The position numbers were made by a program, and so were the translations under genes. The notes below the pieces were generated by a model. It saw nothing but the letters and a program-made list of their open reading frames with translations, was not told the origin of the DNA and searched no databases. A stretch of 64,000 nucleotides of DNA from a virus. Where the stretch lies: IMG/VR virus record IMGVR_UViG_3300032069_000007, positions 1-64,000 of that record. One strand, 5' to 3'. This document shows, piece after piece, positions 1-64,000 of this stretch; the first letter of the stretch is position 1; each line of letters starts with the position of its first letter.

Positions 1-108
1 AAATAGAGCGGGCTATCGTCAAGGGGCAGATCGCGGGGCTGGAGGCGCGGCTGCAAGAGCTGGATCGGGTTCAGGCGATCCAAAGTTGAACGAAAGGGGG
101 AGATCGAG

Positions 109-489
109 ATGGTTGTAATGCACAGCGACAAAACTGGTCGCCGACTACTGGGCTGGGAGGATTACTGCATCGCCGAGTACGCGATGATCCCAGATTTGAC
201 GCTGGCCGCGCTTCACCGCTACGTGGAGGAGGGATGCCCGACCGGGGGTTTCCTTCGCGCGGTGTTGGTCCATGAGCTGTTCTGGGCCGTGGCGACCGCT
301 GACGCCCAGAACCTGGCCGCGCTCAGGAAAATATGCCTGCTGATCCACAGCTGCGCGCCGGGGGATTGCCATGGGTCCGAGAAGGCGGTTGACGAGTGGA
401 TTGCACTGGGCGGCTGCCGGGGCTGGGAGGCACAGCAGGCGCGGGTCAGGGAACAGCAGGAGGGCGCCAATGCTCTGCCAGCAGTGTGA
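109..489 (+). CDS. hypothetical phage protein
   Basis: ORF with purine-rich RBS (aaggggga); protein-like composition. Confidence 0.6.
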   Translation: MVVMHSDKTGRRLLGWEDYCIAEYAMIPDLTLAALHRYVEEGCPTGGFLRAVLVHELFWAVATADAQNLAALRKICLLIHSCAPGDCHGSEKAVDEWIALGGCRGWEAQQARVREQQEGANALPAV

Positions 490-546
490 GGACGCGGAGG
501 CGATGGTGCGGGAGCGCGAATCGGTCGCGACGATACAGAAGGGGGG

Positions 547-996
547 ATGAAATTGGAGGCTGTGACAACATTGGAGCTCGTGGCCGAGGGCCAGGCGGAG
601 GCCATCTCGGACGAGGAGGTAGTCCTGCTGGTTCTACGGACCCGGGAGTATGAGGCTACGGCGCGAGATGCGAGGAAGCAGGCCGAGAAGGAGCTCGAAA
701 AGCGGCTGCGCGCGCGGTCGGGAAGGGCGATAGTCGTTGACGACCTGGTTGCTTCTCTTAGGGCCGGCAGCAGGACGGAATACGACTACCCGGTGCTAGA
801 GCATTTGTATGACCTCGTTGGCGAGCGGGCAATCGCCCGGGTCGCTCTTGAAAACGCGAGCGGCGGGTTTGTCGATGCGCTACTGGAAGAGTATCCGAAC
901 GCGGCCGGAATCATCATCGCCGCCCGGGTCGTGACGGAGACTGAGGAGAGGATCAAGATCAAGAAGTGCAAACGGGGGAAGGGGGCGAGCGAATGA
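547..996 (+). CDS. hypothetical phage protein (helical)
   Basis: RBS gaagggggg before ATG; stop overlaps next start (ATGA). Confidence 0.65.
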   Translation: MKLEAVTTLELVAEGQAEAISDEEVVLLVLRTREYEATARDARKQAEKELEKRLRARSGRAIVVDDLVASLRAGSRTEYDYPVLEHLYDLVGERAIARVALENASGGFVDALLEEYPNAAGIIIAARVVTETEERIKIKKCKRGKGASE

Positions 997-1256
997 GCGA
1001 TGGGCAGAGGAGGAGCCCGGGCCTGAACCTCGTCGGTTGCTTTGGGGCCATAACCCTTGGCGCCCTGCTCTGGCTGGCGATCATTCAGGGCGTCCGGTGG
1101 TGTCGTGCAGTCCTTCAGGGGCCGTACGCCCACGAGTGCTTTGCAAATCTCTTTTGGATCGCCCTTGGCGTCCTGGCCCTCTGGTGCATGTGGCAACTAG
1201 CGCGGCTCGAAGCGCGAGGCCAGTCTGGACGGAAAGGAGGCACGCACAGACTTTAA
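993..1256 (+). CDS. small membrane protein (2 predicted TM segments)
   Basis: Two hydrophobic stretches; ATG at 993 coupled to upstream stop. Confidence 0.55.
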   Translation: MSDGQRRSPGLNLVGCFGAITLGALLWLAIIQGVRWCRAVLQGPYAHECFANLFWIALGVLALWCMWQLARLEARGQSGRKGGTHRL

Positions 1257-1341
1257 CTGATTTGGGCCTGGAAGCGGCTTCCCAGCCAACCCCCAGGCCC
1301 GCACTTAGGACATAGAGGAGACACAAGGAGTATAACACGAA

Positions 1342-2475
1342 ATGGCAACAGAAACAAGTCAAAAAGAGACGGCGCTCGCAACGTTCGGCGGGTTCGCGGT
1401 GGATGAGATTATCCCAAGGAAGCTCTATCGGGACCGCAAGTTCCGCGAGCACTTCAACGTCCTCTTTAGTGAGAGCGTGTTCGAGATGGTCCCACCAATC
1501 TACCGACCGATGATCGGGATGGTTGTGATTGACCTCTCGGGTGAGACGTACGCAATCCCCGGGAGCCAGGATCGCGGCCTCTCAAAGGTCGCTATCTCCA
1601 AAATCGGAAACGAGAGGGGCCTATCCTTCGAGGCTCCAATCCAAGTATCGCCCCACTCTGATGTGAACAACTACGAGTTCTGCTCCTTTGCCCTCGGTCG
1701 CGCGTACGATGGGAACTTCCAGCGCGTCCCCGGAACCGCGCACTGGCACTGGGAAGTTGCGCTGGATAAGAATGAGCGCATTGGGATCAAGAAGGGCGAG
1801 AAGGACCCGAAGGCATATGCGCTTCGCCGGACAAGGGAAGAGAGGGACTATGCAGCAGAGCGGACAGCCACCAGGTCGATGCTGAGCGCGGCGCGATTCT
1901 TCTGCTCGCTGAAGACTTCCTATACAGTCGAAGAAGTGAAAAAGCCGTTCCTTGTCGCCAAACTCGTCCCGAACACGGACGATCCGGCAATACATGCGGC
2001 GATGGTTCAGAATGCTGTCCTCGGGGTTCAGATGCTGTATCCCGCTGCGCCCCTGCCCGCCGAGCTCGTCGCGGCCCTGCCGGTTGAGGTCGCCCCAGAC
2101 CTCCCGAATGGCGATGAAAACCAGGAGGAGCCGCAAGCGACCACGGACCCCCAGAACCCCGAACCCCAGGCAACCGATGCCCCACCGCCGGTCGACGAGC
2201 AGGTGCCGGTTGACGCAGAGACCAGTGAAGGCGAACCCCTGAGTCTTGTCCATCCGACTCCAGCGGAACAGCGCCAGGCCGAGAAACGCGAAATAATCGA
2301 GGACCTGAACGCCTCGGCCGCTGGCGGACAACTTGACAAGGCCACGCTACGGGACATCATACGCGACGTCCTGGGTTTGCGGAACGGGCAGGCCACGCCC
2401 CACCTGTCGCTTCTCGACCTGCCGAGTTTGCGTAGCGTCCGGGCGCGTGCGAGAGAGGCGAAGGCAAGGGCATGA
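1342..2475 (+). CDS. conserved-looking phage protein with acidic/Pro linker; possible recombination (annealing) protein
   Basis: Strong RBS aaggag; position upstream of sbcD/sbcC; function inferred from context only. Confidence 0.5.
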   Translation: MATETSQKETALATFGGFAVDEIIPRKLYRDRKFREHFNVLFSESVFEMVPPIYRPMIGMVVIDLSGETYAIPGSQDRGLSKVAISKIGNERGLSFEAPIQVSPHSDVNNYEFCSFALGRAYDGNFQRVPGTAHWHWEVALDKNERIGIKKGEKDPKAYALRRTREERDYAAERTATRSMLSAARFFCSLKTSYTVEEVKKPFLVAKLVPNTDDPAIHAAMVQNAVLGVQMLYPAAPLPAELVAALPVEVAPDLPNGDENQEEPQATTDPQNPEPQATDAPPPVDEQVPVDAETSEGEPLSLVHPTPAEQRQAEKREIIEDLNASAAGGQLDKATLRDIIRDVLGLRNGQATPHLSLLDLPSLRSVRARAREAKARA

Positions 2476-3005
2476 TAACCAGAACTGTCGTGGACGGCGA
2501 AACGACGAGGCTGGAATTGTCCATAGAGGGAAGTGTCGATGCTCTGTGGGTTTCCCTGTCCAGTCTCCCGCAATCTCGCGACCGCTACCCGCACCTAGAT
2601 GAAATCCACCCTTTGAGTGTCGATCCGGTCATCAGGGGGTCAGTTTGGCTCACTGGGAACCAAAGCTGCGCTGCCGAGAAGAACGAACGCGGGCCGTTGC
2701 GGTTGATCTGTGTGCGCGGCGGGGATCACTCCTGGCCGGACGGGATCGAACCGCTTATCGTCGACCTTGGCCAGAACCTCATGGCGAGGGCCAACGAGGT
2801 CGAGCCCCTGGTTCGACTAATCGAGCAGCAGTCGCAATCACTTGTGGACGCGGTCCTCGGTATAGATGCGCAACTCGCCGAACTCCGAGAGAGGGCCGAC
2901 CTCTGTTGGGAACGTTCTCTACCGCCGAAACCAGCGACTACCGAACCGGGACGTGGCATCCGATGGCCGTGGTCTCTGCGCAGAAGGGAGCCGGAATCGC
3001 CATGA
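2472..3005 (+). CDS. hypothetical protein
   Basis: ATGA overlaps with both neighbours. Confidence 0.6.
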   Translation: MITRTVVDGETTRLELSIEGSVDALWVSLSSLPQSRDRYPHLDEIHPLSVDPVIRGSVWLTGNQSCAAEKNERGPLRLICVRGGDHSWPDGIEPLIVDLGQNLMARANEVEPLVRLIEQQSQSLVDAVLGIDAQLAELRERADLCWERSLPPKPATTEPGRGIRWPWSLRRREPESP

Positions 3006-4177
3006 GGATCGCTGCGTTTGCGGACTGTCACATTGGCAACTACGGGACAAAACTCGACCCCGAGACGGGTCTCAACGCGCGATTGATTGACTGCGTGAAC
3101 TCGCTGCGGTTTGTGTGCGAGGATGCCAAGGCGCGCGGGGCTGAGGTTATACTGTTCGCCGGGGACATGTTCCGATCGCCCACAGCAAAACCGACGCCGA
3201 CGGAGCTGGTGTTGGCGGCGGACGGCCTGGTCGGCGACCTCCCGGTGATAGGGATTGATGGGAACCACGACGTCCCCCGATCAATCGGAGAGGTAACTGC
3301 CCTGGCACCCTTGCCGAGCAACGGGTGGTCTGAGAGGACCAGGCCAGAGATTGAGATCGTGGAGTCAGAGGAGTGGCGTCTTCAGCTCGCCTACCTCCCC
3401 TGGCCGAACAGGTCGGCGCTGGCGGCAGCGGTGCCGGATTACCACAAGGTCTCGCCGCAGGATGCGGATCGGCTTGTCGCGGCGCATCTGCAGAGCATCC
3501 TGCGGGGCCTGGCGGCCCAACTCAATCCCTCGATGCCCTCGATCCTCCTGGCGCACATCTCAATAGACAGCGCAGAGGTCGGGGCCGAGCGGCAGATCAT
3601 GGCCGGGCGGGACATCACGATTCCGCTCTCGGCAATCCCGGAGGAGTTCGGGTTCGCGGTTCTCGGTCACGTCCACAAACCCCAGGACTTCGCGCGTCAG
3701 GGTAGGCCGAACGTGTTCTACTGCGGTTCGACCGAGCGGGTGGATTTTGGAGAGGAAACGGAAGAAAAGTCCTACGTCCTCCTGGACACGGACGCGGGAA
3801 CCTGGGAGCGAGTGCCGATTCCGTGCAGGGAATACAAGACGTTCAACTATGAACTTTGCGCGGACGGTCACGAGGGCGAGGATTTCGACTGCAACATGGA
3901 CCGCCAGGCCATCTGCCGTGTGAGGATCAAGCGCCCAGAGAACATGCGCCCAGATTATGCCAAACTCCAGAAATGGGCCGAGGAGTCCGGGTCTTGGGAC
4001 TTCAGGGGCTTCGTCGAGGAGGTCGAGCGCACCGCGGCGGTCCGGTCCAAAGAGATTGTTGAGGCCAAGTCGCTGACGGAACTCCTGGAGGTCTGGCACG
4101 AAGCAAAAGGCTGCGGTGTGCCGCTCGACCACCTTACCACCGCTGCGGTTAGCCTGGAGAGGACGGTGCTCAAATGA
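3002..4177 (+). CDS. sbcD: SbcD/Mre11-family metallophosphoesterase nuclease
   Basis: Motifs ADCHIG, AGDMF, GNHD, LAH, LGHVHKPQ, YCGS; true start ATG 3002 (MRIAAFADCH). Confidence 0.92.
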   Translation: MRIAAFADCHIGNYGTKLDPETGLNARLIDCVNSLRFVCEDAKARGAEVILFAGDMFRSPTAKPTPTELVLAADGLVGDLPVIGIDGNHDVPRSIGEVTALAPLPSNGWSERTRPEIEIVESEEWRLQLAYLPWPNRSALAAAVPDYHKVSPQDADRLVAAHLQSILRGLAAQLNPSMPSILLAHISIDSAEVGAERQIMAGRDITIPLSAIPEEFGFAVLGHVHKPQDFARQGRPNVFYCGSTERVDFGEETEEKSYVLLDTDAGTWERVPIPCREYKTFNYELCADGHEGEDFDCNMDRQAICRVRIKRPENMRPDYAKLQKWAEESGSWDFRGFVEEVERTAAVRSKEIVEAKSLTELLEVWHEAKGCGVPLDHLTTAAVSLERTVLK

Positions 4178-6288
4178 GACCCACTCGATTGACCCTACAG
4201 AACTATAGGAGCTTTCAAGACGTTGACCTGGACCTCTCGGGGATCGAGGCTGCGGCCATAACCGGGGCAAATGGCGCGGGGAAGAGCTGCCTCGCTGAGA
4301 GCGTTCTCTACGCGCTCTTTGGCGAGGGGCGCTCGTCAACCGTAGATGGGGTCGTCCGACTCGGGGAGCGCGACTCCAGCGTGAAACTGGAGTATCTCCA
4401 CGACGGCGCCACGTACTCGGTGATCCGGAAGCGCAGCCGGGGCCAGAAAAGTGAGCTGCAGTACCTAATGCGCGGGCGCGACGACGATCTTTGGCGGGCG
4501 CTCTCCGAGGCATCAATCGCAGAAACGCAGGCGAAGATCATCAAGGACTTGGCGATGGACGGCGCACTCTTCCGCCATTCCAGCTTCGTAGGCCAGGGGG
4601 AGAGCGCCGCCTTCTGCGAGGCGACGCCGGCTGAGCGTAAGGCCGTGCTCTACGGGATCCTGGAGGATAGACTTGCGCAATTCGCAGCGCTACACGAGGC
4701 CGCGAAGGCGACTGTGAAGGCACTCGACGAGGCGCTGGCGGTAGCGGCTGCCAGTCGTGAGCGGCTCCAGACCCTGGTTGCGATGCGTGAGACCACTGAG
4801 ACAGCGAGGGCTGGCGCCGAGGAACAACTCGATCTCGCCCGCGGCAAGGTTGCGAAGGAGGAAGAGCGGACAAACACCCTGCGTGAGTCGCTCGCACAGC
4901 ATGAGGCCGCCCTGAACCGCTTGGCCGCTGCCAGAGCGGAGTGTACCAAACTGGAGGGCGAGGGCGCCGATCTCGCACGCCAACAAGATGAGTGGCAAAC
5001 CATCCTCGATGCCGACCAGGCATTACTGCGGGAGGCCGAGGTCATCCGGCGAGATGCCGAGGTAGCCGACCGGCTGGAGGCCGACCTTAAAGAGTTTGCC
5101 GAGAGGCGGCAGGCACTGCAGTTGGCCGAATCTGCGCACGAACGCGCCGAGGCCGACTGCAAGGCCGCCCAGGATCAGTACAACCGGGCACTCGACCACG
5201 CAGGCGCGGCCGGTCGAGTCCCGTGCCTGGAGACGGACCTAGCGCCGCGTTGCCCCCTGCTGCTCCTTGCGCAGTCCACCGCATCCGACGACGAACTGAC
5301 GATCCTCGATGAGCACTGCAAGAAGGCAGACCAGGCCCACCGGGAGGCCTACGCCGCGTGGGAGAGTGCCGATAGCGCCTACGATGAGAGGGCCCACAGG
5401 GAGGCCCAGGCAGACTACGACACCCGCGTTTGGGCCCGGCCAGAACTCGCCAACCTGGCCGGTGCGGAGGCGCGCGCGGAGGGGGCGAAGACTGCCCTGC
5501 GGGAAGTCGCGAAGCGGCAGGAAACGACCGAGCGGGAATTGAGTGAACTCCGTCAGGAATGCACCGACCTGGACCTCAAGACCGCCGGTGCCGAGGCCCT
5601 CGCCGAATCTCTGCGCGTTGCTGAAGCACTCCTCGAGGCCGCGCGCTCCGAGGTCGAACAGTACACTCGCGAGGTCGCCATCAACGACGAGCGTCTGCGG
5701 CAGGTCGCGGAGGCCTGGGTCGAGCTCGAGCACGTCGAGCAAGAGGTTGCCAACCAAGGGCGGACTCGCACGATCTATGCGACACTCCAGGAGGCGTTTG
5801 GCCGCGACGGAATCCCCGCGCTCATCATTGATGCGACAGTGCCGGCGCTCGAGGAGATCGCCAACGACATACTTGCTGGCTTGTCCGATGCTGGGATGAG
5901 CCTGAAATTCGCCACGCAGCGGCTCAAGGTCACAGGCGGGATCGCCGAGACGTTGGACATCATCGTCTCAGACCAGCTCGGGGAGCGCCCCTATGAGGAT
6001 TTTTCCGGCGGCGAGAAACTCAGGGTAGACCTGGCTGTGCGCATCGCCCTGGGGCGGTTGTTGGCACAGAGGACTGGGGCGCCGGTCCAACTTCTAGTTT
6101 TGGATGAAGCCTGCGCGCCCCTGGATCAACCTGGTGAGGACGCGCTTGTGGACTGTGTCAACAAACTCTCCTCCACTTTCGCATGCATCCTGGCGATCAG
6201 CCATCGCGAATCACTCCGAGACAGGTTGCCGCAGCAACTTCTTGTCAGCAAGGGGCCGGGCGGTTCTGTGGTGGAGGTGGTGCAGTGA
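4174..6288 (+). CDS. sbcC: SbcC/Rad50-family SMC ATPase
   Basis: Walker A GANGAGKS, Q-loop VGQG, coiled coil, signature FSGGE, Walker B LVLDE, ISH. Confidence 0.93.
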   Translation: MRPTRLTLQNYRSFQDVDLDLSGIEAAAITGANGAGKSCLAESVLYALFGEGRSSTVDGVVRLGERDSSVKLEYLHDGATYSVIRKRSRGQKSELQYLMRGRDDDLWRALSEASIAETQAKIIKDLAMDGALFRHSSFVGQGESAAFCEATPAERKAVLYGILEDRLAQFAALHEAAKATVKALDEALAVAAASRERLQTLVAMRETTETARAGAEEQLDLARGKVAKEEERTNTLRESLAQHEAALNRLAAARAECTKLEGEGADLARQQDEWQTILDADQALLREAEVIRRDAEVADRLEADLKEFAERRQALQLAESAHERAEADCKAAQDQYNRALDHAGAAGRVPCLETDLAPRCPLLLLAQSTASDDELTILDEHCKKADQAHREAYAAWESADSAYDERAHREAQADYDTRVWARPELANLAGAEARAEGAKTALREVAKRQETTERELSELRQECTDLDLKTAGAEALAESLRVAEALLEAARSEVEQYTREVAINDERLRQVAEAWVELEHVEQEVANQGRTRTIYATLQEAFGRDGIPALIIDATVPALEEIANDILAGLSDAGMSLKFATQRLKVTGGIAETLDIIVSDQLGERPYEDFSGGEKLRVDLAVRIALGRLLAQRTGAPVQLLVLDEACAPLDQPGEDALVDCVNKLSSTFACILAISHRESLRDRLPQQLLVSKGPGGSVVEVVQ

Positions 6289-6321
6289 AAAAGTGCTCGA
6301 AGTGCGGGGAGGATACATCCG

Positions 6322-6576
6322 TTGGCTAAACGCGTAGGATTTCGGCAACCCCGTAGCTTGCAATGCGAGGGGAAGACGAACTATCACACGCAGGCGGCAG
6401 CGGAGCGGCGGGCCTTGAAACTAAGAGGGAGGTCTGGGACTCCCATCGGCGACTACCCCTGCCCCCATTGTGGCGGCTGGCACGTAGGTCATCGAAAGCG
6501 AGACAACTTTGGCCGGGGGTCGGGTCAAATGCGTACCCTGCAAACTGAAACTGTCCCCGACCCCCGGCCCGAATGA
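6322..6576 (+). CDS. small zinc-binding hypothetical protein
   Basis: C-x2-K...Y.CPHCGGWHVGH motif typical of small phage proteins; start uncertain. Confidence 0.55.
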   Translation: MAKRVGFRQPRSLQCEGKTNYHTQAAAERRALKLRGRSGTPIGDYPCPHCGGWHVGHRKRDNFGRGSGQMRTLQTETVPDPRPE

Positions 6577-6893
6577 AAGGAGGTTCGGATTTGAGCGAGA
6601 TTAGGAAATTCGTCTGCGACTTTTGCCGCGAAGAGTCTGCGGACCCGAGGACCTGGCTGGTCCTTGTCAGTGTCTTGGTGCAGCGTCTCAAGACGGGGAA
6701 AGAGGTGCTCAGGCGCAGGCGCGTGGAGTTCTGCGGGCCGGGTTGCCTCGACCACTGGCTGCATCGGGAGGTAGGGGAGGGCGTTTCCCGCACACGTGAC
6801 GGGGCACCCGAGGCCACTCACACGGGCACGCTGTCGGAGGCCCAGCTGCTTGCCGCCTGCGGTAAGGTCACGGCGGCAGCGCACGAGAACTGA
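6573..6893 (+). CDS. small Cys-motif hypothetical protein
   Basis: CDFC...FCGPGCL zinc ribbon pattern. Confidence 0.55.
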   Translation: MKGGSDLSEIRKFVCDFCREESADPRTWLVLVSVLVQRLKTGKEVLRRRRVEFCGPGCLDHWLHREVGEGVSRTRDGAPEATHTGTLSEAQLLAACGKVTAAAHEN

Positions 6894-6898
6894 GGGCG

Positions 6899-7105
6899 AT
6901 GGCGCATATCTGTGCGCACGAGTTGAAGAACGTGCCGCCCATCTGGGTGCCGCACGCGGACTGGGAGTGCCAGCACTGTTTCCGGCGGAGCGCGGCAGTG
7001 GCAAACAAGGGCCAGCGGCCTTACAGTCCACAGCGGCCAGCCAGAAACCAGGCACGGACGTTGGCAGATGAAGATCTGGAGGAGGAAGATGGGGAGTCCC
7101 TATAA
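6899..7105 (+). CDS. small hypothetical protein
   Basis: RBS gaggg; CAH...CQHC motif. Confidence 0.45.
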   Translation: MAHICAHELKNVPPIWVPHADWECQHCFRRSAAVANKGQRPYSPQRPARNQARTLADEDLEEEDGESL

Positions 7106-7547
7106 GCACGTGAGACTGGATTGGTTTCGGAAACACCTCGAGGGCCTGGACGCACAGGAGATGAAGGCCCAGGGGTGGCGGGCCAAACCCATTCAGGTGT
7201 GGGAGGACAGGGCCGGGTTCGAGTGCCAGTTCCGGCCGCTCTCCGTGACGCTCTCGGCCCATCACGTCAGCGGCCGACGATGGTTGCGACTGAACATCGC
7301 ACACCCGAGTTCTATTCCGACCTACCTCGATGTGGCGAGGCTGAAGGATTTATTCATCGGGGTAAGTCTCGTCGGCGTCCAGCCATTCACCCCACTCACG
7401 AGGCTGGCGAACGGACAGCGGAACTTCATCGATGTGTGGGCCTGCCTTGATGGACTTGACCGGGGTGCGCTCTTGGATTTCGATGCCGCATTGGACGGAT
7501 CCACAGCGCAGGAAGCTCCTTCTGTCGGGGCGTCGCTGGATGGCTAG
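7089..7547 (+). CDS. hypothetical phage protein (DUF7694-like pattern)
   Basis: RBS ggagga; WLRLNIAHPSSIPTYLDVARLKDLF resembles a common phage family pattern (W.H.S.S...R.PTW.E...K..F). Confidence 0.55.
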   Translation: MGSPYKHVRLDWFRKHLEGLDAQEMKAQGWRAKPIQVWEDRAGFECQFRPLSVTLSAHHVSGRRWLRLNIAHPSSIPTYLDVARLKDLFIGVSLVGVQPFTPLTRLANGQRNFIDVWACLDGLDRGALLDFDAALDGSTAQEAPSVGASLDG

Positions 7548-7803
7548 GGTTGTCGATCTCACTAAATTGCACGACGGTAAGGAGGCTTGGTACGAGTTCC
7601 GGATCTCCGCTGCGCCGGGGGATTTCGAGCGCACGATCGCGAAACTCAAGCAGTTCGTGCCCCACGAGGACGGGAGTCGCGTCTACGATCCGGAGCGGAA
7701 ACGATGGGCTGTTCGTGAGAAATATGCGGACGTCCTGGCCAGGATATTTGAGAACTTCCAGGCCGCCAGGGACGCGCTCGAGAGCCAGGGGGCGCTGTTC
7801 TGA
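7540..7803 (+). CDS. small HARP-like domain protein
   Basis: R.YDPERKRW.V motif. Confidence 0.55.
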   Translation: MARVVDLTKLHDGKEAWYEFRISAAPGDFERTIAKLKQFVPHEDGSRVYDPERKRWAVREKYADVLARIFENFQAARDALESQGALF

Positions 7804-7825
7804 CGAGGAGAGAGCGAGGAAAGTA

Positions 7826-7990
7826 ATGGGCTCTACGCTGATAGTGAAGAATTGCTACGGCACGGTGATCGCCGAGAGTTCAGACGAGAACGAGATCGCC
7901 GCGGCGGTTAGGGCCATTGGCCAAGTGAGGACGGAGAAGAAGCAGGAGAAATCTTCGGAGGTGGGAGATGGCCAGACGCAGAATGATTGA
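7826..7990 (+). CDS. small hypothetical protein
   Basis: RBS gagga; fills gap before initiator. Confidence 0.45.
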   Translation: MGSTLIVKNCYGTVIAESSDENEIAAAVRAIGQVRTEKKQEKSSEVGDGQTQND

Positions 7991-8918
7991 CCCCTCGATC
8001 TGGGATGATGAGGATGTGGGCTCCCTGTCGGACGGCGCGTTCCGCCTGTTTGTCGCCTGCATTTCCAGCGCTGACGACTACGGCAAACTTGAGGGGTCAG
8101 CGATCCGTTTGCGTGGGATTGCCTTCCGATTCCGCAGTATTTCGATCGCGCGAGTCCAGAAATCTCTGGATGAGTTGGCCACGAAGGTTCGCAGCGTGCG
8201 GCGCTACGGCGTCAACGGTCGGGAATACATAAGGCTCGTCAACTGGGCCAAGTACCAAACCATCAATCGGGAATTCCCCTCCAAAATCCCGGACCCGCCA
8301 AACAACTTGGACCGCGACGGCGGATCGGTCACTGATCGCTCACGACCGAGTCATGAACCACTCCATGAGCGCTCACGTACACCACAAAAAGAGTCCCGTT
8401 CACGAGGGAAAAATGATGAGTCATGCACCGATCATGCACCAATCATTAACCAATCAGCCCTAAGAGAGAGAGAGAGAGAGAACAAGTTAGATAAGTTAGA
8501 TAAGAAGAGAGAGAGACGCGCGCATGGGCGCGCGACCACTGCCACTCTCGCCAAAAAATCAACCACCGAATCAGAGGAGTTCTCTCCAGCATACCAGGTC
8601 TGGGATCAGATTGCACCCGGAACGCTGAACCACCAAGTCAAGGGGCAGATTGATGCTTGCTGCCGGATTGCCGGCATCTACGCCACAATCGGCGCAATGC
8701 GGAAGAGCAGGAAGCTCGACATGACTTATATCCACGGCATAGTAGTCCACTCCAGGGAGGAGGGGACACTACAGGATCTGGAACAACTGGGCGGCAAGCC
8801 CGACGGCAGGAACCTGCAATTGGACCCTAGAGATCAGATAGCCGCCGAGAAAGCGTTTCACGAATCCCTCGACAAGATAGCGCCCCGGCTGCGAAAGGAC
8901 AAACCCAATGCCAAATGA
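7968..8918 (+). CDS. phage replication initiator (N-terminal winged-helix, replisome organiser type)
   Basis: MARRRMIDPSIW.DE...ADDYG N-terminus; low-complexity centre with DNA iterons; directly upstream of DnaB. Confidence 0.8.
   Translation: MARRRMIDPSIWDDEDVGSLSDGAFRLFVACISSADDYGKLEGSAIRLRGIAFRFRSISIARVQKSLDELATKVRSVRRYGVNGREYIRLVNWAKYQTINREFPSKIPDPPNNLDRDGGSVTDRSRPSHEPLHERSRTPQKESRSRGKNDESCTDHAPIINQSALRERERENKLDKLDKKRERRAHGRATTATLAKKSTTESEEFSPAYQVWDQIAPGTLNHQVKGQIDACCRIAGIYATIGAMRKSRKLDMTYIHGIVVHSREEGTLQDLEQLGGKPDGRNLQLDPRDQIAAEKAFHESLDKIAPRLRKDKPNAK
8329..8520. repeat. putative replication origin: two arrays of 11-bp-period TCA-initiated iterons plus (AG)n tract
   Basis: TC(A/C) units at 8329, 8340, 8351, 8362, 8373 and 8421, 8432, 8443, 8454; AG dinucleotide run ~8463-8481; AAGTTAGAT x2. 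Confidence 0.7.
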
Positions 8919-10251
8919 GCATGTACGGGACCCTGAATGTGTGCCCCCACAGAACATAGACGCCGAGCAAGCCACACTCGGGTCAATGATGCTCGACCGG
9001 CTGGCGATTCGCGTAGCGTCAGACATCGTCCGGGAGGGAGACTTCTACAGGCCAACCCACGGCATCATCTTCGACGCAATGTGCGCGGTTGACGCACGGG
9101 ATGAGCCGGTTGACCTTATCACACTGAAGGACGAGTTAATCACACGGGGAAGGCTCGAGGAGATCGGCGGCGTCGAGTATCTGATGGCACTGATCTCACA
9201 GGTGCCCTCTGCGTCGCGGGTTGAGCATTACGCCAAGATAGTCGAGGAGAAATCCCTCCTCCGGAGGATCATCTCTTGCGGAGCCCAAGTCACCGGCCTT
9301 GGTTACGCAGAGACAGACCGCGACGAGGCAATCGCCCGGGCGACCCAGATCATCTTGGGCCTGTCTGAGACGGCGCGGCTGGACGGCTTCCGGCACGTTC
9401 GGGATATTGTGACAGGGGTTTGGGAGGCGGTGCGGGAGGCTAAAACGACCGGTTCCGACATCGCAGGTCTAAGGACTGGTGTGCCCGGGCTCGACCGGAT
9501 TACGTGGGGACTGCCAGCGGGACTCACCCTTATAGCAGGCAGGCCCTCAACAGGAAAGACCAGCCTGCTGCTGCAGATTATGACCCGGAATCCCGGACCC
9601 TTTGCGTTTTTCTCCTTCGAGACAACCGGAGAGGCCCTAGTCCGCCGGATCATCGCGGCCGGCGCCGACGTCGAGGTTGCTCAACTGCGCACCGGCAACC
9701 TCAGCGAAGATGAGTTCGACCGCGTTCTGCGAGCTGTGAACGATGTTTACCAGCTCGACATCTACATCAGCGATCGATCCTGCGACATTGGCCGCCTGAT
9801 TGCAATGGCGAAGCGGGCGGTGCTGCAGTACGGCGTGCAGGCGATAATTGTTGACTACCTTCAACTCGTTCGGCCAGGGGCCTCAAGCCGGAGAGAGAAC
9901 CGGGAGCAGGAAGTCGCTTCCGTGACAAGGGGACTCAAGGGTCTTGCCCAGGACCTCCAGATCCCGGTAGTTGCGGCATCACAACTCAAGCGGCCGGAAC
10001 GGGGCAAAGAAGACCAGGAACCGACCCTGGTGGAGCTACGGGAAAGTGGCGAGCAGGAGGCGGCAGCCGACGTCGTAGTGCTGATCCACAATCCCAAACC
10101 ACCCGGCGCGGAGGATGACGGCTCTCCACGGTCCGCCAAGTTGATCGTCGCCAAGCAGAGAGATGGCCGGACCGCGCGCTGTCCGTGCATGTGGCGCGGA
10201 GCCTGGCTGCGGTTTTACGAAGCGAGCGATCGAGAGGAGGAATCAGAATGA
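8908..10251 (+). CDS. dnaB: replicative DNA helicase
   Basis: PPQNIDAEQATLG, AGRPSTGKT, IIVDYLQL, SQL.R, LRESGEQEAAAD, VAKQRDG. Confidence 0.96.
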   Translation: MPNEHVRDPECVPPQNIDAEQATLGSMMLDRLAIRVASDIVREGDFYRPTHGIIFDAMCAVDARDEPVDLITLKDELITRGRLEEIGGVEYLMALISQVPSASRVEHYAKIVEEKSLLRRIISCGAQVTGLGYAETDRDEAIARATQIILGLSETARLDGFRHVRDIVTGVWEAVREAKTTGSDIAGLRTGVPGLDRITWGLPAGLTLIAGRPSTGKTSLLLQIMTRNPGPFAFFSFETTGEALVRRIIAAGADVEVAQLRTGNLSEDEFDRVLRAVNDVYQLDIYISDRSCDIGRLIAMAKRAVLQYGVQAIIVDYLQLVRPGASSRRENREQEVASVTRGLKGLAQDLQIPVVAASQLKRPERGKEDQEPTLVELRESGEQEAAADVVVLIHNPKPPGAEDDGSPRSAKLIVAKQRDGRTARCPCMWRGAWLRFYEASDREEESE

Positions 10252-10433
10252 AAGGCAACAGCATCGAGTTGGGTCTGACCAGGGCGATAATCCTACGGGG
10301 ACCAGGGAAGGGCCGGGTTGGGACTGTGCTGGACTTCTTTGGGCCGTCTCTGGTGTGGCTCAGGTTCGACGATGGGTGGGACACGCTAGTCTGGCTCAAC
10401 GCGATCGGGCCGGAGCCAGTCGGAGGAGTTTGA
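10248..10433 (+). CDS. small SH3/KOW-like hypothetical protein
   Basis: RBS gaggagg; GPGKGRVGTV motif. Confidence 0.5.
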   Translation: MKGNSIELGLTRAIILRGPGKGRVGTVLDFFGPSLVWLRFDDGWDTLVWLNAIGPEPVGGV

Positions 10434-10434
10434 A

Positions 10435-11028
10435 ATGCGAAAACTACTAACCGAAAGCGAACTGGCCGCGATCCAGGCGCGCCTTGACGCCTCCACCCCT
10501 GGACCGTGGGAGGCGGATTGGGAGGGGACAAACCATTTCGAGATAACGGCCCGTACCGCACATTCGCCGCGATACTGGATAGTCAACAACCTGGGGGAGG
10601 GATACGGTCCCGACTTCGATTTCATTGGCCACTGCCGCGAGGACGTACCCGCGCTACTCGCCGAGTTGCGCTACGAGCGCCGGAGACGGGAGGCGGCGGA
10701 GGAGGTACTGTACGACGGGTGCGCCGAGCTGCACATTTTTGAGCATCGGGCGGATTGTGGTTGCCCGGTGTGCCTATCCCGTGACGCCTGGCGCGCAATC
10801 GTGGAGGAGTGTGAGGACTCCTGGGGATTCCACAAGGAAATCACGTTGGTAGCGCAGAGTGACGGGGTATCCCACGAGGAGGCCACCAGGATCGTGCATG
10901 GGCGGGCACAGCGACTGGTGGAGGCGATATTTCCCGAACTGAAGGCCAAGGAGGAGCGGAGGCGGTGCGTCCTCTGTGGGAACACAAACTGCGCCGACCT
11001 GTACGAGGACGAGGAGTTAGGGCAGTGA
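10435..11028 (+). CDS. Ead/Ea22-like phage protein
   Basis: ASTPGPW...DFIGHCREDVPALLAEL pattern. Confidence 0.65.
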   Translation: MRKLLTESELAAIQARLDASTPGPWEADWEGTNHFEITARTAHSPRYWIVNNLGEGYGPDFDFIGHCREDVPALLAELRYERRRREAAEEVLYDGCAELHIFEHRADCGCPVCLSRDAWRAIVEECEDSWGFHKEITLVAQSDGVSHEEATRIVHGRAQRLVEAIFPELKAKEERRRCVLCGNTNCADLYEDEELGQ

Positions 11029-13313
11029 CGCCGTTCTATGCCGACGAGCCCGGGGCAGTTCGGCTCTACAACGCGGATTGCAGGGTTGCACTGGCCGAGC
11101 TGGAGGCGGAGTCGGTTCACTGTGCGTGTACCAGTCCACCTTATTTTGCTTTACGCTCGTACAAAGACGGCGACGAGCCGGTTGCGCCGGTGGTGTGGGG
11201 GGGCGATCCGGCATGTCACCACACCTGGGGGGAGCAGATTCCGGGCGATCCCCGCGGTGGTTCAGGGCCGAGTGCGAAGGAGCGCTACGGGGGCCAGGAC
11301 GGCGAGGAGATGTACGCGCGTAAGGTCGCACGCGGGTCGTTTTGCCGCCACTGCAACGCCTGGCTTGGCTGCCTCGGCCTTGAACCCACCGTTGACCTCT
11401 ACCTCGATCACCTTGTCGAGTGTTTCCAGGCGGTCAAGCGAGTGCTGAGAAGCGACGGAACCTGCTGGGTGGTGATTGGCTCCAGCCACGTTTCGTGCTA
11501 TAATGAATCAGATGAATACATCATTAGACCCGACATCACACCGCAGGAGAAGGCGGTCGCCCTCCGAGCGATTACTTGGGCCATCACACAGGCCGTGTCC
11601 CCAGTGCGGGAAGCGAATGAACCGGCAGAGCCAGATGTGCCGACAATGCTACCTCGTACAAATAGTCCGACCGCGGAACTATGTCCAGCGAACCTGCCGC
11701 AAGTGCGGGAGGGCATTCACGGTTCACAAGTGTCACGTGGAACGGGGACAGGCCAAGTATTGCAGCCGAGCCTGTGCCAGATCGGTGAGTACAAGGAAGA
11801 AACTCAGTCCGATGGTGGAGTGCCAAACCTGCGGCAAGCGCTTCAACAAGTTCAAGTCGGACATCAGGAAGAACCGGGGTACGAAGCACTTCTGCACGAC
11901 GGCCTGTTGGTACAGTTACAACCAGAGGGACAACCACTACTTGTGGACGGGCGGCGAGAACGAGAGGATGAACCCGGAGGCGGCGAGTTGGCGGAAGAAG
12001 GTGATGGACCGGGACAAGTGGCATTGCAGAGTGTGCTACGGAGGCAGGCAACTCGAAGCGCATCACATACACCCGTTCGGAACACACCGCGAACTCCGGT
12101 GGGAGGTGTCGAACGGGATAACGTTGTGCCATCGTTGCCACGTGCAATTTCGCCACGAGGAACTACAGCACGCCGAACTCCTGTCTTTCATAGCATCGGT
12201 CCCGCTAGTGGTCTGGAAGCCATAACAGTACCTCGCAACACCATCCCGCCCGATGTTCTGCATCTGTTCCAACCTCGCCATATCTGGAAGCCAAAGGATG
12301 ACGCCACCATCCCCTCCATGCTCGTCTCAGCACTCCGCGATGACGGCTGGATCGTGCGCTCGTTCATAATCTGGAGCAAGGGGCGCTCGTTCGACCCGGA
12401 CGGCGCGGGGTCGGTCATGCCGGAAAGTGTGGCCGGCTGGCGTTGGACGCGGCATAGGATCAAGGTCGGCAAGGAATGGCAGGACTGCCCCGGCTGTGCG
12501 AAGTGCGAACCGGAGGGCCTTGTGCTCCGCAAGGGTTCCTGGCGGCCCACTCACGCCTACGACGTGGTGCTCATGCTCGCCAAGACGGGGAGTTACTTTT
12601 CAGACGACGTCGCGGTGCGCGAGGCTGGCGTATTCCCGGCGGGCACACGGGCCGCGAAAGGATCGGCTTTGAGGGCTGGCGAGAATGGCATCAATGCGCG
12701 GCCCGACGAATACGCCACTTACTCCGGCACTCGCAATTTGAGAGATTGCTGGTATATCACGCCGCAGCCCAGGAAGGAAGCCCATTACGCGACATTCGCC
12801 GACAAGCTCGTGGAGACCATCATTAAGGCGGCAACTTCGGAGGCGGGGGTGTGCGCCAGGTGTGGTGCGCCCTGGGCGAGGCTCGTGCGACAGCATGTGC
12901 CGATACTAGCCAGGGATATACCGGCGGCGATCCGGCACAAGAACGAGGGTGCAGCCAGCGCACATAGCCCGACCTCTGCAATCCGCGTTTCACAGTCTGG
13001 AAACTGGTCACGGTGGAAAGCGGAGAACCCGAACGAAACGCTCGGCTGGCGTGCTACCTGCACGTGCGACGCCGGCGAACCTGTCCCCGCAACTGTCCTC
13101 GACCCCTTCTGCGGCATTGGCACGACGCTGCTCGTGGCCCGCGAACTCGGCAGGCACGCGGTCGGGGTCGAAATCTCGCAAGGTTATTGCCAGATCGCGG
13201 CGGCGAAGTTGGCCGGCCAGGCGGAGGAGTTCAAACGTCGCGCAGAGGAAGAAGCCCGCCGCGAGCGTGACCGGAACCTGGAGTTGAGATTAGAGTTGGA
13301 GAGAACGCGATGA
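11025..13313 (+). CDS. N6/N4 DNA methyltransferase (beta class) with large in-frame insertion
   Basis: TSPPY, VLRSDG.CW, KPKD...IP, IIWSK, MPES, HYATF, VLDPFCGIGTT; GTG start 11025 overlaps upstream stop. Confidence 0.88.
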   Translation: MTPFYADEPGAVRLYNADCRVALAELEAESVHCACTSPPYFALRSYKDGDEPVAPVVWGGDPACHHTWGEQIPGDPRGGSGPSAKERYGGQDGEEMYARKVARGSFCRHCNAWLGCLGLEPTVDLYLDHLVECFQAVKRVLRSDGTCWVVIGSSHVSCYNESDEYIIRPDITPQEKAVALRAITWAITQAVSPVREANEPAEPDVPTMLPRTNSPTAELCPANLPQVREGIHGSQVSRGTGTGQVLQPSLCQIGEYKEETQSDGGVPNLRQALQQVQVGHQEEPGYEALLHDGLLVQLQPEGQPLLVDGRREREDEPGGGELAEEGDGPGQVALQSVLRRQATRSASHTPVRNTPRTPVGGVERDNVVPSLPRAISPRGTTARRTPVFHSIGPASGLEAITVPRNTIPPDVLHLFQPRHIWKPKDDATIPSMLVSALRDDGWIVRSFIIWSKGRSFDPDGAGSVMPESVAGWRWTRHRIKVGKEWQDCPGCAKCEPEGLVLRKGSWRPTHAYDVVLMLAKTGSYFSDDVAVREAGVFPAGTRAAKGSALRAGENGINARPDEYATYSGTRNLRDCWYITPQPRKEAHYATFADKLVETIIKAATSEAGVCARCGAPWARLVRQHVPILARDIPAAIRHKNEGAASAHSPTSAIRVSQSGNWSRWKAENPNETLGWRATCTCDAGEPVPATVLDPFCGIGTTLLVARELGRHAVGVEISQGYCQIAAAKLAGQAEEFKRRAEEEARRERDRNLELRLELERTR
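11476..11504 (+). promoter_or_regulatory. internal sigma70-type promoter for nested HNH gene
   Basis: TTGGCT-17bp-TATAAT with TG extension (TGcTATAAT); ATG at 11512, 7 nt after the -10. Confidence 0.7.
11512..12225 (+). CDS. HNH endonuclease with Zn-ribbon repeats, nested in +1 frame inside the methyltransferase
   Basis: CPQCG, CRKCG..F...YCSRAC, CQTCG...FCTTAC, W.GG, WRKKV.DRD..C..C, LEAHHI, SNGITLCHRCH. Confidence 0.88.
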   Translation: MNTSLDPTSHRRRRRSPSERLLGPSHRPCPQCGKRMNRQSQMCRQCYLVQIVRPRNYVQRTCRKCGRAFTVHKCHVERGQAKYCSRACARSVSTRKKLSPMVECQTCGKRFNKFKSDIRKNRGTKHFCTTACWYSYNQRDNHYLWTGGENERMNPEAASWRKKVMDRDKWHCRVCYGGRQLEAHHIHPFGTHRELRWEVSNGITLCHRCHVQFRHEELQHAELLSFIASVPLVVWKP

Positions 13314-13792
13314 CTCGCAGATATGCAGCAGGCACCGACGTTTCGGTCGAGAAGAGTAAGGCCGAGGCCGACAGGATTGTGAGAGCACATGGCGCGTCCA
13401 AGGTCGGCGTAATGACGGATGGGAACGGCGGAGTGCTGCTCTTCGAGGTTGATGGCCAGGCGTACAAGTTCGAGGTCGCCAACCCCGACCCGCGCGATCG
13501 GGCGATTCGGGAGAACAAGGCCGGGTATGTGCTGCCCCAAGGGCAGATCACAGCACGGTATGAGGCCGAACTGCGCCGGCGCTGGCGAGTGCTCATTATT
13601 GCGCTCAAGGTTAAGTTCGAGATCGTCGAGTCTGGGGCGGCTACTATTGAGCGCGAGTTCCTGCCTTACGCGATGCTCCCCGGGGGGACTGTCGGAGAAC
13701 TCTTGGAGCCGGAGCTCGCGAGGGCGAGAGAATCGGGGGAGCGCCCCAATATATTCCAGACACTGAGAATGCTTCCGCCGAGGAGCGAGTGA
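13310..13792 (+). CDS. conserved-looking hypothetical phage protein
   Basis: YA.GT.VSVEKS...RRWR.L...KVK.E.VE.G...EREFLP pattern; ATGA coupling. Confidence 0.65.
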   Translation: MTRRYAAGTDVSVEKSKAEADRIVRAHGASKVGVMTDGNGGVLLFEVDGQAYKFEVANPDPRDRAIRENKAGYVLPQGQITARYEAELRRRWRVLIIALKVKFEIVESGAATIEREFLPYAMLPGGTVGELLEPELARARESGERPNIFQTLRMLPPRSE

Positions 13793-14145
13793 TGAGATCC
13801 GGAAATGTGGGAATTTCGGAATTTGGGGATTTGCGCTTCCGGCGTGGTCGAGACGGCACCCAAGAGGCCGATCTGATGGAGACCCTGCACTTGATTATCG
13901 GCAAGATGGAGCAAATGCACAAGGACGGCCTCCCCCGGCAGGCCGACAACCTGCCGGAGTCCTCAGCGCTCTGCTTCTTGGCCTTGCGGCGGCTAACTCA
14001 CGAACCGCTTGACCCGGCGCAAGCGCCGAAGCAACTGAGGCTTGTGTTGTTCCCGGACGGCAAGATGGAGTTTCAGGCACACGGCCTCCGGATCCCGATT
14101 ACCAAGCGCCTGGTCGAAAGAGCGTTCTCGAAGGAGACCCATTGA
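13789..14145 (+). CDS. hypothetical protein
   Basis: Translationally coupled ORF. Confidence 0.5.
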   Translation: MMRSGNVGISEFGDLRFRRGRDGTQEADLMETLHLIIGKMEQMHKDGLPRQADNLPESSALCFLALRRLTHEPLDPAQAPKQLRLVLFPDGKMEFQAHGLRIPITKRLVERAFSKETH

Positions 14146-14438
14146 GACCACCACAGAGCGGCATATACCCAGTAATCGTGATATTCCTCAACCGGGAGGA
14201 GCGTGATCGGCTGATCGCCGCTATGGTTCAATGGCCGAACGTCCCGACCCGCGTGCTCACCTTCCGGGAGCCGCACCACGGCCAGGTGCAATTCATCCTC
14301 TTGGAACCGGAGACCTGCAGCGGGACGGAAGGGACCAAGGTGGATCCTACGATCATCGGTCAAATCGGCGATGGGCCGCAGGAGAACCACGGGCACACCG
14401 ACGAGCCGGACGGCGGGGGAAAGAGTGATGCCGACTAA
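14142..14438 (+). CDS. hypothetical protein
   Basis: RBS aaggag; coupled ORF. Confidence 0.5.
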   Translation: MRPPQSGIYPVIVIFLNREERDRLIAAMVQWPNVPTRVLTFREPHHGQVQFILLEPETCSGTEGTKVDPTIIGQIGDGPQENHGHTDEPDGGGKSDAD

Positions 14439-15081
14439 GCGAACCCTACAGCCCGGTGACACCTTGTTTGTCTTAGGGATAGACCCCGGCAGCGACCTCG
14501 GGGCAGTGCTTCTCCGCGTCAGCTACGGCCTCTCCACAGAGCTCAGCCTTTTCGGGCCGTCTGGCGCTGTCAGCGTGGAGCGGGAGGAGATCCTCTGGCG
14601 AACAACAGTGCAGCGCAAGAGTCTGACGATGGCTCCCTTTCTGGCCCAACTGATTGCGGTCCTTGACCGGCATGGTGGCGCTGTGGCGACTGATCGGGTT
14701 GATATAGTGGCTTGCGAGCAGGCCCACCTGAGACGCTTCCGAACTAAGACAGGATCGGTGCCGAGCGTCGTGCCATTTGCGGCACTGAACCAAATCATCG
14801 GGGCTGTGATGGCCGTCGCCGCCCGGTGGCGCGCGGACTTTCGGCTTGTCCCACCAGCCACCTGGCGGCAAACTCTAACCGGCGCCGGCAACCCAACGCC
14901 CCGAAGGGTCGAGCTCGCCGTAGCCTCGCAGTTTCCCGGGATCCCAAAGCTCACAGAGCACGAGGTATCGGCCCTGGGCGTTGCGCTCCACGTGGCCCGG
15001 GTCGACGTCACTGGGCGGAAGATAGAGGCGCGGAGCAGGCGGCCGTCGCCCAGAAAACGGGCAAGTCAGGTGGCAACATGA
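14428..15081 (+). CDS. RuvC-like Holliday junction resolvase
   Basis: VLGIDPG, VACEQ, VPPATWRQ.LTG.G, HE..ALGVA. Confidence 0.78.
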   Translation: MPTKRTLQPGDTLFVLGIDPGSDLGAVLLRVSYGLSTELSLFGPSGAVSVEREEILWRTTVQRKSLTMAPFLAQLIAVLDRHGGAVATDRVDIVACEQAHLRRFRTKTGSVPSVVPFAALNQIIGAVMAVAARWRADFRLVPPATWRQTLTGAGNPTPRRVELAVASQFPGIPKLTEHEVSALGVALHVARVDVTGRKIEARSRRPSPRKRASQVAT

Positions 15082-15254
15082 GAAACGACGGCGACCTTCC
15101 TGTGCCTGCTCCCTTGATCGCCCGCTGGAACGCGCAATTTCGGACGCTCAACGACTGGAACATTCAGTACCTCGACAAGTCAGGTGCATCTGAAAGCGAG
15201 ATGCGGGAAACCCGCCGGAATCTTAGGCGACGCTCGTAAGTTTCTCAAGGATTG

Positions 15255-15283
15255 TTGCTAATTCCGCCGCTTGAGTGTATACT
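15255..15283 (+). promoter_or_regulatory. sigma70-type promoter upstream of ParB/terminase block
   Basis: TTGCTA-17bp-TATACT in AT-richer intergenic gap. Confidence 0.6.
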
Positions 15284-15316
15284 TGAGGTTGTAAGACGAA
15301 GGAGCGTGACGATGCG

Positions 15317-15865
15317 GTGGAAGACCTTATTCTCGCAAGCGGCATACCAGTCAACTGCGCCCACACCCGCATTGTTGCCACTGATAGCCTGAAGCCCCAT
15401 CCGAAGAACCCCTACATACACCCGGATGAGCAGGTCAGACTCATCGCTGTAAGCATCGTGCGCTCAGGCTGGAACGACCACATCGACGTCAGCGCGCGAT
15501 CCGGCACAATCGTAGCCGGAGAAGGCCGGTGGTTAGCCGCTAAAGGCGCTGGCCTCACCGAAGTCCCCATCGATGAGATGCGGTTCGCGACTGAAGATGA
15601 AGAATTGGTGTGGCTGATCGGCCACAATCGCACTGCTGAAATCAAGAAGACTGACTTCAACGCCCTCAAAGACCTACTCGTGGATCTCGACCGTGGTGAG
15701 ATCGATATGGACGTCACGGGCTACTCCGAAGCAGATCTCCACAACCTTCTCGCCATCGTCCCAGAGGCGCCCCATCCGGCGGAGCCGGAAGGCAAGGTCC
15801 GCACCGCAACTTGTCCCGGGTGTGGGCTGACGTTCGATCTGGACGCGCCCGCTGCGGCACTTTAG
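15317..15865 (+). CDS. ParB/Srx N-terminal domain protein
   Basis: LKPHPKNP..H, SI...GW, IVAGEGRWLAA, C-terminal CPGCG; common upstream of terS. Confidence 0.8.
   Translation: MEDLILASGIPVNCAHTRIVATDSLKPHPKNPYIHPDEQVRLIAVSIVRSGWNDHIDVSARSGTIVAGEGRWLAAKGAGLTEVPIDEMRFATEDEELVWLIGHNRTAEIKKTDFNALKDLLVDLDRGEIDMDVTGYSEADLHNLLAIVPEAPHPAEPEGKVRTATCPGCGLTFDLDAPAAAL
15853..15865 (+). promoter_or_regulatory. conserved motif TGCGGCACTTTAR copy 1
   Basis: Five copies, each before a late gene block. Confidence 0.65.
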
Positions 15866-15881
15866 CGATGGAGGCGGAGCC

Positions 15882-16271
15882 GTGCAAAAGCAACCCGCAT
15901 TTAGTGAACTGCTGCCGGAAATAAGGCGTAGGGTCTTCGAGATCGCAAAGAATTCTTGCACTTTCGGAAGAATTGCGGCCCAATTCCCAGGGGGGGAAGG
16001 CGCTACAGTCGAAATGACGAGCGGAACCTATCGTATGCCAGAGCTGGAGCACCTAGCACAGCGTTTCGACTCTGGTCTACTTGATCCCATAGAGGACCAG
16101 CTCGACGACTTGCGGCCCTATCTCATCTGGTTGGCCGCGCATCTGAATCCGCCGCTTATCGTTGGGGTGCTGGAGATTTCCATTGCCCACGGGGCAATGG
16201 CGAGCCTTGATGTTCACTATGGCCCCCAGTGCCGGAAGGGGCGGATTGAGCGATGCGACAAAGCGACTTAG
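15882..16271 (+). CDS. hypothetical protein
   Basis: RBS ggagg; ORF between ParB-like gene and terS. Confidence 0.55.
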   Translation: MQKQPAFSELLPEIRRRVFEIAKNSCTFGRIAAQFPGGEGATVEMTSGTYRMPELEHLAQRFDSGLLDPIEDQLDDLRPYLIWLAAHLNPPLIVGVLEISIAHGAMASLDVHYGPQCRKGRIERCDKAT

Positions 16272-16927
16272 CGATCTACGACAGGCTGCTGGACGAAACC
16301 TCGCGGGCGTTCCATGCTTTCTCGATCTACCGGGACGGTGGTCCGCGCCGCACCCTCAAGGCCGTGGATGAGGCGTTACGACCAAGTAGGCCACAAAGAG
16401 GCCATAAGGAGGCCACGGTTTCCGGTGTTGTTAAACGATGGAGTGCCAAGTACTGTTGGGTGGACCGCGCCAGGGCCTACGACAACCACGTAGACCAGGA
16501 GCGGAGAAGAATTCGCGAAGAACAGATACGCCAGACCGAAGAAGCGCACTTCAAGATCGGCGAAAAGGCGCTCGAGAAAGCAGGGCGGTCGCTCGACGTC
16601 TACCAGCCAGCGACCGTTACGCTTCAACAGGAGTCCGATGAGGAAGGTAGGATTCAGCTCGTCCGCGTGGTGCGGGCCAAGATCACTGCGCAGGGCATAG
16701 CGGCACTGATGAGGGCGGGAGTCGAAATCCAGCGGCTGGCCCTGGGTCTCGCTACGGGCAGGGAACATGATAGAGACGAGTATGTCGAGCAGTTTGCTGG
16801 ACAGCTTCAAAGACTTGCCAGCAAGCACGAAACTCCGAGTCCTCGCCCTCGCAGCAGCTCAGCCGACCCCGGCGCCGACCCCGGTCCCGACGTTGACGGA
16901 GTGGACGCTCGCGCACCGGCTGATTAG
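16253..16927 (+). CDS. terminase small subunit (putative)
   Basis: ET..AF.AF..YRD.GP.R.L and WS.KY.WV.RA.AYD HTH pattern; precedes terL. Confidence 0.75.
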   Translation: MRQSDLAIYDRLLDETSRAFHAFSIYRDGGPRRTLKAVDEALRPSRPQRGHKEATVSGVVKRWSAKYCWVDRARAYDNHVDQERRRIREEQIRQTEEAHFKIGEKALEKAGRSLDVYQPATVTLQQESDEEGRIQLVRVVRAKITAQGIAALMRAGVEIQRLALGLATGREHDRDEYVEQFAGQLQRLASKHETPSPRPRSSSADPGADPGPDVDGVDARAPAD

Positions 16928-18542
16928 GGGCAGCGTCTTCTCATTCGACGGACACGAATACCTCCGCGAGATTTACAGCGCACTCGACGGCTGGTACGAA
17001 GACACCGACGTCGTGATCGAGAAGGCTGCTCAGATGGGCGCCTCTGAATGGGCCATATCTGCGGCCTTCTGGTTCGCCGACGTGGTTCCGGGAACGCGCG
17101 TCATCTACTGGTTCCCTACGGACACCGACGTGGCTGACTTCTCGCGTGACCGGATCACGGCCGCTATTGCCGACAGCGAGCACCTACAGGAGATCGTGGG
17201 CGGCGGTCGTGCGATAGCCGAGGCCGCCAAACGTAGCCGCACCACGGGACCAGACGTCGACAATGTACACCTCAAGAGCGTCCGGTCGTCCCTGATCTAC
17301 TTCCGAGGGATGTTTGCCAAGAGGCGCGCAAAGAGCATCCCGGCGGACTTCCTGATCTTCGACGAGCTTGACGAGGCGCCGCCAAACAACCTGGCTCAGG
17401 CGCGGGAGAGAATGTCGCACAGCCCGTGGAAGTGGGTGGTCTCGCTGTCCACCCCTTCCCTGCCGGACTTTGGCATCGACGTGAGCTGGCGGCAGTCCGA
17501 CCAGCGCTTCCTACACCTGGAGTGCGGTTGCCGGGAGGGGACAGTCCTCGAGGATAACTTTCCGGAGTGCATCGGGCTGAGCGGCGACGGGCAGGACGTC
17601 TGGCTGCGCTGCCCCAAGTGCGGCAAGGAGCGGCTCGACCCGTGCTGGCTTGCGACCGTCGGCGAGTATGTTGGCTGGATCCCGCGCTATCCGGAGAAGA
17701 AGGCAAAGCGCGGTTACCACCTCTCGCAGCTTTTCTCGACGGCCATCTCTACCCGCGCGGTGTGGACCGAGTTCACCAGCCCCAAGGTCGACATCGCCGA
17801 GTTTCACAACTCGAAGCTCGGACTTCCCTATGCCGGCGACCGCGTTCCACTCACGCGCGAGCTGCTCGCACAATGCCACGGCGACTGGCCGCTTGCCGCG
17901 GTCGGGCAAGACGTCTGCATCGGCATAGACCAGGGAGATCAACTTCATATCGTCGTGACGAAGCCCGACTTCAATACCGGTCTCGTACGCGTCCTCAACG
18001 CGCGTATCATAGAAGAACGCGACCCCTGGCCAGAGGCGTACCGGCTGATCGACAGCTACGTCAACGCCACGATCGTCATCGACGCGCTGCCGAACAAGGC
18101 AGACGCGCGCCGGCTGGTTGACCGGTACAAGGGCCGCGCTTGGATGTGCTACTACTCCGACCAGCAAAAAGATGTCATCAGCCAGGACTCTGACGAAACG
18201 GATCCCGATCGCGGCTGCAAGGTCACGGCGCACAGAACCGAGACGCTCGACCGCGTTGTGGACGCCTTCAAGCGGACTGCCGCCGGCCTCAAGACGGGCA
18301 TTGTCCTGCCGCACGCCTCAGTCCCGATCAACAAGCCGATCTACGATCACCTGTGCGCCCTCGCCAAGATCAAGCGCCCCAAGGTCATCAGCATCGGCGG
18401 CACAACCCGCGAGACAGGCGAATACACCTACGTCTATATCGAAACCGGCCCCGACCATTTCGCCCACGCCATAAATTATAGTTGCGTGGCCCAAGCTCTG
18501 TACAGGCGACCCGACACCATCGAGTTCTGGGGTGCAGACTGA
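16782..18542 (+). CDS. terL: terminase large subunit (lambda gpA-like ATPase + nuclease)
   Basis: EKAAQMGASE, LIFDELDE, LSTPSLP, SDQR, CPKCG, GYHLSQL, IGIDQG, DHFAHA; start 16767/16782 uncertain. Confidence 0.92.
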   Translation: MSSSLLDSFKDLPASTKLRVLALAAAQPTPAPTPVPTLTEWTLAHRLIRGSVFSFDGHEYLREIYSALDGWYEDTDVVIEKAAQMGASEWAISAAFWFADVVPGTRVIYWFPTDTDVADFSRDRITAAIADSEHLQEIVGGGRAIAEAAKRSRTTGPDVDNVHLKSVRSSLIYFRGMFAKRRAKSIPADFLIFDELDEAPPNNLAQARERMSHSPWKWVVSLSTPSLPDFGIDVSWRQSDQRFLHLECGCREGTVLEDNFPECIGLSGDGQDVWLRCPKCGKERLDPCWLATVGEYVGWIPRYPEKKAKRGYHLSQLFSTAISTRAVWTEFTSPKVDIAEFHNSKLGLPYAGDRVPLTRELLAQCHGDWPLAAVGQDVCIGIDQGDQLHIVVTKPDFNTGLVRVLNARIIEERDPWPEAYRLIDSYVNATIVIDALPNKADARRLVDRYKGRAWMCYYSDQQKDVISQDSDETDPDRGCKVTAHRTETLDRVVDAFKRTAAGLKTGIVLPHASVPINKPIYDHLCALAKIKRPKVISIGGTTRETGEYTYVYIETGPDHFAHAINYSCVAQALYRRPDTIEFWGAD

Positions 18543-18559
18543 ATCTCGGACTCCGGGCC

Positions 18560-18589
18560 TTGACACATCGGCCTACGCCGTGATAAAGT
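18560..18589 (+). promoter_or_regulatory. promoter of free-standing HNH gene (leaderless)
   Basis: TTGACA-18bp-TAAAGT with TG extension; ATG 6 nt later, no SD. Confidence 0.65.
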
Positions 18590-18595
18590 ATTGGT

Positions 18596-19261
18596 ATGAC
18601 AGTCGAGAGCATTGTATTCAATGGCATAACATTCAGGCGATACCCAAACTCAAGCAAAAGAACGGACAGGGTATACTACTGTCCTGGGTCGGGTGAGAGA
18701 GCACGAGGCGTTCAGCGCCTGCACGAAGAGATCTGGAAGGCCCATAACGGTCCGATTCCGCAAGGATGCCATATCCACCACACGGACGGCAATCCGCTGA
18801 ACAATGAGTTGGCAAACTTGGCGTGCATCCCGGCAACACAACATCGAGAATTGCACTTAAAGGCGCTGAGTGCGCGTAGTCGCTCCCCAGAGAACGTGGC
18901 TTTCTTGAAGCGGATTCAGCCACTAAGTGCGGCTTGGCACAGGACGTCTGAAGGTCAGGCATGGCACAAGGAGAACGGCAAGCGAGCCTGGGCGCGGCGA
19001 CAACCTGTATCGAGGGTTTGCGACTATTGCGGCAAGACCTACATGTCGCTTGCGAGGCGTAAGTCCGACCGGTTCTGCTCGAAACGCTGCCTTTCCGCGG
19101 AGCGCCGTCAGGCTGGGATTGACAATGAATCTAGGATGTGCGCCAACTGCGGACTGCCTTTCCTGGCGAACAAATACAAAAGGACGCGGACGTGTTCCCG
19201 CACTTGCGCTTGGGTCCTTCGCCGCCTGAACGGTAAAACCGTTTCCCCCACCTCCTCATGA
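18596..19261 (+). CDS. free-standing HNH homing endonuclease with C-terminal Zn ribbons
   Basis: LHEEIW...GPIP.G.HIHH.DGNPLNN...NL; CDYCG...FCSKRC; CANCG...TCSRTC. Confidence 0.88.
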   Translation: MTVESIVFNGITFRRYPNSSKRTDRVYYCPGSGERARGVQRLHEEIWKAHNGPIPQGCHIHHTDGNPLNNELANLACIPATQHRELHLKALSARSRSPENVAFLKRIQPLSAAWHRTSEGQAWHKENGKRAWARRQPVSRVCDYCGKTYMSLARRKSDRFCSKRCLSAERRQAGIDNESRMCANCGLPFLANKYKRTRTCSRTCAWVLRRLNGKTVSPTSS

Positions 19262-19277
19262 TCCGCCTCTGACCCCC

Positions 19278-19299
19278 TGCGGCACTTTAGCAGTGTAAG
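19278..19299 (+). promoter_or_regulatory. conserved motif copy 2 (TGCGGCACTTTAGCAGTGTAAG)
   Basis: 22-nt identity with copy at 23505. Confidence 0.7.
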
Positions 19300-19320
19300 C
19301 TAACTCTTTGGAGGATACAA

Positions 19321-19695
19321 GTGCAACGAGTAACCGGAGCCGGCCTGCGGCGAGCTGCGGCGAGCCGAGTGGTTTCCTTTGCTAGTGTCGTGACTGCCAC
19401 CTTCCAGGTGCCAGCGGGATGCAACCATATCTCCCTCCAGCCCCAACTCCTCTCCAACGGCACTGCGCGCGTGCTCTACTCGCCCTCGTCGAGCGCGCCA
19501 ACGGCGACTGCGAACGACGGCGCTATGGCGCATGAGGAGCTTTGGTCGGATAGCGTGACGCCCGGTCAGTTTGTCACCCTTCGGCTTGTCAAGGCCGCTG
19601 ATTATACCGATCAGACGGGCGGCGCCGCCGACCAGACCGTGGTCGGATTCTACAGCGACCTGGCCGGCCGCAGCACCGGCGCGCCGAGCCCGTAG
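19321..19695 (+). CDS. putative small virion protein (beta-rich)
   Basis: RBS ggagg; first gene after motif. Confidence 0.55.
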   Translation: MQRVTGAGLRRAAASRVVSFASVVTATFQVPAGCNHISLQPQLLSNGTARVLYSPSSSAPTATANDGAMAHEELWSDSVTPGQFVTLRLVKAADYTDQTGGAADQTVVGFYSDLAGRSTGAPSP

Positions 19696-19704
19696 GAGCC
19701 CAAG

Positions 19705-20148
19705 ATGGCGATCACAGTTGAGGAGAAAAAGCCCCTGGGGACCGCCACGGGGCTTCCGAACGCCGATTCGGTCAGTGCCGGGAAGCTCGCGGGGCCTCTT
19801 GCGGCCCTGATCGAGGGCGCTCCCGCTATCAGCCAATCCGGAAACGACTACACGATCCAGCTCAAGGATGCGAAGGGCGTCAACATAGCCGGAAACTGGT
19901 TGGCCCGCATCTGGTGGTCTGACGTTGCCGCAGGTGCGGTGACTGCGGCGACGATCACGAACGCTGCCGTCTCCGGCGTGCGCCTGCGCGTCATCACCGG
20001 GACGGGCGACGCAAACTGCCGCGACATGGAGTGGGTCTCGACCTCCGGAGGCGTGGCCAAGTTCACGGCCACTGGTTCCGGAACCAACTGGCTGAACGTG
20101 GCCTGCCAGGGCAACGTGTACAGCGCGCAGTTCACCCTGGGGAGCTGA
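19705..20148 (+). CDS. Ig-like putative virion decoration protein
   Basis: QLKDAKG...WSD...T..G.AKFT...LNVA; homologous to N-terminus of next gene. Confidence 0.6.
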   Translation: MAITVEEKKPLGTATGLPNADSVSAGKLAGPLAALIEGAPAISQSGNDYTIQLKDAKGVNIAGNWLARIWWSDVAAGAVTAATITNAAVSGVRLRVITGTGDANCRDMEWVSTSGGVAKFTATGSGTNWLNVACQGNVYSAQFTLGS

Positions 20149-20150
20149 AG

Positions 20151-23100
20151 ATGTTTAAGGGTACACGTGCTCGCGGCGGCGGAGTAATCCCGACGGATGC
20201 GTCGGTCACTGTCGCAAAGCTGACCGCCGACGTGGTCGACGCGATCGTAGGCACGCCGGACCTCACCGTTTACGGCAACGAAGCGTCAACCCTCGAGGTC
20301 GTTTGCCAGCTCAAGGATGCGTCAGGCAACAATCTCACGCGCAAGACCGTCCTCCGCGCCTGGCTCTCGGACTCACCGGCCGCAGGTGTCACGACGGCCG
20401 CGGACTTCACCGCGTGCTGGGATCCCGCCGCGCTCGAAACGATTGTGGCCAACAAGGATTGGGACGTCCTCACAGACGCGAGCGGCAAGGCGACTGTGAC
20501 CGTTAGCAAGGTCGGGAACGCCGTTACCCTCTACCTCAACGTCGCGATCGAGGAGCAAATCACCTCTGTCGAGTTCACAGTTGGCTCGGCAGTCGAAAGC
20601 GTTGGGCAGTATGGTCTCTTCGAGATCGCCCCCACGGTTGAGACCGCTTCCGTCTATCCTTACTGGCCGTACGATACCTCCCCGAACGGCAACATCCCTG
20701 CCGGCGTCGGCGTCAGCATCGACGGCCTGTTCTCGAACGATAACTGGCAGACTTACGTCGTGCAGCCCGGGTTCTACTTCCAGGATTACACGCACGAGAC
20801 GAAGTACGACGGTGTCAATCCATACGACTGGATGTACCCCTCCGGCGAGCCCGGCTGGAGAATCAGGTTTACCCCGACCACGGTTGGGACCTGGAAGTAC
20901 AAGGTCAGGGTTAAGGACGCGGCTCACCCCGCCGGGGTGCTGAGCGACGAAAAGTCCTTCTACTGCCGGGCCAGCAGCAACCACGGCTTCATCAAGGTCA
21001 GCGCCAGCGACTGGCGCTATTTTGAGACCTCCGACGGCGCGTACGTCAATTTCATGGGCCTCTCTTATTGTCCGGGCACGCAGGATTTCAAGAAGGCACT
21101 TTTTGAGAAGTACGGTGCCAATCGAATAAACCTGGTTCGACCGTGGTGGGAGGGTTCTCAGGGCCCAGTCCTGTTCGGACTGAGCGGGCAGAATCTGGAC
21201 ATGGGCGAGTGGCAGGGCGATCCGAGCGACGATGTCAGCGTCGACTATGCCGAGGCCAGAAGCGGGGAGATATTCTCCGGCAAGATAGTCGCCAACGCGA
21301 CGGCCTTTATCAAGGCGCACGTAAAGCCGTCAACGACGTATAGATATGCGGCGTGGGTCAAGGCCGTGGGGGTCACTGGAACGGGAACGTATGGGGTCTA
21401 TCTCGAACCGGAGGCTACCCCCCTGGGAGATGCGGTTCATCCTACAGACTGGACGGAAATCTCGGGCAGCTTCACAACCGGCCCGACGACCTATCTGCTA
21501 AACTGGGTCAAGCTCATAATGGCCAACACGACTGCCGGCGCAATCCACTTCACAGATGTCTCGCTGAAGGAAGATCTCGGCGGCGGCACCTATGGCCCGG
21601 AGTTACTCAACGTGCCCAGCTTCAATAAGCAGACGTACATCTCCCAGAGGGAATCGTGGAAAGCAGACCAGGACGTAGAAGTCGCCAGGACGAACGGCGT
21701 TTACCTCAAGGTCGTGCTGCAGTGCAAACAGGATCGCATCTTCGGCAGCATTGCACCCAGCGGCGCAGGACAGGCGTTTGACCAGAGCGGCGTCACTGTC
21801 TATGCCAGCGACAGCCATGCAGGTCGCACGTACCAGCAGTATTACTGGCGCTATATCATCGCCCGGTACGGTTACGCCACAAATATCCACTCCTTCGAAT
21901 TCTGCAACGAGGGAGACGGATTCCTGGCGAGCTGTATTGCTGCGGTCGAGGCGTTTGCCTCCTACTTCCACAACAACGACCCGAACGACCACCTCTGCAC
22001 GACCAGCAACTGGGGCAGCGCTTTCCCCACGACGGAGATGTGGTCGGCTTTGGTAACACCGCACGTCGGGTATATGGATCGCCATCAGTACGTCGGCAAA
22101 GGCGCCGACCCGCCGCTTCAGTATGAGTACGGCTGGCACGACGACGGACATGGGGGGCTGGGAGACCTGCGGGACGCCGCGCAGTACAGGAGCTCGCCAT
22201 ACAGCCTCCACTTTGCAAAGTCGGAGGTTGACGGCAGCAACAGGACTATAAAAGCCTGGCCGATCCCGGTTACTCCTGGCCACGATTACACGCTCAGTTG
22301 GTGGCTAAAGGGTATAGATCTGACGCTATGCCCAGGCGTCAGTCAGGATTGGCAGTTCCCCAGCATCATAATTCACTGGGTCACCGGCTGGCAGTGCTGC
22401 TATACCGGCGATATGATACAGCCATCCGGGCCGAGCAAGCTGATCGGCACATTTGACTGGACTCACAGGACCATCCCCAACACGCAGCAGGGCGAGACGA
22501 CGTTCACCGCCCCGAGCGATGCCCACTACATAGAACTCATACTCAGCCTTGGCTATCTGCTCGGCGACGTCTGGTTCGACGATGTGACCTTGTTCGACGA
22601 GACGGACCAGGTGGCGGTCGAGATCCCAAACGGCAATTTCGATCAACCCAGCGGTACGCGGATGGAGTACGACACGGCACTCTGCCACTACTCTGTCGGA
22701 GGGGAACTCGGGTACGGAACCCGGAGGCAAGTCCACAAGCCGATGACGCGGGGAGAGTTCGCCATAACCGATGGGGTCGGCGATCACGACGAATTGGTTA
22801 ACGACAGTGAGGGAGTCTGGTTCAGGAAACTCGTCTGGGCGCACATCAACGCCTTCGGCGTGATCGATATGTACTGGTATCCGCAGAACCTGGATGCATA
22901 CAACCTCCACTACTACGTCAAGGCATATCAGGCGTTTATGGCCGGCATTCCGCTCTCCAATGGCCACTATGAGGACATCGCCGCCACCATCTCAGGCTCG
23001 GCAGCGCTCAGGGTCTTCGGACAGAAGGACCTTACGAACAACCAGCTCCACCTCTGGATTGACAACGCGAACGACACCTGGAAGAACGTCGTGGACAAGG

Positions 23101-23300
23101 TAGAGATCCCGCCGGCGTCCGGCCAAGTCCAGATCCCAGTGATCGACGACGGGTTTTACTACGCGGACGTGTACGACCCTGCTACGGGCGAAATCACAGG
23201 TCGCCTAGATGGCGTATACAACAATGGCCTGCTCACCCTCCAGGTGACCGACCTCATGACCGACATCGCCTACAGAATCTACTTAACGCCGAAAACCTAG
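20151..23300 (+). CDS. Ig-anchored glycoside hydrolase (clan GH-A/GH5-like, DUF5060-like domain, two CBM4/9-like inserts)
   Basis: WRIRFTP...GTWKY, GFIKVS..D.RYF, RYIIARYG....IHSFEFCNE, HLCTTS, D.HQY, KP..RGEF. Confidence 0.72.
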   Translation: MFKGTRARGGGVIPTDASVTVAKLTADVVDAIVGTPDLTVYGNEASTLEVVCQLKDASGNNLTRKTVLRAWLSDSPAAGVTTAADFTACWDPAALETIVANKDWDVLTDASGKATVTVSKVGNAVTLYLNVAIEEQITSVEFTVGSAVESVGQYGLFEIAPTVETASVYPYWPYDTSPNGNIPAGVGVSIDGLFSNDNWQTYVVQPGFYFQDYTHETKYDGVNPYDWMYPSGEPGWRIRFTPTTVGTWKYKVRVKDAAHPAGVLSDEKSFYCRASSNHGFIKVSASDWRYFETSDGAYVNFMGLSYCPGTQDFKKALFEKYGANRINLVRPWWEGSQGPVLFGLSGQNLDMGEWQGDPSDDVSVDYAEARSGEIFSGKIVANATAFIKAHVKPSTTYRYAAWVKAVGVTGTGTYGVYLEPEATPLGDAVHPTDWTEISGSFTTGPTTYLLNWVKLIMANTTAGAIHFTDVSLKEDLGGGTYGPELLNVPSFNKQTYISQRESWKADQDVEVARTNGVYLKVVLQCKQDRIFGSIAPSGAGQAFDQSGVTVYASDSHAGRTYQQYYWRYIIARYGYATNIHSFEFCNEGDGFLASCIAAVEAFASYFHNNDPNDHLCTTSNWGSAFPTTEMWSALVTPHVGYMDRHQYVGKGADPPLQYEYGWHDDGHGGLGDLRDAAQYRSSPYSLHFAKSEVDGSNRTIKAWPIPVTPGHDYTLSWWLKGIDLTLCPGVSQDWQFPSIIIHWVTGWQCCYTGDMIQPSGPSKLIGTFDWTHRTIPNTQQGETTFTAPSDAHYIELILSLGYLLGDVWFDDVTLFDETDQVAVEIPNGNFDQPSGTRMEYDTALCHYSVGGELGYGTRRQVHKPMTRGEFAITDGVGDHDELVNDSEGVWFRKLVWAHINAFGVIDMYWYPQNLDAYNLHYYVKAYQAFMAGIPLSNGHYEDIAATISGSAALRVFGQKDLTNNQLHLWIDNANDTWKNVVDKVEIPPASGQVQIPVIDDGFYYADVYDPATGEITGRLDGVYNNGLLTLQVTDLMTDIAYRIYLTPKT

Positions 23301-23326
23301 CATAGGGACTCGAGCGGCCGACCTCG

Positions 23327-23365
23327 TGACGCATCCTCAGTGCGTCATGACGCATCCTCTCTGCG
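23327..23365. repeat. TGACGCA direct/inverted repeat cluster
   Basis: TGACGCATCCTC at 23327 and 23348; perfect palindrome TGCGTCATGACGCA at 23341-23354. Confidence 0.7.
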
Positions 23366-23504
23366 TGCTTCTGGATCACGCAGTGGCCGCGTCCCTGATC
23401 CTCGCCTTGATCTCCTCGGCCTCAGCCTGTCCACAGCCGTTTCCACCGCCCAACAGGACGCTCCAGGTCGGCTCCTTCCAGGTCTATCTTCGGCCCCAAC
23501 TCCG

Positions 23505-23526
23505 TGCGGCACTTTAGCAGTGTAAG
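23505..23526 (+). promoter_or_regulatory. conserved motif copy 3, upstream of portal
   Basis: TGCGGCACTTTAGCAGTGTAAG. Confidence 0.7.
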
Positions 23527-23543
23527 GCGAAAGGGCGCACGGC

Positions 23544-25394
23544 ATGGGGCTCAGGCAACGACTCGCGGGCGCGTGGCACGCGCTCGTTGGGGGCGAACCA
23601 CAAATCACGCAGTTCATGACACCCGACGTCCAGCAGGCACTGGCGTCGCCTGAGCACGTCAGTCTCCTGTCGGCGGTATCTGAGATCGTGCCGACCCTCT
23701 TGCCGGATGTCGTCAAAGCCCTCCGCGGGCGCGATCCCCACTTCAAGCAGCTCACTGAGTTCGACTACGTCGGCCTCTACCAGGGAGTCCGCGAGCCATT
23801 CCAGATCACGACCCTGACCTTTGACCTCTTGCGCCAGGTCTCGGAGAAGTGCCCGCCAGTCGCGGCCGTCATCCTGACCCGCGCAAACCAGGTCGCCAGC
23901 TTTGCCCAGTTGCCGGACTCCAAGACCGATTCCGGCTTCAGGGTAGCGCTCCGGGAGCCCGAGGCAAAACCTTCCGCAGAGGACAAGCAGCGGATGCGCG
24001 CGCTCGAGGACGCCATCCTCGTGTGCGGCTTTACGCCAGGTGATGCATCCCGCGACGAGTATCCCGAATATACGAACTTCGAGCAGATGGTGCGAGCAGT
24101 CGTGCGAGACACGCTGACGCTCGACGCGATCTGCCTTGAAACGATCCCGGGCAGGAACGCGAAGGCGTATCCCGTCGTTCGCTGGTTTCCAGTCGATGCC
24201 GCAGAGATCCGGCTGACGAGGCCGGAGACGTACAGATCGACCCGCCAGCAGCAAGGCGATGCAGATCGGGTCATCCGGTATGTCCAGATGCGCGACGGCC
24301 GCCTCCTGTCCGAGTTTACGGCACAGGAGCTTTACTATTACAGGCGCAACCCATGCACCAACGTCCGGCGCGAGGGATACGGCACATCAGAGCTCGAGAT
24401 ACTGATCGGGGTCGTGACCGCGATCCTGTATGCGCTCGACTACAACCGCAGCTACTTCCATCGCGGCAGCGTCCCGCCCGGGATCCTCTCGCTAATCGGA
24501 AACTACTCAGACGAGCAGCTCCTGGAGTTCCGCCGACAGTGGCACGCGATGTGCCGGGGGGTCGGGAACTGGTGGAACGTGCCAGTCTTCGGCACGAGGG
24601 AGGGACAAGGCGCGGTCTGGACTCCGCTCAGAGCGACCTCGCGCGATATGGAGTACCACATGTGGCTCGCGTTCCTCATTACGATCACGTGTTCCGTATT
24701 CTCCATCCATCCGGAGGAGATCGGCATGCAGGCGTGGTCGCCCCAGAGCCGGGCGCCCCTTTCCGAACCATCGCCCGTTGCCCGGCTCCAGCAGAGTCAG
24801 GACAAGGGGCTGGTCCCCCTTCTCAAGAGCGTGCAGACGCTGATGAACGAGGCCATAGTGTGGCGGATCGAGCCCCGCTTCATCTTCAAATGGGTCAACA
24901 TCGACGACTTCGACGAGGAGCGAGACGTCCGACTCCGCCAACAGCGCCTCGCTGCAGGACTGAGCACAGTAAATGAAGAGCGCGCCGAAATGGACCTCGA
25001 GCCGTTCCCCAAGGACAAGTTCTACGGCGACGTGCCGCTGAACCCGATCTCCTTCCAGCTCTTCCAGATGTCGCCAGAGGCGCAAGAGGTGCAAGCACGC
25101 GCCCAGCAAATGATGGGCGGACCGCAGATGCCCCAGCAGGGCCAGGAAGAGGAAGAAGAGCAGCCCGGTGCCGACGAGATGCACGCCATCCTGGGCGGTG
25201 GGAAGGAACTGGCGCCGCCGGCCCCTCAGCAGGGCCAGAAGGTGCCCGGGGGCGGAGTGCCGCCGGGTGCTGGTTTGCGAGGAAAACAGATGCCGATCCA
25301 GCGGAGCCTGGCCGGGCCCAAGCGCAGGCTGTACAAAGCAGACCGTGACTATCGGATTTTCGAGGTAGTCGTTGATGACGAGGAGGAAAATTAG
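23544..25394 (+). CDS. phage portal protein
   Basis: VRDTLTLD, PVDAAEIR, GYG.SELE, YN..YF.RG..P.GIL, DMEY, TVNEERAEM.LEP. Confidence 0.9.
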   Translation: MGLRQRLAGAWHALVGGEPQITQFMTPDVQQALASPEHVSLLSAVSEIVPTLLPDVVKALRGRDPHFKQLTEFDYVGLYQGVREPFQITTLTFDLLRQVSEKCPPVAAVILTRANQVASFAQLPDSKTDSGFRVALREPEAKPSAEDKQRMRALEDAILVCGFTPGDASRDEYPEYTNFEQMVRAVVRDTLTLDAICLETIPGRNAKAYPVVRWFPVDAAEIRLTRPETYRSTRQQQGDADRVIRYVQMRDGRLLSEFTAQELYYYRRNPCTNVRREGYGTSELEILIGVVTAILYALDYNRSYFHRGSVPPGILSLIGNYSDEQLLEFRRQWHAMCRGVGNWWNVPVFGTREGQGAVWTPLRATSRDMEYHMWLAFLITITCSVFSIHPEEIGMQAWSPQSRAPLSEPSPVARLQQSQDKGLVPLLKSVQTLMNEAIVWRIEPRFIFKWVNIDDFDEERDVRLRQQRLAAGLSTVNEERAEMDLEPFPKDKFYGDVPLNPISFQLFQMSPEAQEVQARAQQMMGGPQMPQQGQEEEEEQPGADEMHAILGGGKELAPPAPQQGQKVPGGGVPPGAGLRGKQMPIQRSLAGPKRRLYKADRDYRIFEVVVDDEEEN

Positions 25395-26387
25395 ATGGCT
25401 GTAGAAGCCCAAGTGAAGTTAATCACGGATCGGGTAGCAGCGGGCCGGCAACTCGCCCGATCAAACTACGTTGATGGGCCGGGCGGCGACTTCTGGGCGT
25501 TGGTGGACGCCGCGCAGGATGAGACGTTCGAGAACCGCGTGAAGGGCACTAGCCTGACCGCCCTCGACTCGCGCCTGGCGCAGGGCACGGACTGGTCAAC
25601 GTCCGAACTCAGAACGATATTCGAGAACATGCGGGCCTACTTCCGGGACGACCTCGGGATAGCGCCGATCAGCAACAGCCATTTCGCAGGCTGGCTCAGG
25701 ACCTACCTCCCTGCGCAGAGCGTTCCGGGCGGCCACTGGCGCGTCCCCTGGGACTGTGCAGAGGCGCTCGTGGAGGCGCTTGGAGCATCCGACAAGTTGC
25801 CCGCATATTGCGTGTTCCCAAAGGGGACCCGGATCGACACAGGCAACCCGGCCAACGCTAAAATGCACCAGTTCGGCAGCCTTGACGCAAGCGGCGTGTG
25901 GACGGTCGTGGACGGCGCACTCGACAGCACGAAGATTGTCGGCGCGGGCGTCTGGGTTATCGCACTGGACGCCAACGACCTCCAGGCGATCTGGCGCTGT
26001 GTCTGCCAGAACGGGATAGACTACAAGGATATCGAGATCAGTTGGGCGATCACTCAGCAGTGGTCAAGGCGGCTCGCGGGCGCGCAGGCGCTCGCAGCCA
26101 ATGCGACCGTTGGGGCCACGACCATCCAGGTTGCCTCGACTGCCAACTTCACCGTCGCCGACTACATACTGCTCTACAAGTCCGACGCGGTGCAGGAGGT
26201 CGTCCAGGTGAAGGCCCTGCTGACCGGTCCCGTGCGCCTTGAGTTGGAAACGCCCATCGTGAACGCCTACGCCATAACCGTGGACCAGGCGATCCCGCTG
26301 TTTACCAACGTGAGCTTGCAGACAAGAGAGCTGGGCACCGGGGCTGCGGGCCTATATGCCTACCCGGACAGAATCATCGCACTATAA
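25395..26387 (+). CDS. putative virion structural protein
   Basis: Follows portal; C-terminal GATTIQVAST..F..D...E.V.V beta domain; similar to 62745..63593. Confidence 0.6.
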   Translation: MAVEAQVKLITDRVAAGRQLARSNYVDGPGGDFWALVDAAQDETFENRVKGTSLTALDSRLAQGTDWSTSELRTIFENMRAYFRDDLGIAPISNSHFAGWLRTYLPAQSVPGGHWRVPWDCAEALVEALGASDKLPAYCVFPKGTRIDTGNPANAKMHQFGSLDASGVWTVVDGALDSTKIVGAGVWVIALDANDLQAIWRCVCQNGIDYKDIEISWAITQQWSRRLAGAQALAANATVGATTIQVASTANFTVADYILLYKSDAVQEVVQVKALLTGPVRLELETPIVNAYAITVDQAIPLFTNVSLQTRELGTGAAGLYAYPDRIIAL

Positions 26388-26391
26388 CGGC

Positions 26392-27081
26392 ATGAGTAGG
26401 GGCGTTCTGATACGGCTGAAGGTTCCGCGCGACCAGGATCCGGAGAGCGCGCTCGCCGAGCTCGCGAAGGCCCTCGGGATGCACCACCCGGCCCGCCAGG
26501 CCGAGCGGGAGTGGGCCGAGCACGAGTTTCGGCTCGAAGCGGACACGTTCAGGCGGCAATTGGCCGATGACCTGACTCGGTACAGAGTTGGCGGCTTCGA
26601 GAAAGGTAGAAGCCAGGCCGAGTGGTGGATGAAGCGGCACATCCGGCAGTCGTACCTCCACGGGTTTGTCGAGGGCAAGATCGCCGCTGGCGGCTACGAG
26701 AGGATTGCCCTCAATCCTGAAGAGGAAAAGTGGCTCAAGAAACTGCGCTACGACGAGTACCGCTACCTGCGCAGGTTCCTGGACGACATCGACGCCCGGC
26801 GCGGCGTGATGGACTATCGGCGCCGCATGAAGATGTACGGCGATGCGATCTCCGGCCCCTACTGGGCGGGTTGGGCGCTCGCCAATAAGAGTACGCGCAG
26901 AATCATCAGGTGGGTATACGCGGAGGAGGCCGAGCACTGTGATACCTGCCTCGAATTGAACGGCCGGGAGTGGACAGCACCGGCGTTTGTGAAGTGGGTC
27001 ATGGAAACCGGGATCCTGCCAGGGCAGAACACGCAGTGCTTGTCGAACTGCAAGTGTCACCTGGAGGAGCGTTTTGTCTGA
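26392..27081 (+). CDS. head morphogenesis protein (MuF/SPP1 gp7-like)
   Basis: RW......EHCDTC..LNG and CLSNCKCHL motifs; near portal. Confidence 0.65.
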   Translation: MSRGVLIRLKVPRDQDPESALAELAKALGMHHPARQAEREWAEHEFRLEADTFRRQLADDLTRYRVGGFEKGRSQAEWWMKRHIRQSYLHGFVEGKIAAGGYERIALNPEEEKWLKKLRYDEYRYLRRFLDDIDARRGVMDYRRRMKMYGDAISGPYWAGWALANKSTRRIIRWVYAEEAEHCDTCLELNGREWTAPAFVKWVMETGILPGQNTQCLSNCKCHLEERFV

Positions 27082-27116
27082 CTGAATCTACTATTTGAAT
27101 CGGAGGTTTATCGAAG

Positions 27117-28880
27117 ATGAGATGGCTTGGAAATATGCTTTTGACCAGAGCGTTCAAGAACGACCATAAGGCCCTTATCATCCGCCCTGAGAAGGGGGAG
27201 CGGGTCGACACCCTCTTGGAGTTGCAGGACCAGCAAGGCGTGGCCAAGTTCGCGGTCGACTCCAACGGCTCAGTCCGCACGGACTTCAACGCGGAGGTGG
27301 AGCGGGCACCGGCACGCAGACTGAGGATTGAGACCTATCGAAACGTTGATGTCAATGGTGAGAGTATAGACCTGTGCCATGTCAGCAACGGAGTACTAGG
27401 TTTCGAGTTCCAGTATGGATATGCCTCGCCCTGGGCTAACTGCCACAACTACGTGACCATCTACGGTATTCGCGTAATGGGTTGTGGCGCCGATTATCTG
27501 TACTCTGATGGAGTTCAGGCAGGGGGGCCGTTCGCTGGGAGCATTTACGGTTCTGGGTTCTGGACTGCCATGACAGGATTGAAGTTCTTCAATTCTGCCG
27601 GTACTGAGATAGACCCTGATGGTCTCGATCCTACCGATACGAGTTTCTCGGTCGAGTTTACTCGTTGGATAGGGGCAAGTGTCGGGGCCACGACCAACGG
27701 CCCACAGTTTACCCTGACGGCCAACAAGACCCCGATGATTTACCTGGCCGACAAGGATGCCGCAGAGATATATCGCAATGACAAGAACACCTATGGAGAG
27801 GCATTGGTACTAGCTAGTGCTGGGGTAAACAGAGGGTTGATCGGCAAAGTGATTGATGTGGGCGAGGTTCGGTCACACGATGTAGCGCAAAACGAGAAGT
27901 ACAGGATTTACTTTTGGGTTCAGACTGTGACTGGTACGGGGGGCACCCTCACTGTTCGTATACATCCAGCCGCTAGGCTAAATACTGTGGGAGGATACCA
28001 CTTTGCAAACTACGCTTCCCTCAATTTCACCGCGGGGGGTGGAGGAGCATGGGCAGCAGGCGCATGGAATTATGTCGAGGTGTCCGCAGAGCATTTTCGT
28101 CCTGGCACGAACATGGTTGTTTTCGATGGTGGCGGTATGACCACACAGAACAATCTGACGATTGGGGTAGATACAACCGTCGTCACGAGTATGCGCAACA
28201 AGGCTTACCAACTCTACAACGCAGCCGGAGCCTACTGGAAGATGATTACCCACAAATACACCTTCTATCGTGACATGGATAAGATAGACATGGCCCCCAG
28301 TATCCACGGTTCGGATGCACAGAACGGTTATGCAGGCGTGGGGAAGTGTTGTCCTACCTACAACTTCGGTATGCTCCACAACTTCTACCGGTGGCCGACG
28401 CACGAAAACTTCGGCGAGAGACTCCGGCAAACTGGCTACAAATGGTACTCCCCGAACCGAGTTACTTACAACGGGGTTGACATCATTCCTGGCACGACTA
28501 TTCCTTGGACGGATACGGGAGGTGGATGGTTAGCAGGTGGCAATACTGTCCTGCGGATGGAGCCTCCAGCGTATGACCCATACGATGCCGCAGGAATCAA
28601 GTTCTGGAGAAGTGATGACCTCCGCAAGTCCGGGGTGATAACCGTCACTAAGGGCGCATCTACTGAAGACCTGAGCGTCGTCTTGGAGAAGTTTGTTGAT
28701 AGACCCTATTGGTGGGGTGTAGGTGATGTTCCTGCCGATGCTGCACAGTTCAATGACATTGTGTTGTACTTGGGACGTGTCTCAGGAGGGGTCTACGCTC
28801 GAAAGAATGACTATTTGAACACCGATGTCTTGCCGGTAGTGACACTTGACCTAAGCTCGATGGTGCGCTATTTCAAATGA
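27117..28880 (+). CDS. putative virion surface/adhesion protein with AT-richer C-terminal region
   Basis: Beta-rich Gly/Tyr/Trp/Asn composition; codon style changes after ~27330. Confidence 0.55.
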   Translation: MRWLGNMLLTRAFKNDHKALIIRPEKGERVDTLLELQDQQGVAKFAVDSNGSVRTDFNAEVERAPARRLRIETYRNVDVNGESIDLCHVSNGVLGFEFQYGYASPWANCHNYVTIYGIRVMGCGADYLYSDGVQAGGPFAGSIYGSGFWTAMTGLKFFNSAGTEIDPDGLDPTDTSFSVEFTRWIGASVGATTNGPQFTLTANKTPMIYLADKDAAEIYRNDKNTYGEALVLASAGVNRGLIGKVIDVGEVRSHDVAQNEKYRIYFWVQTVTGTGGTLTVRIHPAARLNTVGGYHFANYASLNFTAGGGGAWAAGAWNYVEVSAEHFRPGTNMVVFDGGGMTTQNNLTIGVDTTVVTSMRNKAYQLYNAAGAYWKMITHKYTFYRDMDKIDMAPSIHGSDAQNGYAGVGKCCPTYNFGMLHNFYRWPTHENFGERLRQTGYKWYSPNRVTYNGVDIIPGTTIPWTDTGGGWLAGGNTVLRMEPPAYDPYDAAGIKFWRSDDLRKSGVITVTKGASTEDLSVVLEKFVDRPYWWGVGDVPADAAQFNDIVLYLGRVSGGVYARKNDYLNTDVLPVVTLDLSSMVRYFK

Positions 28881-29028
28881 GGGTTGCGCCAAGGACGCGC
28901 AGATCTAAGTGGGCGCGCTGCTCACGATAACTTTGACGGGATCAACGGCGATTGGGCGCATCGTGGAGTCGCCGGTGACTTGGCTTGACCTCTACTACGA
29001 GGAGAAATAACCGAACCCGGAGGCATAT

Positions 29029-30264
29029 ATGGAAGCACAAACAACGTTCGCCGAGCGCTGGGCCGTAGCGAAGGGCATCAAGTCCGACCTTGCCGACGCG
29101 CTTGAAGATGAGGAAGAGGCCGTCGCGGATTACGACGAGCAACTCGAGGAGGCCGGCGAAGGCAAACTCAGGGAAGACCTGACGGAGATCCGCGATGACG
29201 AGAAGGACCATGCGCGGCGACTCCGGCGCCATCTCAAGCGGCACGTCGCGGGCAAGAGTTTTGCCGACCGCTGGGCCCTCGAAAAGTCCAACCCGAGCCT
29301 CATCCGCCGCACGCCAGGGCATCCTGCCCACCAGGCGTTGCTGGACGTTGGGGCGCGCTACCACGGCACGATTCGCGACCCGAGAAACGGGGCAGAGCAT
29401 CACGTTTACTCAGTGCCGCAGAAGATGAACTTCCAAGGCACGGCTATTTCGGCCAACACTGCCGCGGGGTGGCACCGCCTATCAGGGAACTGGGCACCCA
29501 TGGCTACGCCCTCCCGCCACACGCACCGCTGGTCGTCATTTGAAAACCCGGAGAGAACAGCCCGACACGTGCTCCACGGGTTCACAAACCCAGAGCATGC
29601 CGAGGCCGCACTCAAGGCGACTCATCGGTTGACGCAAAAGTGGCAGAAACCTGCGGCTCTGGGATCGCCCAAGAAGTCCTTCGCCGAGCGGTGGGAAGTG
29701 GAAAAATCCCACGTCAAAGGCCATTACCGCCAACGCGGCTCCAAGCGCTCTTGGGTCAAGCCGCACGAGCGGAAGGACACTCCGGGTGCCCCGCGGCAGG
29801 AACCAGCGGCGGGTATCCAAACCCCGTACCGCACGCGACAGGAAGTGGAGCGCGAGACGTCGGAACTCTTCCGGGATGCTGACGTGATCTCGACCTACAC
29901 CCGCAAGGACGCCCTGGCAGACGGCACGCTCGTTGACCTGACAAAGTGGGCCTCATCCGGGCCGGAAGGTATGATGGGCGGCTTCAAGGTTCCGGTCGCG
30001 GTAACGTCCGCTGTCTGGGGCGAGATCAACGACATCCCGAAGTCGAAGCAGGGAATTCAGGACGTTCGGGGTCGCGCGCACGATGTGCTCACGATGGCAG
30101 TGCTTGCGGCAAGGAGTGCGAAGCCGGGTAACAGCGAAGTCCTGTTCCGCGTCATCATGGACATCTCCGCAACCCGGGGCCGATACCAGACCTACAAGTT
30201 GAACATTGGGCCAGGGGATGTGGGCGAGCCCGTTGTGACCATTATGAGGCCCGAAGAGGACTAG
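29029..30264 (+). CDS. multidomain protein: ferritin-like helical hairpin + unknown + DUF6573-like domain
   Basis: E.EAV.DY...I.DDEKDH; YTR.DALADG.LVD...PVAVT.AVW...GPGD.GEPV.TIM.PEED; KSFAERW linkers. Confidence 0.65.
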   Translation: MEAQTTFAERWAVAKGIKSDLADALEDEEEAVADYDEQLEEAGEGKLREDLTEIRDDEKDHARRLRRHLKRHVAGKSFADRWALEKSNPSLIRRTPGHPAHQALLDVGARYHGTIRDPRNGAEHHVYSVPQKMNFQGTAISANTAAGWHRLSGNWAPMATPSRHTHRWSSFENPERTARHVLHGFTNPEHAEAALKATHRLTQKWQKPAALGSPKKSFAERWEVEKSHVKGHYRQRGSKRSWVKPHERKDTPGAPRQEPAAGIQTPYRTRQEVERETSELFRDADVISTYTRKDALADGTLVDLTKWASSGPEGMMGGFKVPVAVTSAVWGEINDIPKSKQGIQDVRGRAHDVLTMAVLAARSAKPGNSEVLFRVIMDISATRGRYQTYKLNIGPGDVGEPVVTIMRPEED

Positions 30265-30274
30265 GAGGGCCAGG

Positions 30275-30433
30275 ATGGCTGAAGCCGTTCCCGAACCCGC
30301 ATTGTGGGCAGCCAAGCCGCAGCCTGACCGCAACGTCGGCGACGGGTGGCCTGCTTGGGACATTGAGTGCGATCGCTGGCGCGACCCAGAACGACCAAGG
30401 GAGCAAAGATGGCGCCGACCGAAACCGCAGTAA
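30275..30433 (+). CDS. small hypothetical protein (52 aa, below ORF track cutoff)
   Basis: RBS ggaggg then ATG; MAEAVPEPALW...KPQ*. Confidence 0.4.
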   Translation: MAEAVPEPALWAAKPQPDRNVGDGWPAWDIECDRWRDPERPREQRWRRPKPQ

Positions 30434-33400
30434 AGCCCGTTCTGGATTTGCACGACCTCGAGAAGTCGAGGGTGAGGGCGTACACCCGGCGTGGATCGAG
30501 TGGTCAGCCAGTTCAGGTTGCCGAGTATCAGACGAAGGTCCAGAAGAGACCGCAAGCCCCCGGCGGGCCGCGTCTCACGGTCGCGCGTCAGCCAGCAACT
30601 CGCTCTGCCAGAAGCCGGTTAGCCTCTGCCTCGTCGATGCGCTTCCCATCGCGCAGAAGGTCGGCGTACAGGACGTCAGCACGCACCCAGTCCGCATCCC
30701 AGGGTGAGCGGCGCTCCACGGCATCCAAGGAGGTCTTGCCTTCGTCCTCCGACTCGACCCAGGAACGGCAGACGGTGTCGCCGTCCAAAACCCAGTATGT
30801 TAGTTCGCGGTCTGGCACTGTCCGGTCCACCCCCAAGGTCATTATACCACGAACAGCAGCGGCAACGACATCGGCGGCGCTCAGCCGCAGAATATCCAAC
30901 CTCGAGAGCACCGGCAACGGTCACGAGGTCGCAAAGTATGCGGCGGCGATCGCGGCTCACCTCAAGGACGCACCGACGCCCTTCAAGGGAACGTGGGAGG
31001 ACAAGCGACAGCCGACAGGCGACATCCCGGACCTACTGCAGCTTGCAGAGAGTGCCAAGCCGAACTTTGAAGCGAGTCTGGGGAGGATCGCTGATCGGCA
31101 CGGCGGGGCTAGTGCCTGCCGCATCAAGCAGGAACAAACGCTCAGGACGCGGATGCGCGACAAGGGCCGGCCCGCTGATACCGTGACGGACATTCTCGGC
31201 GGCCGGATCATCACCGATGACCCTGCGCACATCGCTCCCGTTCTTCGAGAGTTGCGAGAACTCTATCCCGTAGTAGAGGATGAAGATAAGTTCGCCCACC
31301 CTACGTCCTTTGGCTACTGCGCCCGGCACGTGCTGGTCAAACTGCCGAGCGGCCTTACGGCCGAAGTCCAGGTCAACCTCCGAGAATCCATCGAAATCCA
31401 GGATGTCGTCAGCCACCCGATCTACGAGGAGCTTCGCGCACCGAAGCGCAGGACCGTCGAAGAGCGCCAGGCGTTGCTCGCGAAGGTGGACGAGATACGG
31501 GGCCGGTACGCCGAGGTTCTGCGCAAGGCGACTGCGGCTCTCGGATTGGTGGTCAAGTCGCTCGTTGTTCGGTCCGTTGCGGCCTTCCAGGAGGCGAAGC
31601 ACCCGCGAGTGCCACAAGGGCAGCGGGATGCCGAGGGTCGAACCGGCGGCGAGTTCGCGCCCAACCGCACCGGCAGATATACGCGGAAGGTCGTGACGCC
31701 GCGCGGCAACGTCGTCTACGTGTACCCGAAGCGCGTGGCCCAGGCCCGGCAGTCGGCCAAGTTTCGAGGGATGCAGAAGTTGGCGGGAAAACTGCCGACA
31801 ATCCGCACTGCCCTCTCGCAGGATATCCGGCGCAGGGACCTCGAGGAGCGAAGAGTCTGCGCCGTTGCAGTCGCACTGATAGACAGCCTGCACTTCCGGG
31901 TCGGCACAGAGGGGGCCGAGACCGCCGGCGAGCCGACGTACGGCGTGACGACGCTTTTGGGTGACCACGTGCGCAACACGGACGCCAAGATCATCTTCCA
32001 GTTCCGCGGCAAGAAAGGGGTCCAATGGTCGCGGGAACTCCACAAGCCCGATGACCCGGATCTGGCGAGCGCCGTGGAGCAGATCTTGAGCGGCGTCGGA
32101 CCGGACGAGCGCGTTTTCCGCTTTCGGGGCGCGCGCGGTCTCGAGCCTCTGACCGGGTATCGTGTTGAGAAGTACCTCAAGAGGTGGAACACGACGCCGA
32201 AGGCGTTCAGGACATTGCACGGGTCATACCTGGCGCACAGTGCGCTGTCACAATTTGTCAGCCAGCACCGCGGTCAGCGGCAGTCCAGGAAGCAGGTGAA
32301 AGCAGATATTCGCGAGGTCTGTAGCTATGTTTCCGCGGAACTGGGGAACACGCCCGCGATCGCGAAGCGGAGCTACATAATGCCGGAGATCATCCGAAGC
32401 TACATTGAGTCCGAGGGCACAAGGGTCGAGCCAGACCTCAAAATGGGGAAATCATTGGACGTCTGCCAGCTCTGGATTTTGGCAAACGAGCACGGTCAGG
32501 TCCGCGGGTTCCTCCACAATGCGACGGAGCACGTCGAGCGGTTCGCGGACCAGCTCGCAAAGGCCCGAGTGGAGAAGTCCGACCAGGAGGTCGAGAAGTC
32601 ACAGTTGGGGCTGCCGTACCATCTCGAAGGCGGGGTTGGCTCGGCGCACAGGGGGGCCAAGAAGCGGCTCGGCAGGCGCGCGCTGATAGTCCGGACAGGC
32701 CGACAGCCAAAAGCGGCAGGCGATCCCGACCTGTCGCGGAAGATCAAGCGCATTGTCGGAGTCGTTGATACCCGCCAATACGAGGAGATCGGCGACACGT
32801 GGAAGCCCATCGCCGGTAGTGGGACAGTGAACCAATGTGCGCGCTGCGGGAAGGACCATGAGGTTCATGCGACGGTCGAGCTTCAGGACGGCACGCACGC
32901 CGTAGTCGGCACGAGCTGCATGAAGGCCGACAACATGGAGATGGCGCTGCGCTTCGAGAAGCTCGACCGGGCGGCCAGGCGGCTGCGGCAGCTCGAAGCC
33001 GAAAAAGCAAAGTACGATAGGGAAGTGCAGCAGTACCAGGGGGCGCTCGCGGAGGTCAGGGCGATGCCGAAGCCTCCGATCGAGGTCGTTATTGCTGAGG
33101 ACCACCCTTGGTCACGGTACGAGTACAGAATGGGCGAAGCTAGGTGCTGGGGCGAGAAGCCCGATGATCCAGAGCGGCGCATGTGCGTAACATCGAACTG
33201 GGAGACGAAAGAGCTCGTGAAGCGCGGGATCCCGCACGGGCGGCGTCCTTACCCACTCCACGAATTTGACAGGGAAATCGCCAAGGTGAAAAGGCGGATC
33301 GAGGCGGTCAAGGCAGAGTCGGAAGTCGAGAAGTCCTCTCTCTCGCGCGCGCGCAAGATAGTCACGGAGATGTACGAAAATCTTTCAAGCGATGCCACGC

Positions 33401-36400
33401 TCGAGTTCGCTCAAGACGGCGAATGGTATATCGTTCCCCGCATTGAGAAGGCCGGCGCTGCGACAGCAGAACCAAAACAGAAGGAGTGGTGGTCAGGAGC
33501 TGCGACCGGAGACGAGCGCTGGATCACCGTCCATCCGGACCCGGGCAGTCCTGAGAACTACCGCCACGTCAAGGTTCGGCTCAGGCCCTCCGGCAAGTGG
33601 CACATCATCGCCGGCGGAACCGGCCTCGAGCACGAAGAGATCGTTCCGAAGCACAAACTGACGCCGGAAGAACGGGAGCGCTACGAGGAGCGCCGGAAGA
33701 AGATGGAGGGGATCCGCAAGGAGCGCGAAAAGGGCCTTGAGCGGCTGACCGAGGTGCGGGAACAGCACACGAGCGTAAAAGCCGAGCAGATGGGGATAGC
33801 ACCCACACTGACCGAGGACACGCGGCGGGCCGTCGAGCACAGGGCAGAGACACGGGCGGAGGATGCCGGCCTGACCGGAGACGACCGGGACCGGTTTGTA
33901 GCCCGCGCTGTCCACGAAGCTGAGACGCGGCACCACGCTTACGTGCGCCGGGCTTGGGATCGCCTTTACTATCAGGCTCACAAGATCGCCCAGGCAGAGG
34001 ACCCGGAGCTCGCCGTTGGCGAAATAGCGAAACGGCACGACGAAGAGGAGGATCGGGCCGCTGATGAAGCCGCGGGCAAGGTGGAATCGAGCCTGCGAGA
34101 GATGATCGGCAAGCCGGCCTCCTCGGGTGAACCGGAGGCTGAGGAGCCGAAGGCTGAAGTTGCCATCGCCGAGACCGAAAGAGCTCAGCCGATTTACCGG
34201 CCGCCGAAGGTCAAGCCGATCTCCTCCGTGGAGCAGGCTATGAAGATCATTAGCCTGGAGAAGCAATCCCGCAAGATGATCGCAGAAGGCCGGAAGGAGC
34301 TTGCGAAGCTGCCCGAGGAGGAACTGTCCGGGACAGGAACGCTCGAGCAGTTTCAGATTACCGCAGAACTTGCGGACGAGCAGGGCGCGATGGCTGCTGC
34401 TATCCGCTCCGTCGACGATGCCAGGCGCGCCAGCCTCAACTCTACGCTGGTCCGCTTGGCCGACGAAACGTTCCGATCCGAGGAGGGAGCGTACGAGCGA
34501 TACGGCAAGAAGCGGTACGACATTGGCCGGGCACAGGTCACAGGCGCCCTGGATGCACTGACCGGGATCTCTACCCGGTTTATAGGTTCTTCTTTCATAG
34601 ACAGGCCGCTGGTGGAGGCGCTGGGAGTCGAGGCTGCGGCAATGCTCGCAACCCGCGAGATTCTGCAAAAGCGTGGGAGGCTCGACTTGGACGACGTCAT
34701 AGCCGATATGGAGAGCTACCACGCGGGCGAAGCGATGAGGATCGCGCAAGAGGCCGTAGCGCAGCACGACGAGCTCGAGGGGATGCGGAAGACGGTTGAC
34801 GAATCCTCTGCGCGCGCGCTCGTTGAGGGCGGGGAGACAGGAAGGCTTTTCTCCACTGCCCAGGCCCTCGCTTTTGACGGCGAACTGAACGTAGACGCCG
34901 TAAGACACTTGGGCACGGCGATAGGATCCTTGCATGCGTCCGCGACGGTCATGGCGATGCTCCGGGCGGCGAAGTCCGGGAAAGGCAAGCTCGACGAACT
35001 CAAAGTGAACATTACAGACGAGGGCGATGTCGCTCTCATTGACAGGATGTTGCACCTCCGCGGTCACTACAAGGTCACGCACGACCCTGAGACCGGCACC
35101 ACCTCGGTCCTGCTTAATCCAAAGTCGCTGGCCCGCTACATGAAGTTTGCAGCCAAGGAGCGCGAAGAGTCCGACTACGCGAAGGCCCTGCAGAACGGCA
35201 CAGCGAAAATTGATGTCTCGGCAGCGCCGGAGGGCTGGAAGGACCGGTACACAAGCCCCATAGACCGCCAGGAGAGAGACTTCCATTGGAAGCCGATCCA
35301 GCGGCGCGCACAGGAGTTTTTCCTCAGCCAATGCACCGGCGACGACGGCGGCGCCCTGATCGACCTGGAAGTAGGAGGCGGAAAGACGATAATGGCGCTC
35401 GGCGCGATGGGATTCCTCCGCGACCAGGGGAAAGTGCAAAAGATGCTTTACATTGCACCGCAGGAGTCCCTGGTGGGCCAGGTCCTCGGCGAGGTCGGGG
35501 GATTCACCGACTGGAAGTCGAATCAGGTGCGCGGAGGCGCAAGGGCAAGTCTTGACGACATCAGGGGGCGCTATTCCGACCCTTCGTTCGTTCAGGTGGT
35601 TTCTGCCCCTACGGTGGGCGCAGACGTCCGCCGACTGGAGCAGCTTGGGGTAAACCCATCGGACTTCTTCCGCGAGCTCGGGTACGATGGAATGGTGGCC
35701 GACGAGGCCCACAAGTTGGTGTCTGGCGTCGGGGGGGGCAAGAACGCCCGCGCGCTCAGGCGTATGCGTATGCGCTACAACCTGGCGATGACCGGCACGC
35801 TCGTGACCAACGCGATCTCTCAGCCCTTCGACCTTGTCCGGTGGGTCGCGGGAGCAAAGGTGGACAGCCGTGCGAAGATTCTGCGCAAGTATGGGGAGGT
35901 CGGGCTGGGAACCACGGCATGGCAGGACGCTGTCAACGCCGACGTCCGCCAACAGGTGGATCGGCACACATTCCACGGGGCCGGGACCATCAAAGCCAAG
36001 CTCTATCGTAACGAACTGAAGGTGGGCCTCTCGGAGACGCAGCGGCAGGACCTTGCCCAGGCGGTTAAGGCGGACAAGGTGCGCCGTGATGAGTATGCCA
36101 AGTCCAGGCCAGCCACTCCCGAAAAGGCCGAGCAGGCGCGCAGAAAACTCGACTTCGACCGCGACCGCGAGGTCTTCGAGATTCTCCACAACCGGGACTG
36201 GAAGCAGAACGACAGGTTGCGCGAGATCGCAAAGACGATCAAGCGGACGGTGGCCGACAACCCTTCACAGAAGTTCATCCTAGTGGCCGATACTGATTAT
36301 GGACTCTCTGCCATCCGGTCGGTCACGCGGATGCTGGCTGATCTGGGCTACGGCGACAGGACAGCACTTTTCGCGAGTCAGGACGCCTCCGGTCAGGCGA

Positions 36401-36711
36401 TCTCACAGAAGAAGATGATGCGCGAACAGGCCCGCTTCGCGGTCGATTCTAGCTGCCAGTTCGCGGTACTTGCCGCTCCGCAGGCGATCGGGCGCAATAT
36501 GGAGGCCGCCGGAGTCTTGGTACACGTCACGCTCCCGCCGGACGCCGGGTCGGAGAAGCAGCGGACAGGGCGCGCCTGGCGCGAGGGCCGGCAGGGAGAT
36601 GTGAACGAGACGCTTTTCTATACCGACCAACATCCGTTTGATATGAGCCGCCTGCTGCAACTGAGGCGGACCGCAGGTCCGCTCGCCGCCATATCAGGAG
36701 GCCAACCGTGA
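30409..36711 (+). CDS. giant polyvalent protein: RelA/SpoT-like nucleotidyltransferase + topoisomerase IB + SNF2-like helicase
   Basis: RIK...DILGGRI...GY.ARH...AEVQV; FRVG..YGVTT, F.GKKG, K.FRT, LGNT.AI...SYI; VGGGKT, ADEAHK, MTGT, QRTGRAWREG. Confidence 0.88.
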   Translation: MAPTETAVKPVLDLHDLEKSRVRAYTRRGSSGQPVQVAEYQTKVQKRPQAPGGPRLTVARQPATRSARSRLASASSMRFPSRRRSAYRTSARTQSASQGERRSTASKEVLPSSSDSTQERQTVSPSKTQYVSSRSGTVRSTPKVIIPRTAAATTSAALSRRISNLESTGNGHEVAKYAAAIAAHLKDAPTPFKGTWEDKRQPTGDIPDLLQLAESAKPNFEASLGRIADRHGGASACRIKQEQTLRTRMRDKGRPADTVTDILGGRIITDDPAHIAPVLRELRELYPVVEDEDKFAHPTSFGYCARHVLVKLPSGLTAEVQVNLRESIEIQDVVSHPIYEELRAPKRRTVEERQALLAKVDEIRGRYAEVLRKATAALGLVVKSLVVRSVAAFQEAKHPRVPQGQRDAEGRTGGEFAPNRTGRYTRKVVTPRGNVVYVYPKRVAQARQSAKFRGMQKLAGKLPTIRTALSQDIRRRDLEERRVCAVAVALIDSLHFRVGTEGAETAGEPTYGVTTLLGDHVRNTDAKIIFQFRGKKGVQWSRELHKPDDPDLASAVEQILSGVGPDERVFRFRGARGLEPLTGYRVEKYLKRWNTTPKAFRTLHGSYLAHSALSQFVSQHRGQRQSRKQVKADIREVCSYVSAELGNTPAIAKRSYIMPEIIRSYIESEGTRVEPDLKMGKSLDVCQLWILANEHGQVRGFLHNATEHVERFADQLAKARVEKSDQEVEKSQLGLPYHLEGGVGSAHRGAKKRLGRRALIVRTGRQPKAAGDPDLSRKIKRIVGVVDTRQYEEIGDTWKPIAGSGTVNQCARCGKDHEVHATVELQDGTHAVVGTSCMKADNMEMALRFEKLDRAARRLRQLEAEKAKYDREVQQYQGALAEVRAMPKPPIEVVIAEDHPWSRYEYRMGEARCWGEKPDDPERRMCVTSNWETKELVKRGIPHGRRPYPLHEFDREIAKVKRRIEAVKAESEVEKSSLSRARKIVTEMYENLSSDATLEFAQDGEWYIVPRIEKAGAATAEPKQKEWWSGAATGDERWITVHPDPGSPENYRHVKVRLRPSGKWHIIAGGTGLEHEEIVPKHKLTPEERERYEERRKKMEGIRKEREKGLERLTEVREQHTSVKAEQMGIAPTLTEDTRRAVEHRAETRAEDAGLTGDDRDRFVARAVHEAETRHHAYVRRAWDRLYYQAHKIAQAEDPELAVGEIAKRHDEEEDRAADEAAGKVESSLREMIGKPASSGEPEAEEPKAEVAIAETERAQPIYRPPKVKPISSVEQAMKIISLEKQSRKMIAEGRKELAKLPEEELSGTGTLEQFQITAELADEQGAMAAAIRSVDDARRASLNSTLVRLADETFRSEEGAYERYGKKRYDIGRAQVTGALDALTGISTRFIGSSFIDRPLVEALGVEAAAMLATREILQKRGRLDLDDVIADMESYHAGEAMRIAQEAVAQHDELEGMRKTVDESSARALVEGGETGRLFSTAQALAFDGELNVDAVRHLGTAIGSLHASATVMAMLRAAKSGKGKLDELKVNITDEGDVALIDRMLHLRGHYKVTHDPETGTTSVLLNPKSLARYMKFAAKEREESDYAKALQNGTAKIDVSAAPEGWKDRYTSPIDRQERDFHWKPIQRRAQEFFLSQCTGDDGGALIDLEVGGGKTIMALGAMGFLRDQGKVQKMLYIAPQESLVGQVLGEVGGFTDWKSNQVRGGARASLDDIRGRYSDPSFVQVVSAPTVGADVRRLEQLGVNPSDFFRELGYDGMVADEAHKLVSGVGGGKNARALRRMRMRYNLAMTGTLVTNAISQPFDLVRWVAGAKVDSRAKILRKYGEVGLGTTAWQDAVNADVRQQVDRHTFHGAGTIKAKLYRNELKVGLSETQRQDLAQAVKADKVRRDEYAKSRPATPEKAEQARRKLDFDRDREVFEILHNRDWKQNDRLREIAKTIKRTVADNPSQKFILVADTDYGLSAIRSVTRMLADLGYGDRTALFASQDASGQAISQKKMMREQARFAVDSSCQFAVLAAPQAIGRNMEAAGVLVHVTLPPDAGSEKQRTGRAWREGRQGDVNETLFYTDQHPFDMSRLLQLRRTAGPLAAISGGQP
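30588..30818 (-). CDS. nested antisense small protein, candidate antitoxin/immunity for the RelA/SpoT domain
   Basis: MPDRELTYWVLDG...W...G.RIDEAEANRLLA; own TGgTATAAT (30849-30841) and SD GGGGGTG; host frame is Ser/Arg/Thr filler over the same span. Confidence 0.62.
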   Translation of the reverse strand: MPDRELTYWVLDGDTVCRSWVESEDEGKTSLDAVERRSPWDADWVRADVLYADLLRDGKRIDEAEANRLLAERVAG

Positions 36712-36798
36712 CCGTTCGTGATAGAACGTGCGCGTTCATCCGCGCGGCGATCCGGGCCCACCTGAGACGCTATCGGGCATGGCCGAAGGGGGACAGCG

Positions 36799-37071
36799 GT
36801 GGCTGAAACAAAGCACCTATCGGGGCTCATCGCCCATCAGTCGCTCCTCACGCACCGGCTCGCAGGTCGCGAGAAGGACCTCGAGGAGCACATGGACAAG
36901 ATCGAGCAGGCACTCAAAGTCAACGCCGAACGACAAGAAGGTTGCCGACGCCAGGGGAATCCGGAAGAGCTTTCGCGGCTTGTGGCAGACGAGAAGAGGC
37001 TCACGGCTGCTTACCAGCGACTTGCCGAAGTCGTGGGGCGCATTCATATCGCCCCAGTGAACGAGGAGTGA
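36799..37071 (+). CDS. small helical hypothetical protein
   Basis: RBS aaggggg; coiled-coil composition. Confidence 0.55.
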   Translation: MAETKHLSGLIAHQSLLTHRLAGREKDLEEHMDKIEQALKVNAERQEGCRRQGNPEELSRLVADEKRLTAAYQRLAEVVGRIHIAPVNEE

Positions 37072-37077
37072 TAAACA

Positions 37078-37416
37078 ATGTTGATGCTTATGCTAAGCAA
37101 GGAAGAGCGGTCTGCCCTGATGCGGCAAGTAACCGAGCGGATGCGGACCGTCGTCAAGGACTATCGCCGGACGCACAACATCACTCAAGCTCGACTTGCA
37201 CGCCAACTTGATTGTGGGAGTCCCGCCGTGATTGGCAACTACGAGAACGGCAAAACTATTCCCCATTTCTTCACGCTGACCCAACTGTTTCTGGTGTGCG
37301 TACAGAATGCCCCGGAAGATGTCCTCGACATGATGAGGCGTCTGGGTTTGCCGGTCGACGAGGCCCTAGTAGAGATCCGATCGGGAAGGGGGGTCCCCGA
37401 ATGCCAGCGTGGTTGA
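37078..37416 (+). CDS. XRE-family HTH regulator
   Basis: ITQARLARQL.C....IGNYENGKTIP. Confidence 0.8.
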   Translation: MLMLMLSKEERSALMRQVTERMRTVVKDYRRTHNITQARLARQLDCGSPAVIGNYENGKTIPHFFTLTQLFLVCVQNAPEDVLDMMRRLGLPVDEALVEIRSGRGVPECQRG

Positions 37417-40349
37417 GAGCGGAAGACGAAGATAAGTGGGATAAGGCGAAGGCGGCGGCAAAGGAGTCCTATCCGGACATGAAGGAAGACGATGACCGCT
37501 ACTGGGCTATCGTCACATCCATATTCAAGAAGATCGGAGGCAAGGCCGGAAAGAAGTCGCTTGCCGCGCCGACGATGGTGGTCGCCGTCGGGGGGTATGA
37601 TCCGCTGTTCAAGTCCGAGCGGCCATCGGTTACCGAACAGGGCGATAAGTTGTACATCCGCACCCCGTACCACACTGGCTTCATAGGCGACATCAGGGAC
37701 ATTCCCGGTCGGAGATGGGATCCGGACCGCAAGGTCTGGATCGTCGGCAAGGAGCACAGAGAACGGGTCGACGGCATCATAGGCAAGCATTTCCGGGAAG
37801 AGGAGCACCCGCGCGCTCCTGCTGGCCTGCCCGAAGGTGGCCAATTTGTACCCAAGGAGGGCATTGGGGCCAAGGGCCAACAACAAGCACAACCGTCGGG
37901 GGGCACGGTCGAGGGGGCGAAGGAGCCACCCACGCAGAAACAACTGGACTATATGGGCAAGTTGGTTGCGGAGCTAAGACAGGATTTGACCGATCGGCGG
38001 TTTAGTCCGCCGACGTACAATCACGGCCCGTTGCCGTTTGAGAAGCAAGCAATCCTCAATCTAAGCGATGCCTTAGAGGCGCGGCAACCTTCCCAGAGGC
38101 TTATCGAATACATCGACCGCCGATTAGCCAGCAGTCTCTTGGAGGCTATCGAATCTATGCACGACATGCCAAGGCGGCAAGCCTCCCTCGTGATCGACGC
38201 ACTCCGCAGTGGTTCCCTCCGCCAACTCGCCCAAGCGGTTGCGAACACACCGGGTTATTCGGAGGAGGCGTTTGAGGGCGCTAAGCGACGGCTCGACGCT
38301 CGCAGCGTCGACATCGTGAAGGAACTGGCCCAAGAACTCGGGGTTACGTTGACTCCGAGTGATGCTCAGCCCAGTAAGTCCTTGCGCCTCGTGCTCAAGG
38401 GGCAGTTATTCGGAACGGGCGTCCCGACCATCTACATAGTCCGCCACGGCAAGACCCACATGAACGGGGAGGGTGAACAGCCGGATCTCGTCCGCGGCTG
38501 GCTCGACCCACCGCTCGACGAAAAGGGCAAAGATGAGGCGAATAGGCTCGCAAAGGTCTTCGATTCAGTCCCGCTCACCAAGGTGTACACTTCCGATCTC
38601 AAACGATCAGAGGAGACCGCCAAGGTAATAGCTGCCGAGACGTCTGCGCCCATAGAGGTCTCTAGGGCCTTCCGGCCCTGGAACCTTGGCCGTCTTCAGG
38701 GATCCAGCTCCAGGCAGTCCACGCCCACCATCCGAAAGTTCGCAGGACAGAATCCCACTACTCCCGTGCCAGATGGCGAGTCCTTCGAGGACTTCAAACA
38801 CCGTTTCTTGGATGGCCTCAAGGGGCTAATGGACGATCTGGAGTCCGGGAAACCGCGCAGCGTCGTTATCGTGACCCACTATCGCAACCTGAAGCTCGCA
38901 CACGCCTGGGCCGCCGATGGCGGCAAGGCCGAGAAGGTCGACGTGAAGACTTTCCTCGCTGACGATATGCCGACCGGATATATCGGCAAGCTAACCTACG
39001 AAGGCGGCAAGTGGCATTTCGGAGCTGCGGAGGCGCAGATAGACGGAGCGATGCCCGAGGCCAAGAAATCTGTTTGCGGAACATTGGTAGTCGTTCTTCC
39101 TTCCAAGCGTGCGCCGGGTCCTCGGTTGGTGCTGAAGGGCCACAAGTTGCACTACCAGACGGACTTCCAGGGGATCTCCGTGTCCGTTGAGAATCGCAAG
39201 GGCAGCATCCGCCGGGGCAAGCAGAAAGGTGGCAAGGAGTGGGAAATGAAGATGTTCTACCTGTACGGCCGGATCCCGTACACCAAGGGCAAGGACGGCG
39301 AGGCCGTTGACTGCTTCATCGGCCCAAACAAGGAAAGCCAGAAGGTCTTCGTTATTCACCAGCGGACGCCAGACGGCAAGCACTATGATGAGGACAAGTG
39401 CATGCTCGGGTTTGACGATGAGGAGCACGCCCGCGACGCTTTTCTGGCGCACTACGACTCACAGAAGTTCCTCGGCGAGATCACGGAGATGGGCATTGAC
39501 AAGTTCAAGGAGAAGCTCAGTGAGACCCGCGAGTCCCCTAAGATGATAAAGAGTTTGCCGCAGCAGATCATCGTCCAGAAGTGGCGCAAGATAAAAGTCA
39601 AGGATGGCTTGACCATTCGAGTCCCTGGGGGGCCGCCAGTGGCGCCCAAGGGCAAATGCTATAAGCTAGTCATCGCTGAGGGCGCGGCGATTCAATGCTT
39701 CGCCCGGAAGGCTGATGCGGCGCGAGCGGCCAGGAAGATGAACGGCCAGGACCTGTGCGGCTTCTCATACGTGGACATCCCGACGTACCCGGACGGCAGA
39801 AAGGTTCGGGTCCACAAAGCGTGGCCGGAAGGGTCCCGTGTAGGAAGTTCCAAGGATGTCCACCGGGCCCTAAAGGAGATGGGGCACGAGGTCATCACTG
39901 GCAAGGGCGGGTTTCACATCAGGGGCAAGGGTTTTGTCTCGCTCGCCCAAGCGCGCAGGATGACCGGGATAAAGGCACCCAAGCGGAACTTTCGCGGGAG
40001 GATCGGGCCGTACGGGGATCTGGCCTGGGTAGCGGCGATCAACAGGGTCCGGGTCGGCAAGGCGCTGGATAACCCAATTCCCGTTGTGTTGGTCGAGAAA
40101 AGCGACAAGACTGAGGGCATGACGATCCGCATAAAGCACCTTACGCCGGAACAGAAGGAGCGCATCGCGAACTTGATGGGTCCCTGGCAGTGGATGGGCC
40201 ACGTTGGGACATCGCGGCCAACGGTGTTCTTCGCCGATGGGGACCGCGACTTTGGTCCGCAGGTCGAGGTAGACGGAGCACGGGTTGGAGGATTAACCCC
40301 AGATCTCGGCAAGCAGTACGAGGCGCACAAGGGCGTATTCGAGGTTTAG
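37401..40349 (+). CDS. polyvalent protein: small helical (ChaB-like) + HARP-like + histidine phosphatase + inorganic pyrophosphatase-like + unknown domains
   Basis: RRWDPDRKVW; IVRHG, TSDLKR..ET, GES, VTH; VENRKGS.R.G, YG.I..T.G.DGE.VD, DE.K.MLGF. Confidence 0.82.
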   Translation: MPAWLRAEDEDKWDKAKAAAKESYPDMKEDDDRYWAIVTSIFKKIGGKAGKKSLAAPTMVVAVGGYDPLFKSERPSVTEQGDKLYIRTPYHTGFIGDIRDIPGRRWDPDRKVWIVGKEHRERVDGIIGKHFREEEHPRAPAGLPEGGQFVPKEGIGAKGQQQAQPSGGTVEGAKEPPTQKQLDYMGKLVAELRQDLTDRRFSPPTYNHGPLPFEKQAILNLSDALEARQPSQRLIEYIDRRLASSLLEAIESMHDMPRRQASLVIDALRSGSLRQLAQAVANTPGYSEEAFEGAKRRLDARSVDIVKELAQELGVTLTPSDAQPSKSLRLVLKGQLFGTGVPTIYIVRHGKTHMNGEGEQPDLVRGWLDPPLDEKGKDEANRLAKVFDSVPLTKVYTSDLKRSEETAKVIAAETSAPIEVSRAFRPWNLGRLQGSSSRQSTPTIRKFAGQNPTTPVPDGESFEDFKHRFLDGLKGLMDDLESGKPRSVVIVTHYRNLKLAHAWAADGGKAEKVDVKTFLADDMPTGYIGKLTYEGGKWHFGAAEAQIDGAMPEAKKSVCGTLVVVLPSKRAPGPRLVLKGHKLHYQTDFQGISVSVENRKGSIRRGKQKGGKEWEMKMFYLYGRIPYTKGKDGEAVDCFIGPNKESQKVFVIHQRTPDGKHYDEDKCMLGFDDEEHARDAFLAHYDSQKFLGEITEMGIDKFKEKLSETRESPKMIKSLPQQIIVQKWRKIKVKDGLTIRVPGGPPVAPKGKCYKLVIAEGAAIQCFARKADAARAARKMNGQDLCGFSYVDIPTYPDGRKVRVHKAWPEGSRVGSSKDVHRALKEMGHEVITGKGGFHIRGKGFVSLAQARRMTGIKAPKRNFRGRIGPYGDLAWVAAINRVRVGKALDNPIPVVLVEKSDKTEGMTIRIKHLTPEQKERIANLMGPWQWMGHVGTSRPTVFFADGDRDFGPQVEVDGARVGGLTPDLGKQYEAHKGVFEV

Positions 40350-40352
40350 AGA

Positions 40353-40550
40353 ATGCCAATGCCGAGCCGACACGTTTGCGCCGGATGCCGTCATCTTCGC
40401 GAGTGGCCCCGTTGCGCGGCTTTTCCAGGGGGCATACCGCAGGAGATACAGCGGCAGGAACACTTTCACATCGCGCCCTATCCGGGCGATCGAGGAATAC
40501 ACTTTGAGCGGAACAAAGAGATCAGGCATGAGAACCGAAGAGCTGCGTAA
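40353..40550 (+). CDS. small Cys/His protein (C..C.H...C.AFP.GIP family)
   Basis: CAGCRH...CAAFPGGIPQEI....H..PYPGDRGIHF. Confidence 0.7.
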   Translation: MPMPSRHVCAGCRHLREWPRCAAFPGGIPQEIQRQEHFHIAPYPGDRGIHFERNKEIRHENRRAA

Positions 40551-43296
40551 GAGCCACGTCAAAGGCCACTGGCGCAAGACGGGGAGGGGCAACAGGGTCT
40601 ACGTCCGCCCTTACGACACTAAGGTTCAGAAGAAGCCGACAGAAGGAGCCGGGCGCCCGAATTACCCCCGAATTAGCCCCGAATTACCCCCGAGTGCCCT
40701 CGCCCATCCGGAAATGGCCGCGGCCGTCGCCGCACCAGTCCTAGAACGCACCGGCCTGCTCGATGAGAACAAGAAGTACCGCCTGGCCTACAACGCCGAT
40801 GCCGGCATGATGTGGACCTTGCTCAGGCAGCAGCACTACAAATTCCCCGTTGCGGCCGCCGGGACAATTCGTGAGACCCTTCAGAACTCGCTGGACGCCA
40901 TTCGGAAGCGGATCGACGCCGGGGAGATAACCGAAGGTCGGTATTCGGTCACCTGGGACCCTGACGAGGATCGCCCCGGCTTCGGCAAGCTCACCATCGA
41001 GGATAACGGCGGCGGGATGGGAATAGACCAGATTCAGGATCTTTACCTGACGGCTGGCGGTTCCGGCAAGCGCGGAGACAAAGGCACTCTCGGCGGTTTC
41101 GGAGTTGCCAAGGTCATCATACTCGGCACGGTTGCGACGTCCGAGGCTGAACTCCTTGATGACCAGAAGGGAAAGACTGGCCGCTGGACGCTCGAGAGCC
41201 GCGACTACCGGATCACGAGCGATATGATGGGCCGGGCGGACATTCGCGGCAAGGAACTGAAGACTGACAGTTACCTCGATGGTCTGAAGCTGACCTTCGA
41301 GGGGTTCATCCAGGGTATGGACAAGTGGGGGGCAGATCAGGCCCTCAAGCAAGCCATCGAGCTAAGCGAGTTCCCCGACGACGTGAAAGTGACGTTCAAC
41401 GGGACCGAACTGCCATCGAAGTTGACGCTCTCTCCCGAAAACGAAAGCCCGTACAGTCTCCCGGAGGTGAAGGGCAACACGGTCGCATTGCACTGGGTTG
41501 CTGATGACAGGCTGTATGGCCTACAGACGGCCGTCCGCTTTTGCAAGGGCGACCAGAAGTTGTTTCAGTTCGTGGAGTCGCGAGGCGGCCCGATCGCTGG
41601 CTGGCTCGTAGTAGACGTCACGACACCTCACGCGCCAGCCGATGACGACTATCCCTTCAACACTGCGCGGTGCGCGCTGTCCTCAGAGATGAGAGAAGCG
41701 GTCAACGCCGTCGTGCAACATTACATCGCGGACCCGCTCTCGGCGACACTGCCCCCGCCGGACTACCAGAACGTCATGCGCATCTCCGCACACGACCGCC
41801 GGAACACGACAGGTCGGACAATTGTGCTCCGCGGCGAGAAGGGCCACCCCCTGACCGATTACGATTGGAAGAAGCACCAGACTGTTGTCAAACTGTGGGG
41901 CGATTTGGTCGAATCACTCTACAGGCAGGCGGGATATGAGGCGATGCCGGAGGTCGGGATCGACACACAAGAAGAACACGATGCCTGTCACATGAGCAAC
42001 CCGGACGGCACGTACGAGATCCTCCTGAATCCAGAGCACTTTCCAGAGCATTCCGAACCGATCACGCAGGCATTCTGGCTCAGGGACACCCTGATCCACG
42101 AAATGACGCACCGTAAGCGGCACGAGCACGACGAGTTCTTCGCAGCAGAAGAGAATTTGCTTCGCCATCGCCTCTCGGACCCGGAGGTGCTGGCCCGGAC
42201 GTTCGCGGCGCTGGCGCCGTTAGGCGACATAGGGTTCAAACTGCCGGAATCGCGGCGGGAGGCGGGGGAAGCACTTTATCGCGGACAGGCGGAGGGGTTT
42301 TATCCTAACGGGGTGTTCACGAACTACGAGGGTCATATTCGCCAGGAGCTGGCCGACCTCTACGAGGACTACAAGCATGACCTGCCAGCACCGACAGAGG
42401 AAGAGGACCTGACCTACAGCCTCCAGTTCGACCCCGGATACGAGGTGGACCCCCTCCGTGGACCGAGGCTGTTCACGCAGGATTGGTGGCAGAAGTGGTT
42501 CGAGTACCAAAAGGCGGACGACCTGTACCAAAACCCAAGCAGCGACAAGGCCAGAGCGATCATCCGGCGGGGGTTGCTGTACGGACTCGCGCTGCTCGTA
42601 GCCGGGGCGCAAGAAAGGTACAGAGCGCTGGAGGAGGGCATGCAAGACATTCCAATGGCGCAGAGGAATGCGGCGCAAGAGTCGGATCCCAAGGGCTACT
42701 ATCACCATCGCCTTGCGACGTTGCAACTTCACGCGAGAACCGCAGATGTTTGGAGGAGCTACTTTCAGACCCTCCCGGCGAAGGTCGCCAGGCTACTCAT
42801 GATCGAGCCAACCGTATTCGCCAAGCCGGAACCGCTGGGCACTGCCCGCCAAGCTACCCGGGCGCTCGTCGAGTCGGCGGCCGAGAAGGTGAGCGATCTC
42901 TTCTGGCGCAAATCAACAACGGCCAGCGACCCGCAAAAGTCCGACCTCTGGGATGAGGCACACCGCGCTGTGCAGCCAGGGAATTGGCGCTGGGCAGACA
43001 AGATGGAGACGTTCTCTTGGCTTGAGAAGACTGGCCTGGTCGGTGCTGACAATGCTGATCTGGTAGTCGAATACTTCCACGGGCTGGCGGGCGCCGCTGA
43101 CCTGCGTGCGCGAGATCACGAAAGCCAGCAGAGCAAGGCCGAGGCGCTGGCTTACAAGGCGACGGCGGATGCGATCGCCCTGGCCTGCCGAGGCAAATCG
43201 CCAGGCCGGACCGAAGACAAGCAGCCCGTGCTTTTCTCTCTGGGTCCATTGCCAGCCTTGTTCGGCTTGAATGAGGAAGCAGAGAGGGCAGACTGA
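40528..43296 (+). CDS. polyvalent protein: GHKL (HATPase_c) ATPase + zincin metallopeptidase + helical domain
   Basis: RETLQNSLDA, IEDNGGGM, SGK, GGFGVAK; LIHEMTH....H...F. Confidence 0.82.
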   Translation: MRTEELRKSHVKGHWRKTGRGNRVYVRPYDTKVQKKPTEGAGRPNYPRISPELPPSALAHPEMAAAVAAPVLERTGLLDENKKYRLAYNADAGMMWTLLRQQHYKFPVAAAGTIRETLQNSLDAIRKRIDAGEITEGRYSVTWDPDEDRPGFGKLTIEDNGGGMGIDQIQDLYLTAGGSGKRGDKGTLGGFGVAKVIILGTVATSEAELLDDQKGKTGRWTLESRDYRITSDMMGRADIRGKELKTDSYLDGLKLTFEGFIQGMDKWGADQALKQAIELSEFPDDVKVTFNGTELPSKLTLSPENESPYSLPEVKGNTVALHWVADDRLYGLQTAVRFCKGDQKLFQFVESRGGPIAGWLVVDVTTPHAPADDDYPFNTARCALSSEMREAVNAVVQHYIADPLSATLPPPDYQNVMRISAHDRRNTTGRTIVLRGEKGHPLTDYDWKKHQTVVKLWGDLVESLYRQAGYEAMPEVGIDTQEEHDACHMSNPDGTYEILLNPEHFPEHSEPITQAFWLRDTLIHEMTHRKRHEHDEFFAAEENLLRHRLSDPEVLARTFAALAPLGDIGFKLPESRREAGEALYRGQAEGFYPNGVFTNYEGHIRQELADLYEDYKHDLPAPTEEEDLTYSLQFDPGYEVDPLRGPRLFTQDWWQKWFEYQKADDLYQNPSSDKARAIIRRGLLYGLALLVAGAQERYRALEEGMQDIPMAQRNAAQESDPKGYYHHRLATLQLHARTADVWRSYFQTLPAKVARLLMIEPTVFAKPEPLGTARQATRALVESAAEKVSDLFWRKSTTASDPQKSDLWDEAHRAVQPGNWRWADKMETFSWLEKTGLVGADNADLVVEYFHGLAGAADLRARDHESQQSKAEALAYKATADAIALACRGKSPGRTEDKQPVLFSLGPLPALFGLNEEAERAD

Positions 43297-43547
43297 TGGT
43301 TGCCGGAAGCAGTCTAAGAGGTCTCAGGCCCGTACCGGGGGCACCGGGCCTGGACTGGGCGCGAATGGAAGTGTTTGAGGGCTGGCTCGTGTTTATCACG
43401 GACCAGATGAACTATGTCCAGTTCTTTGTCCCAATGGTCGCCGTACCCTCTGCGAGGTCTGTAGAATTCGCGGACGGCCTCGATTGGTGCCCGCCAGACG
43501 CCGTGACCACCGTGCTCGCTGAGTTGAGAAGGGAAGTGCTGAATTGA
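43296..43547 (+). CDS. small hypothetical protein
   Basis: TGATG coupling. Confidence 0.5.
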   Translation: MVAGSSLRGLRPVPGAPGLDWARMEVFEGWLVFITDQMNYVQFFVPMVAVPSARSVEFADGLDWCPPDAVTTVLAELRREVLN

Positions 43548-43828
43548 CTGTACAATATGACACTCCACCGGACATGATGCCGGAGATCAACCGCCTTCTG
43601 GTGCTCGCCGTCGGGTCGGTGAGGAGGGCGCATTTCGCGCAGGTGTTCCGGGCCGAGGTCGGGCCGCTGTTCGAGGGCCTGTCGAGCCTCCGGTACGACC
43701 AGATCGAGGAAGCGTTCCTGGACCAGATGGAGGCGGCATTCGACCTAGCTGGCAGTGTGCGGGATGCCTTTCAACTTAGAGATCGATTGACAGCGGAGAG
43801 TGACCCACAAGATGGCAACCGTGGTTAA
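43544..43828 (+). CDS. small hypothetical protein
   Basis: Coupled ORF. Confidence 0.5.
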   Translation: MTVQYDTPPDMMPEINRLLVLAVGSVRRAHFAQVFRAEVGPLFEGLSSLRYDQIEEAFLDQMEAAFDLAGSVRDAFQLRDRLTAESDPQDGNRG

Positions 43829-46800
43829 GGTCTTAGGCAGGCAGGGCAACCGGCTCAACATCGCGCGCCGGGAGTGCTCCTGCGAGGTCAAGTTGCCGTT
43901 TGGCCTGCGCTTCACCGACGGCGGCAAGATGCACCGGGTCCACGTCTGCCCGCAGTGCGAGCGCCTCCACGGGTACGAGGACATCCGTAAGGGAACCCTG
44001 CTGCGCAGTCAAGTCGTCTTCGCCCCCGGGTTGCCGCTCTTATCGAAGGCACTCGAGCTCAAGGCCGGCCAGCGCTGGGTAACGCTGCATCCGGATGCCG
44101 AGAACCCAGAAAACTACGTCCACGTCCTGATCCAAGAGCACCCCGATGGCACAGCAAGCGTCATTCGGGGAGCTGAGGGCAAGCTCAACTACCTGCGGCT
44201 GACAAAACTCAAATCGCCGGAGGACTGGCAGGAATCCGGAAAGCGCCTTGCCGAGGAGCGCGAGAGGCGGCGGAAAGAGCGTGAGGCCGCGATGACCGAA
44301 GAGGAGCGCCAGACCACGCACGACGTAGAAGCTGGCATACTGGCCCGCAAGGAGCTGGAGGACGCCAAGTACGTATCGCAGGTGATGGAGGCGCACGGGA
44401 TAGGCGAGTCCGACTGGAAGCTCGAAGAAAAGACCTTGGTAGCCCTGCCGGGGAAGTCACGCGAGATGGCCGAGAAGCAGCACCTCCGCAAGATGGTCAC
44501 GGTGGCGAACAAGCTCGTGGACCGCACGCGCAAGGATCTGCTGGACGCTCACGACCGATTGGCCGAAGCCGAGCTCGGCGATATGCCGCTCGGGGACGTA
44601 GGTATCGAGCGGCCACTCGAGGGCAAAGGAAGCGGGTATATCGCCGCAGTCGAGAACGCGGCAGAGGCGGCTGGTCTAAGCGTCAGGCAGAAGATCGCGG
44701 AGAAGGAGGACATAAGCTGGAGAGGGTTCCTTGACCGAAGCGACGGCGATCCTCTCAAGGCTGCCGAGAAGCTCGCAGCGGTCCAGCGCCTGCACGCAGC
44801 GCTCCGCGAGGTTCGTGAACCGATCAAGGAGCTCAGAACCGCCGGCCTATTGGATAGGCCGCTGAAACCGGAACTTCCGCCAACCGAGAAGATCGCTGAC
44901 ATCCTCGTGGCGCAGAAGCAGCACACCGACTACGAGCGGCAGTACCGACAGGTGAAGGGTGAGATAGAGGAACACGGGGTTCCCAAGGCCGCTCTTGAGG
45001 TCGTGACGGAACTCAGGCCGGAGGAGGTCGAGGAGATCATCAGGGCCGCTGCCGCAAAGCCCTTAGACGAGGAAGCCGCCAAGGACAAGGTCGCCGAGGA
45101 ACTGGCCGAGGATGCGATGCAGCGTGCGGCCGAGAGGCTGCTTGCGACCGCCGACAAGGAGGAGGCCCTTCAGCCACTCCGCAAATACGTGACGATGGGG
45201 CATTACGACAGTTTGAACCGCTCCTGCCTCGCGGCAACGCGCACCCCCCTGCCCCTCGGCCGTCTTCAGGCCGACATCCTGGGACCAGAGGCCAGTGCCC
45301 AGGTGCTCGCCGCCCATCTCAGAGAAACGCTCTCGGACACGGATTACAGGGCAGCACTCCACGGCGTTGCCAACTACCATCGCAACTATCAGCGGCAGGC
45401 AAGCGAACAGGCCCTCCAGTCGTACGCGTCGACAAAGCAGCAGGCCGACGAACTCTCCGAGCGCCCGATATCCGACATCGGGTCTCTTGTTGAGGCACAG
45501 GTTGCGAATGCCGACCGGATTGACCTCGTTGACGAGGCGCGGGAGACTCTCGGCGTGGCGCTCGGACGGCTGGAAGCTACGGCTGCGCTTGTCCAAGCGC
45601 TTGAGCTTCAACACGCACGCAAGGGAGTGCCGGAAGAGCTGCGGGTTCCGCTCGGTGCTATCTCAAATCAGCAGGCCATTGCGCAAGCGCGCGTGCTGGG
45701 ACTCAGCCACCCTGTCATGGAGGAGATGGAGCCGGGGGTGGAACCCGATTACCGAATCGACTCCGACGGCGTCAACAAGTTCCTGACTATCTTGCCGAAC
45801 GGGGCAGCCAAGCTCGTGACGAAGCCCGATCGGGAGCTCGCAGAGAAGCACGCACTCGCAACCGAGATCAAATCAGGTAGGCGGGATCAGAGGCACTGGC
45901 TCCCCGCAGGAATTGTCTCGAGGCCGCAGAGCACATTCGAGGATCCCGAGAAGCGCGCGGTGCAGTTCTCGGAACCGCTCGAACTCAGGCCCAAAATGCG
46001 GTATGCGGAGGTCAACCGCGGACTCAAGCACTATATCGCGCGGCGTCTAGCGGACGGCCAGGACCCTGAGAGCCTGCGTTCCGACCTGCTTTCGGCAGAG
46101 TTCACCGCGGACCTGCCGGACGATCTTCTGGGAGACGGCGGCGGATCCTACTACAAGGCCCTAAGCGACCTCGGCTGGTTCACCTACAACCAGGTAGAAA
46201 ACAAGTCCCCGGAGGGGCTGGAGGCCATAGCCGAACACGCAGTTGAGGAGTACGAACGCGAACACGGGGCGTCTGAGGAGGTCGCCGCCCTCAACTCGCA
46301 GTCCATCCCACTGAAAGACAGCCCGGTGTGCTACGAGGCTCTCTACAGGGCCGTTGCGGCTCACCCCGAAGCCAGGGTAGCGTTCAAGGCTCTCTCCGAG
46401 CTGACGCCGGAGGAGCGCGGGCTGATCCAGCGCTTCTTCTACCGGGTCATGACCGAGGAGAAGTCGCCCCAGGAAGAGGCTGAGGAGAAGAGGCTTACCG
46501 CAAGACCGACCCAGGCCCCGGCTAGGCAGGAGGCGCTGTGGGCCGAGCAAGAGGTGCCCGCAGAGACGACGGAGGCCCGGAAACCCGCCAAGCCAGGACG
46601 CGAGACCCCGTGGACCCGCTACGTCAAGGCGCAGGGATCTGTCCAACATGCCTATGAGAGTGTCCAGGACGTCATGAGAGGCGCCGTCTCGGCGCAGTTC
46701 GCCAAGCACATGGGAGGCATACTTGGCCGCGAGCTGAAGACCGGCAACAAGCGCATCGCAAACTGGGATGACCACCTTCTCGGGCTCGTTTCTCCAGAAC

Positions 46801-49800
46801 GACAACAGCAGCTCCTGGAGGCGCGGCAGGCAGAAATGGCGCGCAAGCACGCGAGGGTCGCGACTCGCGCCCGGGGCAAGTTCGCAACGGAGGAGCGGCT
46901 CGGCATCAGGCGTGAACGCGCGGAGGCCCTCGATCGGGCCATCCGTGGAGCTGCGCTCTCGCTGTTCAAGGAGAAGCCGCTGCCCGCGATCGAGCGGGTT
47001 ACGATCGGCGCCCGGGCGGAGAAACAGCTCCAGTCCATCTTCCCCTACGTTGCCCAGAACTTTGAGGTTGACCGGCCGGTAGACATCCCTCACGATGTAA
47101 ATATGAGCGAAGGTGAGATGGTAAAGCAGCAGCGCGCGGTGAAGCTGATCGAGGGCCTGAAGCGGCTTTCGCTCAACCTGGGCGTCGGCACCGGCAAGAC
47201 CCTGGTCGCGTTGGGCAGCTTCTCAGACCTGCAAGCACGCGGCGCAGTCAACCGCGCCATCTTCGCTGTGCCAGCCAGCCTTACGGCGCAGTTCGGGTGC
47301 GTTCGGGGCGACACGGAACTCTGTGACCCTATCCGCGGACTCACCATGACATTTGAGGAGTGGCTGCTTTCGGGCCTGAGGCCCTTTGTCTGGACCCGGG
47401 CCGCGGGTGGACAAGTAACCATCGAACTGGCGTCTCGCCCATTCCTGAAGGGCCTTGATCGGATGTATCGCGTGGAGACGGACGATGGAGCGTCAATTGT
47501 TGTGACCGCAAAGCATCGCTTCCTTACGCCGAAGGGTTGGAGGCCGTTGTGCGAGTTGCCCGTCGGCTCGCTTGTTTCTTGCGCCGTCGCTCTGAAGCGT
47601 GCAACAAGCGATGCTCACGGTGGCTCCCGAGCAACTGGAGATTATCGATCCGGTTGTCATCCTTTTGGCCATTACGGTGATGAACGAGCTCATCCGGCTC
47701 CAGATAACGGCCAACGTGCTTTTCCATTATCAGGCGGTGCTCGAGATAGTAACCCAGTGAATTTGCCTGAGGGTGGTCCGGCACAAACAACGCGATGTAG
47801 CCAGCAGAACGCCGAATCCGACCTCCCTTCCAGTTGTTTGCCTTTTCGCCCTTGTGACGGTTGGCATTGCCGAGTCTTGGAACGTCGAGCTTCTTCAGGC
47901 GAAGCCGAACCGCATCCTCGCTTGCGCCGTTATCCAAAATGCGGGCTATCTCCGAACACGACCGCCCCTGCTCAGCCAACTCTCGCAACCGCTCGTCGCT
48001 CCACTCGTACCCAGGTGGCCTGCGCCCGTTCAGGCGGAGTTTCCGCATTCGACGAAGGACGGTCGCTTGTGTTGTCCCAAAGTAACGAGCCAGCCAAGAT
48101 AGCGATCTCCCTTCTTGAACGAAGCGGCGGAGGTCGTTCTCATCTATGGAATGAGGTCGACGACCAGTGCGCAGAGCCTCGGAAAGCCCAAGAGCCCTCA
48201 CCCGACGAGCCAAGTAGCTCTGACTCCTCCCGGTCTGCCGTGACATCCAAATGCAGGTTCGATCCTCGGCAACCCAATCCCGCAGTTGCTGATCCGGGAC
48301 GGCGGCGTATTCTGGGAGACTTGGCGGAGTCAGTCCCAATTCAAGCAAGCGCCGCCGAAGCGTGTGCCGTGCAAGGCCGAATTGGCGCTCCATCCAAGCC
48401 AGCGACCTTCCCTGGCTGTGGTAGCGCCTCAATGCCGTTTCATCAACCTGTTTCGTCGGTTGGCTCATGCACCCAGTATAGCACAATTCGCAACATCTCG
48501 GAAGTGGGGCTTGCCCTTGTCTTCGACATCGCAGTTGCACGGACACACAACTACTGGGCTGGCGGGTTCTGGAATCACAATTCGGAAGCCTTGAGGTTCT
48601 ACGAACCTGGCAGGTTCAAATGGTTCGCCGACCCGACGGCCAGCGCTGAGGACCGCCGGGCCGCCTATACTGATCCCGATCGGCAGATATGCGTTGTCAC
48701 CCATCAGGCCCTCAGAGACGACCTCGTCTGGGCGGTGGGCCAGGATCGGTTCGGGGGCAATGTACGAAAAGCGGAAGACTGGATGCGTGCGGCTCCCGAG
48801 GACGAACGCAGGCACGAGGTACGTGCGGCAGCGGAGAAACAAGGGTGGAAGTGGGACATGTGTTTGCCGTACGAGGCTCCGGTGGCGATGGCGGACGGAA
48901 CAACTCGCAGGATCGGAGATCTCGTGGAATCCCGATCAAGCGATCCCGTGCTGTCACTCAACCTTCAGAGCGGTAGGTTGGAGGCCAAGTCAGTGTCCGA
49001 TTGGTTGCGCTTGGAGTGCCCGCACCCCCAACTCTACCGAATCCTCGCGGGCGAAGCAAGCGTGATATGCACAGGTGATCATAAGATATGGACACTCGGT
49101 AGGGGGTATGTCCGCGCTTGCGAGGTGCGAGTAGGTGACCGACTTTTGGCTTTACAACCGACCGACTCTCTGCTAGAATTGGAACACGATACCTTGAACC
49201 GGGGTGACAGAAATGGCAGTGAGGGATATGTTGGTCGGAACGCTTCTGGGCGATGCCTCGATGGGCCAGAGCGCTGCCGGGACGCCGCGAGTAACGATCA
49301 AGCACTGTCCCGCGCAAGAGGATTATCTATTCCACAAGTACGATCGACTGAGATCAATATGCCCATCTGCGCCGAAGTTCGTCAGGAACGGGGGATGGGG
49401 CGGCGACCTCTGGGTCTTTCAGACGAGCTGCCTGGATTGGTTGCGGCAGTACCGGGAGATGATGTGGCGCGACGGGAGGCGTCGGATTGCCGACGCCGTG
49501 AAGGATCACTTGACCCCGGAGGCACTGGGTTACTGGTATATGGACGACGGTTCGCTGTCGAACGGGTGTGCCACACTCAGCACACACAGGTATTTGCGGG
49601 AAGATCAACGGAAGCTGCGATCTTGGATCCGCCAACTGTACGAGATCGAGGTTCTGGAACGCTACGACCGAAGGCACGACCGGTTTTATATGGCGATGCG
49701 CAGAGAGGCGACGCGCCGGTTTGTGGCACTTCTGAGTCCCCACGTGCCGGAGTCCATGAGATACAAGCTGAATGTGCCGAATGCGGAGTTGCTGCCGTAC

Positions 49801-51371
49801 ATAGCGCCAACCCCGGAGGCCCTGCCGGGACGACTGTGCGTGATCTGCGGTCAGCGGTATGCCTTTCAGCAGGTCTGCGACTCTCCGGAATGCAAGCAGA
49901 CCAAGAGGGACTGCGACAACCGGCGTTGGTACGACGCGCACGCTGCCGAGATCTCGGCGAGAACTCACGAGGAGCATCTGCGGAATCTCGGAGAGGGAAC
50001 GTGCGAGGTGTGCAAGAGTCAATTCCTCCGCACCAGTCGCCTCCATGTACGCACGTGCTCGGCGGCATGTCGAGCGGAGTGGAAACGCCGTCGGGCCCTG
50101 GCATGGTACTACCAGAACTGCGATGCCATGAAGCACCAGTAACCTCAGTCGAGTTCACAGATGCGCCTGCGTTTGTCTATGACATAACGGTGGAGGAGAA
50201 CCACAACTTCTTCGGCTACGGCCTCCTCGTCTCCAACTGTCTTGTTGATGAGGGTCAGGATATTCTCCGCCGGCTTCATAAAGCCGACAGCCTGATGCAG
50301 CACGCCATCGACGCTCTGTCATATCACACTCCCTATTACATCTATTCCACGGCCGACCCCGTCAAGAACGACTGGTCGGAAGTCCACGACGTTTTGGCAA
50401 AGGTAGCACCCGACCGTTATCCCGCCGCCAGCCGGGAGGAGTTCCACCGCCGTTACGGAATCGACTGCCTCCAGACTCAGCAGGCGCTCAGACAGGAAAT
50501 GCACCCATTCGCCTATGCCGAGCGTATTCCTCTGGGCATCGTGGCAAGCAGGAGGCAGGAGCCAGTGCAGCTCTCTGCCCCAGAGCAATCCGAGTACGAC
50601 GGTGTCCTCCAGGCATATCGAACCGCGCAGACGGCACGGCGCGCCGGAAAGGTAGACGATGCCGTCCCCGCGTTGCGGCAGATGAACCCCCGTGCCTTCG
50701 AGGGCAAAAACGAAGCCGAACAGCGGACAGAGGCGGGGAGGATGTTGCAGTTCCTCTCGGCCGCCAGAGACTCCGCGCTGGACCGAATCGTCAACGCAGG
50801 TTCGGTGCGCGGGGCAGGCGTGCGCATACCGGCCAAACTTGAAACATTGCACGCGTTCGTGCAGTCACGAATAGCAGAGAAGGGCGCTGGCCTCGTCTTC
50901 GCGCACTCGATAGAGGCGCAGAACCAGATCGCGGGATACCTCAAGAGCAAGGGGATCAAGGTGGGCACCCTCTCAGGGTCTGACCCCGGGGCGAAACGCG
51001 AGCGCACGCGCCAGGACTTTCAGGCCGGCAAGTTTGACGTCCTCTGCCTCAGCGATGCTGGATCGACGGGGCTCAACTTGCAGAGGGCCGCATTTTGCTG
51101 TAACTTCGACTCGCCGTATACGGCGAAGACCTACGAGCAGCGGATCGGCCGCATGGAGCGGCTGGGCCAGACCAACCCTGATATGAAGGTTCTGGATCTG
51201 GTTACGACCACTCCCTACGAGCGCGGCCGGAGGCGACTCCTGGAGCGCAAGGGGAAGCTGCGGGAGGCGCTGACCGCGCCTTACGAAATGCTTGATGACA
51301 CCGATTTGGGGAGAGAAATCGCTGAGGCGCGAAGCAGTGAGATCGAGAAGGCAGTACTTAAAGCCGCTTAG
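43812..51371 (+). CDS. giant SNF2-like helicase protein with two inteins
   Basis: [49 protein letters not shown]. Confidence 0.88.
47524..48468 (-). CDS. HTH-repeat HNH endonuclease encoded antisense within intein 1
   Basis: Four ~45-aa HTH repeats, G....[39 protein letters not shown]. Confidence 0.88.
48475..48503 (-). promoter_or_regulatory. antisense promoter for nested HNH (leaderless)
   Basis: TTCCGA-17bp-TATACT with TG extension; ATG 6 nt later. Confidence 0.65.
49151..49179 (+). promoter_or_regulatory. internal promoter for nested LAGLIDADG gene
   Basis: TTTACA-17bp-TAGAAT with TG extension; SD GGGGTGA at 49201. Confidence 0.72.
49213..50142 (+). CDS. LAGLIDADG homing endonuclease with C-terminal Zn ribbons, in +1 frame within intein 2
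   Basis: [11 protein letters not shown]...[24 protein letters not shown]; CVICG, CEVC...TCSAAC. Confidence 0.9.
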   Translation: MAVRDMLVGTLLGDASMGQSAAGTPRVTIKHCPAQEDYLFHKYDRLRSICPSAPKFVRNGGWGGDLWVFQTSCLDWLRQYREMMWRDGRRRIADAVKDHLTPEALGYWYMDDGSLSNGCATLSTHRYLREDQRKLRSWIRQLYEIEVLERYDRRHDRFYMAMRREATRRFVALLSPHVPESMRYKLNVPNAELLPYIAPTPEALPGRLCVICGQRYAFQQVCDSPECKQTKRDCDNRRWYDAHAAEISARTHEEHLRNLGEGTCEVCKSQFLRTSRLHVRTCSAACRAEWKRRRALAWYYQNCDAMKHQ

Positions 51372-51372
51372 T

Positions 51373-51639
51373 ATGGATCACCAAGAGGTTCGTAAGATGC
51401 TTGGTTGGCAGCGGCAACTAGCCCTTATATTCGACGCGTTCGAGCGTGTGCGTTGGGCCGAGGTCATGCGAGAACTTCGGAGGCTCGTCTCCGGCGGCAC
51501 AAGAATGGCTGAGGTGATGCAGCACTGGGTTATCGTCGAAGATGCGTGCGGTCTACGCCTGATGACGCGCGAGCGGGCGGAGGCCGAGTTGGAGGCTTGT
51601 GTCGTGATTCCGCAGGACTTGTACAGACCGCACGGATAA
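51373..51639 (+). CDS. small hypothetical protein
   Basis: ATG immediately after helicase stop. Confidence 0.5.
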   Translation: MDHQEVRKMLGWQRQLALIFDAFERVRWAEVMRELRRLVSGGTRMAEVMQHWVIVEDACGLRLMTRERAEAELEACVVIPQDLYRPHG

Positions 51640-51669
51640 GATCGTCACTCATTGACAACTGAATAAGCC

Positions 51670-51713
51670 GAACTGTCGAGGACAAGGGGCTTCGAGAGCT
51701 GAACTGTCGAGGA
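51670..51713 (+). repeat. 13-bp direct repeat GAACTGTCGAGGA (31-bp period)
   Basis: Copies at 51670 and 51701. Confidence 0.8.
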
Positions 51714-51716
51714 TAG

Positions 51717-51752
51717 AGCGCTCACCCTCCCGTTGGGGGTGGGCGCTTTTTT
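51717..51752 (+). terminator. intrinsic terminator
   Basis: AGCGCTCACCCTC/GGGGGTGGGCGCT stem followed by T tract. Confidence 0.8.
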
Positions 51753-51770
51753 GTTCCCGGGAGGAGGGCA

Positions 51771-52076
51771 ATGGCAAAGAAGCAAGAGCCACAGGACTCA
51801 ACAGAACGGCTGCGGGGCGCGATGGCGGACTCTGCTGTCCGCCTCTCGCACAGCAGGCATCGTGCGGAGGTCATAGCCGGATGTGCAGACAGGCTGCATG
51901 ACCGGGCCGCAGAGCGGATCGGCGAGCTGCGCCAACTTATCGCTGCGGCCAGGTCTGACGCGGATCGCGAGGCGCTGGAAGGCGAGTACCTGACCTTACT
52001 CGCGGCGCGGGCCCGGGCGGCGCAAGTCAAGGGCCTGGCACAGCGTGACGTAGAGCGGCTCTCGGGGGTGGCGTGA
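51771..52076 (+). CDS. small helical hypothetical protein
   Basis: RBS ggaggagg. Confidence 0.6.
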   Translation: MAKKQEPQDSTERLRGAMADSAVRLSHSRHRAEVIAGCADRLHDRAAERIGELRQLIAAARSDADREALEGEYLTLLAARARAAQVKGLAQRDVERLSGVA

Positions 52077-52077
52077 C

Positions 52078-52707
52078 ATGATTGCGCAGGACCCAACCCA
52101 CCAATCCACGCCGCACGAGTTGTTCGACCGCTACCAGATGCTCGCCCACAAAATGGCCGGCCTCGCCAAGGTTGACCCAGAGACGAGAAGAGACCTGGAC
52201 CAAGAGGCCCTGATCGCTCTCTATGAAGCCAGCCAGAAGTACGATGCCGGACGTAGGTTGCCATTCCCCAGTTTTGCGCGCATCTACATCCGGGGGAGGA
52301 TAAATCACTATCTTCGCGACCACCTCGACATGATCCGAACGCCCTGCCGTGTCTGGGAGGGGGGCGGCCCACCAGTGCCCTGTATTTTGGAAGCCGACTA
52401 CGGCTTCCAGACGCTACAGAAACAAGCAGATTTTGACGGGTACGACTGGCACCCGGGCCTCGATAATCTGCCGGACCAGGGACGGGGGCAAGTCCTCAGG
52501 GCGATAACGAGAGCTCTGGCCGCGATCCGAGTAAGCGCAGTCGACCGCCGGATACTAGCCGCAGTTTTCTTGGAGGAACGCGAGCCGGAGGAGACCGCGA
52601 AGGTCCTCGGGGTCGCTCCTCAGCGGGTGCAGGATGCCATAGACAGGCACCTCGGCAAGCTCAGATGGAGGGTGGCCCAGATGCTGGAGTTCTATGCGGC
52701 ACTTTAA
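52078..52707 (+). CDS. phage-encoded sigma70-family sigma factor (regions 2 and 4)
   Basis: DL.QEA.IAL.EA..KYD......F.SFA...IRG.I.HYLRD; C-terminal HTH E.AK.LGV. Confidence 0.85.
   Translation: MIAQDPTHQSTPHELFDRYQMLAHKMAGLAKVDPETRRDLDQEALIALYEASQKYDAGRRLPFPSFARIYIRGRINHYLRDHLDMIRTPCRVWEGGGPPVPCILEADYGFQTLQKQADFDGYDWHPGLDNLPDQGRGQVLRAITRALAAIRVSAVDRRILAAVFLEEREPEETAKVLGVAPQRVQDAIDRHLGKLRWRVAQMLEFYAAL
52695..52707 (+). promoter_or_regulatory. conserved motif copy 4, upstream of prohead protease
   Basis: TGCGGCACTTTAA. Confidence 0.65.
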
Positions 52708-52793
52708 AGGTGGTAACGTCACGGCTGCACCTGCGGCCGGGGTTAGGTATCCCGTCAGGGGTAGACCGGCCCCGGCCGTGGGGCTTGACCTAT

Positions 52794-54974
52794 ATGGCAC
52801 AAGAAAGCTTCAACATCCCACTTGAGATCGTCAAGGCCGAGCGGACCTCAGACGGCCAGATGCGCATTCACGGCATCGCGAGCGACGAGAGCCTCGACCT
52901 GCAGAACGAGGTCGTCAAGGCAAGCGGCCTGGCCGAGTCCCTCGAATACCTCAAGACCTGGGGCAAGTTCAACGACGACCATAAGCGGATTTTTCTCGGC
53001 GATATAGATCAAGCTGAGATTACGACACGCGGGGCGCTTGCGGCAAAAGGCCTGCCCTGCAGGCCGGACCAGGTTAGCACGCCGTGTGTCTACGTTGCTG
53101 GCTATCTCTTCCCCAAGGTCGCCAGGGCGAGACACTATTGGGACGTAATCCAGTCCGGTGGCCGGGTCGGGATGTCGGTACAGGGAAGACCGCTTGCTGC
53201 GCCGATAACCGTCAAGAGCGGGGACGGCCAAAGCGAGCACCGCATGTGGACTAAACTCTTCGCCAACCAGGTTGCACTGACTGTCCAGCCCATCAATACC
53301 TCCACATGGGTCGGAATACAGAAGAGTTTTGAAAGGAAGTTTGGTGTCAAGATACCGAGGCGCCTGCGTTGCATATCCCGCAAGGTAGTGCCGGGTCGAA
53401 AACAGCGACTGTACGAGTTCGCCTCTTCGACTCCCGGGATTCACGCGGGGCAACTCGCCGATGGACTGCGCCGAAAAGGCCATGTGGTAAGCGTCCATCC
53501 CGCGCCTGTGAACCTGGGCATGCCGCACGTGATAACGACCCGCACCAACCGGGGCACTGAATATCGATTCCATATCTACCAGCGCTTCGGGAGGTCGCTC
53601 GGCACCGGCAGCGCCATAGTGGGCCCGGGCACGCCTGAGCCTGCAGGCGCTGCCCTTCGGACTCAGAGCCTAGAAGGGGCGGTTAAACGACTGACACCGA
53701 GGCTGACCATCAAGAAGAAGAGGAAAAAGAAAATGCAGAAATCCATTGAAAGGCGCGAGGACGTGTCCGCGGCCGAGAAGAAGCGCGCCGCCGGCGAATA
53801 TGGCGACGTGACCTACGCCGATCCGGTCAACAAGAAGTACCCACTGGACGCCGAGCACATCCACGCAGCGATAGCCTACTTTTCCAAGCCTAAGAACCAG
53901 GCGAAGTACTCGCCGGAGGAGCGGAAGCTCATGTGGGGGCGCATCAGGCGGGCGGCGAAGAAGCACGGCGTCGAGATGGCGAGCAAGAGTTTCGGCGAGC
54001 GATGGGGCATTGTCAAGGGACTAATAGACGACGAGCGATATGGATCGCACGTTGCGGCCGAGGCAGGAGTGAAGCACATCGGCACGCGGCACGACCCTGG
54101 CGAGACTGCGGATAACCCCAATGTTCATCATACCTATCGCTCGAAGAACCCCAAGTCTGGTGCTGAAGCCATTCAGTATCACCTCAACCGATACGCGAAT
54201 AGACGCGATGCTCTGCGGGTTGAGCATGACCCGAACGGCCAGTGGTCGAAAATCGTGCATACCAGGCCCGGACTCCCGACCCACACGCACCTCGTTACAA
54301 GAGGTAGGCACGTTCAGAAATCACAGGGCTACGACGGGCAGTACGACCTCACGCAATGCGTTTCCGAGGAGGAGGCAAAGAGTCAAGTGCCAACTTTAGA
54401 TTTTCAGTCCATCGGGACGATGACGCCGGGCGAGATCGTGAAGGCGTGGCGGTCGGTTACACAGCCGAAAGAGGCAGTCCTGCACCCGCCCGAAGAGCTC
54501 AGGGCCTACAAGGTGGCCTTGGGAGCGGCCGCCCGCGAGCACAGTCCCGCCTGGGCTGCGGGAATCGCGAAATCCCAGGGCTGGTCGCCAGCGGCCGATA
54601 TGACGGAACTTGACATCGGCGTCTGGATGGCACTCGCCGAGATGTCAGAAGACGATGTCGCCAAGGCCATTTCCAGGGGCGAGGCAGAGGTCTGCAAGTC
54701 GCTTTCGGCAGGCTACGGCCTGGACCAAGCCACAGTCCATGACGGTTGGCAGGACCTGCTCAAGAAAGCGGTCGCCGGAAACCAGTCGGGGTGTGACCTC
54801 GAGGCACCGGAGAAGCCGCTTGACGACAGCCGATCTCAAGGCGAACTGCCGGATGAGAAGAAGCGCAAAAAGAAAAAGCCGACCGAACCGGGCGACAACG
54901 ATCTGGAAGGCGTGCCCGATCCGCCGGAGAAGCCACTCGACGATAGCCGCTCGCAGGGGAAGTTTCCGAGTTAG
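52794..54974 (+). CDS. prohead protease with long multidomain C-terminal extension (includes DUF6582-like domain)
   Basis: GIASDESLDLQNE, GKFNDDH, GMSVQG, VALT..P.N; YADP..KKYPLD..H..AA..YF. Confidence 0.82.
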   Translation: MAQESFNIPLEIVKAERTSDGQMRIHGIASDESLDLQNEVVKASGLAESLEYLKTWGKFNDDHKRIFLGDIDQAEITTRGALAAKGLPCRPDQVSTPCVYVAGYLFPKVARARHYWDVIQSGGRVGMSVQGRPLAAPITVKSGDGQSEHRMWTKLFANQVALTVQPINTSTWVGIQKSFERKFGVKIPRRLRCISRKVVPGRKQRLYEFASSTPGIHAGQLADGLRRKGHVVSVHPAPVNLGMPHVITTRTNRGTEYRFHIYQRFGRSLGTGSAIVGPGTPEPAGAALRTQSLEGAVKRLTPRLTIKKKRKKKMQKSIERREDVSAAEKKRAAGEYGDVTYADPVNKKYPLDAEHIHAAIAYFSKPKNQAKYSPEERKLMWGRIRRAAKKHGVEMASKSFGERWGIVKGLIDDERYGSHVAAEAGVKHIGTRHDPGETADNPNVHHTYRSKNPKSGAEAIQYHLNRYANRRDALRVEHDPNGQWSKIVHTRPGLPTHTHLVTRGRHVQKSQGYDGQYDLTQCVSEEEAKSQVPTLDFQSIGTMTPGEIVKAWRSVTQPKEAVLHPPEELRAYKVALGAAAREHSPAWAAGIAKSQGWSPAADMTELDIGVWMALAEMSEDDVAKAISRGEAEVCKSLSAGYGLDQATVHDGWQDLLKKAVAGNQSGCDLEAPEKPLDDSRSQGELPDEKKRKKKKPTEPGDNDLEGVPDPPEKPLDDSRSQGKFPS

Positions 54975-54984
54975 CCGCAGAAGA

Positions 54985-55003
54985 TGCGGCACTTTAGTAG
55001 TGC
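54985..55003 (+). promoter_or_regulatory. conserved motif copy 5, upstream of scaffold/capsid
   Basis: TGCGGCACTTTAGTAGTGC. Confidence 0.68.
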
Positions 55004-55044
55004 AGATAGCCGTGGCGTGCCTGTGATGCAGGAGGTACGCAGTT

Positions 55045-55683
55045 ATGGGAAAGCGTAAGGACGAAGACGTCGACGACATCCTCGATCGCCAAGCTGAGGA
55101 CGAGGACGAGGAAGAGTTGGAAGGCGAAGGCGACGAGGAGGAAGAGGGCGACGAGGAGGAAGAGGGCAACGAGGAAGAGACCGAGGAGGAAAAGAGGCGT
55201 TCGGCCAAGCGCAAGTCCCTCACAGATATTCTGAGGGAGGACGAGCAGTCGGCTGAGGCGCTCGACGTTGCACCGTTCCTCACGGAACTGTCCCAGGCCA
55301 TCGGCAAGTCGCTTGAGACGATGGAGGGCCAGATCGTCAAGAAGCTCACCAAGCACATCGATTCCCGGCTCGCCGAGATCGGAGACGCGGTGCTTGACCA
55401 GGGCGCGACCGTCAAGGAACAGGCCGAACTCATGAAGAGCTTTGGGGAGGCCATTGAGCAGATCGGGAAGGAGCCGCAGGCGCGAAAGAGCAAGCCCTAC
55501 GGCGTCAACACACCTCTGATCGAGAAGTCGGACGGTGGCCGCTCGCGCGAGGAGATGCAGAAGCTCATCATGAAGGCGTGCCAGGATAGGAAGCTGGAGG
55601 CCGACTGGGTCACCAGGGCAGAGGACCCCGCGTACCCGGACGACCTTCTTGCCAAGGCACTGGCCAGCATCGCCGTCGAGTAA
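55045..55683 (+). CDS. putative capsid scaffolding protein
   Basis: Acidic, coiled-coil, many KS sites, P..RKS motif; between protease and capsid genes. Confidence 0.7.
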   Translation: MGKRKDEDVDDILDRQAEDEDEEELEGEGDEEEEGDEEEEGNEEETEEEKRRSAKRKSLTDILREDEQSAEALDVAPFLTELSQAIGKSLETMEGQIVKKLTKHIDSRLAEIGDAVLDQGATVKEQAELMKSFGEAIEQIGKEPQARKSKPYGVNTPLIEKSDGGRSREEMQKLIMKACQDRKLEADWVTRAEDPAYPDDLLAKALASIAVE

Positions 55684-55772
55684 CCGCAGTGTGACAACCG
55701 AGCAGCCCCACGTTACCAGAGCAGCCGTAGTTTGACGTTGCCCACGAATACTACGCAAAGGAGGAAGCGTCA

Positions 55773-57257
55773 ATGATTGGCGTTTCAGACCAGTTCGTGG
55801 GTCTTGCGAACTACACGGACCTGATGGGGGGCTTCGGAATCTCCAGCGCCTTCGAGGTGCAGGAGCTCCAGAAGGCCCTGACAACCGGGCAGGATATCGT
55901 CGCGGCCGGCCCACAGGGCGGCCAGGCGCTTCGAGTACAAAGCCTGGAAAATACGCTTAAACTTCTCACGTACAGGGCTTCAGATTTGGCCCTGTGGCAG
56001 AGGATGGCGAAGAAGACGGCGTTCTCGACTGTCGAGGAGTACAGCCGATTGGACAAGCTGGCGATTGAGATGCCGGCGTTCGTCGGTGAGAACCCGGACC
56101 AGAACGTAGCCGCCGAGCGGTGGGTCGAACAGGACCAGAGCTATAGCCGACAGGTCGCAACCGTGCGGTTCATGGCCATCAAGAAGGCCGTGACCCTCGC
56201 CGCGACGTTCGTGCGGAACATCGTCCAGGACATCGAGGCGCACCAGACCCAGATAGGAACTCTGGAGCTCCTGGGGCGCGTCGAGGCTGGGATGTTTTAC
56301 TCCGACAACCGGGTGAACCTGTTGGCCTGGGACGGCTACCCGGCGTTGATGCAGAAGTTCACGGGCGTCGTGCCGTACACCGGCACCTACAACAGCGTGG
56401 CGTACACCACTGCCGCGTGGCCGAGCGGTGACTTCAAGGACATCATCGTCGACTGCGAGGGCAACCCGCTCTCGGAGGAGTATCTGGAACTCGGGCAGCA
56501 GATCACGAGAACCCACTACGGAAAGCTCGACGTGCTCTTCATGAGTCCGAGGGCGAAGTCCGATCTCTACAAGCAGCTCTATCCTGCTCAGCGGATAATG
56601 ATGCCGCCCACTCCGGATGGCCGCGTTGGGATCAACTTCAGCTTCTACATGGGTTCCAACGGAGAGTCGGAGCTCCTTTCCGACGTGTTCATTGGACTCC
56701 GAAGGCCGAAGGCTGTTGCGGATAGCGGCGCTCCGACCGCGCCCCAGAACGGCACCAACATCACGATTGCAGCGGCCTCGTCCGCCACATCGAAGCTGGA
56801 GACCGACACCTACTACTACTATCTCTCGAGCGTCGACGGACAAGGCCGGGAGTCAGTCACGACGTCGAAGAACCAGGCGGCGACAGTCGGCCAGAAGATA
56901 ACCCTGACCGTCAAGACGGCGTCCTGGCAGACAGGCGCGGTTCAGTGCCGGGTCTACAGGAACAAGGGCACTGACGATATCACGAAGGCATCGCTGATCG
57001 TGACGCTGCCGAAGCCTGACAGCGGCGACATCGCCTACGTGGACGAGAACCAGTCGAGGGAGAACTGCTCAATTGCGATGGGGTTCACCTGGGACGCCGA
57101 TCAGGTGGTTGCGTTCAAGCAACTCGCACCGCTGATGAAGCTCCCCTTGGCCATCGTCAGCACGGCCAAGCCCTTCTTGATCCTACTGTACGGCACTCCG
57201 GTGCTGTACGCTCCGAGCAAGTGCATCCTCTATTCCAACGTAGGGATGCTGACGTAG
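55773..57257 (+). CDS. major capsid protein (SPO1/Twort-like)
   Basis: LQKALTTG, GGQALRVQSLE..LK.LT, STVEEY, inserted Ig-like domain, LAPLMKLPLA, LLYG.P. Confidence 0.9.
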   Translation: MIGVSDQFVGLANYTDLMGGFGISSAFEVQELQKALTTGQDIVAAGPQGGQALRVQSLENTLKLLTYRASDLALWQRMAKKTAFSTVEEYSRLDKLAIEMPAFVGENPDQNVAAERWVEQDQSYSRQVATVRFMAIKKAVTLAATFVRNIVQDIEAHQTQIGTLELLGRVEAGMFYSDNRVNLLAWDGYPALMQKFTGVVPYTGTYNSVAYTTAAWPSGDFKDIIVDCEGNPLSEEYLELGQQITRTHYGKLDVLFMSPRAKSDLYKQLYPAQRIMMPPTPDGRVGINFSFYMGSNGESELLSDVFIGLRRPKAVADSGAPTAPQNGTNITIAAASSATSKLETDTYYYYLSSVDGQGRESVTTSKNQAATVGQKITLTVKTASWQTGAVQCRVYRNKGTDDITKASLIVTLPKPDSGDIAYVDENQSRENCSIAMGFTWDADQVVAFKQLAPLMKLPLAIVSTAKPFLILLYGTPVLYAPSKCILYSNVGMLT

Positions 57258-57285
57258 GTGACCTAGACGAGGGCGGCAGAAACTG

Positions 57286-57318
57286 GGGCCGGAGGCGGAG
57301 GACCAGGACCTCCGGCCC
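57286..57318 (+). other. 10-bp stem-loop after capsid gene (no U tract)
   Basis: GGGCCGGAGG...CCTCCGGCCC. Confidence 0.55.
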
Positions 57319-57339
57319 TGGGCCCTCCAGGAGGATAGC

Positions 57340-57735
57340 ATGAGAGAAAAGGTAGCACGGTACGACATGGCGACGGCGCTCGGCTACAGGCCCGCAGGCG
57401 TCACGATCGTGAACTTGGAGAAGCTCGGAACCATCAGTGCAGCGGATGGGCTGGACTACTTCGTCGTTCCCTACAAAGGTGAAATCGTCCATGCGCAGAT
57501 GAGCTTGAGTAGCACCGGCGGGACCAGCGGGACCAACACGGCCGAGCTTAACCTGAACGGCGTTGCGCAGTTCACAGGGAGCATCGATTGGAACGCCTCG
57601 GTCAAGTACAAAGACCTGGGCGTCAGGGCCATCAAAGTCAAGAAGGGAGACATTCTCCACCTTGATATCAACGCTGTGGCAACTAGCGGGTCACCAGCCG
57701 ATATGAGGCTGAAGTTGCTCCTTGCCCTCAGTTAA
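57340..57735 (+). CDS. putative head decoration/structural protein
   Basis: RBS aggagg; beta-sandwich composition; follows capsid gene. Confidence 0.6.
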   Translation: MREKVARYDMATALGYRPAGVTIVNLEKLGTISAADGLDYFVVPYKGEIVHAQMSLSSTGGTSGTNTAELNLNGVAQFTGSIDWNASVKYKDLGVRAIKVKKGDILHLDINAVATSGSPADMRLKLLLALS

Positions 57736-57742
57736 GGAGACG

Positions 57743-58288
57743 ATGATCGTGATGTACGCAATACACGTCGATGGGCTGTCCGGCGAGGTGGAAACCTCGT
57801 ACGGGACTGTGGTCTTCGACGAGAACGGCGACGGGATCTGCACGCTGGACCAGACGTGGGCGTTCGCCGGCGATAAGGGGTTCTGTGTTCAACTCCTGCC
57901 GGGTCAGGCGCCCGAGGAGGGGTCTCCCGTCGAGGATAGCCTCACCCTTGGCGTCGTGGTCGAGACCATTCCCGTTGAGACCGAGCCCATAGTGATCCCA
58001 GACCCAACGGCACAAGACCCGGCCATTCCCATTGACCCTAGAGAGGCAGGGAATACCTCGCCGCTCGAGGAGGGGGAGCCCCCGGTCGGTCTGGAGGGGA
58101 ATCCGATCGCCGTTGGCGAACTGGCGGCCAACGAGCCGGACGCTGAGGGCGAAGGCACAACCCCGGGCGTTGTGGGGAGCAGCTATGCGGACCTACGGGC
58201 AATGGCGACTGCACGCGGGATCAAGTACGTCGGTGTGACGAAGGCCGACCTCATTGCGGCACTAGAGGCCGGTGAAACGCCGGCCTAG
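57743..58288 (+). CDS. acidic protein with C-terminal HeH/Rho-N-like motif
   Basis: YADLRAMATARGI......KADLIAAL. Confidence 0.65.
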   Translation: MIVMYAIHVDGLSGEVETSYGTVVFDENGDGICTLDQTWAFAGDKGFCVQLLPGQAPEEGSPVEDSLTLGVVVETIPVETEPIVIPDPTAQDPAIPIDPREAGNTSPLEEGEPPVGLEGNPIAVGELAANEPDAEGEGTTPGVVGSSYADLRAMATARGIKYVGVTKADLIAALEAGETPA

Positions 58289-58321
58289 CGCCGACAGGGG
58301 CCGCGCAAAACGGAAAGTAGC

Positions 58322-58555
58322 ACGCCGACGGTTTGCACCCGGTGCGGATACTGCTGTTGGGACTGGAAAGGCGGCGATCCGCAGAACAAATGTGAATACT
58401 TGGCGGAGGACATGCGCACTTGCACGGTCTATGATCGGCGGGAGGAGGTTGGTAGGGGATCATGCTGCATCTTCCCGAGCGATCCTCGGATACCCGTTGA
58501 CCTGCCCGAGCATTGCGGATACGTTCGCCACTGGGGTGACCAGGGATTGATCTGA
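58322..58555 (+). CDS. CxxCxxCC (YkgJ/YcgN-like) metal-cluster protein lacking a canonical start codon
   Basis: CTRCGYCC...CEYL.....CTVYDRR...C...P...LPEHCGY; TGA overlaps next ATG; not in ORF track. Confidence 0.65.
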   Translation, partial: TPTVCTRCGYCCWDWKGGDPQNKCEYLAEDMRTCTVYDRREEVGRGSCCIFPSDPRIPVDLPEHCGYVRHWGDQGLI

Positions 58556-60123
58556 TGCCGACGTATTACCTCTCGGACACTGACATAACCGCGCTGACCC
58601 TGGAGCAGTTGGCGACTTCGGCCCCTTCGGCGTTAGATGAGGCTCAGGGTTGGACGGTCGATAAGAAAGTAGCCCTTGCATCAGCCTATAAGCCGGACAC
58701 GATCCGGGCAGCAACTACCTTTGTTACGGAGCCTACCGCGTTCAGTGCGCTTGGCTACAGGACAGTCGCGGTGCTCTCCGGCAACTTCGCCGCTGGGAAT
58801 TGGGTTCTGTCCTGGAGGGTCAAGTCTAATGCCTACTACGCGCAGAAGGGGTATGTCAAGTTCCGGCTGTGGCGGAGTACGAACGCCGATGGATCGGGCG
58901 CCACACAGATAACGCCGGGCTGGCAGAGCTCGATCGAGATCGGGTTCACGGCTGCCGGCCAATATCAGACCGGCACCGTTACCTGGGCTAGCGGTTCAAC
59001 CGTAACCCTGACCAACGAGTATCTTTTCCTTGAGGTTGAATGGTATGCCACGGTCTCCGGCGGAAACAACGCGGCGGCTGTCTACTGGGTCCACAACGAG
59101 GGAGCGGCGGAGCAACTTGTCACTCCGGCCCTGGGACAGAGTTACAGCCGCTCGGCCTCGGCGGGGATAGGGGTAGTTGCTGTTGCCACACGGCAGGTGG
59201 CTTATGGACGTGCGGCAAGCGCTTCAGTCAGCTCCGCGGCTTCGTCGGGGAGAGGTGCCGTTCTGGCAAGATCGGGGGGCGCATCCCTCTCAGTCGCTGC
59301 TGCAGCGAACAGGGTTCTTGGCAAAGTGAGATCAGCGGCGGCGGGGATTGGTGTGGTAGCAACGGCGGTGAGGGCAGTTGCTTTCGGGAGAAGTGGATCG
59401 GCGGGGATAGGGGTCTCACCTTCGGCAGCCAGGGCTTTTAGCGGCTTTCGGTCGGCATCAGCAAGTGTAAGTGTGGCCGGAACTGCATCAAGAACGTTCT
59501 CAGGAATTAGGCTGGCTACGGCCTCGATGTCCGTAGCGGCGTCAGCGGCCAGAATCTACGGCGCACTGAGAGAAGCCGCAGCCTCCATTTCCGTTGACGC
59601 GATTGCGGAGGCTATCAAGAGCGGCGGGCAGGCATTCTTCAGGACAGCAGAGGCCGCCATATCGGTGATTGCAACCGCCACAAGGCAGGTCAGTCTGAAC
59701 AGGTCGGGGGCGGCCTTGGTCTCAGTCGGTGCGGGGGCAGATAGGATTATCGGCAGGATCAGATGGGCGGCGGCCAACATTAGTGTGGCAGGGTCGGCAG
59801 CGAAGGTGGTCAGCTTCGGGAGGACCGGTTCGGCGGCTGTAGGCGTCTCGGCATTAGGGACAAGAGCCGTCGGCGCAGTTCGTTCGGCGTCGGCGAGTGT
59901 GAATGTGGCCGGAATCGCAGCACGAGTATTTGCCGGCAGGAGGCCCGCAGCAGCCAGTGTTGCTGTCTCGGCGTCGGCATCACGAGCGTTCTCGGCATTC
60001 AGGCGGGCGGCAGCAACAATCCTTGTGGGTGCTGTGGCCTTGGCCTACAAGGGCGGAGGCGGAGTTGGCAAACACCTCCACATGGGCCTAGACAAACTAC
60101 GGAAGGTATTTGGAGGGATATGA
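58555..60123 (+). CDS. putative fibre protein: N-terminal beta domain + fifteen ~20-aa Ala/Ser-rich repeats
   Basis: Repeat RSASA.I.V.A.A.R..... Confidence 0.65.
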   Translation: MPTYYLSDTDITALTLEQLATSAPSALDEAQGWTVDKKVALASAYKPDTIRAATTFVTEPTAFSALGYRTVAVLSGNFAAGNWVLSWRVKSNAYYAQKGYVKFRLWRSTNADGSGATQITPGWQSSIEIGFTAAGQYQTGTVTWASGSTVTLTNEYLFLEVEWYATVSGGNNAAAVYWVHNEGAAEQLVTPALGQSYSRSASAGIGVVAVATRQVAYGRAASASVSSAASSGRGAVLARSGGASLSVAAAANRVLGKVRSAAAGIGVVATAVRAVAFGRSGSAGIGVSPSAARAFSGFRSASASVSVAGTASRTFSGIRLATASMSVAASAARIYGALREAAASISVDAIAEAIKSGGQAFFRTAEAAISVIATATRQVSLNRSGAALVSVGAGADRIIGRIRWAAANISVAGSAAKVVSFGRTGSAAVGVSALGTRAVGAVRSASASVNVAGIAARVFAGRRPAAASVAVSASASRAFSAFRRAAATILVGAVALAYKGGGGVGKHLHMGLDKLRKVFGGI

Positions 60124-60614
60124 TGATTAAGACTAGCAGAGAAGCCAAGGCACGAATATGTGTTCGTGGCTCTGTCCTGGTCGAGCACAGGAACAAAGAG
60201 GGCAAACTGCTCTTTCGTAAGCGGTTTGAGAACACGGTCATGCTCCACGGCCTGACCTGGCTACGGGCGCGCGCAGGCAATGGCAGCGTAGACCCAGCAA
60301 ACTACATCGGCCTGTCGTCAAACACGAGCGCGCCTGCCAACACAGCGACCGATCTACTCGCGACGGTCTTTACTGATGATGGGCTTGCGCGGGCGTTAGG
60401 AGCTTATGGCGTAAGTGGAGACTACGCTTTCACGATCTATAAACTGTTCACGAAGGGCGCGGGGGCAGACAAGACGGTTGGCAGCCTTGGACTCTACTAC
60501 GCCGCCGCCACGCCAGACAACCTGTTTGCCGGCGTCGTTTGCACGCCGTCCGCCATTCTGACAAACGGAGATACGCTGGCGATTACATGGACCGTGACGA
60601 TGGCGGCTACATAG
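60120..60614 (+). CDS. putative fibre subunit/structural protein
   Basis: N.V...G, YIGLS, P....T.L, L..GDTL.ITWTVT. Confidence 0.6.
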   Translation: MMIKTSREAKARICVRGSVLVEHRNKEGKLLFRKRFENTVMLHGLTWLRARAGNGSVDPANYIGLSSNTSAPANTATDLLATVFTDDGLARALGAYGVSGDYAFTIYKLFTKGAGADKTVGSLGLYYAAATPDNLFAGVVCTPSAILTNGDTLAITWTVTMAAT

Positions 60615-60623
60615 AGGACTGAG

Positions 60624-61154
60624 ATGCCCGAAGCCTATCTGGACCAAGCAAGATGGCTGTCGATCCTCGTCACAGACATGCAGGACGTAGGCATAACCGG
60701 CCTCGCGTACACCGATGTGGCGGTGTATTACCAGAAGAGCGATGGGACCGTTACTGAACTTGCGCTCACCGCTCAGACCTGGCGAGAGGCCGGCCGTGGG
60801 CTTTACGACGCATACTTCCCCGCTGGCGCCTTCGACACCCTTGGCGGGTTCGTCTGGTGGTGCGTCGCTGCCGGCGCGACCGACTACAGGGCAACCGTTG
60901 ACGTCATGGTGCCCGTTGCAGGGGCTGGATCGGTCCAGAGGACCATCGCGCTTCTCTGCGGTGGCAATCCCGTCATTGGTGCAGAGGTCTGGCTCACAAC
61001 CGACCCTGCGGGTGGGAACGTGGTTGCAGGGACAGAGACGACCAACGACGCAGGCCAGGTAACATTCCTGGTCGATGTCGGCCTTACCTATTACGTTTGG
61101 TGCAAGAGCGCAGACGCTCGATTTTCAAACCCAACACCCTGGCAGGTGACCTAG
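60624..61154 (+). CDS. putative structural protein (Ig/transthyretin-like folds)
   Basis: GITGL, W.E...GLY, P..GAEVW, T...GQV.F. Confidence 0.55.
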   Translation: MPEAYLDQARWLSILVTDMQDVGITGLAYTDVAVYYQKSDGTVTELALTAQTWREAGRGLYDAYFPAGAFDTLGGFVWWCVAAGATDYRATVDVMVPVAGAGSVQRTIALLCGGNPVIGAEVWLTTDPAGGNVVAGTETTNDAGQVTFLVDVGLTYYVWCKSADARFSNPTPWQVT

Positions 61155-61155
61155 T

Positions 61156-62028
61156 ATGGCGGATCTGACGATACAGGGTACGCCGATTGGCGGGGCGGTT
61201 CCGCCGATAGCACCGGAATTGGTCGCGGTAGACGACGTCAAAGCCGAGCTTGTTATGAACACGACGAATGAGTTCACGAGCTTCATGGCAGTGATGGGCA
61301 ACCAGAGCCAGCAGGAGGAGGCGATTCAGAACGCCATCAACTGGAGCGTTTCCAGGGCTGAGCGCGAACTCAAAAGCGACCTCCGGAAGAAGGTGATCAA
61401 GTGCTATCCTGCGGCGAATCTGGTGAAGGGCGTGGATTACGACGTCGACGAGGATCCATACGATTTCTTCCATACGGACTATCAATCCTTCGGCTATATG
61501 GTCCTGCGCCATCGCCCAGTCCAGAGCATCCAGAAGGTTGACCTTCGGTATGGACCGGCCTTTGAGATACTGACCTACCCGATGGATTGGATCAGGTGCA
61601 ACCGGAAGTTTGGGCGGCTCTCCGTCCTGCCGACAGCGAGTGCCTTTGGTGCGATCGGGCCTATAGTTTTGGCCTCCGGCTATTTCTTCCTCCCGATGAT
61701 GCTCGGGTGGGTCCGAGACATCGTGCCACAGATGATCTGCGTTGACTACACGAGCGGCGTTGATGCCACCGACCCAGAGTTCGCCGAACTGAGGCACCAG
61801 GTGGCAAGGCTCGCGACCGCCGAGATCTTCCGGATCATCGGCAGGGCCTATAAGCCGGGTATCGGCAGTTACTCCGTTGGAGAGGACGGGGCAAGCGAGT
61901 CGGTGTCGCTGACGCGCGGGGCAGGCGTTCTTTTCCAATCAGAGATAGCGCTGATCGAGCAGGACTGGGCGCGCTTTGTGGCCCGCTGGTTTGAGAGCCA
62001 GATGCCGATCCAATTCCAGGTAATTTGA
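61156..62028 (+). CDS. head-tail adaptor/neck protein (putative)
   Basis: AEREL, LRHRPV.SI, VDYTSG, S.S...DG.SES.S. Confidence 0.7.
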   Translation: MADLTIQGTPIGGAVPPIAPELVAVDDVKAELVMNTTNEFTSFMAVMGNQSQQEEAIQNAINWSVSRAERELKSDLRKKVIKCYPAANLVKGVDYDVDEDPYDFFHTDYQSFGYMVLRHRPVQSIQKVDLRYGPAFEILTYPMDWIRCNRKFGRLSVLPTASAFGAIGPIVLASGYFFLPMMLGWVRDIVPQMICVDYTSGVDATDPEFAELRHQVARLATAEIFRIIGRAYKPGIGSYSVGEDGASESVSLTRGAGVLFQSEIALIEQDWARFVARWFESQMPIQFQVI

Positions 62029-62029
62029 C

Positions 62030-62731
62030 ATGGCAACGCCAGTCGATTTCAGCGTAGCCCGACATCGTGATTTCATCAACCGCCGGGGCGAGGCGATCAC
62101 GTGGCAGAGGGCCCTCCCCTGCTCCTGCCGTAATCCGATCTCGGGCGAGTACGACCGGACGCACACACCCTGCGGCGGCACAGGGTATCTGTACACGCCC
62201 CAGGCCGTTTCCGACTACCGCGCGCTACTGAGAGACGTGTCGCATAACCAGGTGCTTGCGTCATTCGGCGCCTTGATGCTGGGCGACATCATCTGCACAA
62301 CTATGCCGGACGAGATAGCGATCGCCGTGGGCGATCTCATCGTAATCCCAGGCCGAACCTTCCGGACGGCGCACAACGTCGTTCGCGCCCGCGGTAACCC
62401 GCCGGTCGACACGAAACTCGATGCCCTGAGATGGACTCCGGTTAAGTCCATCACGAGGGTTTGGCAGGCTGGCCACGGGGATTACACACAGAACGGCGTC
62501 GGCGTCGTGGATCCGGAGTACGAGCTTTCGGGGGACAGCGTTAAGTGGCTCACGCCAGATGGCAGCGTCCATAACCCCGCGGTTGACTCGGTTTACAGTG
62601 TCGAATACGCATATTCGCCAACATATATCGCGATCCCGGAGAGAGTCTCTCTGCGGAGGCCGATCGAGGGTGTCTTTATGCCGCAGAGGGCCGTTCTGCG
62701 GCTGAAGAACCCGGAGGACTTCAGGACGTAG
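62030..62731 (+). CDS. head closure/neck protein (putative)
   Basis: G..I.W.RA..C.C........C.GTGY.Y and YSV.Y...P.Y. Confidence 0.7.
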   Translation: MATPVDFSVARHRDFINRRGEAITWQRALPCSCRNPISGEYDRTHTPCGGTGYLYTPQAVSDYRALLRDVSHNQVLASFGALMLGDIICTTMPDEIAIAVGDLIVIPGRTFRTAHNVVRARGNPPVDTKLDALRWTPVKSITRVWQAGHGDYTQNGVGVVDPEYELSGDSVKWLTPDGSVHNPAVDSVYSVEYAYSPTYIAIPERVSLRRPIEGVFMPQRAVLRLKNPEDFRT

Positions 62732-62744
62732 TTGACGACAGGCC

Positions 62745-63593
62745 GTGGCGCTACCAAGGAGGGCGACCTTGAGTCAACTCTTACAACCAGTAAACGTAAA
62801 GACCCTGACGGATAACATGGCCAGGGTGTACGAGCGCCTGGACACCATTCTTCAGTTGAACGTCGGCGAGGCGAACCTTCATGCGCTGGCTGCCTACGCG
62901 GTGATACTCGGTCTCGGGACGGGGCTTGACGACTACTACCCGACCAAGGATATGCTCGACGCGATGAAGGGCATGGCGGACAACGTCGAGACCGCTGCGG
63001 CCACCGCCTCGATGATGCAGGCCGCGCTCGCGGCCGTGGACCAGCACATGAGTCTGCGCGGTACAACAGATGACGCACAGTCCGGCATCGTTGACATCGC
63101 CACGTACGCGACTTACTACAACAAGTCGCCTGCCGACCCCACCACGATGCTTTACGTCCCGGAGTTCGGTGACCTCTACAACGCTATCAAGGGCCGATAT
63201 ATGGACGTCAAGAACGTCTCCGGGTATGACCACGCGGACATGGGCCACTGGACAGTGGCCGGAAGTTTCGTGGACGGAAGCGCCCTTGACGACACCAAGT
63301 ATGGGCTCGTCAAGCCGAAGCTCGTGGTTACGGGCGGGGGGTTCACGTCGAGCGACCACGTAGTCGTCGTCGTGACGGGCAAAAACCACCTGGGAGCCAC
63401 GGGCGTCCTGTGGCACTATACCAGTCCGGGCACGGATCTGGGTGACGGCACTTACTACTTCACCGAAGCACCGGAGAACGGCACTCAGGTTCAGTGGATC
63501 CGTGACGTGACCGGCATCGCGATCACCGGAGGTGGCCTGGCCGGCAGCGGCACGGCGAAGGTAACAGGATCGCGGGCCAGAGTCCTCCCGTAG
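62745..63593 (+). CDS. putative virion structural protein, paralog of 25395..26387
   Basis: VKTLTDNMA, WTV...VDG.ALD.TK shared segments. Confidence 0.55.
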   Translation: MALPRRATLSQLLQPVNVKTLTDNMARVYERLDTILQLNVGEANLHALAAYAVILGLGTGLDDYYPTKDMLDAMKGMADNVETAAATASMMQAALAAVDQHMSLRGTTDDAQSGIVDIATYATYYNKSPADPTTMLYVPEFGDLYNAIKGRYMDVKNVSGYDHADMGHWTVAGSFVDGSALDDTKYGLVKPKLVVTGGGFTSSDHVVVVVTGKNHLGATGVLWHYTSPGTDLGDGTYYFTEAPENGTQVQWIRDVTGIAITGGGLAGSGTAKVTGSRARVLP

Positions 63594-63623
63594 AGGGGAC
63601 ATCTTAGAGGGACACACCGGCCA

Positions 63624-64000
63624 ATGACTGCAATCCTCGACATGGACGGACTCGGCGAGTTCAGGGAGACGCTCAACCGCATACGGGCGCGAGTATCGGA
63701 TCTGCGGCCTTATCTGAATCGGGTCGCCATCGAGGTTCGTAAGGGCTTTGCCGAGATGTTCAACACCGAGGGGGCGGCGGGCGGCGAGAGGTGGAAGCCG
63801 CTTGCCCCCTCGACAATCGCGGCCAAGCAGCAGATGTTCGAGGCCGGGGAGATACGCGGCCGCATCCGGGGGATTCGCGCACGCCTGCGGGCCAGCCAGT
63901 TGCAGGCGGGAGAGATGCCCGGGATCCTGATCCGCACGGGCGCGCTCAAGGACAGCGTCGTGAGGCGCGGGTTCAGGGGCAACATCCACAGGATCGGGGG
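63624..64000 (+). CDS. phage virion morphogenesis (Mu gpG-like neck) protein, truncated by window end
   Basis: F..EG......WKPLAPSTI..K...IL.RTG.L..S. Confidence 0.75.
   Translation, partial: MTAILDMDGLGEFRETLNRIRARVSDLRPYLNRVAIEVRKGFAEMFNTEGAAGGERWKPLAPSTIAAKQQMFEAGEIRGRIRGIRARLRASQLQAGEMPGILIRTGALKDSVVRRGFRGNIHRIG

Follow-up and report, generated by a model that had tools for sequence, protein, structure and literature searches.

Multi-enzyme giants encoded in head gene clusters have been described as the polyvalent proteins of phages and conjugative elements by Iyer, Burroughs, Anand, de Souza and Aravind in 2017 (PMC5512222), who predicted their packaging and delivery with the DNA and also proposed that peptidases release their domains. 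That release was credited to embedded zincin metallopeptidases or to a C-terminally fused assemblin-like peptidase, and no junction motif was described. In phiKZ and SPN3US, one short motif serves the prohead proteases gp175/gp245 on many internal and ejection proteins (PMC10052503, PMC5694885); all identified cleavages in SPN3US yield N-terminal propeptides, the motif ends in Glu, and it is not described as splitting several enzymes of one chain. The T4 proteins IPI-III and Alt, which enter the prohead, are trimmed in it and are later injected, bear short N-terminal peptides that end in a prohead-protease site; gp21, of another protease family, cuts after Glu (L/I-x-E↓, the arrow marking the bond) and removes one peptide per single-domain protein. 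HK97 gp4, an S78 protease, cuts gp5 at K103↓S104, and capsid proteins of the SPO1/Twort type are trimmed at a comparable bond (phi812 K24↓S25, SPO1 K↓A). To our knowledge, the substrates in HK97/SPO1/Twort-type phages are only structural, namely the capsid protein, the scaffold or delta domain and the protease itself. Retroviral Gag-Pol and picornavirus polyproteins are likewise single chains cut in the particle by a virion protease, with short spacers between units, but they share no homology with the proteins considered here and belong to the structural or replicative core rather than to the accessory cargo of a DNA phage.

The window analyzed here is a stretch of 64 kb out of the 80,287-base record of an uncultured virus with a genome of ~80-88 kb. 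The capsid protein encoded in its head module is of the SPO1/Twort type, the prohead protease belongs to S78 (HK97-type), and five giant genes sit between the portal and protease genes. As part of our best overall explanation, held with moderate confidence, we read these as head-cargo polyvalent proteins. They share with the described ones the hallmark domains InPase (PF18823), RelA/SpoT and SNF2, with LPD1 and ART-PolyVal in relatives; unlike in that account, the protease has a separate S78 gene and its own site signal at the module joints. Unlike in T4, the putative cut follows Lys, and a single chain has sites, frequently paired, between its modules as well. No published description of cargo joints punctuated by K-S/A/G was found in the literature.

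The lysine motif on the protease, scaffold and capsid proteins

In the S78 protease clade, hydrophobic-x-K↓S/A/G is a hallmark motif: 150 representatives of the protease family contain 1230 copies against 322 expected, with z above 3 in 110 of them. Unbiased enrichment around all lysines gave I/L at P3, S/A at P1' and L/W/F at P2'. The features of the three head proteins, with residues of the protease protein numbered within ORF 52794, are as follows.

52794..52835, + strand: N-terminal 14-aa peptide ending in EIVK57↓A, aligned with the SPO1-like ADILK14↓S
52836..53324, + strand: predicted S78-type prohead serine protease domain with catalytic His106 and Ser171, ending in GIQK220↓SF (PHROG 1028, BLASTP, model)
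53595..53678, + strand: segment like the N-arm of the mature capsid protein (SLGTG...LRTQSLEG vs ALTTG...LRVQSLEN; direct reading)
53742..53987, + strand: DUF6582 module between MQK359↓S and ASK441↓S (Pfam envelope 357-440)
53988..54017, + strand: spacer SFGERWGIVK between K441↓S and K451↓G, the fourth F-x-E-R-W copy
54018..54320, + strand: variable cassette with K↓S at all edges (alignment A1)
55045..55683, + strand: scaffold protein with six loose-motif sites, K88, K131, K148, K161, K177 and K204 (PHROG 15087)
55773..55874, + strand: 34-aa N-terminal propeptide of the major capsid protein, ending in ELQK34↓A (11 bits)

The first-pass annotation had named the product of ORF 52794 as the prohead protease, and alignment and structure prediction support an S78/assemblin-type protease domain in it. 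The Pfam S78 profile gave no direct match to the window protein; the domain matched an S78-positive SPO1-like protease by BLASTP (E 9e-8), and the two align end to end with both flanking K↓S/A sites at equal positions. All 24 family members compared share the catalytic His and Ser as well as the terminal Lys, and at least 90% of them also have K57. The model (pLDDT 89.9), in which the N-terminal peptide is disordered, has herpesvirus assemblins and T4 gp21 as best folds, with weak fold E-values (2e-3 at best). Counting the window protein and its close homologues, which make up four of them, 24 proteins of the set have the capsid-N-arm-like segment, and it recurs in an SPO1-like phage. DUF6582 has K↓S/A at both edges in P0005 as well, and the variable cassette is swapped for unrelated sequence in relatives that are 73-86% identical; both protease cassettes are K↓S-bounded in 4/4 relatives.

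The scaffold holds six loose-motif sites against 1.2 expected, three of which score 8 bits or more, and an SPO1-like scaffold contains 11 (12 K↓S dipeptides) within 251 aa. The capsid K34↓A35 (LQK34↓ALTTG) aligns with SPO1 LNK↓ALEAGH and phi812 VVK24↓S25, and its K↓A is conserved in five related phages (L007, L009, L010, L012, L013). The premise that such capsid proteins lose a propeptide at a Lys-Ser site, treated as established in the annotation, holds as far as PDB chains show, because the deposited mature phi812 chain starts at S25: chain 9row (439 aa) lacks exactly 24 residues of the full-length 5lii chain (463 aa) and is otherwise equal to it.

Sites at the joints of the giant proteins

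A scoring matrix was built from 121 members of the protease family outside the window and applied with a cut-off of 8 bits or more. The head core (portal, protease, scaffold and capsid protein) contained 12 sites against 1.2 expected (z 9.8), the five giant proteins 9 against 3.7 (z 2.9; 2/300 shuffles reach 9), and the other 21 window proteins 2 against 3.5, that is, no excess. The enrichment anticipated earlier is thus strong in the head core and only about twofold in the cargo, so that the evidence for the cargo lies in site position; the raw loose-motif count shows no excess in the 982-aa and 1978-aa proteins (z below 1). Pairs of sites flanking a short hydrophobic peptide number 6 in the giant proteins against 1.5 expected (2/500 shuffles), 4 against 0.44 in the head core and 0 against 0.83 elsewhere. 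A motif site falls within the first 45 residues of 7 head-cluster proteins and of 1 other, the N-termini of the others being approximate.

Every site example listed in the annotation was found in its place in a + strand ORF, and its claim of five punctuated polyproteins stood for three: ORFs 29029, 30367 (first ~1030 aa) and 37212 show true punctuation, as does the protease protein, and ORFs 40504 and 43800 have one N-terminal site each. Residues are numbered from the GTG at 30367 in the 2100-aa protein (ORF 30367-36711) and from 37212 for the sites and spacers of the 982-aa protein P0011 (ORF 37212-40349).

29029..30264, + strand: putative 411-aa cargo protein of three modules (aa 16-76, 87-216 and 227-411)
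29029..29073, + strand: N-terminal 15-aa peptide ending in AVAK15↓G, the first F-A-E-R-W decapeptide copy
29257..29286, + strand: spacer SFADRWALEK between K76↓S and K86↓S
29677..29706, + strand: spacer SFAERWEVEK between K216↓S and K226↓S, then a basic hairpin head HVKGHYR...
30409..36711, + strand: putative 2100-aa polyvalent protein with RelA/SpoT-like, topoisomerase IB, Zn-ribbon/coiled-coil and SNF2-type helicase modules (Pfam)
30409..30465, + strand: N-terminal 19-aa peptide ending in DLEK33↓S (8 bits), then a basic hairpin head
31528..31557, + strand: spacer ATAALGLVVK between K387↓A and K397↓S (VVK397↓SLVV, 10 bits)
32449..32451, + strand: K695 of MGK↓SL, ~1 residue past the profile-corrected topoisomerase IB end
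32560..32598, + strand: cluster of LAK732↓A, VEK737↓S and VEK744↓S (VEK737↓SDQEVEK744↓S) immediately ahead of an LPYHLEGG module head
33310..33333, + strand: AVK982↓A and VEK989↓S past the coiled-coil module
33448..33450, + strand: K1028 of RIEK↓A, ahead of the RWITVHP head of the SNF2 helicase module
37401..40349, + strand: putative 982-aa polyvalent protein (Pfam, AlphaFold2 model)
37569..37613, + strand: spacer SLAAPTMVVAVGGYDPLFK between KK119↓SL and LFK134↓S, in the low-pLDDT segment 45-72 of the model
38379..38399, + strand: spacer SLRLVLK between SK389↓S and K396↓G, ~10 aa ahead of the first histidine phosphatase strand
39069..39137, + strand: spacer SVCG...PRLVLK between KK619↓S and K642↓G, 5 aa ahead of the InPase domain
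39549..39551, + strand: K780 of KMIK↓SLP (10 bits), 6 aa past the InPase domain
40062..40100, + strand: spacer ALDNPIPVVLVEK between GK950↓AL and LVEK963↓S
40528..40551, + strand: N-terminal 8-aa peptide of the 922-aa protein (ORF 40504), ending in ELRK16↓S, then a basic hairpin head
44046..44048, + strand: K83 of LLSK↓ALE (9 bits), between an N-terminal Zn ribbon and an RWVTLHP head (ORF 43800)

In the 411-aa protein, aa 16-76 are weakly ferritin/EncFtn-like (Rubrerythrin/EncFtn-like matches at E 8e-4 to 2e-3), and aa 227-411 comprise the basic hairpin and DUF6573 (Pfam 279-411). The composite of SFAERWEVEK and hairpin head recurs in L013 and P0062. Between the decapeptide copies, synonymous positions vary and Ser is written with codons of both families, which indicates that the peptide, not the DNA, is conserved. 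In the 2100-aa protein, the spacer ATAALGLVVK has the RelA/SpoT module on one side and an HPR...GGEF head with topoisomerase IB on the other; L008 has MGK↓SF at the equivalent place after topoisomerase IB, and K↓S/A precedes LPYHLEGG heads three times in P0012. Its alignment with P0023 stops at AVK982↓A/VEK989↓S, and paired or single K↓A sites precede the RWITVHP head also in L007, L009, L010 and L013. ORF 40504 has its one convincing site at the N-terminus. ORF 43800 was rejected as a polyprotein: it encodes a single SNF2 helicase, to which the RWVTLHP head belongs, split by two inteins, and K83 is conserved in L004, with paired sites analogous to it in L007 and L009.

The 982-aa protein runs from an N-terminal helical module through a HARP-like small domain, histidine phosphatase and InPase to two C-terminal modules. 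A confident model domain begins 2 aa past K134, and homology with P0012 breaks at KK↓SL; the spacer SVCG...PRLVLK is conserved in P0012 along with the InPase module, homology with P0012 stops at K780, and P0013 has K↓A at the same InPase edge. Each of the model's sites K71, K333, K556, K579 and K717 falls in a low-pLDDT linker at a distance of 2-14 residues from a confident domain, although the alignment was shallow (12 rows) and low pLDDT may partly reflect lack of data rather than disorder.

The expectation that sites fall at domain boundaries was borne out. Cargo sites lie outside Pfam domains, in low-confidence linkers and within 15 residues of predicted domain edges, and motif lysines are rarer within recognised domains (3/41 vs 88/361 other lysines; Fisher p 0.01). 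Five Pfam domains found in the protease ORF and the punctuated proteins (RelA/SpoT, topoisomerase IB, histidine phosphatase, InPase and DUF6582) have strict-motif sites on both sides and none within. Counted against cleavage are single motif sites within DUF6573 (K338), the protease domain (K85) and intein 1 (K1217), as well as YTK↓G at K692 in InPase, a looser match. The same goes for the first site of most pairs, where P3 is not hydrophobic (GKK↓S, PSK↓S, ASK↓S), and for the sites of type LVLK↓G, which score under 8 bits.

Cargo and protease sites match every mosaic breakpoint seen among relatives, including 3/3 homology breakpoints between P0011 and P0012 at K↓S, a coincidence that breakpoints at conserved linkers could produce with no cleavage at all. 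In related IMG/VR loci (GC 39-70%), a giant SNF2/TopoIB/LPD1/ART-PolyVal protein lies immediately upstream of the protease, and the same N-terminal peptides and paired spacers precede the same module heads; nine giant ORFs of these loci sum to 36 sites against 18.6 expected, and their tail-side ORFs, in a rough tally, to roughly 6 against 6. In P0062, the same spacers join the protease to ferritin-like and basic-hairpin modules in one fusion protein. P0018 and P0019 fuse InPase to portal-type domains, as likewise found by Iyer et al. (PMC5512222).

Proposed processing in the head and competing readings

The reading we favor, and consider reasonably probable, is that the S78 protease cuts the cargo polyproteins in the head and that the freed modules enter the cell with the DNA. 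Late in infection, the giant proteins would be co-assembled into the procapsid with the scaffold and the protease protein, whose serine protease (His106/Ser171) would be activated inside. Its recognition site would be a short stretch in extended form, with Lys at P1 preceded by a hydrophobic P3 and followed by Ser/Ala/Gly at P1' and frequently Leu/Phe at P2'; the enzyme would release itself at K57↓A and K220↓S, fragment the scaffold and strip 34 residues off the capsid protein. The cargo would be cut at the same signal within flexible joints, with paired sites leading to excision of a 7-25-residue hydrophobic spacer, and the freed modules (RelA/SpoT-like enzyme, topoisomerase IB, histidine phosphatase, InPase, DUF6573, DUF6582 and SNF2 helicases) would be kept in the head and then pass into the cell along with the DNA. 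The linkers may in addition have a targeting role, as first suggested, by analogy with the T4 capsid-targeting sequences.

The K-S-bounded hydrophobic peptides might instead be uncut module adaptors, either strands or helices docking on scaffold, capsid interior or DNA, or recombination junctions, with their likeness to protease sites reflecting groove binding without hydrolysis or coincidence. We regard this as unlikely, though worth weighing: the spacers coincide with mosaic breakpoints, the first site of most pairs fits the matrix poorly, the fourfold use of one decapeptide (F-A/G-E/D-R-W) suggests a binding element over a bare cut site, and the N4 virion RNA polymerase is packaged without processing (Iyer 2017). 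However, the same P3/P1/P1'/P2' preferences mark the capsid propeptide and fill scaffolds, known targets of degradation by such prohead proteases, and adaptors hardly explain N-terminal peptides of 8-19 residues that end in the motif. Since the spacer DNA is not conserved, homologous recombination at repeats is also unlikely.

Cutting of the joints by another protease, such as a putative zincin-like domain in the 922-aa protein (suggested by HEMTH, an HExxH motif at 42097-42111) or a host enzyme, possibly after injection, appears improbable. Embedded metallopeptidases are the usual processing device according to Iyer et al. (PMC5512222), but no Pfam metallopeptidase matched at E 0.01 or below, the motif is common to the capsid, scaffold and protease proteins and typifies the S78 clade rather than zincin neighbours, and the related loci retain the site grammar beside an S78 gene.

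Still less probable, in our judgement, is that the cargo is cut and packaged mainly to fill the head or form an assembly core in an oversized capsid, with enzyme domains active before packaging or never and no injected effectors. A genome of ~80-88 kb is small for a capsid of the SPO1/Twort type, whose T=16 heads (a figure from those phages, not from this head) hold 130-150-kb genomes, and phiKZ-like phages build an inner body from cleaved proteins. The SPN3US paper (PMC10052503) reports only a large internal head protein mass. Conflict effectors would nevertheless be in keeping with the fast cassette turnover and with the intact Pfam matches of the catalytic domains (topoisomerase IB, InPase, histidine phosphatase, RelA/SpoT). 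Chance or reading bias, a hydrophobic residue followed by K-S/A/G being a short and common pattern in Lys-rich proteins whose raw count in two giants is at expectation, is already disfavoured by the independent-matrix scan, the paired-site test, the depletion within domains, the agreement with breakpoints and model linkers and the recurrence in unrelated loci, and is the least plausible reading.

The earlier interpretation is thus partly supported, with cleavage, packaging and injection of the cargo being what we infer from the observed sites. Since the cargo joints carry the same Lys-Ser/Ala/Gly signal as the capsid, scaffold and protease proteins, the enzymes of the giant proteins are, judged from their sequences, probably packed into the head and separated from one another by cleavage inside it.

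Gene order and the large head-cluster proteins

Every gene of the window is encoded on the + strand, with a GC content of ~60%. The window covers bases 1-64,000 of its parent IMG/VR viral record, which has 80,287 bases and a completeness estimate of 93%. Five large genes, whose products we refer to as the cargo proteins, are found between the portal gene and the genes for the protease, scaffold and capsid proteins.

Genes discussed in the text (position, strand, product)
16713, + strand: large terminase
23526, + strand: portal
29029, + strand: 411-aa cargo protein; Pfam DUF6573
30367/30409, + strand: 2100-aa cargo protein; Pfam RelA_SpoT, topoisomerase IB (Topoisom_I) and SNF2/ResIII helicase in one chain
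37212/37401, + strand: 982-aa cargo protein; Pfam His_Phos_1 (histidine phosphatase) and InPase PF18823, E 7e-41
40504/40528, + strand: 922-aa cargo protein; GHKL ATPase, weak Pfam match
43800, + strand: 2523-aa cargo protein; Pfam SNF2 helicase, split by two inteins
52078-52707, + strand: sigma-70-like factor (regions 2 and 4), after the cargo genes and before the gene for the protease
52665, likely start 52794, + strand: protease protein
55045, + strand: scaffold
55773, + strand: major capsid protein

The capsid protein belongs to the SPO1/Twort type, with an E value of 4e-43 to SPO1 Gp6.1 (PDB 9vel). Its identity to Herelleviridae capsid proteins is about 28-30%, and with a genome of ~80-88 kb, 60% GC and no close cultured relative, the phage most likely represents a separate lineage that has its head module in common with the Herelleviridae rather than a member of that taxon. 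In known phages, SPO1/Twort-type capsid proteins form T=16 heads for 130-150-kb genomes, and here a protein of this type is paired with a genome of only about 80-88 kb; a head of unchanged size would leave a large spare volume for protein cargo. The sigma-70-like gene keeps its position in L004 and L005, two partial related contigs from one metagenome scan. The two inteins of the 2523-aa protein (47298-48581 and 48861-50237, residues 1167-1594 and 1688-2146) are missing from the helicase of the same contigs, with exact junctions.

The large proteins conform to the "polyvalent proteins" described by Iyer et al. 2017 (PMC5512222). By Pfam, the 2100-aa and 982-aa proteins each combine at least two unrelated enzyme domains in one chain; the hallmark domains InPase PF18823, in the window, and LPD1 and ART-PolyVal, in syntenic proteins of the related loci L008 and L013, are present; and the genes are located in the head morphogenesis cluster, with synteny retained in the related loci L007-L013. 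Polyvalent proteins were predicted to be packaged into the head, and their processing was ascribed to embedded metallopeptidases or a C-terminal assemblin-like peptidase; a junction motif is not among the features described (PMC5512222). In the 922-aa protein, a HEMTH (HExxH) motif at 42097-42111 could mark a zincin-like metallopeptidase of the type common in polyvalent proteins, and no metallopeptidase profile match was found for this protein in Pfam.

Several further modules were noted in the cargo proteins. The first module of the 411-aa protein (29074-29256) has weak Rubrerythrin and EncFtn-like half-ferritin matches (E 8e-4 to 2e-3), and the ferritin-like segment is clearer in P0062, a related protein in which it is fused to the protease; this module may serve as an iron-binding cargo, in the manner of encapsulin ferritins. 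Immediately following K134|S (the bar denotes a proposed cut after Lys) lies a small domain (37614-37793) that was modelled with pLDDT up to 91 though its alignment was without homologues, and that has a weak match to HARP (annealing-helicase), E 0.025. In the 2100-aa protein, the N-terminal hairpin is followed by a Ser/Arg-rich stretch (30367-30780) so unusual that an alternative gene call, P0022, begins at residue 137; conservation of the N-terminal peptide and of the hairpin favours the longer form. A homologue search with the first 1020 residues returned only the protein itself and two distant partial matches.

The head protease and its probable lysine signal

Residues 44-220 of the ORF at 52665 match PHROG 1028, head maturation protease, at E 1.9e-10. 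This segment gave no match to Pfam PF04586 (Peptidase_S78) even at E 1, and a PDB sequence search did not recognise the protease domain directly. PF04586 is present in the precomputed annotation of P0009, a distant relative, and BLASTP aligned the whole domain end to end (E 9e-8) with a 202-aa SPO1-like phage protease that itself matches PF04586; annotated Herelleviridae prohead proteases were matched by tblastn. Searching the full database with the domain yielded 199 relatives. Alignment of 24 members showed no variation at the catalytic His106 and Ser171 (H63 and S128 in domain numbering) or at the terminal Lys, and at least 90% of them retain the domain's N-terminal Lys. For the AlphaFold2 model of the domain (pLDDT 89.9, pTM 0.83), the best Foldseek rows were herpesvirus proteases (assemblins; probability 0.98-0.99, with a weak E of 2e-3) and T4 gp21 (5jbl).

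Both edges of the domain carry lysine sites, at the same positions in the window and in the SPO1-like phage (EIVK|A versus DILK|S, and GIQK|SF versus AVVK|SF). Among 150 listed family representatives we counted 1230 occurrences of [LIVMFW]-x-K-[SAG], where shuffles predict 322, and when all lysines were considered without preselection, enrichment was observed for I/L at P3, S/A at P1' and L/W/F at P2'. The SPO1-like scaffold contains 11 motif sites and 12 K|S dipeptides in 251 residues, a density expected for a protein that the protease must destroy. In the capsid protein, ELQK34|A of the window aligns with ALNK|A of SPO1 and VVK24|S25 of phi812, scores 11 bits with an independent matrix, and is retained as a K|A site by the capsid protein at five related loci. 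The phi812 chain in 9row (439 residues) equals that in 5lii (463 residues) minus the first 24, so that the mature protein begins directly after K24; we used this PDB chain offset, as no open paper was found that states a measured N-terminus of the SPO1, A511 or phi812 capsid protein. Together, the motif statistics and the phi812 offset lead us to infer that the S78 protease probably cleaves the capsid protein, the scaffold and itself after Lys.

One segment of the protease protein (53595-53678, SLGTG...LRTQSLEG) resembles the mature start of the capsid protein (55875-55952, ALTTG...LRVQSLEN). The set contains 24 proteins with this mimic of the capsid N-arm, including the window protein and close homologues of it (four in all), and the mimic recurs in an SPO1-like phage; it may be a means of building the protease into the procapsid.

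Lysine sites in the cargo proteins and their relatives

The first-pass annotation had listed examples of the loose motif, hydrophobic-x-K|S/A/G, each of which is present in the window, and had placed such sites repeatedly at domain boundaries of five large proteins, the protease and the scaffold. By loose count the motif was enriched in the protease protein and the scaffold and not in two cargo proteins, in which the raw count was at the expectation level. The loose count was therefore dropped as a test, and a ten-position matrix from other genomes was used instead, built on the C-terminal extensions of 121 family members with the window sequences excluded and applied at a threshold of 8 bits or more.

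Sites of at least 8 bits in the window (observed, expected, z)
Portal, 241-aa protein, protease protein, scaffold and capsid protein: 12 sites, 1.2 expected, z 9.8
Five cargo proteins: 9 sites, 3.7 expected, z 2.9 (2/300 shuffles)
21 other proteins: 2 sites, 3.5 expected, no z

High-scoring sites also occur in the portal, at VVK|ALR (23709-23726) and LLK|SVQ (24819-24836), and in the 241-aa Cys-rich head protein, at LAK38|ALG (26461-26478); the SPO1-like portal has a 9-residue N-terminal peptide ending in SLSK|A.

Recognised domains are poor in motif lysines, holding 3 of 41 compared with 88 of 361 other lysines (p 0.01). Five Pfam domains of the proteins punctuated by such sites, RelA/SpoT, topoisomerase IB, histidine phosphatase, InPase and DUF6582, all have strict-motif sites on either side and none inside. 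DUF6582 of the protease protein (envelope 357-440) lies between K359|S and K441|S, InPase is flanked by K642|G and K780|S (counted from 37212), and, with the unmatched end of the profile taken into account, K695|S falls about one residue beyond topoisomerase IB. In the 982-aa protein, an AlphaFold2 model, which is supporting evidence only since its alignment has just 12 rows, shows three confident domains (73-132, about 341-542 and 584-711, counted from 37401), and K71, K333, K556, K579 and K717 are all in linkers of low confidence, at a distance of 2-14 residues from the edge of a domain.

Comparison with relatives placed homology breakpoints at the same kind of site. P0012, a related protein, matches the 982-aa protein in two modules only, the N-terminal one of 52 residues and that of InPase (89% identical), and all three breakpoints between the two proteins are at K|S. 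Four protease proteins, 73-100% identical, have exchanged a 34-residue Cys-rich insert and a cassette of ~100 residues, each edge of which is K|S in all four sequences. The cassette (54018-54320; columns ~490-710 of A1, the alignment of protease-protein relatives) is unrelated in sequence in relatives whose flanks are 73-100% identical, and the insert, which follows the protease domain, is present in relatives and missing in the window phage. Breakpoints at conserved linkers are by themselves no proof of cleavage.

Many of the sites are paired around a short hydrophobic peptide, or spacer, with 6 pairs against 1.5 expected in the cargo proteins, 4 against 0.44 in the head core, and 0 elsewhere. 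A decapeptide, S/T-F-A/G-E/D-R-W-x-h-x-K, occurs in three copies in the 411-aa protein and one in the protease protein. Synonymous positions and the serine codon family vary from copy to copy, which points to selection on the peptide; DNA-level repeats were rejected on this ground as the origin of the spacers. N-terminal peptides of 8-19 residues ending in h-x-K|S/A/G were found in the protease protein and in all but one of the five giant proteins, and the same type is present in loci L008 and L013 and in the related proteins P0007, P0008 and P0013.

For the locus scan we used nine closer protease sequences, as the 24-sequence alignment was too diverse, and obtained 19 IMG/VR loci that encode a related protease; when the capsid protein or the closest relative, P0002, served as query, IMG/VR scans returned short fragments only. 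The nearer loci (GC 39-70%) have a giant SNF2, topoisomerase IB, LPD1 or ART-PolyVal protein directly upstream of the protease and capsid genes. Their proteins follow the same grammar, in which K|S closes hydrophobic peptides at the N-terminus and paired spacers immediately precede recurring module heads, namely a basic hairpin (HVKGHYR...), HPR...GGQF, RW(I/V)T(V/L)HP and LPYHLEGG. In L008 paired sites lie exactly between LPD1 and topoisomerase IB, and in P0062 the same spacers link the protease to the ferritin-like and basic-hairpin modules. Nine giant proteins of these loci have 36 sites in sum, against 18.6 expected; the protease and scaffold ORFs reach z 4-17, with eight of nine above 7, and no site excess was found in tail-side ORFs.

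Predicted processing of the cargo and its meaning

The most economical explanation of these sequence patterns, and one that we consider rather probable, is that the S78 protease would cut the cargo proteins at their marked joints inside the procapsid. Against cargo cleavage stand the count excess in these proteins, which is modest, and the poor match of the first site in most pairs. Such processing would resemble the trimming of internal proteins by T4 gp21 and of ejection proteins by SPN3US gp245, both prohead proteases; unlike in those systems, the proposed cuts would also separate several enzymes of one chain. The N-terminal peptides recall the cargo of the T4 capsid-targeting sequence, a peptide of ~10 residues ending in a prohead protease site. 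The T4 gp21-type protease cuts after Glu and the window motif ends in Lys; the system would work like the T4 capsid-targeting system without being a member of it.

A broader reading, which we regard as unlikely, is that the junctions form a portable cargo grammar of HK97-fold heads. Each K|S-bounded hydrophobic spacer would then be a putative loading tag and excision site at once, so that a cassette for any enzyme, once inserted between a pair of spacers, would be taken into the head, released by cleavage and injected. Loading of the protease protein would go through its mimic of the capsid N-arm, and a match between junction code and protease specificity would hold generally from one phage lineage to the next. 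The 52-residue module conserved at the N-terminus of the 982-aa protein is no weaker a candidate for a loading tag than the putative spacer tags. No published description of junction codes in phage cargo polyproteins was found in the literature searched.

For polyvalent proteins, which are widespread, an embedded metallopeptidase has been proposed in the literature as the means by which one chain gives rise to many enzymes that act on their own. Joints that carry the site signal of the head protease itself provide precise predictions of the cut bonds and of the mature virion products. If correct, cleavage of the cargo by the S78 protease would account for the free swapping of cassettes between relatives and for these genes staying beside the protease gene, and would give laboratory strains a simple rule by which foreign proteins could be loaded into phage heads. 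It would further explain how roughly 15-20 ready-made enzymes, among them helicases, phosphatases, a topoisomerase and one resembling an alarmone synthetase, might be delivered by a phage of 80 kb.

Follow-up and report, generated by a model that had tools for sequence, protein, structure and literature searches.

The question raised by this locus is whether a short open reading frame (ORF) on the minus strand, lying entirely within a large plus-strand phage gene and just ahead of the RelA/SpoT-like domain that this gene encodes, is a gene in its own right, and whether its product is the immunity protein of that domain. A first-pass annotation of the DNA had put the ORF forward as an immunity candidate for the adjacent domain, and this proposal is supported by a predicted complex, by a fold search in which the immunity protein Tis1 ranks second, by a homologue of 55% identity and by sequence composition. 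It is probable that the ORF encodes an immunity protein of the Tis1/IapK type and lies antisense within the ORF of the toxin itself. Such antisense nesting would be a new arrangement of a known kind of toxin-immunity pair. Toxicity of the RelA/SpoT-like domain is assumed throughout. The features of the locus are collected in Table 1; "the window" denotes the whole stretch of 64,000 nucleotides that was analysed.

Table 1. Coordinates of the plus-strand gene, the nested minus-strand ORF and their associated features
Feature	Position	Strand	Remarks
Polyvalent protein gene	30409..36711	+	2100 aa from ATG 30409, SD AAGGGAG
N-terminal tag of the plus protein	30409..30587	+	Coding in the plus frame
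Ser/Arg/Thr-rich stretch of the plus frame	30588..30917	+	54-57% S+R+T, pI 11.9; plus-frame translation across the minus ORF
RelA/SpoT-like (toxSAS-like) nucleotide pyrophosphokinase fragment	30919..31599	+	Used for co-folding; Pfam core 31120-31425
Predicted contact patches	31159-31173; 31297-31317; 31411-31467	+	DKGRP loop; H..TSF.Y acceptor loop; helix and basic loop
Core small ORF	30588..30818	-	76 aa, GTG 30818 to stop TGA 30590-30588
Upstream open part of the minus frame	30819..30917	-	Holds alternative starts
Extended -10 promoter consensus TGGTATAAT	30849-30841	-	
SD-like site GGGGGTGGA	30834-30826	-	7 nt 5' of GTG 30818

The plus-strand gene and its RelA/SpoT-like domain

The plus-strand gene combines a RelA/SpoT-like domain with a topoisomerase IB and an SNF2/DEAD helicase, and with several unrelated conflict and DNA-processing domains in one ORF its product is a polyvalent protein. 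It follows the portal gene within the block of head genes, and the neighbouring ORF carries InPase and His_Phos_1 domains with PHROG matches to minor head and DarB-like proteins. The protein might be packaged in the virion, a possibility on which the position in the head block and the matches of this neighbour bear. The Pfam profile RelA_SpoT (PF04607) matches residues 252-353 of the 2114-aa frame (E 1.5e-8) and is followed by Topoisom_I and ResIII/DEAD; with a score of 35.4 bits, above the cut-off of 27, the domain is a divergent member of its family. Alignment with Rel (1vj7, E 0.013) places R-I-K, D-I-L-G-G-R, G-Y-C-A-R-H and E-V-Q-V at corresponding positions, and we take the roles of the RxK motif, the acidic residue of DxxGxR, the GY..H acceptor loop and the glutamate of EVQ to be those of the Rel structures. 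In the same alignment, the basic residues that hold the phosphates of the guanosine acceptor in Rel are not conserved in the phage domain. A PADLOC search with the enzyme fragment returned one weak match, PDC-S33 (E 1.3e-4). No short proteins homologous to the N-terminal 440 aa of the plus-strand product were found in a search for them.

The N-terminal tag is coding in the plus frame, since of the codon changes that separate it from the close relative L002, 11 are synonymous and 4 non-synonymous, and a 27-nt indel between the two preserves the frame. The stretch that follows, presumably a disordered linker, is unusual in composition: its combined share of Ser, Arg and Thr (Table 1) compares with a window mean of 19.6% (sd 5.4) and a next highest value elsewhere of 38%; about 18,500 plus codons hold no second linker of this kind. 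The plus frame must be read through this stretch, because ATG 30409 is preceded by a strong, conserved SD and no in-frame ATG, GTG or TTG occurs between 30775 and 31153. A plus gene starting only after the minus ORF, in the plus direction, is ruled out by the same lack of starts and by the position of the RxK motif before 31153.

The minus-strand ORF and its signals

The 76-aa acidic ORF described in the first-pass annotation as the reverse complement of the Ser/Arg/Thr-rich stretch is present as such, with a product of pI 4.4. The minus frame is open from TGA 30923 to its stop and offers several starts, namely TTG 30917 (109 aa), ATG 30842 (84 aa), GTG 30830 (80 aa) and GTG 30818 (76 aa), with TTG 30836 as a further alternative. 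A TATAAT-type box and an SD had likewise been described, and both were located (Table 1), exactly at the onset of the minus-frame coding signal. In the window, 2 sites of the type TGNTATAAT are observed against 0.2 expected, and the TGGTATAAT box is identical in L002, L004 and L005. The SD-like site is kept in relatives, and none of the four close relatives has lost the ORF, its start codon, this site or the -10 box. The promoter search found no -35 box for TGGTATAAT and returned no full two-hexamer promoter, and no terminator was found for the minus ORF. The upstream open part of the minus frame is probably promoter and leader rather than coding sequence, since its coding log-odds are 0.0 per codon (compared to +0.31 in the core), its minus-frame substitutions relative to L002 are radical, and the AlphaFold2 (AF2) model of the 84-aa form leaves residues 1-11 without structure.

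The length of the ORF proves nothing, as it is ordinary for its register. It was correctly pointed out earlier that the ORF does not lie in the codon-aligned shadow register (the third positions of minus and plus codons coincide), yet this carries no evidential weight, because 29 antisense open stretches of at least 110 codons arise in the same register within the plus genes of the window. Furthermore, in an ORF-preservation simulation the probability that either frame stays open given the other is about 0.25, in both directions.

Coding statistics and substitutions

The codon and amino-acid statistics of the stretch resemble those of a minus-strand gene and are the most extreme in the window. 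The minus core has coding log-odds of +0.311 per codon, a value reached by none of 1525 shadow windows of the same register (mean -0.34, sd 0.143, maximum 0.17), while the plus frame at 30588-30917 scores -0.243, below every other window of the plus genes (minimum -0.183). Synonymous codon usage given the amino acids is -1.095 in the minus frame, typical of real genes (mean -1.049), and -1.339 in the plus frame of the same stretch, within the lowest 5%. These composition tests are confounded, as a Ser/Arg/Thr-rich linker would by itself mimic a minus-strand gene: the stretch that comes second in this respect, 59215-59815 with log-odds of +0.17, consists of Ala/Ser/Val/Arg repeats of a real plus protein, for which reason it was rejected as a second nested gene.

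Substitutions between the window and L002 amount to 16 synonymous and 6 non-synonymous in the minus frame and to 13 and 9 in the plus frame, counts that cannot separate the two frames because third positions are shared and the four close relatives covered by the test hold too few independent changes. Two first-position Leu changes between CTG and TTG are silent in the minus frame and alter Arg/Lys in the plus frame. A BLOSUM comparison of both frames using the more distant homologue P0002 favours neither frame.

Homologues and predicted fold

The first-pass annotation had named a lack of homologues as a ground for doubting the ORF. This was not borne out: a phmmer search of 1.8 billion representatives recovered P0002, a protein of 115 aa with 55% identity (E 1.4e-20), to which a 66-residue core aligns without indels. 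The most conserved block, ADxLxADLLRDG, is also the main predicted contact segment. The family is tiny, with P0001 and P0002 as homologues of the small protein, and consists of two 50%-identity clusters known from metagenomes only; no additional relatives emerged from a profile search with A2, no match from tblastn and blastn against the phage collection, and no variants beyond the L004-like type from the contigs of four sediment-metagenome DNA runs.

A resemblance in sequence to small proteins that follow RelA/SpoT toxin domains, suggested earlier, found no backing in profile searches. At the sequence level no family for the small protein was found in Pfam (including PF24154, Tis1_ImmP), PHROGs, NCBIfam, PADLOC or the PDB sequences, among whose matches the 6ox6 chains are absent; hmmscan of all members of A1 with E up to 10 gave no family either, and PF24154 matched nowhere in the entire phage record translated in six frames, at the same E limit. 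In the ESM Atlas, the product has a recognition value of 1996, below the level of most known families, and its best matches (0.87-0.88) are unnamed clusters. A Tis1_ImmP lead in the same resource is weak (rank 28, score 0.82, 11% of cluster members) and did not recur when P0002 was the query.

From an alignment of five sequences, AF2 models the minus-ORF product with a pLDDT of 73.4 and a pTM of 0.62, compared to an uninformative pLDDT of 44 from the single sequence, and the predicted fold of the core is beta-beta-beta/alpha-beta-alpha. In a fold search with a tool other than Foldseek, Tis1 (6ox6_B) ranks 2nd of 48,161 chains, aligning over 63 of 76 residues with an rmsd of 3.9 A, 21% identity and a Z of 4.6, which is below the value of 8 under which the tool warns that a match can be a common arrangement. 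Foldseek found nothing below E 0.37 in the PDB. In BFVD, similar small uncharacterised phage proteins occur (best TM 0.62-0.70, E 0.014).

Predicted complex with the RelA/SpoT-like domain

Co-folding of the small protein with the domain, which the first-pass annotation had placed at about 31000-31520 and suggested as its folding partner, predicts a complex in each of three runs (ipSAE 0.81, 0.81 and 0.80), compared to 0.14 for the best of 3 controls; the pLDDT of the partner is 80-81 and contact agreement is at least 94%. The ipSAE mark applied is reached by 58 of 80 solved complexes and by 2 of 110 mismatched pairs, a calibration that holds only roughly here because the co-fold used the alignment of the present analysis. 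In addition, the result may partly reflect likeness to the Tas1-Tis1 complex, which is already solved (6OX6), rather than binding of the phage pair.

On the enzyme, the predicted interface comprises fragment residues 81-85 (DKGRP), 127, 129-131, 133 and 165-183. The predicted contacts include H127, T129-F131 and Y133 of the acceptor loop, and Y133 corresponds in the alignment to the Tyr of Rel (1vj7) that stacks on the acceptor. The acceptor site is the one blocked by Tis1 and IapK (PMC11782079, PMC12226406). The small protein is therefore predicted to bind the RelA/SpoT-fold domain at its pyrophosphate-acceptor site, as Tis1-like proteins do.

Alternative explanations

A sceptical reading holds that only the plus frame is functional, encoding a conserved basic Ser/Arg/Thr-rich linker that might, for example, bind DNA in the capsid. 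Coincidence or model artefacts would then account for the minus ORF and its TATAAT box as well as for both predictions, of fold and of complex. The many open antisense stretches of the same register, the simulated openness of 0.25 given the plus protein, the neutral substitution and BLOSUM tests, the poor single-sequence model, the low ESM Atlas recognition and the lack of any family match all agree with a chance shadow ORF. However, a sequence that is not a protein would not be expected to fold at a pLDDT of 73-81 and to give an ipSAE of 0.81 where controls give at most 0.14, nor to rank Tis1, the one solved immunity protein of a RelA/SpoT toxin, 2nd among the chains searched. The stretch is moreover 55% conserved and free of indels, whereas the flanking tag carries a 9-codon indel between relatives (75-92% nucleotide identity in these segments), and neither the S+R+T composition nor the coding log-odds, which exceed all null windows, has a counterpart elsewhere in the plus codons or the null. 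A shadow ORF is on balance unlikely.

Much of this evidence argues for a real protein irrespective of its function, and the minus-strand product could instead have a regulatory role, help to assemble or activate the RelA/SpoT domain, or inhibit host defence toxins of the toxSAS class (CapRel or FaRel type) in place of the phage's own enzyme. Binding is no proof of inhibition, the fold match to Tis1 is weak, and the relatives by fold in BFVD are uncharacterised. Against another role, the small protein is predicted to sit over the catalytic cleft of the domain from its own phage, on the acceptor loop and the basic loops, which is the inhibitory mode of Tis1 and IapK (PMC11782079, PMC12226406), and nesting directly beside the domain fits a cognate pair, so that we regard such a role as quite improbable. 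The ORF might also be the relic of an immunity gene that was captured in reverse as the plus ORF extended, still recognisable and no longer expressed or needed. The missing terminator and the very small family are in line with such a history, which nevertheless appears very improbable given that four close relatives retain the ORF together with its start, the SD-like site and the -10 box, that the ORF is open in the 55%-identical lineage, and that minus-frame changes are mostly silent or conservative.

Proposed mechanism

If the ORF is an immunity gene, as we favour, the host RNA polymerase would probably transcribe it from the extended -10 promoter that precedes it, and its product would bind the RelA/SpoT-like, toxic small alarmone synthetase-like domain encoded directly beside it. 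Inhibition would be achieved by covering the pyrophosphate-acceptor site, with its stacking-Tyr loop, and the adjoining basic surface. The targets of Tis1 and IapK make (p)ppApp, and by analogy an adenosine 3'-pyrophosphokinase is a likelier identity for the enzyme than a tRNA-modifying toxSAS. The inhibitor would silence the enzyme in the producing cell while the large protein is synthesised, and it might also shut off delivered enzyme after early infection. In the plus frame the nested gene would be read as the Ser/Arg/Thr-rich linker between the N-terminal tag and the enzyme domain.

The chances seem about even that these 231 bases are coding in both directions in the full sense, with the forward strand specifying the disordered linker of an injected polyvalent toxin-enzyme and the reverse strand, under a host-type promoter, its immunity protein. 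If so, we are aware of no earlier example of a protein immunity gene that lies antisense inside the ORF of its cognate toxin. Dual coding would mean that recombination cannot separate toxin from immunity. The pair could act as a timer, in which the delivered enzyme works until immunity expressed from the incoming DNA accumulates, and the immunity protein would also protect the cell while the toxin of the next generation is made.

Relation to known systems

In pore-forming colicins, the immunity gene is transcribed against the direction of the toxin gene and adjoins the toxin ORF, whereas the phage candidate lies inside it. A close parallel is Tas1-Tis1: Tas1 is a (p)ppApp synthetase effector of the Pseudomonas aeruginosa type VI secretion system (T6SS), and the 76-aa Tis1 binds its acceptor site (PDB 6OX6; PMC11782079). 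The phage pair is predicted to share the placement of a small protein on the acceptor loop of a RelA/SpoT fold, with the two small proteins aligning over most of their length, but it differs in that PF24154 does not match the phage protein and the fold Z is only 4.6. Furthermore, Tas1 is a PAAR-linked effector and its immunity gene lies downstream on the same strand, while the phage toxin is a domain of a polyvalent protein with the candidate antisense inside its ORF.

The phage head-associated MuF-Apk2 likewise carries a RelA/SpoT-like (p)ppApp synthetase domain and is bound by a small immunity protein, IapK (PMC12226406). The resemblance to the MuF-Apk2/IapK/Aph1 modules (PMC12226406, PMC5576092) lies in a large, head-gene-associated protein with a RelA/SpoT-like domain and a small candidate inhibitor. 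The toxin domain of Apk2, however, lies C-terminal to MuF, and the same strand continues with iapK and aph1; the domain studied here instead occupies a position close to the N-terminus of a TopoIB-SNF2 polyvalent protein, with its candidate inhibitor nested antisense. MuF-Apk2 modules belong to temperate phages, and no integrase was found in the present record, which is 93% complete; no Aph1-like hydrolase gene was identified in it. Expression of the small gene as a moron during lysogeny is unsupported, since neither a tyrosine nor a serine integrase was found in the record.

Tis1-like antitoxin domains accompany toxSAS enzymes that produce (pp)pApp (PMC7229694, PMC11782079). The toxSAS modules in general (FaRel/AT2faRel, FaRel2/ATfaRel2, PhRel and CapRel) share with the phage pair a RelA/SpoT-fold enzyme and a dedicated structured protein inhibitor, but they are bicistronic and the phage pair is not an operon, and the predicted fold of its small protein is neither that of a pZFD nor that of a Panacea antitoxin. 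With the candidate inhibitor on the opposite strand and within the toxin-bearing ORF, the locus falls outside the type II toxin-antitoxin operons.

Polyvalent proteins that contain RelA/SpoT domains have been described (Iyer et al. 2017, PMC5512222), and the plus-strand product resembles them as a giant multidomain protein with RelA/SpoT, helicase and other conflict domains. The InPase domain of the neighbouring ORF is typical of polyvalent proteins as well. In a term search, PMC5512222 yielded neither an inhibitor nor an immunity gene that would accompany such RelA/SpoT domains, nor any antisense-nested gene. Embedded antisense overlapping genes have been reported in bacteria without a known functional link to the gene they overlap (PMC9927249, PMC8850804). 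The minus ORF resembles them as a protein-coding ORF antisense to another, and differs in that its product is predicted to bind the protein of the gene in which it resides.

RelA/SpoT-fold enzymes paired with an inhibitor have thus been described among T6SS effectors, in toxSAS modules and among the MuF toxins of temperate phages, and in every case a neighbouring gene on the same strand encodes the inhibitor. If the nested gene is real and encodes such an inhibitor, this phage has packed it antisense into the linker of the toxin-bearing gene. Whether embedded antisense protein-coding genes truly exist in prokaryotes is still under debate, and the locus would be a clear example of one whose function can be interpreted. 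It would also imply that RelA/SpoT domains of polyvalent proteins are dangerous enough to require immunity, in support of the idea that they are delivered weapons, and that annotation pipelines forbidding nested genes on the opposite strand would overlook such inhibitors.

In favour of a real nested gene, the same genome holds a second minus-strand gene in an open plus frame, which encodes clear Pfam matches to HNH_3 (E 3.8e-10) and HTH domains and belongs to the intein of ORF 43800-51371.

A small ORF within a polyvalent-protein gene

The 76-aa ORF on the minus strand at 30588-30818 is probably a real gene, predicted from structural modeling to encode the cognate inhibitor of the adjoining RelA/SpoT-like domain, resembling Tis1 and IapK, the immunity proteins of Tas1 and MuF-Apk2. 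The viral record, obtained from sediment metagenomes, comprises 80,287 bases with 61% G+C, the window being its first 64 kb, and nearly all long genes of the window are carried on the plus strand. ATG 30409, preceded by AAGGGAG at a site kept in relatives, is the most plausible start of the plus gene containing the minus ORF. Judged by its domain matches, 30409-36711 has the architecture for which Iyer et al. (PMC5512222) use the term polyvalent protein, and RelA/SpoT is on their list of domains for this class. The phosphatase domains of the next ORF are a candidate parallel to Aph1 of Apk2 modules, in that they may act on the RelA/SpoT product. Upstream, a 411-aa ORF (29029-30264, +) has a C-terminal DUF6573 (E 1.3e-26) and weak N-terminal ferritin-like matches (Rubrerythrin, EncFtn); in relatives its middle is swapped or diverged, and its two ends match the window at 89-91% identity.

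Coordinates of the nested ORF's signals, its host gene and other features
Feature	Position	Strand	Evidence or remark
Portal gene	23544-25394		block of very large ORFs downstream
Polyvalent-protein ORF	30367/30409 to 36711	+	in this block, downstream of the portal gene
RelA_SpoT	aa 252-353 of 2114-aa frame	+	Pfam, 35.4 bits, E 1.5e-8
Topoisom_I	aa 458-668 of same 2114-aa frame	+	Pfam, E 9e-26
ResIII/DEAD	aa 1640-1812 of same 2114-aa frame	+	Pfam
Next ORF, InPase and His_Phos_1	37212-40349	+	E 7e-41 and E 9.5e-32; PHROG matches to minor head and DarB-like proteins
Promoter-like box TGGTATAAT	30849-30841	-	extended -10
Second antisense gene, 340 aa	47524-48546	-	Pfam, HNH_3 (E 3.8e-10) and several HTH

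The minus-strand frame runs without interruption from 30917 down to its stop codon (30590-30588), with possible starts at TTG 30917 (109 aa), ATG 30842 (84 aa), GTG 30830 (80 aa) and GTG 30818 (76 aa). The first-pass annotation had described a 76-aa antisense ORF before the RelA/SpoT-like domain, provided with a TATAAT-type box and an SD and lying outside the codon-aligned register. All of this holds: the ORF is nested in the plus ORF, the box is present, an SD-like GGGGGTGGA lies 7 nt ahead of GTG 30818, and minus third positions coincide with plus third positions. The pattern TGNTATAAT occurs twice in the window against 0.2 expected, the only other site being TGCTATAAT at 11496-11504 (+), inside ORF 10965-13313. 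Neither a -35 box nor a terminator was found for the minus ORF.

The plus frame is read through the minus ORF, since 30775 to 31153 holds no plus-frame ATG, GTG or TTG and the enzyme's RxK motif is encoded before 31153, and since 30409-30587 (+) evolves, on sequence comparison, as coding sequence (11 synonymous versus 4 non-synonymous codon changes, with one indel of 27 nt that keeps the frame). Within the N-terminal tag of the polyvalent protein, at 30435-30463 (+), the window has 27 nt or nine codons (PVLDLHDLE) that are missing in three related segments (L002, L004 and L005) and in a contig of run X4. Across the minus ORF the plus translation is 54-57% Ser+Arg+Thr, with a pI of 11.9, a composition without parallel among about 18,500 plus codons, where this content averages 19.6% (sd 5.4) and the next highest value is 38%.

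Coding potential of the minus frame

The length of the minus ORF is no more than chance would give. Within the window's plus genes, 29 stretches of at least 110 codons are open in the same register, and when synonymous codons are resampled so as to keep one protein, the opposite frame remains free of stops in roughly a quarter of cases, whichever frame is fixed; the case for a gene therefore rests on other evidence. These figures favor a chance shadow of the plus gene, a reading that is unlikely overall. On a log-odds scale contrasting codon tables of all plus genes with those of their shadow in this register, the minus core resembles a real gene, at +0.311 per codon where real gene windows average +0.255 (sd 0.105), and none of the 1525 shadow windows comes as high (mean -0.34, sd 0.143, max 0.17). 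A caveat is that a Ser/Arg/Thr-rich linker would itself give a minus-gene-like codon score, and a genuine Ala/Ser/Val/Arg repeat protein (59215-59815) reaches +0.17. A real minus-strand gene with another role is somewhat less probable again, and a relic is very improbable.

Further statistics bear on the preferred reading, a gene for a cognate inhibitor. The minus-frame score falls to 0.0 upstream of 30818, precisely at the promoter-like box, and over the core the plus frame comes to -0.243, the lowest of all plus windows. Given the amino acids, synonymous codon choice is ordinary in the minus frame (-1.095) and in the lowest 5% in the plus frame (-1.339). The second most antisense-gene-like codon statistics of the window are found in the region of ORF 58555-60123 (522 aa), with a 162-codon open antisense stretch (59559-60044); here 59100-60000 (+) holds a long run of degenerate repeats, each of about 25-30 aa and with much Ala/Ser/Val/Arg/Gly, so that a structural protein with a repeat fold is more probable than a nested gene.

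Conservation in relatives

Both frames are open in all three close relatives compared, L002 (IMG/VR), L004 and L005 (both JGI metagenomes), which share 75% to 92% nucleotide identity with the window over these segments. The first-pass annotation would have counted a lack of homologues against its reading, and a phmmer search of 1.8 billion cluster representatives returned two real clusters: P0001, 92% identical, and P0002, a 115-aa protein with 55% identity (E 1.4e-20). The other matches were repeats or low-complexity. P0002 aligns to the 66-residue core with no indel; of the four Trp it has three, and both the YW.LDGDT.CRSW block and ADxLxADLLRDG are present in it, unlike the neighboring plus-frame tag, which shows a 9-codon indel already among close relatives. 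Furthermore, JGI gene calling picked the minus ORF in P0001, P0002 and P0007, which derive from separate JGI/IMG contigs.

Because the two frames share third positions, the selected frame is hard to tell. Over the 76 codons of the core, the window and L002 differ by 22 substitutions. Read in the minus frame, 16 of them are silent and 6 alter the amino acid; the corresponding plus-frame counts are 13 and 9. Two fall on the first base of a Leu codon (CTG/TTG), leaving the minus product unchanged but switching Arg/Lys in the plus frame. The pattern leans toward the minus frame, statistically not significantly, and a BLOSUM comparison with P0002 favored neither frame. Radical minus-frame changes occur upstream of GTG 30818.

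Predicted fold and complex

AF2 modeled the minus product poorly from the single sequence, with a pLDDT of 44; from the five-row alignment A2 it reached 73.4 (pTM 0.62), giving three beta strands followed by helix-strand-helix, with order setting in near residue 12 of the 84-aa form. Foldseek gave no match for this model in the PDB. In an exhaustive VIA-align search of 48,161 representative chains, Tis1 (6ox6_B) ranked second (rmsd 3.9 A, 63 of 76 residues, 21% identity), at a Z of 4.6 that is low and means little alone. Even so, so high a position of the immunity protein of a RelA/SpoT-fold toxin is notable, and it agrees with the predicted acceptor-site binding. At the sequence level, neither PF24154 (Tis1_ImmP) nor any other library searched matched the minus product; the likeness to small proteins following RelA/SpoT toxins, proposed in the first-pass annotation, was not seen there.

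A controlled co-fold of the enzyme fragment 30919-31599 (+) with residues 26-109 of the minus product gave ipSAE values of 0.81, 0.81 and 0.80, versus 0.14 for the best of three controls, with a partner pLDDT of 80-81 and contact agreement of at least 94%. Of 80 solved complexes 58 attain the ipSAE mark, as do 2 of 110 mismatched pairs, counts that are only rough here because a custom alignment was supplied. Since the Tas1-Tis1 structure is solved, the pass may partly reflect likeness to a known complex; neither chain has detectable sequence similarity to 6OX6. The predicted interface on the enzyme comprises the DKGRP loop (fragment residues 81-85), H127, T129-F131, Y133, which by alignment to Rel (1vj7) is the acceptor-stacking Tyr, and residues 165-183. 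The main contact segment of the small protein (residues 80-93) is its most conserved block. The small protein has an acidic pI (4.4), the enzyme fragment a basic one (8.5). The proposal that the ORF is the antitoxin of the adjoining domain is thus supported by prediction, through the co-fold and the Tis1 rank, and stops short of proof.

Proposed mechanism and precedents

The 76-aa protein would be expressed from its own extended -10 promoter, with transcription starting near 30834 and translation at GTG 30818. It would bind the RelA/SpoT-like domain, block the acceptor site and protect the producing cell, and possibly also turn off the delivered enzyme after entry. As no integrase was found in the record, a lysogen-protecting role is unsupported. 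The analogy with Tis1 and IapK makes a (pp)pApp synthetase the more likely identity of the enzyme. Occlusion of the acceptor site is how Tis1-like domains and IapK inhibit enzymes that produce (pp)pApp (PMC11782079; PMC12226406), whereas in tRNA-targeting toxSAS it is the ATP donor site that pZFD antitoxins block (PMC11782079). The present pair would resemble Tas1-Tis1 in its predicted acceptor-site binding, but differs in having no detectable sequence similarity to it.

The toxin-immunity logic itself is already known. The literature search returned nothing like an immunity gene nested antisense in the toxin's own ORF, and we know of no description of this arrangement inside a polyvalent protein. 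In the phage head-associated MuF-Apk2, a RelA/SpoT-like toxin domain and a small binding immunity protein have been shown experimentally (PMC12226406; PMC5576092). In addition, the second antisense gene, which is better attested than 30588-30818 as an antisense gene in an open plus frame, sits in the intein region (Intein_splicing, E 4.5e-20) of a 2523-aa helicase ORF (43800-51371, +), so that this phage tolerates real antisense genes in read-through filler. Both this gene and the MuF-Apk2 precedent raise the prior for the proposed reading.

Follow-up and report, generated by a model that had tools for sequence, protein, structure and literature searches.

Homing endonucleases that are encoded within an intein, yet apart from the reading frame of the intein itself, have been described on several occasions. 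Antisense LAGLIDADG endonucleases are known from the inteins of Synechocystis DnaX and of a Chloroflexus SpoVR-like protein (Gorbalenya, 1998; Gogarten, 2002, both as cited in bioRxiv 10.1101/2025.01.02.630785), and a recent preprint adds antisense LAGLIDADG endonucleases in actinophage minor-capsid inteins as well as antisense VSR-like and out-of-frame EndoVII-like nucleases (Gosselin et al., 2025; 10.1101/2025.01.02.630785). The nested-nuclease inteins of actinophages are proposed to have originated when a free-standing nuclease gene invaded an intein (10.1101/2025.01.02.630785), and inteins and free-standing nuclease genes are likewise linked in the model of Dassa et al. (2009; PMC2677866). 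Placement of a nuclease antisense to an intein is rare but known for other nuclease types, and the novelty implied in the original prediction for the locus described here was overstated, given that such inteins have been on record since 1998 for LAGLIDADG and since 2025 for VSR-like nucleases. An antisense HNH nuclease within an intein appears to be unreported in the literature searched.

The locus lies in a 64,000-nucleotide stretch of viral DNA (hereafter the window), within the helicase gene of an uncultivated phage from sediment. It probably represents a composite mobile element, in which a class-1 mini-intein carries, at the usual endonuclease-insertion point and in antisense orientation, an HTH-HNH_3 homing endonuclease gene of the free-standing type. 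The host gene and the parts of its first intein are as follows.

43800..51371, plus strand: host gene, encoding a 2523-aa phage DNA helicase (SNF2-like core, PHROG 62, Helicase_C) with two inteins
47298..48581, plus strand: intein 1, 428 aa, class 1, in helicase motif Ia (QFG|SEA)
47298..47594, plus strand: N-terminal splicing half, residues 1-99, beta-rich, with AF2 pLDDT means of 74-97 over 10-residue blocks
47595..48467, plus strand: host-frame filler, residues 100-390 (291 aa), with no stops and no motifs
48468..48581, plus strand: C-terminal splicing half, residues 391-428, blocks F/G, with AF2 block means of 88-97

The termini of intein 1 are intact, as originally claimed: Cys1, T70-A-K-H73, H427-N428 and Ser+1 are all present, H73 is invariant across a six-intein alignment, and Pfam Intein_splicing matches at both the N- and C-terminal ends. 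The C-terminal junction reads ...FWNHN|S, after which the host frame continues SEALRF. The N- and C-terminal parts align to the Ssp DnaB mini-intein 1mi8 so as to bracket the point from which its endonuclease was deleted, the C-terminal half matching 1mi8 residues 119-153, and Foldseek places the mini-inteins of Mtu RecA and Ssp DnaB (E 1e-8, TM (target) 0.6-0.67) at the top of its matches to the intein 1 model. Modelling thereby supports two intact halves with a predicted Hint fold. Intein-free homologues, for example P0008 (~70% identical), align gaplessly at the insertion site; among the 150 representatives listed, ~130 have a 0-residue gap there and no insertion at either intein site, and in 13 of the remainder an intein occupies the Walker A site upstream. 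The +1 residue is Ser in intein-plus alleles and Ala or Gly in intein-free alleles (A or G in P0008 and P0010). A split intein or fractured gene was ruled out by the lack of any stop in the host frame across intein 1.

The strand opposite the filler encodes the following.

47524..48468, minus strand: nested HNH gene, 314 aa, four HTH modules plus HNH_3; ATG at 48468, stop TAA at 47526-47524
47890..48441, minus strand: four tandem three-helix HTH modules, residues 10-43, 59-92, 110-143 and 158-193, AF2 pLDDT 70-86
47542..47745, minus strand: HNH_3 beta-beta-alpha core, residues 242-309
48475..48503, minus strand: promoter-like element of the HNH gene, TTCCGA (48503-48498), 17 nt, TGc-TATACT (-10 at 48480-48475)

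That the reverse complement of the filler encodes a 314-aa HTH-repeat HNH protein had been predicted, and HNH_3, HTH and PHROG matches bear this out. The HNH_3 profile (PF13392) matches with an E-value of 3.4e-10 and 39.9 bits, against a curated cut-off of 24.8, and 11 of the 13 PHROG families that match the nested protein are HNH endonucleases (best E 7e-25); among annotated proteins the closest relatives are HNH endonucleases that phages encode as free-standing genes, found in 226 phage records. Pfam HTH_20, HTH_28 and HTH_7 score above their cut-offs, GcrA and HTH_50 below theirs, and in a structure search the modules resemble GcrA, resolvase and Tc3 HTH domains (Z 6-7.4); the array is presumed to be the DNA-recognition part. 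Within the core, for which the model shows strands E261-264 and E277-280 and helix H283-309, residues H263, H264, N266, N272, N276 and H286 are invariant in the homologue alignment, and catalytic residues are intact in four homologues. Because whole-chain Foldseek and VIA searches recovered no solved HNH structure, HTH matches having filled the lists such that the small core was barely probed, the assignment as a nuclease rests on sequence profiles; a PDB sequence search with the nested protein found only a designed HTH repeat. Over its full length the protein is 56% identical to P0004 and 43% to its counterpart at locus L016, and the aligned N-termini of these two back the start codon.

The promoter string claimed at the outset, TTCCGA-17-TATACT-6-ATG, is found on the minus strand at 48503-48466, and the status of the nuclease as a separate antisense gene, likewise claimed, is upheld by a start codon of its own and by a promoter-like element that recurs in relatives. 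This element sits within the codons of intein block F and is a weak sigma-70 match (8/12), combining a poor -35 hexamer with a TG extended -10 (TGcTATACT); a promoter scanner made no call at this position. The motif TGNTANA[AC]T occurs seven times on the two strands of the window, two of these occurrences lying directly before the two nested nuclease genes, and equivalent elements occupy the same place in L016 and L022 (both TGcTATAAT), L014 and L034. Only 6 nt separate TATACT from the HNH ATG, and a leaderless start of the message is plausible from this spacing.

The two frames that share this DNA differ markedly in character. GC content by codon position is coding-like in the HNH frame and not coding-like in the filler, whose residues 100-390 are predicted by AF2 to be disordered, with pLDDT of ~28 and no secondary structure. 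When the window and L016 are compared over the same DNA, identity is 43.4% in the HNH frame and 22.7% in the host frame, and such sequence comparison indicates that, of the two, it is the HNH frame on which purifying selection acts. The host frame is nonetheless held open across the filler by selection, staying open being its only visible constraint: when the codons of the HNH gene are shuffled synonymously, 7.3 host-frame stops arise on average and 0/5000 sequences are stop-free, while 0 stops are observed. Openness also exceeds that of shuffles in L016 (p 0.003), L014 (0.008), L022 (<0.0004), L034 (p 0.014) and L041 (p <0.0004). A ribosome can thus read through the entire helicase precursor, since it meets no stop in the host frame.

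The second intein of the same gene is also non-canonical.

48861..50237, plus strand: intein 2, 459 aa, in helicase motif II, WDM|C...SN|CLVDEGQ
49204..50142, plus strand: LAGLIDADG_2 endonuclease gene within intein 2, on the same strand in the +1 frame (Pfam E 2.4e-28)

Its filler is likewise open and unconstrained, with 0 stops in the host frame against 8.7 expected from synonymous shuffles, and its nuclease gene is preceded by TTTACA-17-TGcTAGAAT (49151-49179), which scores 10/12 with TG in a promoter scan.

Five further metagenomic loci show the layout of intein 1 with an identical frame relation, making six DNA loci in all, at the same helicase site and at P-loop sites (two in Pfam-called terminases). 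The HNH cores of the six are only 43-70% identical, some of the replicate loci have lower GC than the window, and the closest intein and HNH pairs are congruent (the window with L016; L014 with L034). The shared frame relation is not the most stop-poor antisense frame available (7.3 vs 4.0 expected stops). Because the layout recurs in six loci with a constant frame relation and diverged HNH cores, it marks a stable, diversified and persistent lineage, and these same observations stand against the suggestion, made in the original prediction, of an early stage in the association of intein and endonuclease; the remainder of that suggestion, namely that the intein serves as a container for a separately encoded antisense nuclease, fits the data. 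Antisense decoding, performed from protein sequences only, showed that 12/15 intein-bearing helicase-family representatives can encode an HNH core antisense. A pattern search for the intein N-terminus gave matches among metagenome contigs and none among viral contigs; nothing useful came of searching genome contigs with P0009 or viral contigs with P0007, and searches of viral contigs with the C-extein and with the HNH alone returned, respectively, distant helicases only and one weak locus. Four loci (L017, L028, L054 and L057) with long open frames across an HNH gene and no intein signature were set aside. In a further locus, L058, an HNH gene is nested in a DNA methylase without an intein.

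It is possible, though it should be viewed with some doubt, that composites of intein and antisense HNH_3 constitute a large overlooked lineage and the dominant intein type at P-loop and helicase-motif sites in helicase and terminase genes of environmental phages. Under that tentative proposal, such elements may still be homing, here part-way into a sediment phage population, and the antisense orientation may itself be functional, uncoupling nuclease expression from host-gene transcription, for example through timing or transcriptional interference.

A natural empty allele bears upon the question of mobility. In a second sediment sample (run X2), a 66-kb contig near-identical to the window contains neither intein, and low-depth intein-plus pieces occur in the same sample. 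Comparison with runs X2 and X3 was confined to those parts of the window that they cover. The differences between the X2 contig and the window concentrate around the intein 1 site, where 14 fall within 38 bp; beyond this patch, stretches of 1270 bp and 229 bp contain 1 difference each.

47270..47297, plus strand: upstream extein patch, with 9 base differences from the X2 intein-free allele, 8 of them synonymous, plus Ala to Gly
48582..48591, plus strand: downstream extein patch, where 5 bases differ and the +1 residue is Ser (intein-plus) vs Ala (intein-free)

The flanking patches are a putative co-conversion tract, the upstream one putatively being also half of the homing site. An assembly artefact was also considered and rejected. 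Intein and nuclease are jointly present or absent in the X1/X2 polymorphism, which rests on Logan contigs and is compatible either with gain of the intein in one lineage or with its loss in the other, by conversion from an intein-free relative. The absence of the element from a near-identical phage suggests that it is still mobile.

Taken together, these data can be accommodated in a working model of the composite element. The stretch of ~290 residues translated from the complement of the nuclease gene would form a disordered loop, as the structural model predicts, allowing the two Hint halves to dock and the intein to splice out, such that helicase motif Ia would be restored. The nuclease would be made separately, from a nearly leaderless antisense transcript initiated at the extended -10 promoter inside the block-F codons. 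Its four HTH modules would recognize an extended site across the empty QFG|AEA junction, and its HNH core would nick or cut that site in a co-infecting intein-free genome, whereupon repair would introduce a copy of both intein and nuclease gene, along with some tens of bases from their flanks.

Several other accounts of the locus deserve consideration. Least credible is the proposal that either the intein frame or the HNH ORF is an accident, long open frames opposite a real gene being common at 61% GC and spurious antisense ORFs of 100-400 aa being numerous elsewhere in the window; this reading was refuted by the significant profile matches in both frames, by shuffles that never preserved an open host frame, and by replication in the five other loci, including those of lower GC. 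The account that carries more weight, while still rather unlikely, holds that an independent selfish HNH gene has found safe harbour in a tolerant intein loop and has its target elsewhere, at another site or in a neighbouring gene, in which case intein and nuclease would form no functional homing unit. Its free-standing closest annotated relatives would suit this account, as would the existence of nested or hidden HNH genes without an intein, such as that in the L058 methylase and the ShiLan element (PMC11855218). Intein and HNH nevertheless co-occur in one frame relation at six loci with congruent closest pairs, they are present or absent together between X1 and X2, and the conversion patch is centred on the intein site, all of which argues against this account.

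It is improbable that the nested ORF is a relic, in which an in-frame HNH was inverted or a nested gene has died, leaving a silent antisense ORF within a long-looped mini-intein that is inherited vertically. A search for RNA runs holding this DNA listed none, which, like the weak -35, would accord with such a history, and decay of this sort is expected once homing stops (10.1101/2025.01.02.630785). The ORF, however, keeps its full length and contains no stop even in homologues of just 43-56% identity, its catalytic residues, start position and promoter-like element are conserved, and the polymorphism between near-identical genomes suggests recent movement. Very unlikely, finally, is a domesticated nuclease that serves the phage itself, for instance in DNA processing with terminase or helicase, and is merely housed in the intein: several sister elements do reside in terminase or P-loop genes, and some phage HNH proteins assist terminases, but a near-identical phage does without the element, the element occurs in different host genes, and most members of the helicase family lack it.

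The composite element is of interest beyond the phage in which it resides, since separately encoded intein nucleases bear on how self-splicing domains and homing nucleases were joined. The locus provides a natural test set, comprising a single gene with two inteins, each non-canonical in its own way, a frame without other meaning on which the constraint to stay open can be measured, and sister elements in other host genes, while the probable target sequence can be read directly from the empty allele in a near-identical genome. Since only one strand wins in standard gene calling, such nucleases stay hidden, and intein surveys that consider only in-frame domains therefore misclassify these elements as endonuclease-less or as containing an 'unknown-domain'. 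A mini-intein with a 291-residue insert predicted to be disordered, and a four-HTH HNH protein with a putative long target, may also interest those engaged in protein and genome engineering.

Comparison with described systems reveals both shared and distinguishing characteristics. Like the antisense LAGLIDADG inteins, intein 1 combines an opposite-strand nuclease ORF between the splicing blocks with an open host frame, a structureless in-frame middle and signs of continued transfer; it differs in its nuclease, an HNH_3 protein with four HTH modules, in its host, the giant helicase of a sediment phage known only from uncultivated material, and in that both selection for an open frame and a naturally occurring empty allele have been demonstrated. 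With the actinophage antisense VSR-like and out-of-frame EndoVII-like inteins (10.1101/2025.01.02.630785) it shares a nuclease of free-standing type nested as a separate ORF, the out-of-frame EndoVII-like case being paralleled by intein 2 with its +1-frame LAGLIDADG, while the nuclease folds of those inteins are different; neither an antisense HNH nor a same-strand, out-of-frame LAGLIDADG is among the types in that preprint. Fractured genes similarly place a separate nuclease gene at the endonuclease position of an intein (Dassa et al., 2009; PMC2677866), but those genes have an interrupted host frame and splice in trans, whereas the frame is continuous here and splicing would thus be in cis. 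The ShiLan element (PMC11855218) hides an HNH gene out of frame in a phage DNA methylase whose own frame is stop-free, much as in L058, and is without splicing domains, whereas complete intein blocks flank the antisense gene described here. Inteins with a canonical in-frame HNH and the free-standing HNH_3 endonucleases of phages belong to the same catalytic family, yet the present nuclease is neither fused to the intein polypeptide nor intergenic. Between blocks B and F, antisense to a host frame that is uninterrupted, there is a complete nuclease ORF, and because that nuclease is an HNH_3 protein, the element is a distinct variant of the antisense layout rather than a member of the described LAGLIDADG or VSR-like sub-types.

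The IMG/VR source record comprises 80,287 bases with a completeness rating of 93%, and the window, which originates from sediment metagenomes, has a GC content of 61% and carries nearly all of its long open reading frames on the plus strand. One of these encodes a helicase with a PHROG 62 DNA helicase match at both ends, a Helicase_C match close to the C-terminus, and two internal matches to Intein_splicing (Pfam). The gene, its inteins and the genes nested within them are as follows.

43800-51371, plus strand: helicase host gene, 2523-aa product
47298-48581, plus strand: intein 1, beginning CVRGDT and followed by SEALRF
47527-48468, minus strand: nested nuclease gene, 314 aa
48861-50237, plus strand: intein 2
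49151-49179: element TTTACA-17-TGcTAGAAT, 5' of the LAGLIDADG_2 gene
49204-50142, plus strand, +1 frame: complete LAGLIDADG_2 gene (E 2.4e-28) with C-terminal Cys-rich motifs

The interval of intein 1 is exactly that of the original prediction. Alignment with the Ssp DnaB mini-intein (1mi8) places the first 95 and last 35 residues of intein 1 on either side of the point at which the endonuclease was removed from 1mi8. In an AlphaFold model built from six related inteins, predicted pLDDT, averaged over 10-residue blocks, is 74-97 across residues 1-99 and 88-97 across residues 391-428, with residues 100-390 at approximately 28 and devoid of secondary structure; the confident part retrieves the Mtu RecA and Ssp DnaB mini-inteins in Foldseek (E 1e-8). 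Intein 1 is predicted to splice. The disordered section is filled almost exactly by the antisense open reading frame, which reaches into the final strands of the N-terminal splicing half only with its poorly conserved C-terminal tail. Its 314-aa product exceeds the Pfam cut-off for HNH_3, matches several HTH families as well as 11 HNH-endonuclease families of PHROG, and is modelled as a beta-beta-alpha core preceded by four three-helix HTH modules, which resemble the DNA-binding domains of GcrA, resolvase and Tc3 (Z 6-7.4). Four homologues retain the catalytic His, Asn and His positions without change, and the ATG at 48468 is in register with the N-termini of representative P0004 and of the protein from L016, a related DNA locus; the nuclease presumably cleaves its target. 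GC3 is 0.65 in the splicing part of intein 1, 0.63 in the HNH gene and clearly higher, 0.71-0.78, in the helicase exteins, a pattern consistent with a foreign and fairly recent arrival.

In the HNH frame, GC content by codon position (0.65/0.49/0.63) follows a coding-like pattern, which the host frame lacks across these bases (0.65/0.63/0.49). When synonymous codons of the HNH gene were permuted, or redrawn according to extein codon usage (5000 shuffles each), the host frame acquired a mean of 7.3 and 6.7 stops, respectively, as opposed to the zero observed, and none of the 5000 shuffles was stop-free under either null model. Selection on synonymous sites of the HNH gene therefore holds the host frame open. 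The antisense frame in use is not the most permissive one, as 7.3 stops are expected in it versus 4.0 in another. Similarly, the host frame of intein 2 has no stops where 8.7 are expected, and 0 of 5000 permutations were stop-free.

Relatives of the host gene were collected in an exhaustive HMMER search with positions 46800-50399. Of the 150 representatives listed, approximately 130 lack an insertion, exact to the residue, at each of the two intein sites; 13 inteins at the upstream (Walker A) site form a separate group outside these. At the intein-1 site, P0008 (~70% identical) is intein-free, reading VGQFG up to the junction, and P0007 and P0009 have an intein at precisely this position, as inserts of 425 and 325 aa whose fillers are odd in composition. 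For representatives known as protein, the amino acids that the opposite strand could specify were enumerated from the host-frame protein, a procedure compatible with 314/314 residues in a control on the window. Both fillers could encode homologues of the HTH-HNH protein (scores 114-141 for P0007 and 84-94 for P0009; shuffles at most 35), and the P0007 decoding was later confirmed by DNA. Specifically, a degenerate DNA pattern of the intein N-terminus recovered L016, the contig of P0007, along with two JGI contigs, L013 and L014. The L016 intein (2520-3794) contains an antisense 310-aa HTH-HNH frame. Relative to the window, identity is 61% and 55% in its splicing halves and 47-53% in its exteins; over the same DNA, it is 22.7% in the host-frame filler and 43.4% in the HNH frame, and thus the nuclease frame is kept approximately as well as the exteins. 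As judged from these alignments, openness is the sole conserved property of the host frame across the HNH gene.

The same composite occurs in other genes. L014 has a related intein, located in a different gene at the Walker A loop (GPSS/C...HHN/SGKS) and harboring an antisense HNH_3 gene with one HTH. The HNH alignment, used to survey IMG/VR, retrieved 54 loci, the majority of them free-standing HNH genes; L022, L034 and L040/L041 are further inteins whose HNH gene is antisense. The host of L022 is a terminase large subunit (Pfam; GK/C...HHN/T), that of L041 has a weak terminase match, and L034 offers P-loop context only. In 6/6 DNA loci codon position 1 of the host lies opposite codon position 1 of the HNH gene, the host frame lacks stops in all six (3-8 expected), and the closest HNH pairs are also the closest intein pairs. 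These data fit a single composite-element lineage that has moved between host genes. Among the 13 helicase-family representatives with a Walker A loop intein (...HHN/SGK[ST]), protein-only decoding suggests an antisense HNH_3 core, with the frame relation unchanged, in 10 (P0018, P0025, P0029, P0036, P0042, P0059, P0065, P0074, P0076 and P0083). These inteins share their site context with the P-loop inteins of L014, L034 and L041, which fits the extein switching via P-loop similarity proposed in a 2025 preprint (10.1101/2025.01.02.630785).

Long open frames also lie antisense to, or out of frame with, HNH_3 genes at four further IMG/VR loci, with neither a Pfam match nor intein termini.

L017, 1886-2857, minus strand: long open frame over HNH_3 gene
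L028, 635-2767, minus strand: long open frame over HNH_3 gene
L054, 2-3853, minus strand: long open frame over HNH_3 gene
L057, 1960-3534, plus strand: long open frame over HNH_3 gene

Two of the four are in DNA of 38-40% GC, where openness is unexpected. In another IMG/VR contig, L058, an HNH_3 gene (2069-2869, plus strand) is contained, same-strand but out of frame, in an open N6_N4 DNA methylase frame (1579-4353, plus strand), a locus with no intein match.

The promoter originally predicted for the antisense gene, TTCCGA-17-TGcTATACT-6-ATG, is present on the minus strand; it agrees with the sigma-70 consensus at 8/12 positions and includes the TG of an extended -10, and was not among the calls of a promoter scan of the window. 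The 64-kb window, both strands counted, has only seven occurrences of TGNTANA[AC]T, two of which lie directly ahead of the two nested nuclease genes. L016 has TTGCGA-17-TGcTATAAT 15 nt 5' of the first ATG, L022 has TGcTATAAT 29 nt upstream followed by AAGGA, and in L014 and L034 the -35/-10 pairs end 6-7 nt ahead of the ATG. It is therefore plausible that the antisense strand is transcribed independently, and recurrently so across these loci; the HNH gene would be expressed from its own strand, and a leaderless reading is compatible with 3/6 loci.

Logan contigs from three sediment runs were compared over 46000-51400. One run, X1, covers the whole region with one contig and is probably the window's source sample. 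In X2, from another sample and study, a 66,480-base contig (depth 15.9) differs from the window once in 46000-47269 and once in 48592-48820, and lacks 47270-48591, with 38 different letters in its place. Read in frame, these give an empty allele, VPASLTGQFG/AEALRF; they differ from the window flanks at 14 bases, 11 of them synonymous, the remainder replacing Ala by Gly at -4 and Ser by Ala at +1. Intein 2 is also missing, 232 divergent letters replacing 1615. Small X2 contigs (depth 2-2.8x) match the interior sequence of both inteins exactly, and X2 therefore includes the intein-plus form as a minority. Substitutions packed around the insertion point of otherwise near-identical genomes are the expected trace of homing, in which a divergent donor would have served for conversion and the co-conversion tracts would have been short; the natural empty allele points to recent mobility. 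The opposite course, intein loss through conversion from an empty allele, is also possible, as the contigs are compatible with either direction. Downstream of intein 2 (50436-51400), 7 of the 11 base differences between X2 and the window fall within 50492-50610 and are sparser farther off, resembling what a longer co-conversion gradient on that side might leave.

As a kind, the antisense-nuclease intein is already known. A study of 63 actinophage inteins with non-canonical nucleases includes antisense LAGLIDADG, antisense VSR-like and out-of-frame EndoVII-like genes (10.1101/2025.01.02.630785), and the preprint credits Gorbalenya 1998 and Gogarten 2002 with the antisense LAGLIDADG genes known from two inteins, Synechocystis DnaX and Chloroflexus SpoVR-like. 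Its origin model, in which a free-standing nuclease gene invades an intein, applies the same logic to the open frame, and the original sequence observation is correct; the idea, made with it, of the intein as a splice-out container for the nuclease agrees with both this model and the present evidence; the suggestion of an early evolutionary stage of intein-endonuclease association is not supported. A split-intein outcome has also been described (Dassa 2009; PMC2677866), and L058 resembles the ShiLan 'hidden HNH', located out of frame in a phage methylase without an intein (PMC11855218). Full-text literature searches over an incomplete collection turned up no description of an HNH gene placed antisense within an intein. 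Relative to these systems, what is apparently new is HNH_3 with an HTH array as the nuclease family in this arrangement, the quantitative demonstration of the stay-open constraint, recurrence in helicase and P-loop/terminase genes of environmental phages, the natural empty allele pointing to recent mobility, and the presence in the one host gene of a further intein, whose LAGLIDADG gene is in the +1 frame.
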